Assembly: GCF_964213995.1 (NCBI RefSeq)
Contig: NC_135808.1
Span: 22,940,001-23,004,000, forward strand
Reading direction: 5' to 3'
DNA: 64,000 bases
From: Mustelus asterias
Taxonomy: Eukaryota
Every line of letters begins with the position of its first letter. Positions within the stretch are counted from its first letter, which is position 1. The position numbers were made by a program, and so were the translations under genes. Of the stretch, positions 1 to 64,000 are shown piece after piece. The notes under the pieces are model-generated. The model was not told the origin of the DNA, searched no databases, and worked only from the letters and a program-made list of their open reading frames with translations.

Positions 1-1230
1 GTGCACACCTTCATTTAGACTAAACTGAATTAAAATTTGGAAGAGGTAAGAAGGAGGGTTGATGAGGGCAGTGGGGTGGACGTGGTCAAGAGAGATTTTA
101 ATAATGCTTTCGACAAGGTCCCACATGGCGAGCTGGTCAGAAATGTAAAAATCATTGAGATCCAACACACATTGGCAAATCAGACCCCAAATAGCTCAGT
201 GGCAGGAAGCAAAGGGTTAAGGGGTTTTCGTGACTGCAAGGCTGTTACCAGTGGGGGTTTCAAAGGACCCAGCTCTCACGCCTTTGCTTTTTGTAGTTTA
301 TATTAATGAATTAGATTCAAATGTAGGGGGAATGATAAAGAAGTTTAGAGATGTACAAATATTGTCCGTGTGGGTGACAGTGAGGAGGAAAACTTCAGAC
401 TGCAGGAAGATAGAGATGGTCTGGGCAGTTGGGAGAATAGTGGAAAATGGAATTCAATCCGGAGCAGTGAGAGGTGATGGATTTTGGGAGGATTAACAAG
501 GCAACGGGATTCCCCGATAAATGGGAGGATAATGAGTAATGTGGAGGAACAGAAGGACCCAGGAGTGTATGTCCCCAGATTGGGAAAGGTATCAGGTCAG
601 GACAGGTTAATAACATGTTTAGGAAGATATATAACATGTTCTCCTTTATTAGCCAAGACACAGAACAGAGTGGTTTTGCGAGAACTGTAAACAACATCAG
701 ACAGACGAGAGCTGAAGCATTGCAAACAGTCTGGTCAGCACATTACACAAAAGATGTGATTGTATTGGAGAGAATGTAGAGGAGATTGTTTAATGTGGAC
801 AGGACTGGAGAATGTTCACTGTGAGGAAAGAGCGGATAGGCTGGAATAGGATTCTGTCGAACAGAGGAGGCCGAGGGGAGATTTAATTGAGGTGGATATA
901 ATTATGAGGAGCCATGGTAAATAGAGATAACACATTTACCCAAGCAGAAGGATCAAAAACCAAGGGGCACAGGTTTAAAGTAATTGGTAGAACGGTCAGG
1001 GTGGAAATGAGGAAAGGGATTTTCACCCAGAGGGTGGGAGGGACCCGGGACTCACTGTCTGAAAGGATGGTAGAGGCAGAAACTCTCACCACATTGAGTC
1101 AATTCTTGGATGTCGAGTTGAAGAGCTGTGATCTACAGAGCTGCAGACCGAGTACAGGAAGGTGAGATTAGGCTGGAGAGCTCTTCATTAACAGGAAGGG
1201 ATATGATGGGCTGAATGGCCTCACTCTCGA
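1..1230 (+). mobile_element. Old degenerate CR1 LINE (RT 3' region)
   Basis: DF.AFDKVPH and KTKGHRFKV remnants; many stops. Confidence 0.8.
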
Positions 1231-1269
1231 TCATAAATTTTCTGCCATTCAACATTCCATCCACACAAC

Positions 1270-2000
1270 ACCAGTTAAACCCATCAGAGCCCCAAACACA
1301 GCTAAACCCATCAGACCCCCAAACACCAGCTAAACCCATCAGACCCCCAAACACCACCAAAAACCATCAGAGCCCCAAACACCAGCTAAACCCATCAGCG
1401 CTCCAAACACCAGCTAAACTCATCAGACCCCCAAACACCAGCAAAACCCATCAGACCCCCAAACACAAGCTAAACCCATCAGACCCCCAAACACCATCAA
1501 AACCCATCAGACCCCCAAACGCCAGCTAAACCCATCAGAGCCCCAGACACCAGCTAAACCCATCAGAGCCCCAAACAACACCAAAAGCCATCAGAGCCCC
1601 AAACACCAGCTAAACCCATCAGGCCCCCAAACACCAGCTAAACCCATCAGCGCTCCAAACACCAGCTAAAGTCATCAGACCCCCAAACACCAGCAAAACC
1701 GATCAGACCCCCAAACACTAGCGAAACCCATCAGACCCCCAAACAGCAGCAAAACCCATCAGGCCCCCAAACACCAGCTAAACCCATCAGCGTTCCAAAC
1801 ACCAGCTAAACCCATCAGTCCCCCAAACACCAGCTAAACCCATCAGACCCCCAAACACCAGCAAAACCCATCAGACCCCCAAACACCAGCTAAACCCATC
1901 AGAGCCCCAAACACCAGCTAAACCCATCAGACCCCCAAACACCAGCTAAACCCTAAACACCAGCTAAACCCATCAGAGCCCCAAACACCAGCTAAACCGC
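1270..2000. repeat. ~28-bp satellite (CCCCAAACACCAGCTAAACCCATCAGAG), 3' of locus A
   Basis: Direct tandem repeats. Confidence 0.95.
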
Positions 2001-2149
2001 GAAGATCCACTCTGTACCCCAAACATTCAGCGAAAGATCAGAACCATCACAAAACACGATTGATGTTAAATCCTGTGGGAATGACAGACCCCAGTGGCCA
2101 AATTCAGGGAAAACTCTGGGAATTCTGTCTTCCTTAAGGAAATTGAGCC

Positions 2150-2394
2150 CTCCCCCCCCGCACCCTCTCCCCTCCCCCCCAGCACCCTCCCCCCCCGCAC
2201 CCTCCCACCTCACCCCCACCCCCCGCACCCTCCCCCCCTCACTCCCCCGCACCCTCCCCCCCTCCCCCCCAGCACCCTCTCCCCCTCACTCACCGACTCT
2301 CACATCCCCCCTCATTCACCGACTCTCACTCCCCCCTCACTCACCGACTCTCACTCCCCCCTCACTCACTGACTCTCACTCATCCCTTACTCAC
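2150..2394. repeat. Intron-3 25-bp minisatellite remnant and C-rich tract, locus A
   Basis: CACTCACCGACTCTCACTCCCCCCT units grading into a poly-C-rich tract. Confidence 0.85.
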
Positions 2395-2771
2395 CGACTC
2401 TCAGTAATTTTTGTCCGTACTCCAGATATTTCCTCAGCCACTCGATACACTCCACCTCCAGGTAACGTTTCCATCGCTGGTTAATGACCGTGCTGCCCTC
2501 CCACTTTTGTTTGATGATCTCTCCCCAAGGGACGGGGGTCACCCACACCAGAAGATCCTTATCAAAACTGATGAAATCTAGTCCGTCCCACCCGTACTGG
2601 TTGAATCCAGTCGTATTCCCATCATCACTCAGGTCACAGCCGGTCATCAGCTGGTGTATGTGGATCCCGGTGGATTAGAAAGATAACCTGCCAATCAGGG
2701 CCAGTCCCAATAAAAGCTGCACTCACCATGAACCCATCCAAACAGATCCGTTCCCACTGGAGGTCCAGCCA

Positions 2772-2817
<46 letters not shown>
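2772..2817. repeat. (CA)n microsatellite
   Basis: Seen directly. Confidence 0.95.
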
Positions 2818-2819
<2 letters not shown>

Positions 2820-3026
2820 CCAATCCGGCCCAATCCAACTGGAGGCAAAGCCACCAAACACACACAATCAGATTCAGTTGACCAACAGACCTTACAGAGC
2901 TCATGCACAACCTCAGTTAATCAGCCCCCAGTCCCAGATCCTGATCCGCTCCCAGTTTCTCCCACTCTGACCCAGACGCCCCGCATCCTGAGAGAGAGGC
3001 TGAGTGCTGGGAGAGTGAAGACTCAC

Positions 3027-4641
3027 AAAGAACAAAGAACAATACAGCACAGGAACAGGCCCTTCGACCCGCCAAGCCCGTGCCGTTCCCTGGTCCAAAC
3101 TAGACCATTATTTTGTATCCCTCCATTCCCACTCCGTTCATATGGCTGTCTAGATAAGTCTTAAACGTTCCCAGTGTGTCCGCCTCCACCACCTTGCCTG
3201 GCAGCGCATTCCAGGCCCCCGCCACCCTCTGTGTAAAATATGTCCTTCTGATATCTGTGTTAAACCTCCCCCCCCGCCTTCACCTTGAACCTATGACCCC
3301 TCGTGAACGTCACCACCGACCTGGGGAAAACCTTCCCACCGTTCACCCTATCTATGCCTTTCATAATTTTATACACCTCTATTAAGTCTCCCCTCATCCT
3401 CCATCTTTCCAGGGAGAACAACCCCAGTTTACCCAATCTCTCCTCATAACTAAGCCCCTCCATACCAGGCAACATCCTGGTAAACCTCCTCTGTACTCTC
3501 TCCAAAGCCCCCACGTCCTTCTGGTAGTGTGGCGACCAGAACTGGACGCAGTATTCCAAATGCGGCCGAACCAACGTTCTATACATCTGCAACATCAGAC
3601 CCCAACTTTTATACTCTATGCCCCATCCTATAAAGGCAAGCATGCCATATGCCTTCTTCACCACCTTCTTCACCTGTGACGTCACCTTCAAGGATCTGTG
3701 GACTTGCACACCCAGGTCCCTCTGCGTATCTACACCCTTTATGGTTCTGCCATTTATTGTATAGCTCCTCCCTACATTATTTCTACCAAAATGCATCTCT
3801 TCGCATTTATCAGGATTGAACTCCATCTGCCATCTCTTTGCCCAAATTTCCAGCCTATCTATATCCTTCTGTAGCTTCTGACAATGCTCCTCACTATCTG
3901 CAAGTCCTGCCAATTTTGTGTCGTCCGCAAACTTACTGATCACCCCAGTTACACCTTCTTCCAGATCGTTTATATGAATCACAAACAGCAGAGGTCCCCA
4001 TACAGAGCCCTGCGGAACACCACTAGTCACAGCCGGAAAAAGACCCTTCCACTACCACCCTCTGTCTTCTGTGACCAAGCCAGTTCTCCACCCATCTAGC
4101 CACCGCCCCCTTTATCCCATGAGATCCCACCTTTTTCACCCGCCTACCATGAGGGACTTTGTCAAACGCTTTACCAAAGTCCATATAGACCACATCCACG
4201 GCCCTTCCCTCGTCAACCATTCTGGTCACTTCTTCCAAAAACTCCACCAGGTTAGTGAGGCATGACCTCCCTCTCACAAAACCATGCTGACTATCGTTAA
4301 TGAGTTTATTCCTTTCTAAATGCGCATACATCCTATCTCTAAGAATCTTCTCCAACAACTTCCCCACCACGGACGTCAAGCTCACCGGCCTATAATTATC
4401 CGGGTTATCCTTCCTACCCTTCTTAAATAATGGGACCACATTAGCTATCCTCCAATCCTCTGGGACCTCACCTGCGTCCAGTGACGAGACAAAGATTTGC
4501 GTCAGAGGCCCAGCGATTTCATCTCTTGTCTCCCTGAGCAGCCATGGATAGATTCCATCAGGCCCTGGGGATTTGTCAGTCTTTATATTCTCTAACAAAC
4601 CTAACACTTTCTCCCTTGTAATGGAGATTTTCTCCAACGGT
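3027..4641 (-). mobile_element. Young 5'-truncated CR1 LINE inserted in the locus A intron-2 donor
   Basis: RT ORFs 4023-4748 and 3260-4030 (GVPQGS, FADD), (TTCTTTG)2 tail, GTGA target duplication. Confidence 0.93.
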
Positions 4642-4962
4642 TCACCTCCTGACTGGTTGGTTGGTTCGATACATGAGGGTCTGAATATTATCTTTGAGAC
4701 ATCGTGCCCCCTCCTGTGTGAGCTTCTTCTTCTGTTCCCAGGACTCAAGCCCCTCGCTCTCCACCATCCACTGCTCCCGGGGGATCAGCTCCCTCCGATC
4801 GCTGTCGTACACAACAAACGGGACACCATCCACATAACCGACAGCCACAAACTCCGGGAAACCTGGAATTGGAGTCATTCCCGTGAGGAAACACCGGAGA
4901 GAGTGAGACACTGAAATATAGAGAGAGAGAATTCAGGATAGACACCCTAAAAACACCAACAC

Positions 4963-4965
<3 letters not shown>

Positions 4966-5010
<45 letters not shown>
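4966..5010. repeat. (CA)n microsatellite; paralogous (GT)n at 52419-52449
   Basis: Seen directly. Confidence 0.95.
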
Positions 5011-5014
<4 letters not shown>

Positions 5015-5070
5015 ATCAGGGCATGAACCCCAAAACACTGATTCCAAACTGAGAGCAAGACCTCCACCCA

Positions 5071-5371
5071 TGCCCCTGTACCCAGCCTGGCATTGCCCCT
5101 CTCACACCCCATCACTCACTGACCCAAGGTTAATGCCCCAGTGCCCAGCCTGGCACTGCCCCTCTCACACCCCATCACTCACTGACCCAGGGTTAATGCC
5201 CCAGTACCCAGCCTGGCATTGCCCCTCTCACACCCCATCACTCACTGACCCAGGGTTAATGCCCCAGTACCCAGCCTGGCATTGCCCCTCTCACACCCCA
5301 TCACTCACTGACCCAGGGTTAATGCCCCAGTACCCAGCCTGGCATTGCCCCTCTCACACCCCATCACTCAC
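5071..5371. repeat. 63-bp intron-1 minisatellite, locus A
   Basis: About 4.7 copies, starting at the exon-1 donor. Confidence 0.93.
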
Positions 5372-5556
5372 CTGCAGACACCTCTCCACACAGAAGGACC
5401 AGCTCTATCAGTCCAATCATTGCTGCTTCCCTCATGTTGAGAGAAACATTTGGAGGAAACTCTTTTTCAAAGAAAGGCCATTTTCTCAACTCACTCCTTC
5501 TGTCTTTTCCTGTTTACACTGAGCCTCAATCTGATTGGACCCGAAATAGGACTGGA

Positions 5557-5619
5557 CCAATCAGAATAAAGAGATTCAGTGAGTCATCAGTCTCCGGCAG
5601 AATAGACACAAACAGGTTG
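5557..5619 (-). promoter_or_regulatory. SXY-like MHC promoter module, locus A
   Basis: On the minus strand: CAACCT (S-like), TGACTCA (X2/AP1-CRE-like), CTGATTGG (Y box). Same spacing as in the paralogs. Confidence 0.7.
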
Positions 5620-6179
5620 AGAAACTGCCTCAATGTTGAGAACTGTCCAATCAGATAAATACAGCTGCTGACATCATCAGTTGCCGGGTAGAATCAGCTG
5701 AAAGGAGTTTGATACAGTGACAGAGGGAAGGACATTAAGAACAGGAGCAGGTCTGAGCGAACCATTCAGTGAGATCACTGCTGATCTGGACCCCAGTTTC
5801 TGACTATAAACCATATCCTCAGATATCATTACCCAATAAAAATCTGTCACTCTGAGATTGAAAAGCTCCAATTGTTAACTTTTTATTGTGGAGAGACTGG
5901 ATGTGGATTCCACACTGCTGAATTATTTTAACATTATAAACAGATCGATCAGATCACCCATCAACATTCTAAAAGCTGGGGAATAAAAAACCCTTTTATT
6001 TAACCTCCTTTTATTATTCTGGTGATCAGAACTGCACCCCCTCCAAGACCAATCTCTCCTTCCTGAGGTGTGGTGTCCAGAACTGAACACAGTGACTCCG
6101 AAAGTGTCTGACCAAGACTCTGTTAAACTGAAGCTTCACTTCCATCACTTTATATACCAGCCCCCTCCAGATAAAGTTC

Positions 6180-6575
6180 AATGTGCCCTTAGAGAGAATG
6201 GTGAAATGGGCAGATACAAATACAATGCAGAGAAGCGTTTTAAGTGATGCAGTTTGAAGGGAAGAAGATAAACAGGTAATCTAAACTGAATGGGACGGCT
6301 ATAAAGGGATTGTGGGAACAGAGAGACCTGAGTGAGTATGAGGCTGGCAGGAAGGTGTGATGAGGCTGTGAAAGAAGCATTTGGACCCCATTGCTTTATA
6401 AATAGAAGCACAGATTACAAAAGCAAGGAGGTCACGCTGAACATTGATAAAATATTGATTCGATCTCAGCTGGAGAATTGTATCCGTTTCTGGTCACAAT
6501 GTTTCAGGAAGGATGTCGAGGCCTTGGAGAGGGTACAGAGGAAATTTGCTGAATTATTGGAGATGAGAAACTTCT
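6180..6575 (+). mobile_element. Degenerate CR1 fragment (paralog at 51110-51600, minus)
   Basis: LENCIRFWS...KDVEALERVQR. Confidence 0.75.
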
Positions 6576-7477
6576 GACTGACAGTAGGACTAATCCAATG
6601 TATTGGTACAATCATACCTTCCAAATATCTTGGAAAGACATTGCATTATCTGGTAATGGATGATGACCTCGCAATTTTTTTTAAGAAGGCCATAAGTTCT
6701 CCTTGGACAGGGAGCCAGCCTGTCTTCACCTGAGCTGTGTGGGACTTGAGGAAGAGATGTTTGTTTGTTCTGAACTGGAATCACTTTAATTGATGGGGAA
6801 TAAAACTGAAAAGTAAAGGCTAGTGATGTTCTGGAAATCACATGGCAGGGACAGAGTTTAAGTTTTGAACCTGTTGGTTTTGAAATCAGTCTCCTTGGGG
6901 AATAAGTTGAGAAATGGAGACGGCCCGACCTGATTCTCTCTCTACCTTGCCTCAAGTTGTGTCTGGTTCACTACTACCTGCCAGAGAATCCTCATCTGAG
7001 TGTAACCTGTCTGCATTTTGGACCTGCAAAGCTGAAACAGGAAGAATTGGTCCAGATCCATATTCTCCTCCGCGCCAAAGCTCTGTTGGTGTGAAACGCC
7101 AGACATCCACTGGTCTTCACATGAGGGAACACCAGCACGACAGCATTGAACCCTTTCAATCTTTATCCTTTATTTTAAAAAGCCTATCCTCTGCATAGAG
7201 ACCCAATGTCCTTGTTCTTTAATTGTACAGGAGTTGAGGGCAATGTATTTGCATGAATAGAGGATTGGCTAATGGACAGGAAACATTGATTTGGCATAAA
7301 TGGGGCATTTACAAGTTGGCCGACTGTGATTAGTGGAGTGTCACTAGGATCAGTGCTGGGACAATCAGTCATTGACAATCTTTATGTGTGACTCAGATGC
7401 AGAGACAGAATGTGATGGATCTAAATTTGGAGCAGCTACAAAGATAGGAAATGAGGAGAGATTGAGTCGGTTGGGAT

Positions 7478-8325
7478 TGTGACGTTAGTGTACTTTTGAG
7501 AAAGTTTTTTAAAAATCATGATCTCTGCAACTCTCACAGCTTCAATATTTTCTCAGCTCACAGCCTCAGGTAATGTCATTTGCTGCTGGTTTGATTGGAG
7601 ATGTCCTTTTATTGCTACTTCAATTGTTTAAATGGGGTCTGTCTATTTTAACTCTGGGTTGTTTTGTGACCCTGCATTGCTAGGAGGATGGACATGTGTT
7701 TTTGGACAGTTTTTTTTTCAGTGAGTTTAAGGTTTCATTTTCTGTTTGGCTGCAGGTAGAGTTGAGTTTCAGAAGGGGCAGCAAGCTGAAAGTCTCTCTC
7801 TCTCTCTCTCCCTGGTTTTGGAAATTCTGCTCGTAAGCTGAAAGCCTTTCTGAAGGGGAGAAATCTGCTGTTGGTGGCTTGCCGAGAGTCCCTGGTGTTT
7901 GTGGAAGCTGTTCTGACTCCAAACTGTTCCGAGTCTATCCAGGGAACTGCAGACTTCATCCAAAGGACTCAAGTCCAGTATCACATGAGCATTAGGCTGT
8001 GCTGTGTTAACCCTGTGAACAGGGTATTTTGTCTATGGGATTGGTTTGATTGGAACACATTAGATATATTTGTTAAGGATTATACATTATAGTGATTGTT
8101 TTGTTTCTTGTTTGTAATTCATAAGAGTTCTTGCTCATTTTCTGACTGTTCAGATTAACTATATTCTTAAATAAACTTTGTTTGATAAAAGCTCCCGAGT
8201 GGATCAATTGAATCATATCTGAAGGGAAGCCTATCATGTTATTCCGAGCCAAATTGATGATGCAAAACTTATGATCCAGGCGAGCTCCATAAAACCCTTT
8301 CTAGTTTCTGACCTCAACCATAACA
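7478..8325 (+). mobile_element. Solo LTR (848 bp) inserted in a CR1 fragment
   Basis: TG...CA ends, 4-bp TSD GGAT (7474-7477, 8326-8329), internal AATAAA near 8170. The CR1 sequence rejoins across it. Confidence 0.8.
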
Positions 8326-8715
8326 GGATTGTATTTGCTGGAGTTTAGAAGAATGAGGGGCATCTCATAGAAACCTATAAAATTGTAACAGGAAGAGACA
8401 GAGCAAGTGCAGGAAGGATGGTGGGGGAGTCCAGAACCATGGGTTGTCCTCTAAAGATAAAGGGTAAACCATTGAGGACTGAGATGAAGAGAAATAACTT
8501 CACCCAGATCGTGGAAAGCCTGTGGAATTCATTACCACAACAAGCCATTGAGGCTAAAACATTGTTTATTTTCAAGAAGGAGGGGCGAAGGGGATCAATG
8601 GTGGAGACTGGATCAGGCTATTAAGTTGGAAGATCAGCCATGATGATAATGAATGGCAGAGCAGGATTGAAGGGCCGAATGGCCTACTCCTGTTCCTCTT
8701 TTCTATGTTTCTATG
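8326..8715 (+). mobile_element. CR1 3' end (5' part at about 7215-7477)
   Basis: FTQ..LWNSLP motif and ttctatgtttctatg tail. Confidence 0.8.
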
Positions 8716-9180
8716 AAACGCAAACTGTATGGAGGACATGGAGAGAGCTGCAAAGTGATGTGGAGAAGTTAATCAAATGGGCTGCAAGGTGGGAGATGGA
8801 GTGTAATGTGGGTGGATGTGGGGGTTAGACTGTGTCTCCTGCCAACACAATATGGCCTTCTGCGAATTCGTACTGGTCCGTACGGATGTCACTCTGCTAA
8901 ACCAGCCTGCTAGTAGCCCTTTACATTGAAGCAAGTCCAGCCTTCACTAAGAGCGTCCTACTTTGCTACACTGTGCAAAGAGAGGGCAGAGTGAGAGACA
9001 GAGTCAGAGTGAGCCTTCGTTGTGTGGCACAGATGATCAAACAAAGTATTGGTTCCAGGAAACCTTGTAAAGTCTGTCTCTTACCTAAAAAAGTTCTGTC
9101 GAAGAGGCAGTTGAATGATGGGACAGTCTCATGAGGATGAACAGTCTATTCCTGCTGTTATCCCTCATGTTCTCTACTGA

Positions 9181-9325
9181 CTGAGGTTAATATCTAACCC
9201 CGGCACTCCCTGCTCACACCCCATCATCGATCGAAATCACTGCACACAGAGGGACCAGCACATTCCGTTCAAAAATTGTTGCTTCCTTCACCAGGTTGGG
9301 ACGGGAAATCTATGGAAAAACTTTT
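9181..9325 (-). pseudogene. Degenerate relic of an MHC class I leader exon plus one intron-1 repeat unit
   Basis: cacacagagggaccagc...attgttgcttcc...gttggga matches the leader of locus B (30160-30215); the ATG and donor are lost. Confidence 0.55.
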
Positions 9326-9339
9326 CCGAGTGTCTCCCA

Positions 9340-9655
9340 GCTGCACCCTGTACTGATTCTGTCACTCTCAGTCTGAGCTGTGTCCTGTACTGATACTGTC
9401 CCTCTCAGTCTGAGCTGTGTCCTGTACTGATTCTGTCCCTCTCAGTCTGAGCTGTGTCCTGTACTGATTCTGTCCCTCTCAGTCTGAGCTGTGTCCTGTA
9501 CTGCTACTGTCCCTCTCAGTCTGAGCTGTGTCCTGTACTGATACTGTCCCTCTCAGTCTGTGAGCTGTGTCCTGTACTGCTACTGTCCCTCTCATTCTGA
9601 GCTGTGTCCTGTACTGATACTGTCCCTCTCAGTCTGAGCTGTGTCGTGTCCTGAT
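9340..9655. repeat. 37-bp minisatellite (inverted 39-bp paralog at 47881-48200)
   Basis: CTGAGCTGTGTCCTGTACTGATACTGTCCCTCTCAGT units. Confidence 0.93.
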
Positions 9656-9721
9656 ATCAAACCCTGTTCCTGTTTAATTATGTAAATAGTAACTGGACAC
9701 CAAATACCATTGAAGAATTCA

Positions 9722-10580
9722 GGGCCGCAATTCTCCCAAAAAAGTTCTAAGTTTGGACTTTGCGGGAAAACTGGTGCAAATCACTCCAGTTTTTTCAGTG
9801 CAACTTCACACTTGACTCTCCCACACTCTGTGCAATGCAGAGGTCTCAATCGGGAATGGGGCGGCACGGTAGCACAGTGGTTAGCACTGCTGCTTCACAG
9901 CTCCAGGGTCCCGGGTTCGATTCCCAGCTTGGGTCACTGTCTGTGTGGAGTTTGCACATTCTCCTCGTGTCTGCGTGGGTTTCCTCCGGGTGCTCCGGTT
10001 TCCTCCCACAGTCCAAAGATGTGCGGGTTAGGTTGATTGGCCAGGTTAAAAATTGCCCCTTAGAATCCTGGGATGCGTAGGTTAGAGGGATTAGTGGGTA
10101 AATATGTGGGGGTAGGGCCTGGGTGGGATTGTGGTCGGTGCAGACTCGATGGGCCGAATGGCCTCCTTCTGCACTGTAGGGTTTCTGTATCATGAAAAGC
10201 TCGGGGGGGCGGGGCATAGTCACAGACAATTCCGGAACTCTACACATGCGCAGTGGCCCCTATCTGTCATTCTCCCAATCACTGGCTATCCCGGGACCCT
10301 GGCAGTGCTGCCCCTCCAGCTGATGCTCCCCTCCAGCAGTGATGATAACCCCACCCCAGCAGACCTCCTCCCCAGCACACCCCCCAGGCTGATCCCTCAG
10401 GCCACCCTGATCGCAAACCTCCCTCTGGTCTCCCTCACGGCTCAGATGGTGCTGCATATCTGACGCGAGGAGAGGTGCGCACGGCGGAACGCATGCGCAA
10501 ATCCCGTGAGTCGAACGACACGCAATTCTCTCAACCTGCTGTGCGAAACATTAGTGTGGCGGGATGGGAGAATCACTCCC
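9722..10580. mobile_element. Putative non-autonomous DNA transposon with a nested SINE
   Basis: Imperfect terminal inverted repeats (GGGCCGCAATTCTCCCA / TGGGAGAATCACTCCC), CpG-rich; 5' end resembles 32096-32200. Confidence 0.55.
9857..10190 (+). mobile_element. tRNA-derived SINE, HE1-like, with CR1-type tail
   Basis: A-box-like GGTAGCACAGTGG, B-box GGTTCGATTCC, tail gggccgaatggcctcc. Confidence 0.85.
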
Positions 10581-13500
10581 CCCGGGATACACACAGGACA
10601 CAGCTTGTCGAGTCCTGTTTGAAAAGTTACTGTGTTTGTTCAGGAAGGAATTGATTTGAAAAAGTGAAGAGTTGATCGGGCAGAGTTAAATTGAAAGGTA
10701 AAATGGTGCACAAAGAAACAGTATTTGGAGATTTGATGCTTGGATCAGAGTCGGGAGATTGGAATGTTTGGGAGAAAGTCGACAGGAAGAAACAAATAGT
10801 GAGAGATCACGGAGATGTGAGACCAAAGATTAGATTATTGAATCAGGATGAAGAAATGGATCTCGCTGCTTTTCAGAAATGGGCTGTTGATGTCTGGTTG
10901 GTGGAATATCAGAAGGTTAGAAAAATGAAATTGAAGAAACTCACAATAAAGTTTAAAATACTGTGTGAACAACCGGGTTGTTTATGTTCAGAGATATCCT
11001 GATTTGTAAACAAATTGTTCCTTTTACTAAATGAATATTCCTCCATTCTGTGCACAGATCTAAAGGATGTGAAGCAACCTGTGTCCATGTGGGTGACACG
11101 GTGGCACAGGAGTTGGCGCTGCTGCCTCACTATACCAGGGATCAAGGTTCAATTCTGGCTATGGCCAACTGTCAGTTTGGATAAGATGCTCTTTTGGAGA
11201 ATCAGCATGGAGGTGATGAGCTAAATGGCCTCCTTCTGCACTGTAGGAATTCTGTGGATTCTATGTGATGCAAGAGGTGAACAAAATTCAGGCTTACGCT
11301 GATAAGTGGACGATTACATTCACACCCACAAGTGCCAGGCAATGGCCATCTCTAACATTAGTGAAGCTAACTATCTCTCCTTGACATTTGGAGTTACAGA
11401 ATTGTTCTGGTGTTGACAGGCTATTTGGCCCATTGTCCTATAATTTTCAAGTTGAAGAAGTTTGTAGAAGTTTTGGAATTGAAACATGCTCTGTTGGAAA
11501 CTCCGCCCTCTGTAGTTGCAATGTAACAATCTTCAATGTTTCCTTTTCTGTTATTTGTGAAACGAGGTTTTCCCTTAGTTTCAACAACAGACATTAGTGA
11601 AGAAAGATGTGATGGAATTTATTTTATCCCCTTTTAAAAGACACGTTTTTAATGTTGAAAAGATCCAGAGTGAAACTTGAAGTGATGTGAGAAAGAATTG
11701 TGTGTACAGATGTGTGTGTGTCAACTCCCTGTTAGTGAATGAGGAAACGCTGTGTGAATGCTCTGCATTGCTGTTCCTTTAGGCCAGCTCCAACTCTGAT
11801 GTTTTTTCCTGAAAATGGTTAGGTCTAAAGGGGGAGAACAGTTTAAAAGTTTTTAAACTGGGAGCTTGTTGCCGCTACAATGAAACTCTGTTGAAACGGG
11901 TGAAACATGCGAGATTTCTAATCCAGATACAAATTCACATCTGTCAGAGTGGGGTCGTTTTTTTAAAGCTTTGATGGTGTAACTTCGAATTCAGGAGCTG
12001 AATTTAAGGTGATTGCTCATGGATTATTCTTGTGTTTAAAATCTTCATAAAAATCACCCTGGGGAACATTTGGCACGTTATCTTCCAATCCATTTTTCTC
12101 CAAGGTTTTTATTCGGAAGTATCCAGTTTGAAATGGTGAATCCACAAGACATGAAGAAATATCTTTGTTCTGCTGAAACCGCCATTACTCTGAGAACATT
12201 GTAACCCAGTCACATTTTAAAATCGCGGTGACAGTGAATTCCTTCACCGAACGTGTTCTAATTTAGAATTAACCCATTCAGCTCCGAGCAGAATAAACCT
12301 TTTCTGTTGTTTTAATAAAACACACACAGGTAACAATTGTGTCCAATACTGCAAAGTGTAACTATATTTCCAACAGTGACAAGAATTGGAAACTTATCTG
12401 CAGCTCCAAATGTCAGATCGCGGTGACAGTTTGATACAAAGGCTCTGATATTTCAATAATGTTTGTTATTTCCCCAGACAGAGTGCTTGGGAAGGGGGGA
12501 TGTGACATAAACACACTCACTAATGAATAACAGACATTAAAAGAAAAAATCAGGAAAGGGCAGAAGATATTGGAATTCATGAGTTCAATACAGATGAGAT
12601 TCGCTCCCGATTTCTCACACATTGCGGCGCGAGGCTGAATAAAATACTTGACTACATTCAAAACCTGTTATGAACAAAATGAGCGAGCCCGCGGCGCAAT
12701 CATCTGGGCTCTCGTCTCTGTGGCCTCACGGGAGAGGTTCACTCCAGCGAGAATCACAACAGGGACCAGACCCGATGCCTCGCTAGTGGATCCAGAAGCC
12801 ATTGAAGCCACCCCGAGAAGTTGGGGGGAGTGCCTTGCGGACAGTGCCAGCCTGGTATCTTGGAAGTGCCCACCAGGCAGTGGGAGTGGGAAGGGTGTGG
12901 AGCCTGATGATTTGGAGGGGGGCTCTACTGGGGTGGGACCAACCTGTGGTGATGGGGGCCGGGGGGGGGGGGGGGGGGGGGGCGCGGTGCGCTGCACGCT
13001 ATGCATTTGCAATTTGGGGTGTGAGGGGGCTACTGCCACTAAGTATTTGCCATCAGTGAGGGAAGTAGTGGGGGCTACTGCATTGCGATCGGTGGTGGGA
13101 TGGACAGGGAAAGTGGGTCCGAATTGGGGGGAGGGGGGTCACGGGGTTCAATCTGTCCCAGAGGCGCGGTTTGGTCTGTCCGGGCATGTAGGGGGTCACG
13201 GGGTCAATTGGTCCGACCATCAGGGTTCCATTAGGCAGCTGGGGAGTCCGTGTTTAGGCCATGGAGGTCTGGTGAAAGCAGCAGAGGCTGACTGACAGGT
13301 CTCTCTGTAGCTCAGAGCAGAGGGATCTGCACATGCGCAATGGTGTCCTCTGCTGCTTTCAGGCAGCATTCTGGTTATTTAAGACCTGCCCCCTCCCCCT
13401 ACAAGGGTGAGAAACAAGTGCATAAGATTGTAGATTTGGAGTCGCCAAAAGGCGGATCAGAAACTCTCCCATTTTCATGCTCTTTCTGGACAGAGAATTT

Positions 13501-13909
13501 TTTTCATAAGATCGTCCTCCAGTGACTGTGCAGAATAAACAGCTCAGATCAGAATAGCTTAGAAAGTGCAGCTCCAGAAAAAGCAATTACTTCCTAACCA
13601 TCATCACAGTTCCATTTAAACAGAATCACAAATGTGGAGCTTGAATCAGTCGGTCGCTGTCACCTTGATGAAATCACATCTTCCCTCATTCTCTCATCCT
13701 CTCCTGCTGCTGTTCTTGGGAACTGGTGTTCCTGGATTACAAACCCTGGAATGCACTGGAGGGCACTGGGGATGAGAAAGAAAAACTGAGGCAAAGCCAG
13801 CAGAGCTGGAACACACCCAACAAAACCCATCAGACCTCCACAAAAAACAGCAGCAAAATCCATCAGACCCCTCACGCCTAATAATGCAGAAACCTGGAAG
13901 AGATACAGA

Positions 13910-15540
13910 GAGAGGAATACTGGGAAAGGAGAGGGGGCACGACAAAATACTGGCAAGAAAAATCAAGGAACCTCCAAGGATGTTCTTTAAGTACCTGAAG
14001 AGAAAAGGATAAGGAAAGAGTAAGGCCTGGTGGAGACCAATAAGATAGTCTGTGAGAGAGGAGGGAGAATGTGTTGAGGTTGTGAATAAATATATTGCCA
14101 CTGTCTTTGGGAAACAGGGAGCAATGCTGATATTACACTTAAAGAAGAAGTGTGTGAATTACTGCATCAGATAAACACTGTAAGAGATGATGTATTCAGG
14201 GATTTTATAACTTTGAAAGATGGTAAATCACCGGGTTAAAAGAAGCAAAGGAGGGAATTGCAGAGGCTCTGATCATCAGAATCATTCCTCCCGGGCTACA
14301 GGAGTGTGGAAGAAGATTAAATGACTGCCAACATTACACCATGGATTGAAAAGAGAAGGGGCAATCTGAGTAATTATACACCAGTTAGTGTAACTTCGGC
14401 AGTGGGAACATTGTTGGAACCAATTATGGGGAACTGTACAAACCTTCATTTAGAAAGGCACAGATTAGTCGAGGAAAGTTAGCGTGGATTTAAGGGGAGC
14501 TCATCTCAAGCTTTCTGACTGAAAATTTGGAAGAGGTGAGAAGGAGGGTTGATGAGGGCAGTGAGGTGGACATGGTCAACATGCATTTTAATCATGCTTT
14601 GGACAAGGTCCCACATGGCAGGCTGGTCAGAAATGTAAAACTCATCGAGATCCAAGAGATATTGACAAATCAGACCCCAAATTAGCTCAGTGGCAGGAAG
14701 CAAAGGGTTAAGGGGTTGATTGCGACTAGAATGATGTCCATGATGTGGAGATGCCGGTGTTGGACTGACCATCACTCATCTGACGAAGGAGCAGTTCTCC
14801 GAAAGCTCGTGATTCCGAATTGGATTTTACCCTGATGTTGAGAGACTTCTCAGACCTAAACAAGACTTCTTGTTACCAGTGGGGGTTCCACAGGACCCAG
14901 CACTCACGCCTCACTTTTTGTAGTTCATGTGAATCATTTAGATTCAAATGCAGCAGGAATGATAAAGAAGTTGACAGAGGTACAAATATTATCTGTGTTG
15001 GTTTTTAGTGAAGAGGAAAGCTTCAGACTGCAGGAAGATAGAGATGGTCTGGGCAGTTGGGAAGAACATTGGAAAATGGAATTCAGTCCGGAGCAGTGAG
15101 AGGTGATGGATTTCGGGAGGATGAACAAGGCAAAGGGAATCCCCAATAACTGGGAGGATAATGAGTAATGTGGAGGAACAGAGGGATCCAGGAGTGCGTG
15201 TCCACAGATTGGGAAAGTTTTCAGGACAGGTTAATTACATGGTAAAGAAGGTACATAACATGCTTTTCTTTCATCAGTTGAGACAGACAGCAGAATGGTT
15301 TTGCTAGAATTGTAACAACACCAGACAGACGACAGCTGAAGCACTGTCTGAAAGGATGGTAGACGCAGAAACTCTCACCACATTGAATCAATTCTTGGAC
15401 GTCGAGTTGAAGAGCTGTGATCGACAGAGCTACAGATCAAGGACATGAGGTGAGATTAAGCAGGAGAGTTCTTCATGAACAGGAAGGGATATGATGGGCT
15501 GAATGGCCTCGCTCTCAATCATAAATATTCTATCCTTCAA
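13910..15540 (+). mobile_element. Old degenerate CR1 (paralog at 60350-61930, minus)
   Basis: Same family as 1-1230; interrupted by a Penelope-derived end. Confidence 0.75.
14776..14812 (+). ncRNA. Minimal type I hammerhead-ribozyme motif in a Penelope-derived fragment
   Basis: UCAU-CUGACGA-A-GGAG(CAGUU)CUCC-GAAA-GC-UC-GUGA. Confidence 0.6.
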
Positions 15541-15636
15541 CATTCCAACCACACACCAGCAGCAAATCCCATCAGACCTCCAAACACCAGCTAAACCCAG
15601 CAGACCCCAAACACTAGCAAAACCCATCAGACCAAG

Positions 15637-16550
15637 ATTGGTGGCATGGTGGACAGTGAGGAAGGTTATCTCCAATTGCAGCGTGATCTTGATCAATTGG
15701 GCCAGTGGGCTGACGAATGGCAGATGGAGTTTAATTTAGACAACTGCGAGGTGATGCATTTTGGTAGATTGAACCAGGGTAGCAGTTACTCAGTTAATGG
15801 TCGGGCATTGGGGAGAGTTACAGAACAAAGAGATCTAGGGGTACATGTTCATAGCTCCTTGAAAGTGGAGTCACAGGTGGACAGAGTGGTGAAGAAGGCA
15901 TTCGGCATGCTTGGTTTCATTGGTCAGAACATTGAATACAGGAGTTGGGACGTCTTGTTGAAGTTGTACACGGAATTGGTAAGGCCACACTTGGAATGCT
16001 GTATGCAATTCTGGTGACCCTATTATAGAAAGGATATTATTAAACTAGAAAGAGTGCCGAAAAGATTTACTCGGATGGTACCGGGACTTGATGGATTGAG
16101 TTATGAGGAGGGGCTGAATAGATTGGGACTTTTTTCTCTGGAGTGTAGGAGGCTAAGGGGTGACCTTATAGAGGTCTATAAAATAATGAGGGGCATAGAC
16201 AAGGTAGAGAGGCAATATCTTTTCCCAAAGGTCGGGGAGTCTAAAACTAGAGGGCATAGGTTTAAGGTGAGAGGGGAGAGATATAAAAGTGTCCAGGAGG
16301 TGCAATTTTTTCACACAGAGGATAGTGAGTGTCTGGAACAAGCTGCCAGAGATAGTAGTAGAGGCGGGTCCAATTTTATCTTTTAAAAAGCATTTAGATA
16401 GTTACATGGGTACGATGCGTATAGAGGGATATGGGCCAAATGCGGGCAATTGGGATTAGTTTCGGGGTTTTAAAAAAATATAAGGGCGGCATGGACAAGT
16501 TGGACCGAAGGGCCTGTTTCCATGCTGTAAACCTCTTTGACTCTGTGACC
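15637..16550 (+). mobile_element. 5'-truncated CR1 (paralog at 59333-60240, minus)
   Basis: WQMEFN, LVRPHLE and GHRFKV motifs. Confidence 0.9.
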
Positions 16551-19500
16551 ACAAACACCAGCAAAACCCATCAGACCCCCAAACACCAGCAAAACCCATC
16601 AAACTCCCGAAACACCAGCTGAACCCACAAGAGCCCCAAACACAAGCTAAACCCAACAGAGCCCCAAACACCAGCTAAACCCATCAGAGCACCAAACACC
16701 AGCTAAACCCATCAGAGCCCCAAACACCAGCAAAACCCATCAGAACCCCAAACACCAGCGAAACCCATCGGACCCTCAAACACCAGCAAAACCCATCGCA
16801 GCCCCAAACACCAGCAAAACCCATCAGATCCCCAAACACCAGCTAAACCCATCAGACCCTCAAACACCAATAAAACCCATCAGATCCCCAAACACCAGCT
16901 AAACCCATCAGAGCCCCAAACACCAGCTAAACCCATCAGAGCCCCAAACACCAGCTAAACCCATCAGAGCCCCAAACACCAGCTGAACCCATCAGAGCCC
17001 CAAACACCAGCTAAACCCATCATAATTCCAAACACCAGCTAAACCCATCAGAGACCCAAACACCAGCTAAACCCATCAGAGCCCCAAACACCAGCTAAAC
17101 CCATCAGACCCCCAAACACCAGCAAAACCCATCAAACCCCCGAAACACCAGCTAAACCCACAAGAGCCCCAAACACCAGCTAAACCCAACAGAGCCCCAA
17201 ACACCAGCTAAACCCATCAGAGCCCCAAACACCAGCTAAACCCATCAGAGCCCCAAACACCAGCAAAATCATCAGAACCCCAAACACCAGCAAAACCCAT
17301 CGGACCCTCAAACACCAGCAAAACCCATCACAGCCCCAAACACCAGCTAAATCCATCAGAGCCCCAAACACCAACTAAACCCATCAGAGCCCCAAACACC
17401 AGCTGAACCCATCAGAGCCCCAAACACCAGCTAAACCCATCATAATTCCAAACACCAGCAAAAACCATCAGAGCCCCAAACATCAGCCAATCCCATCAGA
17501 CCCCAAACACCAGCAAAATCCATCTGACCCCCAAACACCAGCGAAACACATCAGACCCCCAAACACCAGCAAAACCCGTCGGAGCCCCAAACACCAGTCT
17601 TTTAAGGAACAGTTGTTAGGGCTACAGTACAGGCATGTGCCTGTAAAAAAGGAAAGGAAGGGTAGGATTCGAGAACCGTAGATAACCAGGGAAATTGAGG
17701 GACTGGTCAAAAAGAAAAGAGAGGCGTATGTTAGGTCCAGGCAGCTAAAAACGGAGGGAGCTCTGGAGGAGTACAAAGAAAGTAGGAAAGAACTCAAATG
17801 GGGAATTAGAAGGTCAAAAAGGGGTCACGAAATGTCCTTGGCAGACAGGATTAAGAAGAATCCCAAGGCATTTTATTCATACGTTAGGAACAAAAGGGTT
17901 GTCAGGGAAAAAATCGGACCTCTCAGGGACAAAAGTGGGGAATTATGCTTGGAGCCCAAAGAAGTAGGGGAGATCCTAAATGAAGACTTTGCGTCAGTAT
18001 TCACAAAGGAGAGGGATGTGTTGATTGGGAGTGTCTCGGAGGGGAATGTTGAACCATTGGAGAAAATCTCCATTATAAGAGAGGAAGTGTTAGGTTTGTT
18101 AGAGAATATAAAGACTGACAAATCCCCAGGGCCTGATGGAATCTATCCAAGGCTGCTCAGGGAGACAAGAGATGAAATTACTGGGCCTCTGACGCAAATC
18201 ATTGTCTCGTCACTGGACGCAGGTGAGGTCCCAGAGGATTGGAGGATAGCTAATTGGAGGACCCGTTATTTAAGAAGGGTCGGAAGGATAACCCGGGTAA
18301 TTATAGGCCGGTAAGCTTGACGTCCGTGGTGGGGAAGTTGTTGGAGAAGATTCTTAGAGATAGGATGTATGCGCATTTAGAAAGGAATAAACTCATTAAT
18401 GATAGTCAGCATGGTTTTGTGAGAGGGAGGTCATGCCTCACTAACCTGGTGGAGTTTTTTGAAGAAGTGACCAGAATGGTTGACGAGGGAAGGGCCGTGG
18501 ATGTGGTCTATATGGACTTTGGTAAAGCGTTTAACAAAATCCCTCATGATAGGCTGGTGAAAAAGGTTGGATCTCATGGGATAAAGGGGGAGGTGGCTAG
18601 ATGGGTGGAGAACTGGCTTGGTCACAGAAGACAGAGGGTGGTAGTGGAAGGGTCTTTTTCCGGCTGGAGGCCTGTGACTCGTGGTGTTCCGCAGGGCTCT
18701 GTATGGGGACCTCTGCTTTTTGTGATTTATATAAACGATCTGGAAGAAGGTGTAACTGGGGTGATCAGTAAGTTTGCGGACGACACAAAGTTGGCAGGAC
18801 TTGCAGATAGTGAGGAGCATTGTCAGAAGCAACAGAAGGATATAGATAGGCTGGAAATTTGGGCAAAGAAATGGCAGATGGAGTTCAATCCTGATGAATG
18901 CGAAGTGATGCATTTTGGTAGAAATAATGTAGGGAGGAGCTGTACGATAAATGGCAGAACCATAAAGGGTGTAGATACGCAGGGGGACCTGGGTGTGCAA
19001 GTCCACAGATCCTTGAAGGTGACGTCACAGGTGGAGAAGGTGGTGAAGAAGACATATGGCATGCTTGCCTTTATAGGATGGGGCATAGAGTATAAAAGTT
19101 GGGGTCTGATGTTGCAGATGTATAAAACGTTGGTTCGGCCACATTTGGAATACTGCGTCCAGTTCTGGTCGCCACACTACCAGAAGGACGTGGAGGCTTT
19201 GGAGAGAGTGCAGAGGAGGTTTACCAGGATGTTGCCTGGTATGGAGGGGCTTAGTAATGAGGAGAGATTGGGTAAACTGGGGTTGTTCTCCCTGGAAAGA
19301 CGGAGGATGAGGGGAGACTTAATAGAGGTGTATAAAATTATGAAAGGCATAGATAGGGTGAACGGTGGGAAGGTTTTCCCCAGGTCGGTGGTGACGTTCA
19401 CGAGGGGTCATAGGTTCAAGGTGAAGGGGGGTGGAGGTTTAACACAGATATCAGAAGGACATATTTTACACAGAGGGTGGTGGGGGCCTGGAATGTGCTG

Positions 19501-20215
19501 CCAGGCAAGGTGGTGGAGGCGGACACACTGGGGAATGTTTAAGACTTGTCTAGATAGCCATATGAACGGAGTGGGAATGGAGGGATACAAAAGAATGGTC
19601 TAGTTTGGACCAGGGAGCTGCACGGGCTTGGAGGGCCGAAGGGCCTGTTCCTGTGCTTTATTGTTCTTTGTTCTTAAAACCTATCAGACCCCCAAACACC
19701 AGCAAAACCCATCAGATCCCCAAACACCAGCTAAACCCATCAGACTCCTTAACATCGGTTAAACCCATCAGACCCCCAAACACCAGCAAAACCCATCAGA
19801 CCCCCAAACAACAGCCAAACCCATCAGAACCCCAAACACCAGCTAAACCCATCAGGACCCCAAACACCAGCTAAACCCATCAGAGTCGCAAACACCAGCT
19901 AAACCCAGTAGAGCACCAAACACCAGCTAATCCCATCAGACCACCAAACACCAGCTTAACTCATCAGACCCCCAAACACCAGCAAAACCCATCAGACCCC
20001 CAAACACAAGCTAAACCCATCAGACCCCCAAACACCAGCAAAACCCATCAGACCCCCAAACAACAGCTAAACCCATCAGAACCCCAAACACCAGCTAAAC
20101 CCATCAGGACCCTAAACACCAGCTAAACCCATCAGAGCCGCAAACACCAGCTAAACCCAATAGAGTACCAAACACAGCTAATCCCATCAGACCACCAAAC
20201 ACCAGCTTAACTCCT
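16551..20215. repeat. ~28-bp satellite 3' of locus B, split by a CR1
   Basis: Arrays at 16551-17597 and 19675-20215. Confidence 0.93.
17598..19674 (+). mobile_element. Young 5'-truncated CR1 LINE with a long RT frame
   Basis: ORFs 17832-18314 and 18254-19603 (NYRPVSL, QHGF, GVPQGS, FADD); same subfamily as 3027-4641. Confidence 0.95.
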
Positions 20216-20637
20216 AAACTCTACTGCACACCCCAAACATCCAGCTAATGATCAGACTCATCACAAAACACGACTAAAATAAAAACCTGTGGGAGCGGCA
20301 CAGCTCAGTGACCAACTTCAGGGAAAAGTCTGGGAGTTACAAATTCCTTCAGGAAATTGAGCAGCTCAGAGGAGGCTGTCCAGGGTGAGATGTTTCCGGA
20401 TGTCTCTACAGGTCAAAACACACAATGTCTCCACCCTCAGACTGTACAGGAGCAGCCGTCTCCAGAAGGCCAGTCTCAAAGCTCAGTGTTGGATTGGATG
20501 AGCTGCTCTTTAGTGACGATGCAGCGAGAGACAGACACTGAGCTCACATCCCACCCACCCGATTGTACAGCTAAATCCAGCGGGAATATCCCAGTTAGAA
20601 GGATCAGCTCCCAATATTTATCAACACAGTTCATACC

Positions 20638-20997
20638 TCAGGTACTTGTGGAGGGTCTGGGTGAGGAATCCCCATCATCAGAAGCTGTTAAAGGAAGAAG
20701 AGGTGTTAAAACATTGTTCAACATCAGAGAGACAGAGGCAGAGACTGTGGATATGATAAAGAGAGAATGAGAGAGACAAAGACAGACAGACACAGAGGAA
20801 GAGGTTCTCACACACCCATACTAACGGCGACACACAGAAGCCCACACACCCACACAGAAACGCACGATGCACGCACGCGCACACACACACACACACTATA
20901 TTTGAAACAGAATGAACAATAATGTACACAGTGGCACAGGGACAATGTTTGATGATCAGCTTACTATTTGCAGGATTGTAGTCACTCTTCCCTCTCC
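20638..20997 (-). CDS. Locus B cytoplasmic exons 6 (20965-20997) and 7 (20638-20684)
   Basis: GRGKSDYNPAN + TSDDGDSSPRPSTST*. Confidence 0.85.
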
Positions 20998-23900
20998 CTG
21001 TAAAACATGGAATGCTCAGTGAGTGACGAGACTGAGAGAAAATCAGAGACAGAGGCTGGAACTCTCGCTCGTACTGAGCCCCGACAACACAATTCTGAAC
21101 CCTCACTCCCACCACGACCCGAGACCCTCACTCCCACCCTGACACAAGACCCTCACTCCCACTCTGACCCTGGACCCTCACTCCCATCCTGTCCCTAGAC
21201 CCTCACTCTTAGCTGAGCCCTCACTGATACCCTGAACTCCACATCCAATTTGAGACCCTTCCCACAATGCTGACACTCCCCCTTCATCATGAGCTCCTAA
21301 CTGTCCCTGTCCCCACCCTGCAGCTCTTCCACCCACCCACCACCCCCCCTCCCCACCCCCACACCAACCTGCGACCCACAGCCTGAGCCACCGCCACCCT
21401 GGAATACTCTCCCGGAATCCCTGCCCCCAGTGAGCTGTCATCCGGTGGATCTGACATCCATCATTATGAAATGATTCGAAAGGCTAGTCATGGCACGAAT
21501 CAATTCCAGCCTCCCGGACTGCCTGGATCCACTACAGTTCACCCACCGCTCTTTTCCCTCCAATTCCTACCTTTCTTGTTGTAGATGACGACAGCCACAA
21601 TGATGAGAGTGATGAGCACGAGGACCCCAACCACAATCCCGACAGTAACAGCAACCTGGGAGCGAGACTTTGGTTCTGTTAGAGAGAGAGAATCAGAGAG
21701 ACTGAGTGAATCAGGGAGAGGGATAAGTGTACATCAGAGGGAGACAGAGTGGGAGAGAATAGGAGACAGTGGGAGAGATAGGAAGAGAAGAGTGGAAGAG
21801 AATACGAGAGTGATGGAGAGAGAATGAATCGGAGAGAAAGAAAGAAATCAGAGAGCGAGAGAGAGAATTAGGAAACACAGGATATACGACACAGAAAACA
21901 ACCTTTCAGCCCATCCAGCTGATGCTGGTGTTAATGTTCCACCTGAACCTCTTCCCGTCTTTCCACATCTAATTCCACCATCTTAACTACCTATTCCCTT
22001 CTCTCTCAGTGACCTGTCTATCTTCCCCTTAAACTATACTGTTCAGTTCAGCCACTCCCTGCGGCAGCGAGCCCCACATTCTCATCACTCTTTGGGTGAA
22101 GAGGTTTCTCATCACTCTTTGGGTGAAGAGGTTTCATGAATTCCCCACTGGGTTTCTTGGTGAGTATCTTGTATTGATGACCTCTTGTTACGATCTTCCC
22201 ACAAGAGGAGACATTATCTCTGTATCCTGTCGATGAAAACCTTTCAGAATTTTACATCCTCGATTAGGTCAACCCTCAGCCTTCTGTTTTCCCGAGAGCA
22301 GAGACCCAGCCGGTCAATCCTTTCCTGAGATGTCCACCCACTCATTTCTGGAATCATCTCTGTAAATCTTCTCCACACTCTCTCCCCTGACTCTATATCC
22401 TTTGTGTGAAATGGTGACTGGAACTGCACACAATCTCTAAATGTGGTCTAACCAATTTTGATAAAGGTTTAGCAATAACTTACAATTGTACAAATTGTAA
22501 TTACTCATGTACAATTCTATCGCTCGAGAAATGAAACCTGGTTTTCTGTTTGTTTTGTTTATGGCCTTGTCTAACCTGTTACTGATTGGTGTATTTATCC
22601 ACCCAGATCCCTTTGTTCCTCAATCCCATCCAGACTGACACCTTCCTCGTAATAAGTGACCTCCTTATCCATCCTTAACAGAAAACTACCTCACGTTTAT
22701 CTGTGCTGAACTCCAGACACCAATTATTTGCCCATTCTACAATTTTATTAATGTCCTACGAATTACCTGCAGTTCTCCTCAATATCAAATAATTCCCCCA
22801 ATTTGGTGCCATCTGCAAATTAAGAAATGGTATTTTTGATTCCAATATCCAAGTTATGGAGTGTAAGTTGTGAACAGCGATGATCCCAGCACTGATCCTT
22901 GTGGGACACCATTTCCCACCTTCCGTCACTCTGAATAACTCCCTTTACTCACACTCTCTGCTTTCTGTCTCAAAGTCAGTGAGTGATCCATTCTGTCACT
23001 TATCCCTAACTCCACATTCTCTGACCTTATCCATTCGTCTATCACCAGTCACCTTATCGATTTCATTTGAAAAATCATATTAAATTACATCCATTACATT
23101 ACCATTGACTCCTCCCTCTGTTACATCCTCACAAAATTCACAAAGTGGAGTAAAATAAGATTTTCCATTTCAAAATCCATGCTGATGATTCATTGTTATG
23201 TTATTTGATTTCTAGATTTTCATGAATTCTCTCCAATAGAAGGAGTTCCATTATTTTTCTGAAACTCTGATTTAATCTGACTGAACTAAACTTCCAGGAT
23301 GCACTGGGCTTTGTTGTACTGTAATATCCCAGGATGCACCGGGCACTGTTGTACTGTAATAATGATGTGGAGCTGCCGGTGTTGGACTGGGGTAAGCACA
23401 GTAAGAAGTCTCACAACACCAGGTTAAAGTCCAACAGGTAGCAGAAGCCACAAGCTTTCGGAGCACTGCCCCTTCATCAGGTGAGTGGGAGTTCTGTTCA
23501 CAAACAGGGCATATAAAGACACAAACTCAATTTACAAAATAATGGTTGGAATGCAAGTCTTTACAGCTAATCAAGTCTTAAAGGTACAGACAATGTGAGT
23601 GGAGAGAGGGTTAAGCACAGGTTAAAGAGATGTGTATTGTCTCCAGCCAGGACAGTTAGTGAGATTTTGCAAGCCCAGGCAAGTCGTGGGGGTCACAGAT
23701 AGTGTGACATGAACCCAAAATCCTGGTTGAGGCTGTCCCCATATGTGAGGAACTTGGCTATCAGTTTTTGCTCAGCGATTCTGCGTTGTCATGTGTTGTG
23801 AAGGCCGCCTTGGAGAACGCTTACTCGAAGATCAGAGGCTGAATGCCCGTGACTGCTGAAGTGTTCCCCAACAGGAAGAGAACACTCCTGCCTGGTGATT

Positions 23901-26900
23901 CTCGAGCGGTGTTCATTTATCCGTTATCGTAGCGTCTGCATGGTCTCCCCAATGTACCATGTCTCGAGACATCCTTTCCTGCAATGTATCAGGTAGACAA
24001 CGTTGGCCGAGTTGCAAGTGTATGTACCATGTACCTGGTGGATGATGTTCTCACGTGAGATGATGGCATCCGTGTTGATGATCCGGCACATCTTGCAGAG
24101 GTTGCTGTGGCAGGGTTGTGTGGTGTCGTGGTCACTGTTCTCCTGAAGGCTGGGTAGTTTGCTGCAGACAATGGTCTGTTTGAGGTTGTGCAGTTGTTTG
24201 AAGGCAACTGAGCACACCCTGTGTATACGGAGGGCCTGTCTGTAGGGGATGGCTTCTTTAACGTGTTTAGGGTGGAAGCTGGGGAAGTGGAGCATCGTGA
24301 GGTTATCCGTGGGCTTGCGGTACAGTGAAGTGCTGAGGTGACCGTCCTTGATGGAGATGCGTGTGTCCAAGAGTGCAAGCAATTCTGGATAGTCCATGGT
24401 GAGTCTGATGGTGGGATAGAACTTGTTGATGACATCATATCATTGTTTCAGTGACTGTTCGCCATGAATCCAAAGGAAGAAAATGTCATCGATGTATTTA
24501 GTGTATAGCGTTGGTTGAAGGTCCTGAGCATCCCACGATGCTCCACTTCTCCAGCTTCCACCCTAAACACGTTAAAGCAGCCATCCCCTACGGACAAGCC
24601 CTCCGTATTCACAGGATCTGCTCAGATGAGGAGGATCGCAACAGACACCTCCAGACGCTGAAAGATGCCCTCATAAGGACAGGATATGGCGCTCGACTAA
24701 TTGATCGACAGTTCCGATGCGCCACAGCGAAAAACCGCACCGACCTCCTCAGAAGACAAACATGGGACACGGCGGACAAAGTACCCTTCGTCGTCCAGTA
24801 CTTCCCCGGAGTGGAGAAGCTACGACATCTTCTCCGGAGCCTTCAACATGTCATCGATGAAGACGAACATCTTGCCAAGGCCATTCCCACACCCCCACTT
24901 CTTGCCTTCAAACAACCGCACAACCTCAAACAGACCATTGTCCGCATCAAACTACCCAGCCTTCAGGAGAACAGTGACCACGACACCACACAACCCTGCC
25001 ACAGCCACTCTGCAAGACGCGGATGCTATCATCTCACGTGAGAACACCATCCACCAGGTACACGGTACATACACTTTCAACTCGGCCAACGTTGTCTACC
25101 TGATACGTTGCAGGAAAGGATGTCCCGAGGCATGGTACATTGGGGAAACCATGCAGACACTACGACAACAGATGAATGAACACCGCTCGACAATCACCAG
25201 GCAAGACTGTTCTCTTCCTGTTGGGGAAGACTTCAGCAGTCACGGGCATTCTGCCTCTGATATTCGGGTAAGCGTTCTCCAAGGCGGCCTTCACGACACA
25301 CGACAACGCAGAATTGCTGAGCAGAGACTGATCGCCAAGTTCCGCACACATGAGGACGGCCTCAACCGGGATCTTGGGTTCGTGTCACACTATCTGTGAG
25401 CCCCACGACTTGCCTGGGCTTGCAAAATCTCATTAACTGTCCTGGCTGGAGACAATACACATCCCTTTAACCTGTGCTTAACGCTCTCTCCACTCACATT
25501 GTCTGTACCTTTAAGACTTGATTACCTGTAAAGACTCGCATTCCAACCATTATTTTGTAAATTGAGTTTGTGTCTTTATATGCCCTGTTTGTGAACAGAA
25601 CTCCCACTCACCTGGCGAAGGAGCAGTGCTCTGAAAGCTAGTGGCTTCTGCTACCAAATAAACCTGTTGGACTTTAACCTGGTGTTGTGAGACTTCTTAC
25701 TGTGTTTACCCCAGTCCAACACCGGCATCTCCACATCATGACTACCGTAATATCCCATGATACACTGTATTATGTCATACTGAGAAATCCCAGGTTACTC
25801 TGGGCCTTGTCATTCTGTAGTTTCCCAGGACTCAATGGGGCATGTTTCATATCAAATCCTCGACGTACAATTAATTTGCACTAATGGCCATTGTATATTA
25901 TGCATGGAAAATTAATATTTATTTCCCTCTCTCTGTATCTGGGCTGACAGCTCAGCACTGACCCTCCCCTCCTGTGATCCTGGTCTGAGGCTGGGTCCTC
26001 TCTAACAGTGAGAAACAGTCTTACCGTAAATCACCACCAGTGTCTCCTTCATCCCGCTGTGTTCCACCCGACAGGAATACTCGGCCTGGTCCTCTGGATC
26101 AAACTCGACCCATTTCCGGATCTGGTAGGTGCTGTCGGGATTGGGTAAGATCCCAGTGGACAGAGTCTCATCAATCACCACTCCGTCTCTCCACAGATTC
26201 ACCTCGATGGCTTGAGGGTAAAACCCGGTGACGGCACAGGACAGCCGGTTAGAATCACCCAGACGGGTAAAGGACACGACGGGGGCAACTGAGAGAGAAA
26301 GAAAGAGGAGTCAGTACAGGAACTTCGAGATAGAGAGTCCCGGCATCACCCCCTTCACCGACTCTCACTCCCCCCCTCACTCACCGACTCTCACTCCCCC
26401 CTCACTCACCGACTCTCACTCCCCCTCTCACTCACCGACTCTCACTCCCCCCTCACTCACCGACTCTCACTCCCCCCTCACTCACCGACTCTCACTCCCC
26501 CCTCACTCACCGACTCTCACTCCCCCGTCACTCACCGACTCTCACTCCCCCGTCACTCACCGACTCTCACTCCCCCCTCGCTCACCGACTCTCACTCCCC
26601 CCTCACTCACCGACTCTCACTCCCCCCTCACTCACCGACTCTCACTCCCCCCTCACTCACCGACTCTCACTCCCCGACTCCCACCTCACTCACCGACTCC
26701 CACTCCCCCCTCACTCACCGACTCTCACTCCCCCCCCACTCAGCGACTCTCACTCCCCCCTCACTCACCGACTCTCCCTCCCCCTCACTCACCGACTCTC
26801 ACTCCCCCTCATTCACCGACTCTCACTCCCCCCTCACTCACCGACTCTCACTCCCCCCTCACTCACCCCTCACTCACCAACTCTCCCTCCCCCTCACTCA

Positions 26901-29900
26901 CCGACTCTCACTCCCTCCTCACTCACCGACTCTCAGAAGTTTTTGTCCATATTTCAGATATTTCCTCAGCCATTCGATACACTCCCCCTCCAGGTAATGT
27001 TTAAATCGCCTTTTGACGATGACATCCTGATCCCAGATGTTTTTGATGCTCTCCCCCCAGGGGACCGGAGTCACCCACACCATGTGATCCTTGTCGAAGC
27101 TGATAAAATCTTGTCCATTCCACGCGTACTGGTTGAATCCACTTGTGGTCCCATCATCGCTCAGTTCACAGCCAGTCATCATCTGGAAGACATGGATCCC
27201 TGTGGATCAGAAACACAAACAGCCAATCAGTGCCAGTCCCAATGGGAGATCCCACCTCCACAGCCAATCATAGCCAGTCCCACTGATTGGCCCCACCCTC
27301 TGTAGAAACAGCGAATCAAATCCAGTTACACTGAGAGGCGCTTCCCACTACATAGTAGACTGCCAATCAGAGCCAGTTACACAGAGCGGGCCCATGTCCG
27401 ACATGCACATCCAATCAGAGCCAGTCTCACTTGGACATAATCCCTCCACACACACAGCCAATCACATTTACTGTCACATCTCCAATCGCAGCCAATCAGC
27501 CTCTGGCTCCCAGCTCCTGATCCACTCTGGGTTTCTCTTCATTACAAGCTGGATTTCTCTTCATTACAAGCTGGACCCCAAGAGCCAGGTCTGACAAAGT
27601 GTCATCCAGACCTGAAATGTTAGCTCTGTTCTCTCTCCACAGATGCTGTCAGACCTGCTGAGGTTTTCCAGCATTTTCTGTTTTGGATTCAGATTCCAGC
27701 ATCCGCAGTATTCTGCTTTTATATATGGGGCAGAGTGAGGACTCACCTCCTGTCTGGTTGGTCCGGGACATGAGGGTCGGAATACTAGTTTTGAAATGCA
27801 TCTCCCCCTCCCGTACGAGCATCATCTTCTGCTCCCAAAACTCAGACCCATCGCCCTCCACCATCCACCGCTCCGGGTGAATCACCTCCTTCCGATCACT
27901 GTCATATGTCACAAACTGGATATCGTCCACATAACCGACAACCACAAACTCCGGGAAACCCGGGATTGGAGTCATTCCCGTGAGGAAATACCGGAGAGAG
28001 TGAGAGCCTGAAATATAGAGAAAGAGAGAGACATCAGGGTGTGAACCCCAAAACACCAACACCCAGAGAGAGAGACATCAGGGTGTGAACCCCAACATAC
28101 CAACACCCAGAGAGTGAGAGACATCAGGGTGTGAACCCCAAAACACCAACACCCAGAGAGAGAGAGAGAGAGACATCAGGGTGTGAACACCAAAACACCA
28201 ACACCCAGAGAGAGAGAGACATCAGGGTGTGAACCCCAACATACCAACACCCAGAGAGTGAGAGACATCAGGGTGTGAACCCAAAACACCAACACCCAGA
28301 GAGAGAGAGACATCAGGGTGTGAACGCCAACATACCAACACCCAGAGAGTGAGAGACATCAGGGTGTGAACCCCAAAACCCAACACCCAGAGAGAGAGAG
28401 AGAGACATCAGGGTGTGAACCCCAAAACACCAACACCCAGAGAGAGAGAGAGAGACATCAGGGTGTGAACACCAGAACCAGAGCGTTGTGCCCCATTGAC
28501 CTGGTAAAATCCACCTCACTGATATTTGTGTCAAAATTGGAGAACTCTTCAACAATCTGGTGAAACAACAGTCTGACAGAGTTATACTCACTGTGACACA
28601 CGATGTGAAAGGTCGCAACCACCCTCCCCATCCCTGGTTATGGCCTATCTCACTGGCAGGGTGAACTCGAGGGGTGACCAGTCTCATTGGCAGGGTGAAC
28701 CCGGGGATGACCTGTCTCAGTGGCAGGCTGTTTCCAGGGATGACCTGTCTCACTGGCAGCGTGTATCCGGGAATGATCTGTCTCACTGGCAGGGTGGATC
28801 TGGGTGTGACCTGTCTCACTGACATGGTGTTTCCGGGGATGACCTGTCGAAGTGGCAGGGTGTACCCGGGGATGACCTGTCTCACTGGCAGGGTGGATCT
28901 GGGTGTGAGCTGTCTCACTGGCAGGGTGTATCCGGGGATGACCTGTCTCACTGGCAGGGTGGATCTGGGTATGACCTGTCTCACTGGCAGGGTGGACCCA
29001 CCAGACGCTTTGGCACAGTAATCTTCACTGGGAATGGCGTTCCCCTTAGAAACGTTTCTGGACCCGATGAGGTCTCAGGTATTCAGTCAAACTTCGGCAG
29101 CAAAACCTCTATTTGATTGTTACCGAAAATCCTCCCCCAGCTGAGGAATCAGTATCTCTCCATGTTCAACACTCCTTGGAAAAAACACTAAGGGAGATGA
29201 GGACTCAGACTCTACTCTGGGTGGGGCTTGAATGTCCTTCCCTCAGAGTGACTCAGGAATATAACTGCAGACTGAGCAGTCCGAGTCCGGAATGATACAT
29301 CTGTGACTTAGCCTGTGGCCTTTCCTGTGAAAATAAGGAGTGTGATGCCTCTGTAGTTGTCGCAGGCTCCTCGATTAGTCTTCTCTGCAGCATATTGTCT
29401 GTAAACAGTGTGATGGAACTCAGTCTATTTTCCAGCAGAGGGAGCTGCTCATAAAGGTGTGGGAATTGATGGCTCTTTTCCTGCTGGGATTCCATTCTTG
29501 CCAAGAGCCTTTCCGTTCACTAAGCAGCCTAACCAGCCTTCTCAAGCTCAAGTGGTGAAATCAAGTGAACACTATTCCTTGAGCTGTCAACAAAAGTGAG
29601 GTTAGCACTGCTGCCTCACAGCGCCAGGGACCCAGTTTCAATTCTGGCCTTGGGTGACTGTCCCTGTGGAGTTTGCACATTCTCTCCGTGGGTGTGGTTA
29701 AGATATTCTGTCAGAGGGTTGGTGGAGACTCAATGGGTTCCTTCTGCACTGTCGGGATTCTCTGATTCTTCCTCTAACTCATTCACCACAGGAGAATATC
29801 TAGGGGGTGGACTGGGAGATGGACTGGGGGCAACTTTGGTGAGGGCAGAGACATGAACCTTCTTGATCCTTCCTGCACAGCTCACAGGTTGCTATTGTCA

Positions 29901-30208
29901 CAGGAAGTTTAGATTTCTTGATGCATGTGGTGTATTCCTCCAAACCCTCCCTCTCTCGGTCTCTCTCTTAACTCTCCAGCCTCATGTCCCTGCCCTTATT
30001 TCCCTCACAATCTACAATTTTGCTCCTTCTACAGACCCAGTACCCAGTCAGATATTGTTCCTCTCACACCCCATCACTCACTGACCCAGGGTTAATGCCC
30101 CAGTACCCAGCCTGACATTGCCCCTCTCACACCACATCGCTCACCTGTAGACACCTCTCCACACAGAAGGACCAGCTCTATCAGTCCAATCATTGTTGCT
30201 TCCCTCAT
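20638..30208 (-). CDS. MHC class I heavy chain, nonclassical-like (locus B), 7 exons, 348 aa
   Basis: Exons 30145-30208, 27747-28007, 26927-27199, 26025-26288, 21571-21675, 20965-20997, 20638-20684. All junctions are phase-1 GT-AG with no internal stop. Motifs: GSHSLRYF, RTNQT sequon, alpha2 Cys pair, C1-set Ig alpha3. Confidence 0.92.
21440..21550 (+). mobile_element. Rex1/Babar-like RT fragment in intron 5 of B (paralog at 57052-57160 in D)
   Basis: Translates to IMK*FERLVMARINSSLPDCLDPLQF; absent from locus C. Confidence 0.65.
21571..21675 (-). CDS. Locus B exon 5, transmembrane
   Basis: EPKSRSQVAVTVGIVVGVLVLITLIIVAVVIYNKK, AG/GT bounded. Confidence 0.88.
21870..23270 (-). mobile_element. 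Old CR1 in intron 4, shared by B, C (37740-39045) and D (55365-56640)
   Basis: Degenerate RT remnants (QHG, PQGSVLG, FADD-like). Confidence 0.75.
23363..25739. mobile_element. Penelope-like element: two partial copies in inverted orientation in intron 4 of B
   Basis: RT thumb (YRKPT, HP..K.AIPYGQALR), Cys-rich linker, GIY-YIG endonuclease (VVYLIRC...WYIGET), inverted termini. Confidence 0.9.
23448..23484 (-). ncRNA. Minimal hammerhead-ribozyme motif with intact core
   Basis: UCAC-CUGAUGA-A-GGGGC(AGU)GCUCC-GAAA-GC-UU-GUGG. Confidence 0.62.
26025..26288 (-). CDS. Locus B exon 4, alpha3 Ig C1 domain
   Basis: LSCAVTGFYP...W...YSCRVEH, 264 nt. Confidence 0.93.
26352..26926. repeat. 25-bp intron-3 minisatellite, locus B
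   Basis: About 23 units, G-rich on the sense strand. Confidence 0.95.
26927..27199 (-). CDS. Locus B exon 3, alpha2 domain
   Basis: GIHVFQMMTGCEL...YLEGECIEWLRKYL...RV, 273 nt. Confidence 0.93.
27588..27722 (+). mobile_element. Short interspersed element in intron 2 of B, possibly Penelope-related, with a decayed hammerhead-like head
   Basis: ctgacaaagtgtcatccagacctgaaatgtt; related fragment at about 32002-32026; absent from the paralogous introns. Confidence 0.5.
27747..28007 (-). CDS. Locus B exon 2, alpha1 domain
   Basis: TTTCAG|GSHSLRYFLTGMTPIPGFPEF...MSRTNQTG|GTGAGT, 261 nt. Confidence 0.93.
28022..28472. repeat. ~46-bp minisatellite next to the exon-2 acceptor of B
   Basis: 10 copies of ACATCAGGGTGTGAAC with (AG)n spacers. 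Confidence 0.93.
28645..29000. repeat. 33-bp minisatellite in intron 1 of B
   Basis: GACCTGTCTCACTGGCAGGGTG units. Confidence 0.9.
30145..30208 (-). CDS. Locus B exon 1, leader peptide
   Basis: MREATMIGLIELVLLCGEVST then CAG|GTGAGC; the second in-frame ATG at 30193 may be the true start. Confidence 0.8.
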
Positions 30209-30315
30209 GTTGGGAGAAACAATTGGAGGAAACTCTTTTTCAAAGAAAGGCCATTTTCCCAACTCACTCCTTCTGTCTTTTCCTGTTCGCACTGAGCCTC
30301 AATCCTATTTTGGAG

Positions 30316-30361
30316 CCAATCAGAATAAAGAGATTCAGTGAGTCATCAGTCTCCGGCAGAA
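30316..30361 (-). promoter_or_regulatory. X-Y promoter module, locus B (S-like box altered)
   Basis: TGACTCA at 30339-30345 and CTGATTGG at 30316-30323 on the minus strand. Confidence 0.65.
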
Positions 30362-30489
30362 AACAATTTCTCAAACAAGCTGCCTCAATTACATTGTCCA
30401 ATCAGGTAAATACAGCTGATGACATCATGAGTTGCCGGGTAGAATCAGCTAAAAGGAATTTGATACAGTGACAGAGGGAAGGACATCAA

Positions 30490-31380
30490 GTCCCGGTAGC
30501 ATCCGAGTAAATCTCTTCTGCACTCTTTCTAGTTTAATAATATCCTTTCTATAATAGGGTGACCAGAACTGTACACAGTATTCCAAGTGTGGTCTTACCA
30601 ATGTCTTGTAGAACTTTAGCAAGTCCAAAGATGTGCGGGTTAGGTTGATTGGCCATGCTAAAATTGCCCCTTAGTGTCCTGAGATGTGTAGGTTAGAGGG
30701 ATTAGCGGGTAAATATGTAGGGATATGGGGGCAGGGCCTGGGTGGGATTGTGGTCAGTGCAGAATCGATGGGCCGAATGGCCTCCTTCTGCACTGTAGGA
30801 TTTCTTTGATTTCTATGACATCACAACTCCTGTATTCAATATTCAATATTCTGACCGATGAAACCAAGCATGCCGAATGTCTTTTCACCACTCTGTCCAC
30901 CTATGAACATGTACCCCCAGATCTCTTTGTTCTGTAACTCTCCCCAACGCCCTACCATTAACTGACTAAGTCCTGCCCTGGTTCGATCGACCAAAATGCA
31001 TCACTGGCATTTATCTAAATTAAACTCCATCTGCCAATCATCAGCCCACTGGCCCAATTGATCAAGATCCCGCTGCAATCCTAGATAACCTTCTTCACTG
31101 TCCACTATGCCACCAATCTTGGTGTCATCTGCAAACTTATTAACCACGCCTACTAAATTCTCATCCAAATCATTGATATAAATGACAAATAACAGTGGAC
31201 CCAACACCGATCCCTGAGGCACATCACTGGTCACAGGCGTCCAGTTTGAAAAACAACCCTCTACAACTACCCTCTGTCTTCTGTCATCAAGCCAATTTTG
31301 TATCCATTTGGCTCCCTCACCCTGGATGCCGTGAGATTTAACCTTTTGCAATAACCTACTGTGTGGTACCTTGTCAATGG
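30490..31380 (-). mobile_element. CR1 fragment with a nested SINE 3' part (30622-30815)
   Basis: VPQGSVLGPLLF...FADDTK. Confidence 0.85.
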
Positions 31381-32095
31381 CCTGAAGGATGGACATGTAT
31401 CAATTTAAAGGCCTTCTGGCAGGCTGGGTTCAGCAGAGTGATGTCTGTCTGGGCCAGTGTGAATGCGCAGAAGGCCATATTGTGTTGGCAGGAGACAAAG
31501 TGTAACCCCACACTGACCCCCGTTACACCCCATCTGCCACCTTGCAGCCCATCCGCTTAACTTGTCCTAATCTCTTTGCAGCTGTCTATGTTCTCCATAC
31601 AGTTTGCATTCTTCCTCATATGTAAATCCCTCATACCCGGGATCAACCGAGTGAACATGTTCTGGACTGCCTTCAACACCAGTACATCTTTCCTTATATA
31701 AGGGGACCAAAAATATTCACACTATTCCAGATGTGGTGTAACTAGTCTTTAGCAAGACTTCCCTATTTTGTACTCCATTCCCTTTTAAATAAAGGCAAAC
31801 ATTCCATTTATCTTCCCTCATATCTGCTGAATTGGCGTGCTGGCTTTCTGTGATTTAGGTATGAAGGCTCCTACATTCTTCTGTGCTTCCTTTCTCCCTT
31901 CAAATTAAATTCAGCTCCTTTATTCTTCGTACCAAATGAATAACTTTACATTTTCTGACAGGATATTTCACCCGCCACATTTTTGCCCACTCACTGAACC
32001 TGATCCAGACTCGAAACGTTGGCTCACACTGAAGCAGGATTAGGAGAATTCATCAAGATCCCTATTAGTCATCACCCGAATATAATCAGCAGCAT

Positions 32096-32700
32096 GGGTG
32101 GGATTCTCAAAAAAAAAGTGTCGAATTCACAATTTTTTCAGTGGGATTTTGGAAATGAATCTCCCACACTCTGCATCACGGAGTACACTTGTGCGAATCT
32201 CGCTAAAAATCAGTGGGCAGGGACTATTCTCGCTGGAGAGGCCGGCAGCAGAGTGTTGAACAGGCCACTGCGCATGCACGATCGCTCAGTGCCGAGATTG
32301 GCGCATGCGCAGTAGCCCCGCACTGCGAACCTCCCGATCGCTGGCCAACTCATTCGCTGGGGGGCCAGGCTGGCACCGACAAGCTGGCAATGCCCAGGAG
32401 GGGGAACCCTTTCTACCCCCGCCCCCTTCACTCCACTGGGGTCAGGCCGCCAGCAAGTGGGGATCTGTTGTGAACCCGACTGGGGTGAAACACTCCTGGC
32501 GGGACGCGGGGGTGGAGACGCTGGCGGGCCCGGAGAATTCCGTCCCAGGCCCGCTAATTAGATTGAAATCATGATTTAAATAAATGATACAGCTCCGCGC
32601 CGGAAATCCGGCGTGCAGCGGGAAGCTCGCCGCACGGCCCCCGCTATAGTCTCCGTGCACCCTGCGCTGCTAAAGTAGCACAATGCGCTGGGAGAATCGC
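32096..32700. mobile_element. Putative non-autonomous DNA transposon abutting the locus C promoter
   Basis: Imperfect TIRs (GGGTGGGATTCTC / GGGAGAATCGC), CpG-rich. Confidence 0.55.
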
Positions 32701-32744
32701 AACACATTTCTTTACCACAATTAAACACAAAGTTTGTTTCCCAA

Positions 32745-32805
32745 TCAGCTTTGTGTCTATTCTGCCGGAGACTAATGACTCACACAATGTTTTTATTCTG
32801 ATTGG
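32745..32805 (+). promoter_or_regulatory. SXY-like promoter module, locus C
   Basis: TGACTCA 32776-32782 and CTGATTGG 32798-32805, conserved although the flanks diverge from the paralogs. Confidence 0.7.
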
Positions 32806-32919
32806 TGCAATTGTATTTTAAGTCCAATCAGTTTGCAGTAAGTTACCGGAACAGGAACACCTTTTCCTGTAAATACAGGACACAGCTAACGGGCTGAGAA
32901 CTCCAAATGTTTCCCCAAC

Positions 32920-32983
32920 ATGAGGGAAGCAGCAATGATTGGACTGATAGAGCTGGTCCTTCTGTGTGGAGAGGTGTCTGCAG
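32920..32983 (+). CDS. Locus C exon 1, leader peptide
   Basis: MREAAMIGLIELVLLCGEVSA then CAG|GTGAGT. Confidence 0.8.
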
Positions 32984-35900
32984 GTGAGTGATGGGGTGTG
33001 AGAGGGGCAATGCCAGACTGGGTACTGGAGCATTAACCCTGGGTCAGTGAGTGATGGGGTGTGAGAGGGGCAATGCCAGGCTGGGTACTGGAGCATTAAC
33101 CCTGGGTCAGTGAGTGATGGGGTGTGAGAGGGGCAATGCCAGGCTGGGTACTGGAGCATTAACCCTGGGTCAGTGAGTGATGGGGTGTGAGAGGGGCAAT
33201 GCCAGGCTGGGTACTGGAGCATTAACCCTGGGTCAGTGAGTGATGGGGTGTGAGAGGGGCAATGCCAGACTGGGTACTGGGGCATTAACCCTGGGTCAGT
33301 GAGTGATGGGGTGTGAGAGGGGCAATGTCAGGCTGGGTACTGGGTTTCTTAAAGGAGGGAAACTGGGATGTGAGGGAACTGAGAGCAGGGATGTGGGATT
33401 GGAGATCGAGGAGAGAGACAGAGAGAGGGAGAGGTTGAAGGATTACAGGAACAGGAGGGGAATAATCTAAACTCCATTTTCTGCATCCCCACAAAGATCC
33501 ATCTCAATTTTGAAAGCTGCAATTGATCCACAACAGCTGCAGCTTCTTGCGGGAAAGAGGATTTCAGATTTCCACAACCATTTTGGTGAGGAGGTTCCTG
33601 GCTAAAGACAGCAGGCAGCAACCAGGAAAGAGAGAGTGAGTGTAGATGAATAGCAGAGACTGGTTCAAGGCTTCAGCAACAGTGCACGATTAGAGAGAGA
33701 GAGAGAGAGCAGCAGAAGTATAGTGTCATAGAATCCCTGCAGTGCAAAAGAAGGCTATTTATCCCATCGAATCTGCACTGAGAACAATCCCACCTGGGCC
33801 CTATTCCCGTAACCCCATGTATTCATCCTGCTAATCATCTTGACACTAAGGGGCAATTTAGCATGGCCCATCAACCGAACCCGCACATCTTTTGAATGTG
33901 GGAAGAAACCGGAGAACCTGGAGGAAACCTACGGGGAGAACGTACAAACTCCACGCAGACAGTCACCCGAGGCCGGAATTGAACCCGGGTCCCTGGTGCT
34001 ATGAGGCAGCAGTGCTAACCACTCTGCCACCGTGCTACCCATATAATCAGACCCAGTAAAAGACTCCCAGCAGCAATGCATGAATAGCGAGAGAGTGTGT
34101 GTAAAGGAATAGCACAGGCCTAGTTAGGGACTCCAGCAGCAATGCACAATTGGAGAGTGATGGGGAGGGAGGAGAAATCAGACCTGGCTGGAGACTCCAG
34201 CATTTCTACAATTCCTTAGCTGATGTCCTGAGGAAGATTCTGGATGACTGGAGTCTTTTCAGCCTAAGTGACTTCAACAATGTGTTGGGACAGACAGTAA
34301 TCATGGCCATTGTGCCTCGGTCATCACGGTGTGGGCAAGATCATCGATAATTATATTTGACCGAATGCATGGGACTTCTGTGCTGAGGACTCTCAGGGGA
34401 ACTGTATTGTGGAAGCACATCACTGCACCAATACCTCTGGTGGGCCTGTTGTGTGAGTCAGACAGTTATATCCAGCTTCTAAGCACCTTCTGGAGCTTTG
34501 CCATCTGAATGAACTCTCCATCACCAACACTTACCCCCAGGGCAAACATTGCCTCAAAGTATCGTGGCATCGCTCAAGGTGTAACCCTGGCACCAACTAG
34601 ACCTGCGTAATCAAGAGGAGACACAATCTGCCCAGCTTTCTCCACACCCACACCAATCACAGAGCAGATTGTGATAGTGCCCACTGTCCTGTCCGTCGCA
34701 GTGTGAAACTGCATCCCTGAATAATTCACAGTCCCAAACACCATGGCCTGTCGCGTGTTAATGGGTTCGTACCCTGATGTCCCTCTCTGTGTGGGTGTTG
34801 ATGGTTAGGGGTTCAAACCCTGATATCTGTGTGTCAGCGTTTTTAGGGTGCATATCCTGAATTTCTCTCCCTCTCTGTTTTTCAGGCTCTCACTCTCTGC
34901 GGTATTTCCTCTCGGGAATGACCCCGGTCCCCGGTTTCCCGGAGTTTGTAGCTGTCGGTTATGTGGACGATGTCCAGTTTGTTGTGTACGACAGTGATCG
35001 GAGGGAACTAATCCCCCGGGAGCAGTGGATGGTGGAGAGCGAGGGGCTTGAGTCCTGGGAGCGGAAGAAGATGCTTGTACAGGAGCAGGAACGGTATTCC
35101 AAAGCCGATATTCCGCTCTTCATGTCTCGGGCCAACCAGTCAGGAGGTGAGTGCTCACTCTCCCACAACTCTGGGATCAAGTTGGTCAATGTGACTCCTG
35201 CCAGTGTAGTTGGCATTGATTGGCTGTGTGTGTGGTGCTCCCAAGTGACACTGTCTCTGATTGGTTGTTTGTGTTTCTGATCCACAGGGATCCATGTCTA
35301 CCAGACGATGACTGGCTGTGACCTGAGGGATGGTGGGACCACGAGTGGATTCAACCAGTTTGGGTGGGACGGAAAAGATTTTATCAGCTTTGACAAGGAT
35401 CACATGGTGTGGGTGACCCCGATCACATGGGGAGAGATCATCAAAAACAATTTGGACAGGGACATAGCCAACAGCAAGGGATGGAAAAGTTACCTAGAGG
35501 GAGAGTGTATCGAGTGGCTGAAGAAATATCTGGAGTATGGACAGAGAGAACTGAGAGTTGGTGAGTTGGTAAGTGAGAGATGAGATGCCCGGGACTCTCT
35601 ATCTCAAGGTTCCTGTACTGACTCCTCTTTCTTTCTCTCTCAGTTGCCCCCGTCGTGTCCTTTACCCGTCTGGGTGATTCTAACCAGCTGTCCTGTGCCG
35701 TCACCGGGTTTTACCCTCAAGCCATCGAGGTGAATCTGTGGAGAGATGGAGTGGTGATTGATGAGACTCTGTCCACTGGGATCTTACCCAATCACGACAG
35801 CACCTACCAGATCCGGAAATGGGTAGAGTTTGATCCAGAGGACCAGGCCGGGTATTCCTGTCGGGTGGAACACAGCGGGATGAAGGAGACACTGGTGGTG

Positions 35901-38900
35901 ATTTACGGTAAGACTGTTTCTCACTGTTAGAGAGGACACAGCCTCAGACCAGGATCACAGGAGGGAGGGCCAGTGCTGAGCCTGAGACCCAGGATACAGA
36001 GAATGGGAAATAAATATTAATCTTCAATACTTTATTTATCATGGCGCTACCTTTAGAGGACAGTAATTGTGTGTCCAGGGATTTAATGTGAAATGTGCCC
36101 CTATTATTTGGCTACTAATTCAAACTCTTTGCAAACATTTCAGTTTAGTCGGACAAAGGACAGAAGCCGAGTCTATTCCTCTTAATAATCTATTTAACAC
36201 TTTAAGTACCAAACTCAAACTTACAACAGTTGCAACATTTTAACTCTTTTTGTGGACATTAATTCTTTAACTGAACATTAATTCTAATTCCTTAACTGCA
36301 AACAGATATTCTAATCCTTTAACTGGAAATAGATATGACCTGGTTTAGAGCAAAATGTCTGTTCCCGATGTAGAACTGTCCTCAGCGTCTTTCTCTGAAG
36401 ATGTTCTGCAGGGTACACTTCTTGCGATGGTTGATCTCTGGAGTTATTGCTGGAAACAAAGGGCTGACGTGTGCCTTTACCCCCAAAACTGTTCTCACTT
36501 TCCAGAAAATTCTGTAACACCCAGCCAATGGTGTAACCGGGAACTGATCATGTTGCTCGACCAAGCCAATGAATTACTTGTAACCGATTCCACAATGCTC
36601 ACTCAAGCCTGCATGCAGGACACATAGTTTATCCTCTGTCGGTGCCATCAGGTCTAACTCAAAGTAAACAACTTCCCATATTTGGTCAGTACAGGAACTA
36701 GAACAAGGAACAGGCCCTTCGGCCCTCCAAGCCTGCACTGACCATGCTGCCCAACTTAACTAAAACCCCCTACCCTTCCGGGGACCATATCCCTCTATTC
36801 CCAAAGAACAGTGTCAGGTCACAGTTCACCGGGCAGACCACATCAAGAACAGCTTTACGACCTGCATCTGTTTTTAAATATAAGTTGACCAAAAATCTCA
36901 GCATGCTTAACCCTCTGCCAGAATCACACTTAGCGCCATTATTGTTGTTAAAGAACAACTGCAATAATGATTTTATCTGTCTGCACCCCATTGTATCCTG
37001 GGATATTACAGGTGAAAGGGCACAGAGTATCCTGGGATATTACGGTGCAACAGATTCCAGTGTATCCTGGGAAATTATAGTACGTCACACTGCAGTGTAT
37101 CCTGGGAAATTACAGGAGGGGTAGGGCCCAGAGTATCCTGGGACATTACAGTGCAACACAATCCAGTCGATCCTGGTGTATTACAGTGCGCCAGGATCCA
37201 GTGACTCGTGAGATATTTCAGGAGGGATGGGGCTTGGTGTATCCTGGAATATTACAGCATGACAGGGCCCAGTGCATCCTGGGAAATAACAGGAAGCACA
37301 GGAACCATTGTATCGATGGATATTACAGTAAGACAGGGCTGTGTATCATGAGCTATTATAGTTGGTCAGGGTGCAGTATATCTGGGATATTACAGCCTGA
37401 CAGGACATGGAGTATCCTGGGATGTTACAGTATGACAGGATGCAGTGTATCCTGGGATATTACTGGATGACGGGACTCAATGTCTGTTGGAATTTTAGAG
37501 AAGGGACAGGGCCTGGTGTGCTTGGGATTTCAGAGGAGGGAGAGGACCTGGTGTATTGGGATATTGCAGGATGGCAGGGCCCAGTGTCTGCTGTGATATT
37601 ACAACCTGAGAGGACCCAGTGTGCCCTGGGATGTTATATTAGGACAAGGCCCAGTGTATCCTGGGATATTGCAGTAGGATAGGACCCAGTGCATCCTGGG
37701 AGTTTACTTCAGTCAGCTTCAGATCAGAGTTCAGGAAAATACCTCCTTCTATTGGAGAGAATTCATGAAAATCTAGAAATCAAAAAATATAACAATGAAT
37801 AGTCAGCATGGATGTTGAAATGGAAAATCTTGCTTTTCTCTACTGAGTGGATTTTTTGAGGATGTAACAGAGGGAGGAGACAATGTAATAGATATAATTT
37901 AATATGATTTTTCAAATGTAATCGATAACATAACTCATGGTAGATTAATGAATCGGGTCAAAGAATGTGGATTTAGACGATAAGTGACAGAATGGATTGC
38001 TCATTGACTTTGAGACAGAAAGCAGAGAGTGTGAGTAAAGGGAGTTATTCAGAGTGATGGAAGGTGTTCCACAAGGATCAGTGCTGGGATTACTGCTGTT
38101 CATGCTTTACACTCACTGATTTGGACATTGGAATCAAAATAAAATTGACCAATTTGCAGATGACACCAAATTGGGGGAATTATTTAATACTAAGGAGAAC
38201 TTCAAGAAATTAATAGGACGTTAATAAACTTGTCGAATGGGCAAATAATTGGTGAATGGAGTTCAGCACAGATGAATAAGACGTAGTTTTCTGTTAAGTG
38301 ACCTCCCGATACATCCTTATTACGAGGAAGGTGCAGGTCTGGATGAGGTTGAGGAGCAAAGGTGAACAAATACACCAATTAGACACAGGTTAGACAAGGC
38401 CATAAACAAACCAAACGGAAAACCAGGTTTCATTTCTTGATGGATAGGATTGTCAAATATGGACGTTATTCGTAAACCTGTATGAAACCGACATTATAGC
38501 ACATTTAGAGTACCGTGTGCAGTTCCAGTCACCATCTCATACAAAGGATATAGAGTCAGGGGAGAGAGTGTAGAGAAGATTTACAGAGATGATTCCAGAA
38601 ATGAGTGGGTGGACATCTCAGGAAAGGATTGACCGGCTGGGTCTCTGCTCTCGGGAAAACAGAAGGCTGAGGGTTGATCTAATCGAGGTCTTTAAATTTA
38701 TGAAAGATATTTTATAGATCAGACACATGGAGAATGTTTCCTCTTGTGGAAAGATCATAACAAGGTCATCAATACAAGACAGTCACCAAGAAATCCAATG
38801 GGCAATTCAGGAGAAACCTCTTTACCCAGAGTGGTGAGAGTGTGAGCTCACTACCACAGGGAGTGGCTGAACTGAACAGTATAGTTTAAGGGGAAGATAG

Positions 38901-40352
38901 ACAAGCAAATGAGGGAGAAGGGAATAGAGTTAAAATGGTTGTTTTAGATGAGGAAAGATGGGAGGAGGCTCAAGTGGAACATAAATACCAGCATCAACTG
39001 GATGGGCTGAATGGCTGGTTTCTGTGTTGTATATCCTGTGTTTCCTGATTCTCTCTCTCTGATTCATCCTGTCTCATTTTTCTTTCCCTTTTTATGGGCG
39101 GCACAGTAACACAGGGGTTAGCACTGCTGCCTCACAGCGCCAGGGACACAGGTTCGATTCCTGGCTTTGTCACTGTCTGGATGGAGTTTGCATGTTCTCT
39201 CCGTGTCTGCGTGGGTTTCCTCCGGGTGCTCCAGTTTCCTCCCACAGTTCAAAGATCCACTGGTTAGGTGGATTGGCCGTGCTAAATTGCCCCTTAGTGT
39301 CAGGGGGGTTTGCAGGTTAAATACATGTTACAGGGATAGGGCATAGATGGGATTGTTGTCAGTGCAGACTTGATGGGCCGAATGGCCTCCGTCTGCACTG
39401 TAGGGATTCTATGATTCACTCTCACATTCTCTGCCTCTCTCATTCTCTTTCTCCCCCTCTCTGCTTCTCACTTTTCCCTCTCCCTGATTCACTCAGTCTC
39501 TCTGATTCTCTCTCTCTAACAGAACCAAAGTCTCGCTCCCAGGTTGCTGTTACTGTCGGGATTGTGGTCGGGGTCCTCGTGCTCATCGCTCTCATCATTG
39601 TGGCTGTCATCATCTACAACAAGAAAGGTAGGAATTGGAGGGAAAAGAGCAGCTCCTCACTGGGGGGAGGGATTGTGGGAGAGTATTTCAGGGTGGGGGT
39701 GGCTCAGGCTGTGGGTCTCGGGTTGGTGTGGGGGGGGGGGGGCACAGAGTGGGTGGAAGAGCCCCAGGGTTGGGATAGGGAGGATAAGGGGCTCATGATA
39801 AAGAGGGAGTGTCTGAGAATTGTGGGAAGAGTCTCAGATTGGATGAGGAGCTCAGGGTATCAGTGAGGGGCTCAGGTCAGTGTGGGAGTGAGGGTCTCAG
39901 GTGAGGGTCTAAGGTCAGAGAGAGGGTCACTGGCAAGGGCAAAGTGAGGGTCTCGGGTTGTGGTGGGAGTGAAGGTTCAGAATTGTGTTGTCGGGGCTCA
40001 GTGCGAGTGAGAGTTCCAGCCTCTGTCTCTGATTTTCTCTCAGTCTCGTCACTCACTGAACATTCCTTGTTTTACAGGGAGAGGGAAGAGTGACTACAAT
40101 CCTACAAAGAGTAAGCTGATCATCAAACATCATCTGTATCTCTGTGTAATGTGTGAATCATTGTTCATTCTGTGTCAAATATACTCAACCAAATGGTGTG
40201 TGTATGTATGTGTGTGTGTCTCTTTCTCTCTGTATCTATATCTTGTGCACAGTCTCTGTCTCTCTGATAATGAACAGTTTTTAATGTCTCTCCCTCCTTT
40301 AACAGCTTCTGATGGTGGGGATTCCTCATCCAGCTCCTCCACGCGTTCCTGA
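32920..40352 (+). CDS. MHC class I heavy chain, nonclassical-like (locus C), 7 exons, 348 aa
   Basis: Exons 32920-32983, 34886-35146, 35288-35560, 35644-35907, 39523-39627, 40078-40110, 40306-40352. Phase-1 GT-AG junctions, open frame. Confidence 0.93.
32984..33345. repeat. 63-bp intron-1 minisatellite, locus C
   Basis: About 5.7 copies. Confidence 0.93.
33727..34040 (-). mobile_element. HE1-like SINE
   Basis: Reverse complement of 9857-10190. Confidence 0.8.
34886..35146 (+). CDS. Locus C exon 2, alpha1 domain
   Basis: GSHSLRYFLSGMTPVPGFPEF...MSRANQSG, 261 nt. Confidence 0.93.
35288..35560 (+). CDS. Locus C exon 3, alpha2 domain
   Basis: GIHVYQTMTGCDL...YLEGECIEWLKKYL, 273 nt. Confidence 0.93.
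35644..35907 (+). CDS. Locus C exon 4, alpha3 domain
   Basis: C1-set Ig motifs, 264 nt. Confidence 0.93.
36102..36985. mobile_element. Insertion specific to intron 4 of C, possibly a solo LTR, with a nested CR1 tail (about 36695-36802)
   Basis: Flanked by CCCC duplication; the empty site in B reads gccccattg; ends TA...CA. Confidence 0.4.
36990..37700. repeat. Degenerate ~33-bp repeat in intron 4 (also 54880-55325; remnants at 23290-23360 and 25745-25830)
   Basis: CAGTGTATCCTGGGATATTACAG core. Confidence 0.85.
39096..39415 (+). mobile_element. HE1-like SINE
   Basis: Same family as 9857-10190; absent from B and D. Confidence 0.85.
39523..39627 (+). CDS. Locus C exon 5, transmembrane
   Basis: EPKSRSQVAVTVGIVVGVLVLIALIIVAVIIYNKK. 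Confidence 0.88.
40078..40352 (+). CDS. Locus C cytoplasmic exons 6 (40078-40110) and 7 (40306-40352)
   Basis: GRGKSDYNPTK + TSDGGDSSSSSSTRS*. Confidence 0.85.
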
Positions 40353-40721
40353 GGTATGAACTGTGTTGATAAATATTGGGAGCTGATCCTTCTAACTGGG
40401 ATGTTCCCGCTGGATTTAGCTGTACAATCTGGTGGGTGGGCTGTGAGCTCAGTGTCTGTCTCTCGCTGTATAGTCACTAAAGAGCAGCCCATCCAATCCA
40501 ACACTGAGCTTTGAGACTGGCCTTCTGGAGACGGCTGCTCCTGTACAGTCTGAGGGTGGAGACATTGTGGGTGTTGACGTGTAGAGACATCCGGAAACGT
40601 CTCACCCTGGACAGCCTCCTCTCAGCTGCTCAATTTCTTTAAGGAAGTTGTAATTCCCTGAGATTTCCCTGAAGTTGGTCGCTGGGCTTTGCCACTCCCA
40701 CAGGATTTAACATTAGTCTTG

Positions 40722-40965
40722 TTTTGTCTGTGTGGAGTTTGCACATTCTCCCCATGTCTGCGTGGGTTTTCTCTGGGTGCTCCAGTTTCCTCCCACACTC
40801 CAAAGATGTACAGGTTATGTTGATTGGCTGTGCTAAATTACCCCTTACTGTGAGGGGGATTAACAGGATAAATACGTGGGGTTACAGGGATAGGCCCTGG
40901 CTGGGATTGTTGTCGGTTCAGGCTCGATGGGCTGAATGGCCTCCTTCTGTGCTGTAGGGATTCTG
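40722..40965 (+). mobile_element. 5'-truncated HE1-like SINE
   Basis: SINE body and tail. Confidence 0.8.
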
Positions 40966-41129
40966 TGACACATGATGGGTCTGTTCTTTCACTGGATGTT
41001 TGGGGTTCGGAGTGGATCTTAGGGGTTTAGCTGGCGTTTGGGGCTCTAATGGGTTTCGCTGGCGTTTGGGGCTCTGAGGGGTTTAGCTCGTGGTGTGTGG
41101 TTGGAATGTTGAATGATAGAAAATGTATG

Positions 41130-43090
41130 TTTGAAAGCGAGGCCATTCAGCCCATCATGTCCCTGCCTGTTAATGAAGAGCTCTCCAGCCTCATCTCACC
41201 TTCCTGTACTCGGTCTGCAGCTCTGTAGATCACAGCTTTTCAACTCGACATCCAAGAATTGATTCAATGTGGTGAGAGTTTCTGCCTCTACCATCCTTTC
41301 AGACAGTGAGTCCCGGGTCCCTACCACCCTCTGGGTGAAAAACTCTTTCCTCATTTCCCACCCCGATCTTTCCACCAATTACTTTAAATCTGTGCCCTCT
41401 GGTTTTTGACCCCTCTGTGAGGGTAAATGTGTCAGCTCTATTTACCATGGCTCCTCATAATTATATCCACCCCAATTAAATCTCCCCTCGGCCTCCTCTA
41501 TTCTACAGAATCCTATTCCAGCCTATCCGCTCTTTCCTCACAGTGAACATTCTCCAGTCCTGTCCACATTAAACAATCTCCTCTGCATTCTCTCCAGTAC
41601 ATAGAAACCAGAAGCAGGACTAGGCCATTCGGCCCTTCAAACCTGCTCCGTCATTTCTTCTGTTTTTAAAGTTTTTATTTATTATTGTCACAAGCAGGCT
41701 TACATTAACACTGCAGTGAAGTTACTGTGGAAACCCCCTCGTCGTCAAACTCCGGCGCCTGTTCGGGTCCACTGAGGGAGAATTTAGCATGGCCAATGCA
41801 CCTAACCAGCACGTCTTTCAGACTGTAGGAGGAAACCGGAGCATCCGGAGGAAACCCATGCAGACACGGGGAGAACGTGCAGATTCTGCACAGACAGTGA
41901 CCCAAGTTGGAAATCGAACCCGGGCCCCTGGCGCTGTGAGACAGCAGTTCCAATCATCAAATTCAATATCCTGATCCACCCTTCCTCCCATATCCCTTGA
42001 TCTCTTTAGCCCCAAGAGCTACATCTAATTTCTTCTTGAAATCAGACGTTTTTGCTTCAACTACATTCTGTGGTAGTGAATTCCACACATTCATCACCCT
42101 CTGGGTGAAGAAATTTCCCCTCACCTTAGTTCTAAATGTTTTACCCTTTATACACAAACTATGGCCCCTAGTTCTGGACTCCCCCTCCATTGGGAACATC
42201 TTTTCTGAATCTACCCGCTCTAATCCTGTTAGAATTTTATAATTTTCTATGAGATCCCCTCTCACTCTTCTAAACTCCAATGAATATAATCCTAACTGAC
42301 TTTGTCCTGCCGTCCCAGGAATCAGCCTGGTATACCTTCATTGTACTCCCTCCATAGCAAGGACATCCTTCCTCAGATAAGGATACCAAAACTGCACACA
42401 ATACTCCAGGGGTGGCTTCACTAATGCCCTATACAATTGCAGTAAAACATCCCTATTATTATGTTCAAATCCTCTCGCTCTGAAGGCCAGCAGACCATTT
42501 GCCTTCTTTACTGCTTGCTGTACTTTACTTTCAGCGACTGATGCATGAGGACATCAAGGTCTCGCTGAGTATCCACCTCTCTCCATTGACACCCATTCAA
42601 ATAATAATCTGTCTTCCTATTATTGCTACCAAAGTGGATAACCTCATATTCATCGACATTATATAATATTTTTTGTGTAATGTGCTGACCAGACTGTTTG
42701 CAGTGCTTCAGCTGTCGTCTATCTGGTATTGGTTACAGTTTTCGCAAAACCACTCTGCTCTGTGCCTTGGCTAATAAAGGAAAGCATGTTATATACCACC
42801 TTTACCTCATTTATTAACCTGTCCTGACACCTTTCCCAGTCTGTGGACATACACTCCTAGATGCCTCTCTTCCTCCACATTATTCATTATCCTCCCATTT
42901 ATTGGGGATTCCCTTTGCCTTGTTAATCCTCCCAAAACCCATCACATTCTCCACCCTCTCAAACAGACTATTTTATTTATTTTTTTATCATTTAGGGCAC
43001 AGACTATTTTATTGGTCTCCAAAATGCTCTACTTTCCTTATCCTTTTCTCTTCAGGGACTGATAGGACATCCTTGGAGGTGCCTTGATTT
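41130..43090 (-). mobile_element. Nested CR1 fragments with a SINE (41660-41948)
   Basis: The outer CR1 is paralogous to 470-1230; an inner CR1 spans about 41600-42660. Confidence 0.8.
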
Positions 43091-45282
43091 TTCTTTCCAG
43101 TATTTTGTCGTGCCCCCTCTTTTCTTTCCTAATCTTCCTCTCTCTGTATCTCTTCCAGGTTTCTGCGTTATTAGGAGTGAGGGGTCTGATGGATTTTGCT
43201 GCTGGTAGATGTGGGAGTTGGATGGATCTGATGGGTTTTGTTGGGGGGGCGACGGGGCGGTTTCCAGCTCTGCTGGCTTTGCCTCACTCTATAGTGATGT
43301 ATTTCTTTCTCGTCTCCAGTGCATTCCAGGGTTTGTAATCCAGGAACACCAGTTCCCAAACATAGTAGCAGGAGTGGATGAGAGAATCAGGGAAGATGTG
43401 ATTTCATCAAGGTGACAGCGACTGACTGATTCAAGCTCCACATATGTGATTCTGTTTAAATGGAACTGTGGTGATGGTTTGGAAGTAATTGCTATATCTG
43501 GAGCTGCACTTTAAGCTATTCTGATCTGATCTGTTTATCCTGCACAGACGTGAGAGGGCGATCTTGCGAAAAATATTCTCAGTCCAGAAAGAGTATGAAA
43601 ACGAGAGTTTCTGATCCGTCTTTTTGGTGAATCCAATTCTGCAATCTTATGCACTTAGAGCAGAAAAGAACCCCTAATCTGTTTCTTGCCTGTAGGGGGA
43701 GTGGGCAGGGCTTAAATCACCAGAATGCTGCCTGACAACAGCAGAGGACACCATTGTGCATGTGCAGGTCCCTCTGCTCTGAGCAACAGAGAAACATGTC
43801 ACTCAACCTCTGCTGCTTTCACCAGGCCTCCATGGCCTAAACACGGACCTCCCCAGCTGCCTCGGCGGTCTGTGGCCTCATGCGACCCCTGATGGTCGGA
43901 CCAATTGCCCCCGTGACACCCCACCTGCCCGGACAGATCAAACCTCGTGATCCCACCGCTCGGGCCGATTTCCCCTCCCAATCGCAATGCAGTAGGCCCC
44001 ACTGCTTCCCCTCACCAAAGGCAAATACTGAGTGGCAGTCGCCTTCCCCCCCCCCCCACCGCCAAATTGCAAATGCAGAGTGTGCGGCACATCCCTTCCC
44101 ATCACCACTGATATTCCCACCACGGTTTGCTCCCCCAACAAATCAGGCTCCACACCCTTCACACTGCCAGAGTACCAGGCTTGGCACTGTCCACAAGGCA
44201 CTCCCCCCCCCCCCCCCCCCCCCCCCCGCCCCCCCCCCACCCGCCAACTTCTCGGGATGGCTTCAACAGCCTCTGGATCCACTAGTGAGGCTATCGGGTT
44301 TTGCCCCGTTGTGATTCTCGCTGGAGTGAACCTCTCCCGTGAGGCCACAGAGACGAGAGCCCAGATGATTGCGCCGCGGGCTCGCTCATTTTGTTCAAAA
44401 CAGGTTTTAAATGTAGTCAAGTATTTTATTCAGCCTCGCGCCGCAATGTGTGAGAAATCGGGAGCGAATCTCATCTGTATTGAACTCATGAATTCCAATA
44501 TCTTCTGCCCTTTCCTGATTTTTTTCTTTTAATGTCTGCTTGTCATTGGTGAGTGTGTTTATGTCACATCCCCCATTCCCAAGCACTCTGTCTGGGGAAA
44601 TAACAAACATTATTGAAATATCAGAGCTTTTGTATCAAACTGTCATCTGCAACTCCAAATGTCAAATCGCGGTAAATTTCCAATTCTTGTCACTGTTGGA
44701 AATATTGTTACACTTTGCAGTATTGGACACAATTGTTACCTGTGTGTGTGCGTGTGTTATTAAAACAACAGAAAAGGTTTATTCTGCTTGGAACTGAATG
44801 GGTTAATTCTAAATTAGAACACGTTCGGTGAAGGAATTCACTGTCACCGCGATTTCAGAAAGTGACTGGGTTACAATGTTCTCAGAGTAATGGCGGTTTC
44901 AGCAGAACAAAGATATTTCTTCAAGTCTTGTGGATTCACCATTTCAAACTGGATATTTCCGAATAAAAACCTTGGAGCAAAATGGATTAGAAGATAAAGT
45001 CCCAATTGTTCCCCAGGGTTGTTTTTAAATGGAGATTTTAAAAACAAGAATAATCCATGAACAATCACCTTCAATTAATTCCTGAATTTGAAATTACACC
45101 ATTAAAGCTTAAAAAAAAACGACCCCACTCTGATAGATGTGAATTTGTATCTGGATTAGAGATCCCACATGTTTCACCCGTTTCAACAGAGTTTCATTGT
45201 AGCGGCAACAAGCTCCCAGTTTCAAAACTTTTAAACTGTTCTCCCCCTTTAGACCTCACCATTTTGAGGAAAACACAGAGTT

Positions 45283-46203
45283 AGAACATAGAACATAGAA
45301 CATTACAGCGCAGAACAGGCCCTTCGGCCCACGATGTTGCACCGACCAGTTAAAAAAAAACTGTGACCCTCCAACCTAAACCAATTTCTTTTCGTCCATG
45401 AACCTATCTACGGATCTCTTAAACGCCCCCAAACTAGGCGCATTTACTACTGATGCTGGCAGGGCATTCCAATCCCTCACCACCCTCTGGGTAAAGAACC
45501 TACCCCTGACATCGGTTCTATAACTACCCCCCCTCAATTTAAAGCCATGCCCCCTCGTGCTGGATTTCTCCATCAGAGGAAAAAGGCTATCACTATCCAC
45601 CCTATCTAAACCTCTAATCATCTTATATGTTTCAATAAGATCCCCTCTTAGCCGCCGCCTTTCCAGCGAAAACAATCCCAAATCCCTCAGCCTCTCCTCA
45701 TAGGATCTCCCCTCCATACCAGGCAACATCCTGGTAAACCTCCTCTGCACCCTCTCCAAAGCCTCCACATCCTTCCTGTAATGTGGGGACCAGAACTGCA
45801 CACAGTACTCCAAGTGCGGCCGCACCAGAGTTGTGTACAGTTGCAACATAACGCTACGACTCCTAAATTCAATCCCCCTACCAATAAACGCCAAGACACC
45901 ATATGCCTTCTTAACAACCTTATCTACTTGATTCCCAACTTTCAGGGATCTATGCACACATACACCTAGATCCCTCTGCTCCTCCACACTATTCAAAGTC
46001 CTCCCGTTAGCCCTATACTCAACACATCTGTTATTCCTACCAAAGTGAATTACCTCACACTTCTCCGCATTAAACTCCATCCGCCACCTCTCGGCCCAAC
46101 TTTGCAACCTGTCTAAGTCTTCCTGCAAACTACGACACCCTTCCTCACTGTCTACCACACCACCGACTTTGGTGTCATCAGCAAATTTGCTAATCCACCC
46201 AAC
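45283..46203 (-). mobile_element. Young 5'-truncated CR1 with an uninterrupted frame
   Basis: ORF from FADD to the C terminus, (TGTTCTA)n tail, AGTT target duplication; empty site near 11790. Confidence 0.93.
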
Positions 46204-46330
46204 AGTTGGAGCTGGTCTGAAGGAACAGCAACACAGAGCATTCACACAGCCTTTTCTCATTCACTAACAGGAAGTTTACACACACACATCTGTCCACACA
46301 ATTATTTCTCACATCACTTCAAGTTTCACA

Positions 46331-47210
46331 TTTGGAGGAAAATGTAACTGGATTGATTAGTCGATTTGTGGACGACACAAAGGTTGGTGGATTTGCGGAC
46401 AGCGATGAGGACCATCAGAGGATGCAGCAAGATATAGATCAGTTGGAGACTTGGGTGGAGAGATGGCAGGTGAAGTTTAATCCAGACAAATGTGAGGCAA
46501 TGCATTTTGGAAGGTCTAATACAGATAGGAAATATACAGTAAATGGCAGAACCCTTCAGAGTATTGATAGCAAAGGGATCTGGGTGTACAGGTACACAGG
46601 TCACTGAAAGTGGCAATGCAGGTGGAGAAGGTAGTCAAGGCGGCATATGGCATGCTTACCTTAATTGGCTCTTGGAATATCGTGTTCCATTCTGGTCGCC
46701 ACACTACCAGAAGGATGTGGAGACTTTGGAGAGAGTACAGAAAATATTTACCAGGATGTTGCCTGGTATGGAGGGCATTAGCTATGGGGAGAGGTTGGAG
46801 AAACTTGGTTTGTTCTCACTGGAGCGACGGAGGTTGAGGGGAGGCCTGATAGAAGTCGACAAGATTATGAGGGGCACGGACAGAGTGGATAGTCAGAAGT
46901 TTTTTCCCAGGGTGGAAGAGTCAATTACTAGGGGGCACAGGTTTAAGGTGCGAGGGGCAAGGTTTAAAGGAGATGTACGAGGCAGATTTTTTTTTAAAAC
47001 AAAGAGTAGTGGGTGCCTGGAATTCGTGGCCGGGGGAGGGAGTGGAAGCGGGTATGGCAGTGACTTTTAAGGGGCGTCTTGACAAGTACATGAATAGGAT
47101 GGGAATAGAGGGATATGGTTCCCGGAAGGGTCGGGGGTTTTAGTTAAGTCAGGCAGCATGGTTGGTGCAGGCTTGGAGGGCCGAAGGGCCTGTTCCTGTG
47201 CTGTAATTTT
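46331..47210 (+). mobile_element. 5'-truncated CR1
   Basis: FVDDTK, FWSPHY, GHRFKV. Confidence 0.9.
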
Positions 47211-47880
47211 CTTGGCATATATTCCTATTCTCATGAAAGAGCATCTTATCCAAACTGACAGTTGGCCAAGGCCGGAATTGAACCCGCGTCCCTGGTACTG
47301 TGAGGCAGCAGCACTAACCACTGCCACTGTGTCACCCACTTGGACACAGGTTGCTTCACATCCTTTAGATCTGTGCACAGAACGGAGACATATTCATAAA
47401 GTAAAAGGAACAGTTGTTTGTTTGCAAATCAGGATATCTCTGAACATAAACAACCCGGTTGTTCACACAGTATTTTAAACTTTACTGTGAGTTTCTTTAA
47501 TTGCTTTTTTCTAACCTGCTTCTGATATTCCACCAACCAGACATCAACAGCCCATTTCTGAAAAGCAGCAACATCCATTTCTTCATCTGATTCAATAATC
47601 TAATCTTTGGCCTCACATCTCCGTGATCTCTCACTATTTGTTCCTTCCTGTCGACTTTCTCCCAAACATTCCAATCTCCCGACTCTGATCCAAGCATCAA
47701 ATCTCCAAATACTGTTTCTTTGTGCACCATTTGACCTTTCAATTTAACTCTGCTCGATCAACTGTCCACTTTCCCAAATCACTTCCTTCCTGAACAAACA
47801 CAGTAACTTCTCAAACAAGGCTCGGCAAGCTGAGACCTATTTTTATCGTGATTGCTTCAATGGTACAAGGTTTAATATAA

Positions 47881-48200
47881 GTACAGGACACAGCTCACAC
47901 ACTGAGAGGGACAGTATCAGTACAGGACACAGCTCACACACTGAGAGGGACAGTATCAGTACAGGACACAGCTCACACACTGAGAGGGACAGTATCTGTA
48001 CAGGACACAGCTCACACACTGAGAGGGACAGTATCAGTACAGGACACAGCTCACACACTGAGAGGGACAGTATCAGTACAGGACACAGCTCACACACTGA
48101 GAGGGACAGTATCAGTACAGCACAGTGCTCACACACTGAGAGGGACAGTATCAGTACAGCACAGTGCTCACACACTGAGAGGGACGCTATCAGTGCAGAA
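47881..48200. repeat. 39-bp minisatellite
   Basis: GTACAGGACACAGCTCACACACTGAGAGGGACAGTATCA units. Confidence 0.93.
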
Positions 48201-48565
48201 CTGTGACCGGGATGCAGAATGATCTGGACAGGTTGAGTGAGTGGACAAATTGATGGCAGATGCAGTATAATTTGCATAAATGTGAGGTTATTCACTTTGG
48301 AAGCAAAAAAAAGGCAGGTTACTATCTGAATGGTGTAAATTGGGAGAAGGGAGTGTGCAGTAGGATTTGGGTGTCCTTGTGCATCAGTCACTGAAGGTAG
48401 GCACGCAGGTGCAGCAGGCGGTAAAGAAGGCAAATGGCATGTTCGCCTTCACTGCGAGAGGTTTTGAGTGCAGGGGCAAGGATGTGTTGTTGCAATTAAA
48501 CAGGGCCTTGGTGAGGCCACACCTAGGGTATTGTGTGCAGTTTTGGTCTTTGTTTACTTGCAACA

Positions 48566-49797
48566 ATGATGTGGAGATGCCGACGTTGGACTGGGGTAAA
48601 CACAGTCAGAATTTTAACAACACCAGGTGAAGGTCCAACAGGTTTATTTAATGGCAAATGCCATCAGCTTTTAGGTGTCTGTTGCGATCCTCCTCCAGAC
48701 GCTGAAAGATGCCCTGATAAGAACAGGATATGGCGCTCGACTCATTGATCGACAGTTCCGACGCACCACAGCGAAAAACCGCACCGACCTCCTCAGAAGA
48801 CAAACACGGGACACGGTGGACAGAATACCCTTCGTCGTCCAGTAGTTCCCGGAGCGGAGAAGCTACGGCATCTCCTCCGGAGCCTTCAACATGTCATTGA
48901 TGAAGATGAACATCTCGCCAAGGCCATCCCCACACCCCCACTTCTTGCCTTCAAACAACCACGCAACCTCAAACAGATCATTGTCCGCAGCAAACTACCC
49001 AGCCTTCAGGAGAACAGTGACCATGACACCACACAACCCTGCCACAGCAACCTCTGCAAGACGTGCCGGATCATCGACACGGATGCCATCATCTCACGTG
49101 AGAACACCATCCACCAGGTACACGGTACATACTCTTGCAACTTGGCCAACGTTGTCTACCTGATACGCTGCAGGAAAGGATGTCCTGAGGCATGGTACAT
49201 TGGGGAAACCATGCAGGTGCTACGACAACGGATGGATGAACACCGCTCGACAATCACCAGGCAAGACTGTTCTCTTCCTGTGGGGGAGCACTTGAGCGGT
49301 CACGGGCATTCAGCCTCTGATGTTCGGGTAAGCATTCTCCAAGGCGGCCTTCACGACACACGACAGCGCAGAGTCGCTGAGCAGAAACTGAGAGCCAAGT
49401 TCTGCACACATGAGGGCGGCCTAAACCGGGATGTTGGGTTTATGTCACACTATCAGTAACCCCCACAGCTTGCCTCCTGGACTTGCAGAATCTCACTGGT
49501 TGTCCTGTCTGGAGACAATACACATGTCTTTAACCTGTGCTTAATGCTCCCTCCACTCACATTGTCTGTATCTTTAAGACCTGGTTGGCTGTAGAGATTC
49601 GCATTCTAATCAGTATTCTGTAACTTGATTTTGTGTCTCTGTATGCCCTGTTTGAGAGCAGATTTCCACTCTGACGAAGGAGCAGCGCTCCGAAAGCTAA
49701 TGGCATTTGCTACCAAATAAACCTGTTGGACTTTAACCTGGTGTCGTTAAAACTCTTATTGTGTTTACCCCAGTCCAACGCTGGCATCTCCACATTA
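48566..49797 (+). mobile_element. Truncated Penelope-like element with inverted termini
   Basis: GIY-YIG ORF 49142-49459; inverted terminal segment at 48566-48650. Confidence 0.9.
49666..49703 (+). ncRNA. Minimal hammerhead-ribozyme motif
   Basis: CUGACGA-A-GGAGC(AGC)GCUCC-GAAA-GC-UA-AUGG; stem I imperfect. Confidence 0.55.
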
Positions 49798-50562
49798 TTG
49801 TTGCAAGTAAACAGGGCCTTGGTGAGGCCACACCTCGAATATTGTGTGCAGTTTTGGTCTCCTTTTCTGAGGAAGGATGTTCTTGCTCTCGAGGGAGTGC
49901 AGCAAAAGTTTACCAGGCTGATTCCGGGGATGGCGGGACTGATGTATGAGAAGAGATTGACTAGGTTAGGATTGTTTTCGCTGGAGTTCAGACGAATGAG
50001 GGGGGATCTCATAGAGACTTATAAAATTCTAACAGGACTAGAAAGGGTAAATGCAGGGAGGATATTCCCAATGGTGGGGGAGTCCCAAACCAGGGATCAC
50101 AGCCTGAGGATTCAGGGTGGACCATTTAGGATTGAGGTGAGGAGACATTTCTTCACCCAAAGTGTGGTGAGCCTGTGGAATTCATTACCACAGGAAGTAG
50201 CTGATGCTAAAACATTGAATGTATTCAAGACGCAACTGGATAAAGCACTTGGCGAATGGGATCAAAGGTTATGGAGAAAAAGCAGGATTAGGCTATTGGA
50301 TTGGATGATCAGCATGATTGTAATGAATGGCGGAGCAGACTCGAAAGGTCAAATGGCCTCCTCCTGCTCCTATCTTCTATGTTTCTGTGTTTCTATGGAC
50401 CAATTCTTCCTGTTTCAGCTTTGCAGGTCCAAAATGCAGACAGGTTACACTCAGATGAGGATTCTCTGGCAGCAGGTTGTGAACCAGACACAACTTGAGG
50501 CAAGGCAGAGAGAGAATCAGGTTGCGTTGCCTTCATTTTCCAACTTTTTGCCCAAAGAGACT

Positions 50563-50860
50563 CATGGAATGCCTACAGAGCAGAAGAGGCCATTCAGCCC
50601 ATTGAACCTGCACCAACAACAATCCCATCCAGGCCCTATTCCTGTAACCTCACATATATACCCTGTTAAACCCCCTGACATTAAGGGGCAATTTAGCATC
50701 ACTAATCCACCTAACCAGCACATCTTTGGACTGTGGGAGGAAACCAGAGAACCCAGAGGAAACCCATGCAGACACAATCAGTCACCCAAAGGTGGAATTG
50801 AATCTGGGTCCCTGGCACGGTGAGGGAGCAGTGCTGACCACTGTGCCATCATGGCACCCC
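50563..50860 (-). mobile_element. HE1-like SINE
   Basis: Reverse-complement SINE head and body. Confidence 0.78.
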
Positions 50861-51823
50861 AATTCAATTCAAACCAGCAGTTTCAAAACTTAAAGTTTCT
50901 CCCTGCCGTGTGATTTCCAGAACACCACGAGACTTTGCTTTTCAGTTTTATTACCCAGCAATTAAAGTGAATCCAGTTCAAAACTAGCAAACAACTCTTC
51001 CTCAAGTACCATACAGGTCAGGTGAAGGCAGGCTGGCTCCCTGTCCAAGGGGTATTTATGGCCCTCTTTTGAGAAAAAAACTCCAAGTCAGTATCAACTA
51101 TCCGGACAATGCAATATGTTTCCATGTTTTATGAAAGATATGCGTTTCCCAACACATTGAATTGTCCCAGTGTCATTCAGAAGTCCCTTATCTCCAATAA
51201 TATTCCAGCAAATCTCCTCTGCACCCTCTCTAATACGTTGATATTCCTCCTAAAACACTATGACCAGAAGTGGGGTCAATTCTCCAGCTGGGATCTAATC
51301 AATATTTTATCAATGTTCAGCGTGATCTCCTTGCTTTTGTACTCTGTGCCTCTATTTATAAAGCAATGGGGTCCAGATGCTTCTTTCACAGTCTCATCAC
51401 ACCTTCCTGCCAGCCTCATACTCACTCAGGTCTCTCTGTTCCTGCAATCCCTTTATAACTGTACCAATCAGTTTACATTACCTCTGTACATTCTTCTGCT
51501 CAAACTGCATCACTTCAAATACTTCACTGGATTGTATATCAGCTGCCCTGTGTCTGCCCATTTCACCAACCTGTCTAATGGAACATTGATTGTGTCTGGA
51601 TGGGAGACAAAGTGATGGAAGTGAAGCTTCAGTTTCACAGAGTCTTTGTTCAGAGCCTGTCTGGAGTAACTGTGTTCAGTTCTGGACACCGCACCTCAGG
51701 AAGGGGAGATTGGTGTTGGAGAGGGTTCCGATCACCAGAATAATAAAAGGAGGTTAAATGAAAGAGGTTTTTATCCCCCAGAGTTTATCTGATTGGACAG
51801 TTCTCAATATTGAGGCAGTTTCT

Positions 51824-51886
51824 CAACCTGTTTGTGTCTATTCTGCCGGAGACTGATGACTCACTGAATCTCTTTATTCTGATTGG
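51824..51886 (+). promoter_or_regulatory. SXY-like promoter module, locus D
   Basis: CAACCT 51824-51829, TGACTCA 51857-51863, CTGATTGG 51879-51886; additional CCAAT boxes on each side. Confidence 0.7.
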
Positions 51887-52009
51887 TTTAAATCCTATTT
51901 TGTGTCCAATCAGATTGAGGCTCAGTGTAAACAGGGAAAGACAGAAGGAGTGAGTTGAGAAAATGGCCTTTTGTTTGAAAAAGAGTTTCCTCCAAATGTT
52001 TCTCCCAAC

Positions 52010-52073
52010 ATGAGGGAAGCAGCAATGATTGGACTGATAGAGCTGGTCCTTCTGTGTGGAGAGGTGTCTGCAG
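52010..52073 (+). CDS. Locus D exon 1, leader peptide
   Basis: MREAAMIGLIELVLLCGEVSA then CAG|GTGAGT. Confidence 0.8.
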
Positions 52074-52416
52074 GTGAGTGATGGGGTGTGAGAGGGGCAA
52101 TGCCAGGCTGGGTACTGGGGCATTAACCCTGGGTCAGTGAGTGATGGGGTGTGAGAGGGGCAAAGCCAGGCTGGGTACTGGGGCATTAACCCTGGGTCAG
52201 TGAGTGATGGGGTGTGAGAGGGGCAATGCCAGGCTGGGTACTGGGGCATTAACCCTGGGTCAGTGAGTGATGGGGTGTGAGAGGGGCAATGCCAGGCTGG
52301 GTACTGGGGCATTAACCCTGGGTCACTGAGTGATGGGGTGTGAGAGGGGCAATGTCAGGCTGGGTGGAGGCCTTGCTCTCGGTTTGGAATCAGTGTTTTG
52401 GGGTTCATGCCCTGAT

Positions 52417-52452
<36 letters not shown>

Positions 52453-55400
52453 GTGTTGGTGTTTTTAGGGTGTCTATCCTGAATTCTCTCTCTCTCTATT
52501 CCAGGCTCTCACTCTCTCCGGTATTTCTTCACGGGAATGACTCCGATCCCGGGTTTCCCGGAGTTTGTGGCTGTCGGTTCTGTGGACGGTGTCCAGTTTG
52601 TTTTGTACGACAGCGATCGGAGGGAGCTGATCCCCCGGGAGCAGTGGATGGTGGAGAGCGAGGGTCGGGCAGCCTGGGAGCGGAAGAAGGATCTCGCACA
52701 GGAGCAGGAGATGTACTCCAAACTTACTGTTCCACTGCTCATGACCCGCACCAACCAGACAGGAGGTGAGTGCTCACTCTCCCAGCACCCTGGATCCAGG
52801 TGGGAATGAGGAGAAACCCAGAGTGGATCAGGAACCGGGAGCCAGAGGCTGATTGGCTGCGATTGGAGATGTGACAAGAAATGTGATTGGCTGTGAATGT
52901 GTGGAGGGATTGTTTCCAGGGAGGTCTGGCTCTGATTGGCTGTGTGTGAGGGGGGGGGGGGGGGGCAGAGTACTTGATGTTGATTGGCTGGTAGGATGAG
53001 ATCGTCCAGTGAGACTAGTTCTGAGTGGCTGTGCAGGTGGGATCGCCCATTGGGACTGTCTCTGATTGGCTGTTTGTGTTTCTGATCCTTAGGGATCCAT
53101 GTTTACCAGCTGATGACTGGCTGTGACCTGAGGGATGATGGGACCACGAGTGGATTCAACCAAAGGGGATGGGACGGAGATGATTTTATCAGCTTCGACA
53201 AGGATCACATGATGTGGGTGACCCCGGTGCCCTGGGGAGAGATCACCAAAAACAAGTTGGACAGGAGCACAGTCGACATTCAGCGATGGAAACATTACCT
53301 GGAGGTGGAGTGTATCGAGTGGCTGAGGAAATACCTGGAGTACGGACAGAAAGAATTGAGAGTCTGTGAGTGAGGGGGGAGTGAGAGTTGGTGAGTGAGG
53401 GGGGGGAGTGAGAGTCGGTGAGTGAGGGGTGAGTGAAAGTCGGTGAGTGAGGGGGGGAGTGAGAGGCGGTGAGTGAGGGGGGAGTGAGAGTCGGTGAGTG
53501 AGGGGGGAGTGAGAGTCGGTGAGGGAGGGAGGGAGCGAGAGTCGGTGAGTGAGGGGGGAGTGAGAGTCGGTGAGTGAGGGGAGTGAGAGTCGGTGAGTGA
53601 GGGGGGAGTGAGAGTCAGTGAGTGAGGGGGGAGTGAGAGTCGGTGAGTGAGGGGGGAGTGAGAGTCGGTGAGTGAGGGGGGAGTGAGAGTCGGTGAGTGA
53701 GGGGGGAGTGAGAGTCGGTGAGTGAGAGGGGAGTGAGAGTCGGTGAGTGAGGGGGGAGTGAGAGTCGGTGAGTGAGGGGGGAGTGAGAGTCGGTGAGTGA
53801 GGGGGGAGTGAGAGTCGGTGAGTGAGGGGGGAGTGAGAGTCGGGGAGTGAGAGTCGGTGAGTGAGGGGGGAGTGAGAGTCGGTGAGTGAGGGGGGAGTGA
53901 GAGTCGGTGAGTGAGGGGGGGTGAGAGTCGGTGAGTGAGGGGGGAGTGAGAGTCGGTGAGTGAGGGAGGAGTGAGAGTCGGGGAGTGAGAGTCGGTGAGT
54001 GAGGGGGGAGTGAGAGTCGGTGAGTGAGGGGGGAGTGAGAGTCGGTGAGTGAGGGGAGTGAGAGTCGGTGAGTGAGGGGGGAGTGAGAGTCGGTGAGTGA
54101 GGGGGGGTGAGAGTCGGTGAGTGAGGGGGGAGTGAGAGTCGGTGAGTGAGGGGGGAGTGAGAGTCGGTGAGTGAGGGGGGAGTGAGAGTCGGTGAGTGAG
54201 GGGGGAGTGAGAGTCGGTGAGTGAGAGTCGGTGAGTGAGAGTCGGTGAGTGAGGGGGGAGTGAGAGTCGGTGAGTGAGGGGAGTGAGAGTCGGTGAGTGA
54301 GGGGGGAGTGAGAGTCGGTGAGTGGGGGGGGGTGAGAGTCGGTGAGTGAGGGGGGAGTGAGAGTCGGTGAGTGAGGGGGAGTGAGAGTCGGTGAAGGGGG
54401 TGATGCCGGGACTCTTATCTCGAGGTTCCTGTACTGACTCCTCTTTCTTTCTCTCTCAGTTGCCCCCGTCGTGTCCTTTACCCGTCTGGGTGATTCTAAC
54501 CGGCTGTCCTGTGCCGTCACCGGGTTTTACCCTCAAGCCATCGAGGTGAATGTGTGGAGAAACGGAGTGATGATTGATGAGACTCTGTCCAGTGGGATCT
54601 TACCCAATCACGACAGCTCCTACCAGATCCGGAAATGGGTCGAGTTTGATCCAGAGGACCAGGCCGAGTATTCCTGTCGGGTGGAACACAGCGGGATGAA
54701 GGAGACACTGGTGGTGATTTACGGTAAGACTGTTTCTCACTGTTAGAGAGGACCCAGCCTCAGACCAGGATCACAGGAGGGAGGGTCAGTGCTGAGCTGT
54801 CAACCCAGGATATATAGAGAGGGAAATAAATCTTATTCAATGCGTTATATATCATGGTTCCACAGTGCAACGTGATACAGCGTATCATTGGATATTGGGA
54901 TCGCACTGGACCTGGTGTAACATTGGACACAAGAGTAGGTCTGGGCCTGGTGTATTCTGGGATATTACAGTATGGTGGGGCCCAGTGAACCCTGGGATAT
55001 TGCAGTAGTACAGACCGTGGTATATCCTGAGATACTCTCGTAGGACACATCCCAGTGAACCCTGGGATATTGCAGTGGTACAGACCGTGGTGTATCCTGA
55101 GATATTCTCGTAGGACAAAAACCAGTGTATCCTGGGATGTTGCAGTGTGTCAGGGTCTGGTGTATCCTGGGATATTACAGGAGGTTGGGCACCGTGGAAT
55201 ATCAGAGGATGGAGAGAGCCTGGTGTATCCAAGAAACAATGCTTTTCACTGTGTACCAATACATGTGACAATAATAAATCACATCAAATATTACAGTAGG
55301 ACTGGACCCAGTGCATCCTGGAAGTTTGCTTCAGTCAGATTAAGATCAGTATTCAGAGAAATAATGGAATTCCTTCTATTGGAGACAATTCATGAAAATC

Positions 55401-57966
55401 TAGAATCAAATACTATAACAATGAATATTCAGCATGGATTTTGAAATGGAAAATCTTGTTTTACTCCAATTAGTGGATTTTTTGAGGATGTAACAAAGGG
55501 AATAGACAATGGTAATGTAATAGATATAATATCATATAATTTTTTTAATGTAATAGAAAAGGGGGTTCGTGATGGACTGATTGACAAGGTGAAAGCATGT
55601 GGAGTTAGGGGATGAGTGACAGAATGGATCACTCACTGACTTTGGGACAGAAAACAGAGAGTGTGAGTAAAGGGTGTTTCAGAGTTACAGAAAGTGTTCC
55701 ACAAGGATCAGTGCTGGGATCACCGCTGTTCACAAGTTACACTCCATAACTTGGATATTGGAATCAAAAATACCATTTCTTAATTTGCAGATAACATCAA
55801 ATTGGGAGAATTATTTGATTTTGAGGAGAACTGGAATAAATTAATAGGACATGAATAAACTTGAACAAATAGTTGGTAAATAAAGTTCAGCACAGTTAAA
55901 CGTGAGGTATTTTTCAGTTAACGATGAATAGGGAGGGTTGAGGAACAAAGGGATCTTGATGTACAAATACACCAATCAGTAAACATAGAGTTACAGGTTA
56001 GACAATAAACAAAATACAATCGAAAACCAGGTTTGATTTCTCCAGGGATAGAATTGTAAAGTAGTGACTTTATTGCTAAACCTGTATCAAACCTTGGTTA
56101 GACCACATTTAAAGACCGTGTGCAGTTCCGGTCACCATTTCATAAAAAGGATATAGAGTCAGGGGAGAGAGTGTAGAGAAGATTTACAGAGATGATTCCA
56201 GAAATGAGTGGGTGGACATCTCAGGAAAGGATTGACCGGCTGGGTCTCTGCTCTCGGGAAAACAGAAGGCTGAGGGTTGACCGAATCGAGGATTTAAAAT
56301 TAGGAAAGTTTTTTTTATAGGCCAGACACATCGAGAGTGTTCCTCTTGTGGGAAGAGCATATCCAGTGGCCATCAATACAAGAAACCCAATGGGGAATTC
56401 ATGAGAAACCTCTTCACCCAAAGAGTGATGAGAATGTGGAGCTCGCTGCCACAGGGGGTGGCTGAACTGAACAGTATAGTTTAAGGGGAGGATAGACAAG
56501 CAAATGAGGGAAAGGGGAATAGAGTTAAAATGGTTGAATTAGATGAGGAATGATGGGAGAAGGCTCAAGTGGAACATAAATACCAGTATCAACTAGATGG
56601 GCCGGAAGGCCATTTTCTATGTTGTATATCCTGTGTTTCCTGATTCACTCTCACTCTGATTCTCTCTCACATTTCTCTTTCTTTCACTCTGATTCACTCT
56701 TTCATTCTGTCTCTCTGATCTTTCTCTGTCTCTCATTCTCTCTCTTCCTCACTCTTAGTTGCTCATCCTCTCTCTCATTCTCTCCCACTCGCTCACATTC
56801 TATTTCTCTCTGAGTCTCACTGTTCCCTCTCCCTGATTCACTCAGTCTCTCACATTCTGTCTCTCTGATTCTCACTTTTTTCTCTCCCTGACTCACTCAG
56901 TCTCTCTGATTCTCTCTCTCTAACAGAACCAAAGTCTCGCTCCCAGGTTGCTGTTACTGTCGGGATTGTGGTCGGGGTCCTCGTGCTCATCGCTCTCATC
57001 ATTGTGGCTGTCGTCATCTACAACAAGAAAGGTAGGAATTGGAGGGAAAAGAGCGGTGGGTGAACTGTAGTGGATCCAGGCAGTCCGGGAGGCTGGAATT
57101 GATTCGTGCCATGACTAGCTTTTCGAATCATTTCATAACGATGGATGTCAGAGCCACCGGATGACAGCTCACTGGGGGCAGGGATTCTGGGAGAGTATTC
57201 CAGGGTGGCGGTGGCTCAGGCTGTGGATCTCAGATTGGTGTGGGGGCGGGGATGGGGGGCTGGTGGTTGTACAGAGTGGGTGGAAGAGCTGCAGGTTTGG
57301 GATAGGGATGGTAAGGGGCTCATGATAAAGGATGAGTGTCTGAGAATTGTGGGAAGGGCCTCAAATTGGGTGAGGAGTTCAGGGTATCAGTGAGGGCTCA
57401 GCTAAGAGTGAGGGTCTAGGGACAGGACGGGAGTGATGGTCCAGGGTCAGGGTGGGAGTGAGGGTCTTGTGTCAGGATGGGAGTGAGGGTCTCTGGTTGT
57501 GGTGGGAGTGAGGGTTCAGAATTGTGTTGTTGGGGCTCAGTGCGAGTGAGAGTTCCAGCCTCTGTCTCTGATTTTCTCTCAGTCTCGTCACTCACTGAGC
57601 ATTCCATGTTTTACAGGGAGAGGGAAGAGCAACTACAATCCTGCAAATAGTAAGCTGATCATCAAACATTGTCCCTGTGCAACTGTGTACATCATTGTTC
57701 ATTCTGTTTCAACGTTAGTTTGTGTGTGTGTGTGTGCGTGCATCGTGCGTTTCTGTGTGGGTGTGTGGGCTTCTGTGTGTCGCCGTTAGTATGGGTGTGT
57801 GAGAACCTCTTTCTCTGTGTCTCTCTGTCTCTCTCATTCTCTCTTTATCATATTCACAGTCTCTGCCTCTGTCTCTCTGATGTTGAACAATGTTTTAACA
57901 CCTCTTCTTCCTTTAACAGCTTCTGATGATGGGGATTCCTCATCCAGATCCTCCACAAGTACCTGA
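52010..57966 (+). CDS. MHC class I heavy chain, nonclassical-like (locus D), 7 exons, 348 aa
   Basis: Exons 52010-52073, 52505-52765, 53093-53365, 54460-54723, 56927-57031, 57617-57649, 57920-57966. Phase-1 GT-AG junctions, open frame. Confidence 0.93.
52074..52365. repeat. 63-bp intron-1 minisatellite, locus D
   Basis: About 4.6 copies, starting at the donor. Confidence 0.93.
52505..52765 (+). CDS. Locus D exon 2, alpha1 domain
   Basis: GSHSLRYFFTGMTPIPGFPEF...MTRTNQTG, 261 nt. Confidence 0.93.
53093..53365 (+). CDS. Locus D exon 3, alpha2 domain
   Basis: GIHVYQLMTGCDL...YLEVECIEWLRKYL, 273 nt. Confidence 0.93.
53366..54395. repeat. 25-bp intron-3 minisatellite, locus D
   Basis: About 40 units of GTGAGTGAGGGGGGAGTGAGAGTCG. 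Confidence 0.95.
54460..54723 (+). CDS. Locus D exon 4, alpha3 domain
   Basis: C1-set Ig motifs, 264 nt. Confidence 0.93.
56927..57031 (+). CDS. Locus D exon 5, transmembrane
   Basis: Hydrophobic span followed by YNKK, AG/GT bounded. Confidence 0.88.
57617..57966 (+). CDS. Locus D cytoplasmic exons 6 (57617-57649) and 7 (57920-57966)
   Basis: GRGKSNYNPAN + TSDDGDSSSRSSTST*. Confidence 0.85.
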
Positions 57967-58389
57967 GGTATGAACTGTGTTGATAAATATTGGGAGCTGA
58001 TCCTTCTAACTGGGATATTCCCGCTGGATTTAGCTGTACAATCTGGTGGGTGGGCTGTGAGCTCAGTGTCTGTCTCTCGCTCTATAGTCACTAAAGAGCA
58101 GCTCATCCAATCCAACACTGAGCTTTGAGACTGGCCTTCTGGAGACGGCTGTTCCTGTACAGTCTGAGGGTGGAGACATTGTGGGTGTTGAGGTGTCGAG
58201 ACATCCGGAAACATCTCACCCTGGACAGCCTCCTCTGAGCTGCTCAATTTCCTGAAGGAATTTGTAACTCCCAGACTTTTCCCTGAAGTTGGTCACTGAG
58301 CTGTGCCGCTCCCACAGGTTTTTATTTTAGTCGTGTTTTGTGATGAGTCTGATCATTAGCTGGATGTTTGGGGCGTGGAGTAGAGTTTA

Positions 58390-59330
58390 GGAGTTAAGCT
58401 GGTGATTGGTGGTCTGATGGGTTTCGCTGGTGTTTTGTATTCTATTGGGTTTTGCTGGTGTTTGGGGCTCTGATGGGTTTAGCTGGTGTTTGGGGTCCTG
58501 ATGGGTTTAGCTGGTGTTTGGGGATCTGATGGGTTTTGCTGGTGTTTGGGGGTCTGATGGGTTTTGCTGGTGTTTGGGGCTCCGATGGGTTTTGCTGGTG
58601 TTTGGGGCTCTGATATGTTTTGCTGGTGTTTGGGGGTCTGATGGGTTTAACTGGTGTCAGGGAGTCTGATGGGTTTAGCTGGTGTTTGGGGCTCTGATGG
58701 GTGTAGCTGGTGTTTGGGTTTCTGCTGGGTTATCTGGTGTTTGGAGGTCTGATGGATTGAGCTGGTGTTTGGGGCTCTGATGGGTTAGCTGATGCTTGGG
58801 GTCTGATGGGTTTTGCTGGTGTTTGGGGGTCTGATGGGTTTTGCTGGTGTTTGGGGTCTGATGGGATTTGCTGGTGTTTGGGGCTCTGATGGGTTGAGCT
58901 GGTGTTTGGGGCTCTGATGGGTTCAGCTGGTGTTTGGGGCTCTGATGGGTTTCGCTCGTGTTTGGGGCTCTAATGGGTTTTGCTGGTGTTTGAGGGTCCG
59001 ATGGGTTTCGCTGGTGTTTGGGGATCTGATGGGTTTTGTTGGTGTTTGGGGCTCTGATGGGTTTAGCTGGTGTTTGGAGGTCTGATGGGTTTTGCTGGTG
59101 TTTGGGGCTCTGATGGGTTTAGCTGGTGATTGGTGCTCTGATGGTTTAGCTGGTGTTTGGGGCTCTGATGGGTTTAACTGGTGTTTAGGGCTCTTGTGGG
59201 TTTTGCTGGTGTTTGGGGCTCCGAAGGGTGTTGCTGGTGTTAGGGGCTTTTGTGGGTTTAGCTGCTGTTTGGGGCTCTGATGGGTTTCGCTGGTGTTTCG
59301 GGGGTCTGATGGGTTTTGCTGGTGTTTGTG
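58390..59330. repeat. ~28-bp satellite 3' of locus D
   Basis: Reverse complement of the 1270-2000 unit. Confidence 0.95.
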
Positions 59331-59332
59331 GT

Positions 59333-60240
59333 CATAGAGTCATAGAGGTTTATAGCATGGAAACAGGCCCTTCGACCCAACTTGTCCATGCCGCCCTTAT
59401 ATGTTTTTAAAAACCCCTAAACTAATCCCAATTGCTCGCATTTGGCCCATATCCCTCTATACCCATCGTACCCATGTAACTATCTAAATGCTTTTGAAAA
59501 GATAAAATTGTACCTGCCTCTACTACTACCTCTGGCAGCTTGTTCCAGACACTCACTATCCTCTGTGTGAAAAAATTGCGCCTCTGGACAGTTTTGCATC
59601 TCTCCCCTCTCACCTTAAACCTATGCCCTCTAGTTTTAGACTCCCCGACCTTTGGGAAAAGATATTGACTATCTACCTTGTCTATGCCCCTCATTATTTT
59701 ATAGACCTCTAGAAGGTCACCCCTTAGCCTCCTACACTCCAGAGAAAAAGTCCCAGTCTATTCAGCCTCTCCTCAAAACTCAATCCATCAAGTCCCGGTA
59801 CCATCCTAGTAAATCTTTTCTGCACTCTTTCTAGTTTAATAATATCCTTTCTATATTAGGGTCGACAGAATTGCACACAGCATTCCAAGTGTGGCCTTAC
59901 CAATTCCGTGTACAACTTCAACAAGACGTCCCAACTCCTGTATTCAATGTTCTGACCAATGAAACCAAGCATGCCGAATGCCTTCTTCACCACTCTGTCC
60001 ACCTGTGACTCCACTTTCAAGGAGTTATGAACATGCACTCCGAGATCTCTTTGTTCTGTAACTCTCCCCAACGCCCGACCATTAACTGAGTAACTCCTGC
60101 CCTGGTTCAATCTACCAAAATGCATTACCTCGCATTTGTCGAAATGAAACTCCATCTGCCATTCGCCGGCCCACTGGCCCAATTGATCAAGATCCCGCTG
60201 CAATTGGAGATAACCTTCCTCACTGTCCACCATGCCACAA
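59333..60240 (-). mobile_element. 5'-truncated CR1 (duplicate of 15637-16550)
   Basis: Same breakpoints as the paralog. Confidence 0.9.
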
Positions 60241-61065
60241 ATCTGGGTCTGATGGGTTTTGCTAGTGTTTGGGGTCTGCTGGGTTTAGCTGGTGTTTGGA
60301 GGTCTGATGGGATTTGCTGGTGGTGTGTGGTTGGAATGTTGAAGGAAATAATATTTATGATTGAGAGCGAGGCCATTCAGCCCATCATATCCCTTCCTGT
60401 TCATGAAGAACTCTCCTGCTTAATATCACCTCCTGTACTCGATCTGTAGCTCTGTCGATCACAGCTCTTCAACTCGACGTCCAAGAATGGATTCAATGTG
60501 GTGAGAGTTTCTGCGTCTACCATCCTTTCAGACAGTGCTTCAGCTGTCGTCTATCTGGTGTTGTTACAATTCTAGCAAAACCATTCTGCTGTCTGTCTCA
60601 ACTGATGAAAGAAAAGCATGTTATGTACCTTCTTTACCATGTAATTAACCTGTCCTGAAAACTTTCCCAATCTGTGGACATGCACTCCTGGATCCCTCTG
60701 ATCCTCCACATTACTCATTATCCTCCCATTTACTGGGGAATCCCTTTGCCTTGTTCATCCTCCCGAAATCCATCACCTCTCACTGCTCCAGATTGAATTC
60801 CATTTTCCAATGCTTTTCCCAACTGCTCAGGCCATCTCTATCTTCCTGCAATCTGAAGCTTTCCTCTTCACTGACACCCACACAGATAATATTTGTACCT
60901 CTGTAAACTCTTTATCATTCCCGCTGCATTTGAATCTAAATGATTCACATGAACTACAAAAAGTGAGGGTGTGAGTGCTGGGTCCTGTGGAACCCCCACT
61001 GGTAACAAGAAGTCTTGTTTAGGTCTGAGAAGTCTCTCAACATCAGGTTAAAATCCAATTCGGAA

Positions 61066-61102
61066 TCACGAGCTTTCGGAGAACTGCTCCTTCGTCAGAT
61101 GA
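61066..61102 (-). ncRNA. Minimal hammerhead-ribozyme motif (duplicate of 14776-14812)
   Basis: Identical core on the minus strand. Confidence 0.58.
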
Positions 61103-64000
61103 GTGATGGTCAGTCCAACGCCGGCATCTCCACATCATGGGCATCATTCTAGTCGCAATCAACCCCTTACCCCTTTGCTTCCTGCCACTGAGCTAATTTG
61201 GGGTCTGATTTGTCAATGTCTCTTGGATCTCGATGAGTTTTACATTTCTGACCAGCCTGCCATGTGGGACCTTGTCCAAAGCATTATTAAAATGCATGTT
61301 GACCTTGTCCACCTCACTGCCCTCATCAACCCTCCTTCTCACCTCTTCCAAATTTTCAGTCAGAAAGCTTGAGATGAGCTCCCCTTAAATCCACGCTAAC
61401 TTCCCTCGACTAATCTGTGCCTTTCTCGATGAAGGTTTGTACCGTTCCTCATAATTGGTTCCAACAATGTTCCCACTGCCGAAGTTACACTAACTGGTGT
61501 ATAATTACTCAGATTGTCCCTTCTCTTTTCAATCCATGGTGTAATGTTGGCAGTCATTTAATCTTCTTCCACACTCCTGTAGCCCGGGAGGAATGATTCT
61601 GATGATCAGAGCCTCTGCAATTCCCTCCTTTGCTTCTTTTAACCCGGTGATTTACCATCTTTCAAAGTTATAAAATCCCTGAATACATCATCTCTTACAG
61701 TGTTTATCTGATGCAGTAATTCACACACTTCTTCTTTAACTGCAATGTCAGCATTGCTCCCTGTTTCCCAAAGACAGTGGCAATGTATTTATTCACAACC
61801 TCAACACATTCTCCCTCCTCTCTCACAGACTATCTTATTGGTGTCCACCAGGCCTTACTCTTTCCTTATCCTTTTCTCTTCAGGTACTTAAAGAACATCC
61901 TTGGAGGTTCCTTGATTTTTCTTGCCAGTATTTTGTCGTGCCCCCTCTCCTTTCCCAGTATTCCTCTCTCAGTATCTCTTCCAGGTTTCTGCATTGTTAG
62001 GCGTGAGGGGTCTGATGGATTTTGCTGCTGGTTTTTGTGGGGGTCTGATGGGTTTTGTTGGGTGTGTTCCAGCTCTGCTGGCTTTGCCTCAGTTTTTCTT
62101 TCTCATCCCCAGTGCCCTCCAGTGCATTCCAGGGTTTGTAATCTAGGAACACCAGTTCCCAAGAACAGCAGCGGGAGAGGATGAGAGAATGAGGGAAGAT
62201 GTGATTTCATCAAGGTGACAGCGACCGACTGATTCAAGCTCCACATATGTGATTCTGTTTAAATGGAACTGTGATGATGGTTTGGAAGTAATTGCTATAT
62301 CTGGAGCTGCACTTTCTGAGCTATTCTGATCTGAGCTGCTTATTCTGCACAGACACTAGAGGGCGATCTTATGAAAAATATTCTCTGTCCAGAAAGAGCA
62401 TGAAAATGGGAGAGTTTCTGATCCGTGTTTCAGGCGTATCCAAATCTACAATCTTATGCACTTGTTTCTCACCCTTGTAGGGGGAGGGGGCAGGTCTTAA
62501 ATAACCAGAATGCTGCCTGAAAGCAGCAGAGGACACCATTGCGCATCTGCAGGTCCCTCTGCTCTGAGCTGCAGAGAGACCTGTCACTCAGCCTCTGCTG
62601 CTTTCACCAGACCTCCATGGCCGAAACACGGACTCCCCAGCTGCCACGGCGGTCCGTGGCCTAATGCAACCCCTGATGGTCGGACCAATTGACCCCGTGA
62701 CACCCTACATGTCCGGACAGACCAAACCGCGCCTCTGGGACAGATTGAACCCCGTGACCCCCCTCCCCCTAATTCGGACCGACTTTCCCTGTCCATCCCA
62801 CCACCGATCGCAATGCAGTAGCCCCCGCTACTTCTCTCACTGATGGCAAATACTCAGTGGCAGTAGCCCCCCCACACCCCAAATTGCAAATGCATAGCGT
62901 GCAGCGCCCCGCCCCCATCACCACAGGTTGGTCCCACCCCAGTAGAGCCCCCCTCCAAATAATCAGGCTCCACACCCTTCCCACTCCCACTGCCTGGTGC
63001 GCACTTCGAAGATACCAGGCTGGCACTGCCCGCAAGGCACTCCCCCCAACCTCTCGGGGTGGCTTCAATGGCTTCTGGATCCACGAGCGAGGCATCGGGT
63101 CTGGTCCCTGTTGTGATTCTCGCTGGAGTGAACCTCTCCCGTGAGGCCACAGAGACGAGAGCCCAGATGATTGCGCCGCGGGCTCGCTCATTTTGTTCAA
63201 AACAGGTTTTAAATGTAGTCAAGTATTTTATTCAGCCTCGCGCCGCAATGTGTGAGAAATCGGGTGCGAATCTCATCTGTATTGAACTCATGAATTCCAA
63301 TATCTTCTGCCCTTTCCTGATTTTTTCTCTTCATGTCTGTTATTCATTGGTGAGTGTGTTTGTGTCACATCTCCCATTCCCAAGCACTCTGTCTGGGGAA
63401 ATAACAAACATTATTGAAATATCAGAGCTTTTGTATCAAACTGTCATCTGCAACTCCAAATGTCAGATCGCGGTAAATTTCGAATTCTTGTCACTGTTGG
63501 AAATATTGTTACACTTTGCAGTATTGGACACAATTGTTACCTGTATGTGTGTGTGTGTGTGTGTGTTATTAAAACAACAGAAAAGGTTTATTCTGCTCGG
63601 AGCTGAATGGGTTAATTCTAAATTAAAACACATTTGGTGAAGGAATTCACTGTCACCGCGATTTCAGAAAGTGACTGGGTTACAATGTTCTCAGAGTAAT
63701 GGCGGTTTCAGCAGAACAAAGATATTTCTTCATCTCTTGTGGATTCACCAATTCAAACTGGATACTTCCGAATAAAAACCTTGGAGCAAAATGGATTAGA
63801 AGATAAAGTCCCAATTGTTCCCCAGGGTTGTTTTTAAATGGAGATTTTAAAAACAAGAATAATCCATGAACAATCACCTTCAATTCATTCCTGAATTTGA
63901 AATTACACCATTAAAGCTTAAAAAAAATGACCCCACTCTGACAGATGTGAATTTGTATCTGGATTAGAGATCCCACATGTTTCACCCATTTCAACAGAGT

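What the first reader, a model, noticed from the sequence alone, without database searches (positions are those of the whole stretch)
2395..57966. Expanding cluster of divergent, nonclassical-type MHC class I genes
Seen: three intact genes and one pseudogene with identical exon architecture. Known: classical class I conserves Y7, Y59, R84 (non-mammals), T143, K146, W147, Y159 and Y171. Here Y59 is lost in all four (A: ESW, B: EFW, C: ESW, D: AAW) and the usual E63 is K. The 143/146/147 triad differs per copy (A I/K/W, B I/I/W, C I/N/L, D T/K/L). R84, the N86 sequon, Y159, W167 and Y171 are kept. No TAP or PSMB gene lies in the window. Inference: a multicopy nonclassical family, each member with a differently remodelled groove end. 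It may be a known shark lineage (e.g. UCA/UEA) or an undescribed one; the lineage cannot be assigned by eye.
Basis: partly seen in the sequence, partly recalled or inferred. Interest (0 to 1): 0.8.

Follow-up and report, generated by a model that had tools for sequence, protein, structure and literature searches.

The report
Shark UBA nonclassical MHC gene cluster
These are three working copies and one broken copy of an already described shark family of non-classical immune display genes (MHC class I, UBA lineage), so the finding is real but ordinary, apart from some useful detail on how the copies diverge.

Summary
Observation confirmed. Genes B, C and D are intact seven-exon class I genes, identical to RefSeq proteins of the shark Mustelus asterias. 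Gene A is a pseudogene: frameshift, dead splice acceptor, LINE at a donor, and alpha3/TM/tail exons deleted. The residue calls hold, with small corrections for A.

The lineage can be assigned. All four nest with the published nurse-shark UBA reference AAC60347 (alpha1+alpha2 tree, 100/97 support). Forcing them with classical UAA is rejected (p-AU 2e-6). A pure multicopy UBA cluster away from TAP/PSMB is already described (PMC10751288).

Added here: loss of Y59 plus K63 is a lineage trait, paired with acidic 163 in 24 of 27 UBA versus 1 of 28 UAA-like proteins; only the 143/146/147 end varies per copy. Groove exons are old (dS 0.27-0.47) while alpha3, leader and TM exons are homogenised (dS 0-0.04). 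No dN/dS above 1. Ligand is untested; peptides with a non-canonically held N-terminus are my best guess (about 55%).

The parts
5372..5435 (-). Gene A (pseudogene) leader exon
   Evidence: 64/64 identical to the leader exons of C and D
4646..4910 (-). Gene A alpha1 exon, 265 nt: a 4-nt duplication near the 3' end shifts the frame; C at position 7
3028..4644 (-). LINE fragment starting at A's alpha1 splice donor; 96% identical to the copy at 18050-19675
   Evidence: self-BLAST; RVT_1 hits; donor context
2395..2667 (-). Gene A alpha2 exon; open frame but acceptor reads CG, not AG
1269..2165 (-). Deletion junction of A at about 2148-2165: intron-3 minisatellite runs straight into DNA homologous to the region 276 nt past D's stop codon, so alpha3, TM and both tail exons are gone
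   Evidence: blocks 2711-2165 = 53049-53608 and 2148-1269 = 58242-59128
20638..30208 (-). Gene B, intact UBA; exons 30145-30208, 27747-28007, 26927-27199, 26025-26288, 21571-21675, 20965-20997, 20638-20684
   Evidence: identical to P0011 / XP_078073682
32920..40352 (+). Gene C, intact UBA; exons 32920-32983, 34886-35146, 35288-35560, 35644-35907, 39523-39627, 40078-40110, 40306-40352
   Evidence: identical to P0003 / XP_078073688; spliced look-alike contigs
52010..57966 (+). Gene D, intact UBA; exons 52010-52073, 52505-52765, 53093-53365, 54460-54723, 56927-57031, 57617-57649, 57920-57966
   Evidence: identical to P0027 / XP_078073675
5557..5595 (-). X-Y-box-like promoter motif upstream of A
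   Evidence: 4 matches in the window, one per gene, 0 in 100 shuffles; the box names are recalled
30316..30354 (-). X-Y-box-like promoter motif upstream of B
32767..32805 (+). X-Y-box-like promoter motif upstream of C
51848..51886 (+). X-Y-box-like promoter motif upstream of D
9215..9290 (-). Decayed leader-exon-like relic, 72.5% identical to C's leader region, no other exons with it
   Evidence: E 2.6e-7

Best explanation
A stretch of the elasmobranch UBA cluster: nonclassical MHC class Ib genes derived from classical UAA, here three intact paralogs and one deletion pseudogene (about 95% for this identity). SHOWN: gene structure, lineage, class I fold, the residue pattern, and a mosaic in which groove exons are old while alpha3/leader/TM exons are nearly identical. 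INFERRED (evolution, about 80%): birth-and-death duplication of multi-gene blocks, with exon-centred gene conversion keeping the constant parts alike while alpha1/alpha2 escape it, so each subtype keeps its own groove. INFERRED (function, about 55%): each heavy chain pairs with beta2-microglobulin and displays peptides or peptide-like ligands to T or NK-like cells. The tyrosine cradle for the ligand's free N-terminus is broken in a fixed way (no Y59; K63, with R62, likely pairs with E163 across that end), while R84 and a copy-specific 143/146/147 set tune the C-terminal pocket, giving each subtype a narrow ligand set.
For: P0017 = AAC60347.1 is labelled Gcirratum_UBA in Supplemental File 10 of PMC10751288 and already has F59, K63, I143, R146. 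Alpha1+alpha2 tree of 63 rows: all four window genes in starred clades of 24 (97/86) and 27 rows (100/97) with it and with none of the named UAA references. Alpha1 alone: the same 27 rows are one clade, 100/87. Window genes forced with 5 UAA rows: lnL 173.7 lower, p-AU 2e-6. Alpha3 identity of B/C/D to nurse-shark UBA 70, 71, 65 of 86 versus 49, 51, 47 of 88 to nurse-shark UAA. PMC10751288 describes a multicopy cluster made only of UBA genes, away from the class Ia region (passage); PMC12562908 says UBA is expanded and derived from UAA (passage). K63 with E/D163 in 24 of 27 UBA rows, 1 of 28 UAA-like rows. dS among B, C, D: alpha1 0.27-0.39, alpha2 0.27-0.47, alpha3 0-0.03, leader 0, TM+tail 0.04 (Fisher p 3e-5 to 9e-8), while the intron-4 block of C and D is 80% alike. 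C's alpha1 is closer to horn shark (67/87) and catshark (69/87) UBA than to its neighbour B (60/87), but its alpha3 is closer to B (85/88 versus 74 and 78). Model: class I fold, mean pLDDT 82.7, best match shark UAA 6LUP, E 1.9e-35. Spliced contigs about 98% like gene C in runs X8 and X9.
Against: Alpha2 alone supports the 27-row UBA set only at 79/93 and its bootstrap had not settled. In the alpha3 tree the set breaks into 3 pieces and the 22-row shark part has 93/78, unstarred. The UBA set was defined after seeing the tree, so group counts are post hoc. No UCA, UEA, UDA or UFA sequence was in the trees (0 of 299 stored proteins matched my motifs); they were excluded by reading the supplement only. 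No positive selection: dN/dS 0.82 at 57 antigen-recognition codons, bootstrap interval of dN-dS -0.32 to +0.12. Groove hydropathy does not separate peptide from lipid binding. The K63-E163 contact is inferred from recalled class I geometry and was not measured on the model. No run is on record as RNA; contigs do not give expression level or tissue.
Confidence: 0.88

Rival explanations
1. An undescribed shark class I lineage, or UCA/UEA.
For: The labelled UCA/UEA/UDA/UFA sequences could not be put in my trees; the supplement has no row labelled UEA (0 hits); the two primary lineage papers were not held.
Against: Direct nesting with the UBA reference. The two UCA-labelled references lack both alpha2 cysteines and the W167 motif, which all window genes keep; the UDA references keep Y59 (nurse shark, skate) and differ throughout alpha3 (read by eye). 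UGA-like protein: only 20-22 of 87 alpha1 identities. That the nurse-shark 'UCA' row stands for UEA is my inference from recall.
Confidence: 0.03
2. Classical or classical-like UAA genes whose alleles tolerate these substitutions.
For: Alpha2 is 56-59 of 91 identical to nurse-shark UAA, about as much as to the UBA reference (58-60 of 91); fold closest to 6LUP; D keeps 6 of 8 anchor residues and the lowest UAA-like row also has 6; promoter motif and spliced look-alikes show an active gene.
Against: AU test rejects the grouping. T143 is in 28 of 28 UAA-like rows but 3 of 27 UBA; Y59 in 25 of 28 versus 0 of 27; 21 of 28 UAA-like rows keep all 8 anchors, no UBA row keeps more than 6. The species has separate UAA-like genes (P0089, P0101) that group with Triakis UAA in alpha2 and alpha3.
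Confidence: 0.02
3. UBA by lineage, but the groove holds lipids or small metabolites (CD1- or MR1-like) or nothing, acting as a stress or NK ligand.
For: Mean hydropathy of 39 groove positions is higher in UBA (0.69, n=27) than UAA-like (0.11, n=28); B reaches 1.07, above the UGA-like mean 0.92 (n=3). Many MR1 structures rank high in the fold search. Some copies elsewhere in the species lose nearly all anchors (P0016).
Against: C and D score 0.47 and 0.23, and nurse-shark UAA itself scores 0.75. Y7, R84, Y159, W167, Y171 are kept in B, C, D. MR1 ranks follow PDB redundancy at 36-38% identity, behind shark, carp and chicken classical structures. The review names UFA and UGA, not UBA, as the lipid binders.
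Confidence: 0.35
4. The groove differences are mostly neutral decay of redundant duplicates, not functional specialisation.
For: dN/dS at groove codons 0.82, not distinguishable from 1; alpha1/alpha2 exons are 80-85% alike, the same as nearby introns; one of four copies is dead and other stored models are broken (P0082, P0143).
Against: Non-groove alpha1/alpha2 codons are under purifying selection (dN/dS 0.30, interval excludes 1); three frames stayed open over dS about 0.35; lineage residues are held across sharks and rays.
Confidence: 0.2

Closest known systems
Elasmobranch MHC class Ib UBA lineage (reference nurse shark AAC60347; PMC10751288, PMC12562908)
   Same: Same clade in alpha1+alpha2 and alpha1 trees; no Y59, K63, mostly I143; alpha3 76-83% identical to the reference; multicopy cluster holding only UBA genes, away from TAP/PSMB.
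   Different: Species-specific subtypes: at least 14 alpha1 and 15 alpha2 types among stored M. asterias models at 93% identity; L147 in C and D; a deletion pseudogene. I found no paper on the cluster in this species.
Shark classical class I UAA (PDB 6LUP; Triakis scyllium alleles)
   Same: Same fold (TM 0.87 on target, 60% identity), alpha2 disulfide, R84, Y159, W167, Y171.
   Different: UAA keeps Y59/T143/K146/W147, is one gene beside tap/psmb (PMC10751288), and has a distinct alpha3 (53-58% identity).
Shark UCA/UEA, UDA, UFA, UGA lineages
   Same: Also MHC-linked class Ib; UEA is also multicopy (PMC10751288).
   Different: UCA-labelled references lack the alpha2 cysteines; UDA, UFA, UGA are single or low copy and far more divergent.
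Xenopus XNC (mhc1-uba) class Ib cluster
   Same: Large oligomorphic class Ib cluster with pseudogenes, derived by duplication (passage).
   Different: Separate origin; the shared name 'uba' is only nomenclature order. Functional data exist for XNC, none seen for shark UBA.

Membership tests
MHC class I heavy chain | Leader, alpha1, alpha2, alpha3 (Ig C1), TM, tail exons; alpha2 disulfide; platform fold | tested here: met
   B, C, D. A has only the first three exons.
MHC class I heavy chain | Binds beta2-microglobulin | not tested
   No shark beta2m sequence was fetched; a textbook pair would pass by likeness to 6LUP anyway.
Elasmobranch UBA (class Ib) | Clade with the reference AAC60347 in the groove domains | tested here: met
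   100/97 (alpha1+alpha2), 100/87 (alpha1), 79/93 (alpha2, weak)
Elasmobranch UBA (class Ib) | Alpha3 of UBA type | tested here: met
   65-71 of 86 identical to the UBA reference versus 47-51 of 88 to UAA; 22-row shark group 93/78, unstarred
Elasmobranch UBA (class Ib) | Partial loss of peptide-terminus anchor residues | tested here: met
A 5, B 5, C 4, D 6 of 8; reference 4 of 8.
Elasmobranch UBA (class Ib) | Multicopy cluster of UBA genes only, away from tap/psmb | tested here: met
   Only class I genes and retroelement ORFs found in the window; many more copies on the same 140.55-Mb contig
Elasmobranch UBA (class Ib) | Cluster flanked by c4 and rxrb | not testable with these tools
   No genome held for this window
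Elasmobranch UBA (class Ib) | Low polymorphism, restricted or low expression | tested here: inconclusive
   C-like contigs differ at 0-4 sites over 189-265 nt in runs of three coded organisms, but close species differ this little anyway and contigs give no expression level
Classical UAA (class Ia) | All eight anchors kept; clade with UAA | tested here: not met
Classical UAA (class Ia) | Single gene tightly linked to tap1/2 and psmb8/9 | tested here: not met
   Four copies, no such gene seen in 64 kb; the published class Ia region spans 87 kb to 1.9 Mb, so absence in 64 kb is weak alone
UCA/UEA | Likeness to UCA-labelled references (no alpha2 cysteines, anchors replaced) | tested here: not met
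   By reading the supplement rows against window residues; not computed; no UEA-labelled row was available
UGA (CD1-like) | Clade with UGA-like proteins | tested here: not met
   Three UGA-like rows are the distant outgroup; the UGA label of P0285 is my match by eye to the supplement

The most novel reading that the evidence does not exclude
UBA is a 'fixed clamp, variable pocket' presentation system: a lineage-wide R62/K63-E163 bridge replaces the Y59 cradle and selects ligands with a blocked (acetylated, formylated, acylated) or overhanging N-terminus, and at least 14 old groove subtypes in this species, carried on one conversion-homogenised alpha3/TM chassis, each present a different such ligand class to a dedicated T-cell subset.
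Probability: 0.2. Interest if true: 0.6.

Novelty: new member of a known kind. Interest (0 to 1): 0.2.

Why it matters
The lineage and this kind of cluster are already in print, and the genes are already annotated as class I-like. The value is incremental. Shark class Ib lineages are described as of unknown function (PMC10751288), and this locus gives three intact UBA subtypes that share a chassis and differ almost only in the groove. That is a clean set for refolding and ligand elution. The K63/E163 pairing is a specific, testable hypothesis for how UBA treats a ligand's N-terminus; I did not see it in the passages read, but the two main lineage papers were not available, so it may be in print.

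Tried and rejected
Whole genome: none held, so no synteny. Primary UDA and UEA papers (PMC7002201, PMC8454915) not held; what I say of UEA beyond the two papers read is recalled. Seeking UCA/UEA/UDA/UFA proteins for the trees: 0 of 299 stored proteins matched the motifs, and a search from a UGA-like protein returned 18 proteins, all close to the query. Positive selection on the groove: not found. Groove hydropathy as a lipid test: inconclusive. No RNA holder listed on record. Earlier scan findings: none. RefSeq models with an extra alpha2 in front (P0002, P0038, P0040; 411 aa) considered as a new four-domain class I form and rejected as unlikely: they start at an internal Met of an A-type alpha2 exon, have no leader, A's acceptor is dead and a stop lies in frame just upstream; not tested with reads, since the one laying call went to gene C. 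That A was merely cut by the window edge: rejected by the deletion junction. A grouping script returned 0 domains through a faulty pattern and was redone. No complex prediction was sent.

Full report
OBSERVATION. A six-frame motif scan and exon mapping found four MHC class I genes. B (minus, 30208-20638), C (plus, 32920-40352) and D (plus, 52010-57966) have seven exons of identical lengths with canonical internal splice sites. They translate without stops to 348-aa proteins identical to P0011, P0003 and P0027, which are RefSeq models named class I histocompatibility antigen-like from the shark Mustelus asterias. Gene A (minus) has a leader, an alpha1 exon with a 4-nt duplication that shifts the frame, a LINE starting at the alpha1 donor, and an alpha2 exon whose acceptor is CG. 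Behind its intron-3 minisatellite the DNA continues as the homologue of the region past D's stop codon, so alpha3, TM and tail exons were deleted. A also has C7 and no sequon in the shifted frame. Of 67 long ORFs, 34 were scanned: 6 were reverse transcriptase fragments and none was TAP- or proteasome-like.

LINEAGE. Among the homologues was P0017, accession AAC60347.1. Supplemental File 10 of Verissimo et al. 2023 (PMC10751288; I saw passages, supplement parts 1, 97, 98 and two supplement searches) labels that accession Gcirratum_UBA. I built trees of 63 rows chosen from about 316 stored proteins, leaving out isoforms, fusions, fragments and near-copies. On alpha1+alpha2 all four window genes fall in starred clades with the UBA reference (24 rows 97/86; 27 rows 100/97) that hold shark and ray sequences but none of the named UAA references. 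Alpha1 alone gives the same 27-row clade at 100/87; alpha2 alone only 79/93. In alpha3 the set splits in three, with 22 shark rows at 93/78 and the three ray rows beside ray UAA-like proteins. Holding the window genes with five UAA rows costs 173.7 log units, p-AU 2e-6. UCA, UEA, UDA and UFA could not be placed in the trees. By reading, the UCA-labelled references lack the alpha2 cysteines and W167 that the window genes keep. The paper's text describes a multicopy cluster made only of UBA genes, away from the class Ia region and flanked by c4 and rxrb; a 2025 review (PMC12562908, passages) says UBA is expanded in sharks and derived from UAA. The window fits that description; the flanks could not be checked. 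UAA-like and UGA-like proteins of the species are listed on a contig of the same length, 140,552,254 nt, which suggests the same chromosome (inference).

GROOVE. With groups defined from the tree, Y59 is in 0 of 27 UBA and 25 of 28 UAA-like rows; K63 in 24 of 27 versus 1 of 28; T143 in 3 of 27 versus 28 of 28. K63 with E/D163 occurs in 24 of 27 versus 1 of 28, and R62 in 22 of 27 UBA rows. The one exception, P0097, has an alpha1 that is sister to UBA. So the N-terminal end is changed once, lineage-wide, and positions 143/146/147 vary by copy. Positions 63 and 163 flank the A pocket (recalled), so a salt bridge is a reasonable inference; I could not measure it on the model. The model of C has a standard class I fold (pLDDT 82.7), best match shark UAA 6LUP. 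Hydropathy of 39 recalled groove positions is 0.58, 1.07, 0.47, 0.23 for A-D, against 0.11 for UAA-like (range -0.83 to 0.86) and 0.92 for UGA-like; this does not decide peptide versus lipid.

EVOLUTION. Among B, C and D, dS is 0.27-0.47 in alpha1 and alpha2 but 0-0.03 in alpha3, 0 in the leader and 0.04 in TM plus tail (Fisher p at most 3e-5). Alpha3 exons are 97-98% alike with 95-98% in the 60 nt on each side, while the long intron-4 blocks are 80-85% alike. C's alpha1 is closer to horn shark and catshark UBA than to B, while its alpha3 is closest to B. This is the pattern of old groove subtypes on a chassis homogenised by exon-centred conversion (inference; the like is recalled from other class I families). 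Groove codons have dN/dS 0.82 against 0.30 for other alpha1/alpha2 codons; there is no signal above 1. In 26 stored M. asterias proteins, 28 UBA alpha2 domains fall into 15 types and 24 UBA alpha1 domains into 14 types at 93% identity, while all 25 UBA alpha3 domains are 90-100% identical to C's; by alpha2, C-type occurs in 5 models, D-type in 4, A-type in 4, B-type in 2 (some models are isoforms or fusions). Blocks of several genes thus seem to have been duplicated recently, unless the assembly holds unmerged haplotypes. Inside the window, 11885-17487 and 58398-64000 are a 93% inverted pair.

ACTIVITY. No listed run is on record as RNA. Laid on 34800-36000, contigs of X8 and X9 leave the introns empty, skip them at GT..AG joints, and have loose ends that match C's leader and TM exons, with 3-4 differences over 189-264 nt of groove exon; X1 and X2 cover the introns. 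This shows spliced C-like transcripts in two other coded organisms, not expression in the window's own animal, nor a level. Each of the four genes has the same X-Y-box-like motif 108-124 nt upstream of ATG, with none in 100 shuffles (box names recalled, and identity by descent explains the repetition).

MECHANISM AND VERDICT. Best reading: UBA class Ib genes that pair with beta2m and show peptide-like ligands with a non-canonically held N-terminus and a subtype-specific C-terminal pocket (about 55%); non-peptide or empty groove about 35%; largely neutral decay of the groove about 20% (not exclusive). Lineage identity is about 95%. Searches for a paper on UBA in this genus or on UBA copy number found nothing further, but the library lacks the main lineage papers, so absence from print is not shown. 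PMC8236899 and PMC6523485 were seen as passages only. New member of a known kind; interest 0.2.

Noticed in passing
window 2395-2667 and beyond the left edge; proteins P0002, P0038, P0040: Three RefSeq models join an A-type alpha2 exon to the next gene, giving leaderless alpha2-alpha1-alpha2-alpha3 proteins of 411 aa; probably read-through or a modelling artefact.
   Followed up: partly
window 35144-35642: One contig of run X8 joins alpha1 directly to alpha3 at GT..AG ends, skipping alpha2.
   Followed up: no
window 35085 (loose end in X8): A loose end resembles the end of A's alpha1 exon, and P0324 is a longer A-type model with alpha3, so A-type genes may be intact elsewhere.
   Followed up: no
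proteins P0094, P0100, P0130 (rays): Ray UBA-like proteins group with shark UBA in alpha1/alpha2 but with ray UAA-like proteins in alpha3 (95/85), hinting at alpha3 exchange between lineages.
   Followed up: no
protein P0097 (Heptranchias perlo): Alpha1 is sister to the UBA clade and it has K63, while alpha2 and alpha3 are UAA-like: a possible intermediate or recombinant.
   Followed up: no
window 9215-9290 (-): Isolated decayed leader-exon-like relic.
   Followed up: partly
window 18050-19675 and 3028-4644: Two 96% identical LINE copies; the first holds a 449-aa open reverse transcriptase frame (18254-19603), suggesting a young family.
   Followed up: no
window 2280-2403, 26355-26935, 53357-54394: A 25-nt minisatellite fills intron 3 of A, B and D (5, 20 and 41 copies) but is absent from C, whose intron 3 is 83 nt; A's deletion begins next to it.
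   Followed up: partly
window 40078-40110 and the matching exons of B and D: The first tail exon keeps a tyrosine motif (YNP) also seen in UAA-like proteins; a role in endosomal traffic is recalled from other class I proteins.
   Followed up: no
protein P0056: A white shark RefSeq protein named beta-2-microglobulin-like is in fact a UBA alpha3-TM-tail fragment.
   Followed up: no

What the first reader, a model, noticed from the sequence alone, without database searches (positions are those of the whole stretch)
53366..54395. Intron-3 minisatellite is a tandem array of the gene's own splice donor, placed at the variable/constant boundary
The 25-bp unit GTGAGTGAGGGGGGAGTGAGAGTCG rebuilds the exon-3 end plus donor (GAGAGTCG|GTGAGT) at every junction. 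This gives about 40 consensus-like 5' splice sites in D and about 23 in B. C has no array (intron only 83 nt). In D the real donor is T|GTGAGT, a poorer match than the G|GTGAGT decoys. Use of any decoy reads GE*/CE* and would give an alpha1-alpha2-only product or NMD. The sense strand has a G6 run every 25 nt (G4/R-loop prone). The array lies exactly where divergence drops and where locus A is broken. Inference: a copy-number-tunable splicing control and/or a recombination hotspot that uncouples groove exons from the constant half.
Basis: partly seen in the sequence, partly recalled or inferred. Interest (0 to 1): 0.78.

Follow-up and report, generated by a model that had tools for sequence, protein, structure and literature searches.

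The report
Repeated splice donor, shark MHC intron
A 25-base repeat copies the splice signal at the start of one intron about 40 times in a shark immune gene; this kind of repeat is already known from several human genes, where the first copy is the one normally used, and the RNA seen here fits that.

Summary
The array is real: about 42 units in gene D with 39 G|GTGAGT decoys, about 23 in B (19 decoys), 4 in A, none in C. The genes are Mustelus asterias nonclassical UBA-type class I. It is a new member of a known kind, the donor-spanning minisatellite (human F7, ABCA7, IFI6, CBS); this scan noted it before in three other cartilaginous-fish genes. In F7 minigenes neither 1-12 copies nor stronger G|GTGAGT decoys moved the donor. 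In RNA contigs here, the readable listed exon-3 ends ran straight into exon 4. One contig stayed unexplained, the tables were cut and D's own T|GT junction was not seen, so a leak up to about 10% remains possible. The divergence drop is real, but there is no constant half. Exon 4 is a homogenised island (2-3%) beside an intron 4 that is 12-14% diverged. Array-free C shows the same drop, and alpha3 homogenisation appears across shark species and is known in mammals. Intron 1 also starts with a donor-anchored array. Best reading: a near-neutral repeat, tolerated because the upstream donor wins and leaks hit an in-frame stop, and carried along in exon-4 conversion tracts.

The parts
53357..54394 (+). 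Intron-3 minisatellite of gene D: 25-bp unit made of the last 8-9 nt of exon 3 plus the first 16-17 nt of intron 3; about 42 units, 39 G|GTGAGT decoys
53093..53365 (+). D exon 3 (alpha2); true donor T|GTGAGT at 53365/53366
   Evidence: the D protein equals RefSeq P0081 (XP_078073675.1/676.1) with a V-F junction
54391..54790 (+). Homogenised island: intron-3 tail, exon 4 (54460-54723, alpha3) and about 65 nt of intron 4; 2-3% divergence among B, C and D
55290..56640 (+). Core of D intron 4, 12-14% diverged from B and C, showing that the 3' half is not one constant block
56897..57051 (+). Second homogenised island around exon 5 (56927-57031, TM); 0.6-2% divergence
52010..52073 (+). D exon 1 (leader), identical in A, C and D
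52074..52365 (+). Intron-1 minisatellite of D: 63 bp x 4.6, starts at the exon-1 donor, A|GTGAGTGA decoys, read-through GE*
52505..52765 (+). D exon 2 (alpha1)
   Evidence: spliced joint of 327 nt, GT..AG
26355..26935 (-). Intron-3 array of gene B: about 23 units, 19 G|GTGAGT decoys, same consensus unit as D; true donor G|GTGAGT at 26927/26926
   Evidence: the B protein reads the same as RefSeq P0018
35561..35643 (+). Gene C intron 3: 83 nt, no array, one G|GTAAGT decoy at +8; natural control
   Evidence: the C protein reads the same as RefSeq P0019
2280..2403 (-). Locus A (pseudogene) intron-3 array: 4 full units and the start of a fifth
2149..2279 (-). 131-nt, 76% G low-complexity filler joining A's array to sequence equivalent to D about 58290 (3' end of the gene); exons 4-7 are absent
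32984..33343 (+). Intron-1 63-bp array of C (5.7 copies)
5070..5371 (-). Intron-1 63-bp array of A (4.8 copies)

Best explanation
A donor-spanning minisatellite of the F7/ABCA7 type in intron 3 of shark nonclassical UBA class I genes, close to neutral for splicing. Origin (inferred): slippage or unequal exchange duplicated the exon-3 end plus donor, helped by GAGTGAG occurring twice within the unit, and the array then expanded. Tolerance: the most upstream donor is used (shown for F7; consistent with RNA here). Any leak to a decoy keeps the in-frame TGA at +6..+8 and should go to NMD (reading frame shown, NMD inferred). The array has almost no YAG and no AATAAA, so it forms neither a pseudo-exon nor a truncated transcript (sequence shown). 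Place at the divergence step: exon 4 of these paralogs is repeatedly homogenised by inter-locus gene conversion, as alpha3 is in mammals, while conversion across the groove exons is rarer or selected against. The array abuts exon 4's island and is carried along as a passenger (homogenisation shown, passenger role inferred).
For: F7 minigenes: 1-12 monomers did not change the donor, and downstream G|GTGAGT pseudo-sites (CV 91) did not compete with an upstream CV-74 donor (PMC1557585). ABCA7: 25-bp unit beginning with the donor GT; one-unit retention about 2% and unaffected by VNTR size (PMC5954066). RNA contigs: 5 of 24 listed loose-end rows lie at the exon-3 end in the three spliced runs. Four read straight into exon 4; the fifth (X17, 2 contigs, agreement 0.73) mixes exon-4 letters with an unidentified sequence. 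No listed row falls at the first decoys (53390, 53417). Depth at 53365 is 0 in X18 and X1 and 21.9 in X17, against about 190-270 at 53351. 32 of 32 M. asterias protein models examined have an unbroken alpha2/alpha3 junction, D included. The array has 1 YAG and 0 AATAAA in 1025 nt. Island pattern: exon 4 plus flanks 1.9-3.2%, intron-4 core 12-14%, intron 2 12-15%, groove 4-fold sites 21-30% (Fisher p 0.0004-0.002). C has the same island without an array. In six shark species alpha3 is 0.05-0.13 apart within species and 0.16-0.18 between, while the groove is about as far apart within as between. Exon-4 homogenisation is described in mammals (PMC1403747). A second donor-anchored array opens intron 1.
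Against: D's own T|GT-to-exon-4 junction was not seen in any RNA run; the D-like transcripts there appear to end exon 3 with G, so the weak-donor case is untested on RNA. Logan contigs drop rare forms, 79 loose ends were hidden, array-matching contigs were present in RNA (depth 23 in X17, 9 in X18, 351 in X1), and the array status of the expressed alleles is unknown. Protein models cannot show stop-containing forms. IFI6 and CBS do use the first two pseudo-sites (second-hand). ABCA7 length does raise skipping of the downstream exon. The A, B and D homogenised tract starts within about 10 nt of the array's first base, and A's deletion ends in the array. The F7 data are from mammalian cells.
Confidence: 0.68

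Rival explanations
1. The arrays actively help inter-locus conversion. G-rich, multi-register repeats start or resolve tracts, so exon 4 (and exon 1, through the 63-bp array) is homogenised while the groove cassette between the two arrays is spared.
For: The unit is identical in A, B and D although neighbouring introns differ by 12-15% (chance of a 25-mer staying identical 0.02-0.04 per pair). B and D share a 14-nt variant unit and the same 3' end. The tract starts at the exon-3 end. The exon-1 tract ends in or at the 63-bp array for B and C. A's deletion ends in the array. G4Hunter mean 1.32 and GC skew 0.87. alpha1~alpha2 rho 0.85 against alpha2~alpha3 0.06.
Against: C has the same island without an array. 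The island's 3' edge, about 65 nt into intron 4, has no repeat. The exon-5 island has no donor array. alpha3~tail is also low (rho 0.15). alpha3 homogenisation is family-wide and known in mammals. There are no canonical G3+N1-12 quadruplex motifs and 1 RGYW motif, so it is not switch-region-like. Only 4 loci were available as DNA.
Confidence: 0.17
2. ABCA7-like quantitative effect: array length does not move the donor but lowers expression or raises in-frame skipping of exon 4, giving an alpha3-less membrane class I.
For: In ABCA7 the same architecture (25-bp unit starting at the donor GT) raises downstream exon skipping 3-4-fold and lowers expression. Exon 4 is 264 nt with phase-1 introns on both sides, so skipping keeps the frame. 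Thousands of human tandem repeats associate with splicing (PMC10078293, listing and passages).
Against: No listed loose end joins exon 3 to exon 5 (table cut). The 32 protein models examined all keep alpha3 after alpha2. The ABCA7 effects involve alleles of several kb; these arrays are 0.6-1.0 kb.
Confidence: 0.09
3. One reading: decoy donors out-compete the weak T|GT donor in proportion to copy number, tuning output towards NMD or a secreted alpha1-alpha2 product.
For: Decoys have one more U1 pair than D's true donor. IFI6 and CBS use proximal pseudo-sites (second-hand). D's T|GT junction was not seen in RNA.
Against: F7 copy number and stronger G|GTGAGT decoys had no effect. ABCA7 unit retention was length-independent. 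No decoy junction is listed in three spliced runs. B's true donor equals its decoys. There is no poly(A) signal to let a truncated product escape NMD.
Confidence: 0.05
4. The array is an assembly artefact.
For: A's junction has a low-complexity G filler of the kind long reads can mis-assemble.
Against: The arrays sit at the same position in three loci, with ordered variant units. An independent DNA-like run has array-type contigs at depth 23,000-40,000 against 30-340 on exon 3.
Confidence: 0.01

Closest known systems
Human F7 intron 7 37-bp VNTR (Borensztajn et al. 2006, PMC1557585; read: abstract, introduction, results and part of the discussion, parts 1-4 of 6)
   Same: The first unit spans the exon-intron boundary and repeats the donor down the intron; units carry G runs; only the upstream site is used, whatever the copy number (1-12) and with G|GTGAGT decoys.
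   Different: Here about 42 copies rather than 5-9; D's true donor differs from its decoys at -1; the array is shared by tandem paralogs; shark, not human.
Human ABCA7 intron 18 25-bp VNTR (De Roeck et al. 2018, PMC5954066; passages)
   Same: Same unit length; the unit starts with the donor GT; one-unit retention gives a premature stop and NMD; about 24 units in the reference.
   Different: There, length raises skipping of the next exon and lowers expression; no such effect is shown here, and allele lengths here are unknown.
IFI6 (6-16) intron 2, CBS intron 13, LMNB2 and PDGF intron 4 minisatellites (second-hand, from the introduction of PMC1557585)
   Same: Donor-spanning arrays of 10-25 units.
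   Different: IFI6 and CBS also use two proximal pseudo-sites; LMNB2 and PDGF use only the true site; which pattern holds for D is not settled.
Concerted evolution of class I exon 4 (alpha3) in rodents and primates (Joly and Rouillon 2006, PMC1403747; passages)
   Same: alpha3 is homogenised within species while groove lineages are older.
   Different: The passages seen name no minisatellite at the boundary ('intron 3' has 0 occurrences); here an array sits at the island's 5' edge in 3 of 4 loci.
Shark UBA nonclassical class I lineage (Verissimo et al. 2023, PMC10751288, passages and one supplement search; PMC12562908, passages)
   Same: Multicopy tandem class Ib cluster derived from UAA; the window proteins group with nurse shark AAC60347, labelled UBA in that supplement.
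   Different: The searchable papers say nothing on intron structure ('intron' and 'minisatellite' have 0 occurrences in the PMC10751288 main text).

Membership tests
Donor-spanning minisatellite (F7/ABCA7/IFI6/CBS type) | Tandem array with a unit of 10-100 bp | tested here: met
   25 bp x 41.5
Donor-spanning minisatellite (F7/ABCA7/IFI6/CBS type) | First unit spans or starts at the exon-intron boundary, so the donor is repeated in the intron | tested here: met
   The array starts at 53357, inside exon 3; 39 G|GTGAGT decoys
Donor-spanning minisatellite (F7/ABCA7/IFI6/CBS type) | The upstream donor is the main one used | tested here: inconclusive
   Readable listed RNA junctions use the proximal donor, but the tables were cut, D's T|GT junction was not seen and the array status of expressed alleles is unknown; the RefSeq D model uses it
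Donor-spanning minisatellite (F7/ABCA7/IFI6/CBS type) | Copy number varies between alleles (VNTR) | not testable with these tools
   Varies between paralogs (0, 4, about 23, about 42); no second haplotype or genome was held
Shark UBA nonclassical class I | Groups with nurse shark UBA (AAC60347) rather than with UAA-like sequences | tested here: met
   The alpha3 tree places all 13 Mustelus rows in a clade with P0053 (FastTree support 0.88), apart from Heterodontus P0062/P0060/P0056; P0053 = AAC60347 = UBA
Shark UBA nonclassical class I | Multicopy tandem cluster | tested here: met
   4 loci in the window; many further M. asterias models, all with a longest contig of 140,552,254 bases
Shark UBA nonclassical class I | Loss of conserved peptide-terminus anchor residues | tested here: met
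   At positions equivalent to Y7, Y59, R84, T143, K146, W147, Y159, Y171 (set recalled): D YARTKLYY, B YFRIIWYY, C YSRINLYY
Shark UBA nonclassical class I | Cluster flanked by c4 and rxrb | not testable with these tools
   Stated in PMC10751288; no genome held for this window
Ig switch-region-like recombination element | G-rich non-template strand | tested here: met
   GC skew 0.87, G4Hunter mean 1.32
Ig switch-region-like recombination element | Dense AID hotspots (RGYW, AGCT; motifs recalled) | tested here: not met
   1 RGYW, 0 WRCY, 0 AGCT in 1025 nt
Recombination hotspot separating variable and constant halves | Everything 3' of the site is exchanged as one block | tested here: not met
   Intron-4 core 12-14% diverged between the exon-4 and exon-5 islands
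Recombination hotspot separating variable and constant halves | Breakpoints enriched at the array and dependent on it | tested here: inconclusive
   The tract edge coincides with the array in A, B and D, but array-free C shows the same island; only 4 loci as DNA

The most novel reading that the evidence does not exclude
In shark UBA genes the diverged groove cassette (exons 2-3) is bracketed by two donor-anchored G-rich minisatellites (63 bp after exon 1, 25 bp after exon 3), both homogenised between paralogs. They would act as entry or exit registers for inter-locus conversion that keeps leader and alpha3 uniform while old groove lineages persist. Array length might also tune in-frame exon-4 skipping to an alpha3-less class I, as VNTR length tunes exon skipping in ABCA7. 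This would give a sequence-level cause for the long-debated concerted evolution of alpha3.
Probability: 0.13. Interest if true: 0.6.

Novelty: new member of a known kind. Interest (0 to 1): 0.22.

Why it matters
As read here it matters modestly. It is a large natural example of a donor-spanning minisatellite, with a ready copy-number series in near-identical contexts (0, about 23 and about 42 units; T or G at -1), so upstream-donor preference could be tested outside mammals. It also shows island-type exon-4 homogenisation in shark UBA genes at DNA level. If the arrays proved to direct conversion tracts or to tune exon-4 skipping, they would offer a mechanism for concerted evolution of class I alpha3 domains, but nothing here shows that.

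Tried and rejected
No whole genome is held, so the other paralogs' introns, genome-wide counts of the unit and a cluster-wide breakpoint scan were not possible. The run search listed no holder on record as RNA. X17, X18 and X1 were taken as RNA because they show the spliced 327-nt joint and almost no intron-2 cover. Contig depth is only a rough guide. The second X17 contig at the exon-3 end could not be placed in the window (0 matches). High array depth in the DNA-like run X15 could come from this cluster alone, so no genome-wide repeat family is claimed. A switch-region analogy was rejected for lack of AID motifs, and canonical G4 motifs were absent at loops up to 12 nt. A crossover hotspot giving a constant 3' half was rejected. 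The GE* stop as a designed feature was rejected, since it is generic to phase-1 GTGAGTGA donors. Mantel p-values are indicative only: the 19 units include near-identical duplicates and alpha3 has few variable sites. Trees used 56 hand-picked proteins out of about 97 fetched by then; 3 were dropped from the groove tree and 1 from the alpha3 tree for length. The KIR paper (PMC2816608) had no relevant minisatellite breakpoint. PMC2812944 and PMC6523485 gave background only. The UEA paper PMC8454915 is not held. Paper searches showed no description of this array in shark class I genes, but the library lacks most subscription journals, and the one primary shark class Ib paper asked for was not held. 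Earlier-findings look-ups by place, by sequence and by MHC words were empty. The first exon map was off by one base and was redone.
Full report
Setting. The window holds four tandem MHC class I loci: A and B on the minus strand, C and D on the plus strand. The translations of B and C read the same as Mustelus asterias RefSeq proteins P0018 and P0019, and D equals P0081, XP_078073675.1/676.1. The nearest solved structure is 6LUP, a 267-residue class I chain; that it is from nurse shark is recalled. In an alpha3 tree all 13 Mustelus rows fall in a clade with nurse shark AAC60347, which the supplement of PMC10751288 labels UBA. Several peptide-anchor positions are substituted. These are therefore nonclassical UBA-type genes. 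No genome is held for the window.

Observation. TRF finds a 25-bp array at 53357-54394 with 41.5 copies. The unit, with up to 3 mismatches, occurs 47 times in the window, only in intron 3 of A, B and D, against 0 in 100 shuffles. It consists of the last 8-9 nt of exon 3 and the first 16-17 nt of intron 3. D has 39 G|GTGAGT decoys behind a T|GTGAGT true donor (5 against 6 Watson-Crick pairs to U1, U1 sequence recalled). B has about 23 units and 19 such decoys behind an identical true donor. A has 4 units. C has an 83-nt intron with no array but one G|GTAAGT at +8. An exact G6 run occurs 26 times in about 43 D units. Any downstream donor keeps the TGA at +6..+8, giving CE* or GE*. That follows from any phase-1 GTGAGTGA donor. 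Intron 1 of A, C and D also opens with a donor-anchored array (63 bp x 4.6-5.7) and also reads GE*. Six of the 24 annotated donors in the window start an array, though these are two homologous positions, not six independent events.

Splicing, precedents. In human F7 a 37-bp VNTR spans the exon 7 donor. Changing it to 1-12 copies did not move the donor, and downstream pseudo-sites improved to G|GTGAGT (CV 91) did not compete with the upstream CV-74 site; only perfect sites did (PMC1557585, parts 1-4 of 6 read). The same paper reports, second-hand, that IFI6 and CBS also use two proximal pseudo-sites, while LMNB2 and PDGF use only the true one. ABCA7 intron 18 has a 25-bp unit starting with the donor GT: one-unit retention is about 2% and independent of length, but skipping of the next exon rises 3-4-fold with length (PMC5954066, passages).

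Splicing, RNA here. I laid 4 of the 18 listed runs on 52480-53445. X17, X18 and X1 show the spliced exon 2-exon 3 joint, and X17 and X18 contain pieces 0-2 letters from D. Five of the 24 listed loose-end rows lie at the exon-3 end in these runs. Four read directly into exon 4. The fifth (X17, two contigs, agreement 0.73) mixes exon-4 letters with a sequence I could not place. None is listed at the first decoys. Depth at 53365 is 0 in X18 and X1; in X17 it is 21.9, from one contig with G, against 190-270 fourteen bases upstream. So decoy use is at most about a tenth in X17, if depth can be trusted that far.

Splicing, limits. 79 loose ends were not shown, contigs lose rare forms, and array-matching contigs exist in these runs (depth 23, 9 and 351). 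The array status of the expressed alleles is unknown. No contig carried D's T at -1; the D-like transcripts there seem to end exon 3 with G. The weak-donor case itself is therefore untested on RNA. All 32 M. asterias models examined have an unbroken alpha2/alpha3 junction, six units among them with the T-type V-F junction, but protein models cannot show stop-containing forms. The array has 1 YAG and no AATAAA in 1025 nt, so neither a pseudo-exon nor a polyadenylated alpha1-alpha2 message is encoded; leaks should be NMD substrates (inference).

Recombination, the divergence step. It is real and not just protein constraint. Synonymous differences are 0.23-0.42 in exons 2-3 and 0-0.03 in exon 4. 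At 4-fold sites the counts are 10/47 to 14/46 against 0/39 to 1/38 (Fisher p 0.0004-0.002). Among 19 Mustelus units, alpha1 and alpha2 distances correlate (rho 0.85) while alpha2 and alpha3 do not (0.06); alpha3 and the tail correlate only weakly (0.15) (p-values indicative).

Recombination, no constant half. Identity falls again about 65 nt into intron 4. The intron-4 core differs by 12-14%, like intron 2 at 12-15%, while exon 4 with flanks differs by 2-3% and exon 5 with flanks by 0.6-2%. These are homogenised islands, the mark of local gene conversion, not one crossover point. C, without an array, has the same exon-4 island. Across six shark species alpha3 is 0.05-0.13 apart within and 0.16-0.18 between species, while the groove is about as far apart within (0.23-0.42) as between (0.33-0.40), and the groove tree has cross-species pairs. 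Whether those species have arrays is unknown. Exon-4 homogenisation is described for rodents and primates (PMC1403747, passages).

The unit is identical in A, B and D (chance 0.02-0.04 per pair at intron background). The tract starts within about 10 nt of the exon-3 end. The exon-1 tract ends in or at the 63-bp array for B and C. A's deletion runs from the array, through a 131-nt G-rich filler, to the 3' end of the gene. A is also disabled at exon 2, and the filler may be an assembly fault. The array is G-skewed (0.87) with a G4Hunter mean of 1.32, but it has no canonical G4 motif at loops up to 12 nt and 1 RGYW, so it is not switch-region-like. With four loci I cannot separate an array that rides in conversion tracts from one that promotes them; C argues that it is not needed.

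Mechanism. Shown: unit anatomy, in-frame stop, lack of acceptor and poly(A) signals, island-type homogenisation, sharing of the unit between loci, and proximal-donor junctions for G-type transcripts. Inferred: origin by slippage at the doubled GAGTGAG, upstream-donor preference in shark as in mammals, NMD of leaks, and passenger status in conversion. I put this reading at 0.68, active promotion of conversion at 0.17, an ABCA7-like length effect at 0.09 and decoy-driven tuning at 0.05.

Novelty. The element is a new member of a known kind. My searches showed no description of it in shark class I genes, within a library that did not hold the one primary shark class Ib paper I asked for. Earlier notes of this scan report the same arrangement in GIPC1, EMILIN1 and MRPS18C of cartilaginous fish. 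These are unchecked and I had reached the F7 comparison before reading them, but they suggest such arrays are not rare in this group. Interest 0.22. The boldest reading left open, two arrays bracketing the groove cassette and steering conversion or exon-4 skipping, has probability about 0.13 and interest 0.6 if true.

Noticed in passing
window 52074-52365 (+), 32984-33343 (+), 5070-5371 (-), about 30040-30144 (-): Intron 1 begins with a 63-bp donor-anchored array, near-identical in A, C and D (first unit identical in A and D) and about 1.5 units in B; with the intron-3 array it brackets the diverged exons 2-3.
   Followed up: partly
window 35569-35574 (+): Gene C has a G|GTAAGT site 8 nt downstream of its true exon-3 donor, a better U1 match than the true site; it looks like the remnant of one repeat unit.
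   Followed up: partly
window 4645-4660 (-) and about 3260-4640 (-): Locus A exon 2 has a 4-nt duplication (frameshift) and an altered donor, followed by a retroelement-like insertion that makes intron 2 about 2 kb; A is a pseudogene apart from the array break.
   Followed up: partly
window 2149-2279 (-): A 131-nt, 76% G filler of GAGGGTGC-type units, found nowhere else in the window, joins A's array to the gene's 3' end; real repair filler or assembly error.
   Followed up: partly
window 1267-1953, 16552-17597, 19677-20211, 41017-41088, 58393-59328: A 28-bp tandem repeat lies just 3' of each class I gene and marks the duplication unit; copy number ranges from about 3 to 37.
   Followed up: no
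RefSeq P0017/P0077/P0079 against P0081/P0086: The T at exon-3 position -1 (V-F junction) and the same cytoplasmic tail are shared by two different groove lineages, a hint that at least one exchange point lay inside exon 3, upstream of the array.
   Followed up: partly
runs X17 and X18 on window 53340-53365: D-like transcripts appear to end exon 3 with AGA (R) and G at -1 instead of D's AAA (K) and T, suggesting allelic or interspecies mosaicism at the exon-3 end.
   Followed up: partly
window 9208-9290 (-): A decayed copy of exon 1 (about 74% identity) upstream of locus A, next to a 37-39-bp tandem repeat that recurs at 47876-48198.
   Followed up: no
RefSeq P0015/P0093/P0095: Gene models join an A-like orphan exon 3 to exon 2 of a neighbouring gene; possibly read-through splicing from truncated loci, or annotation fusions.
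   Followed up: no
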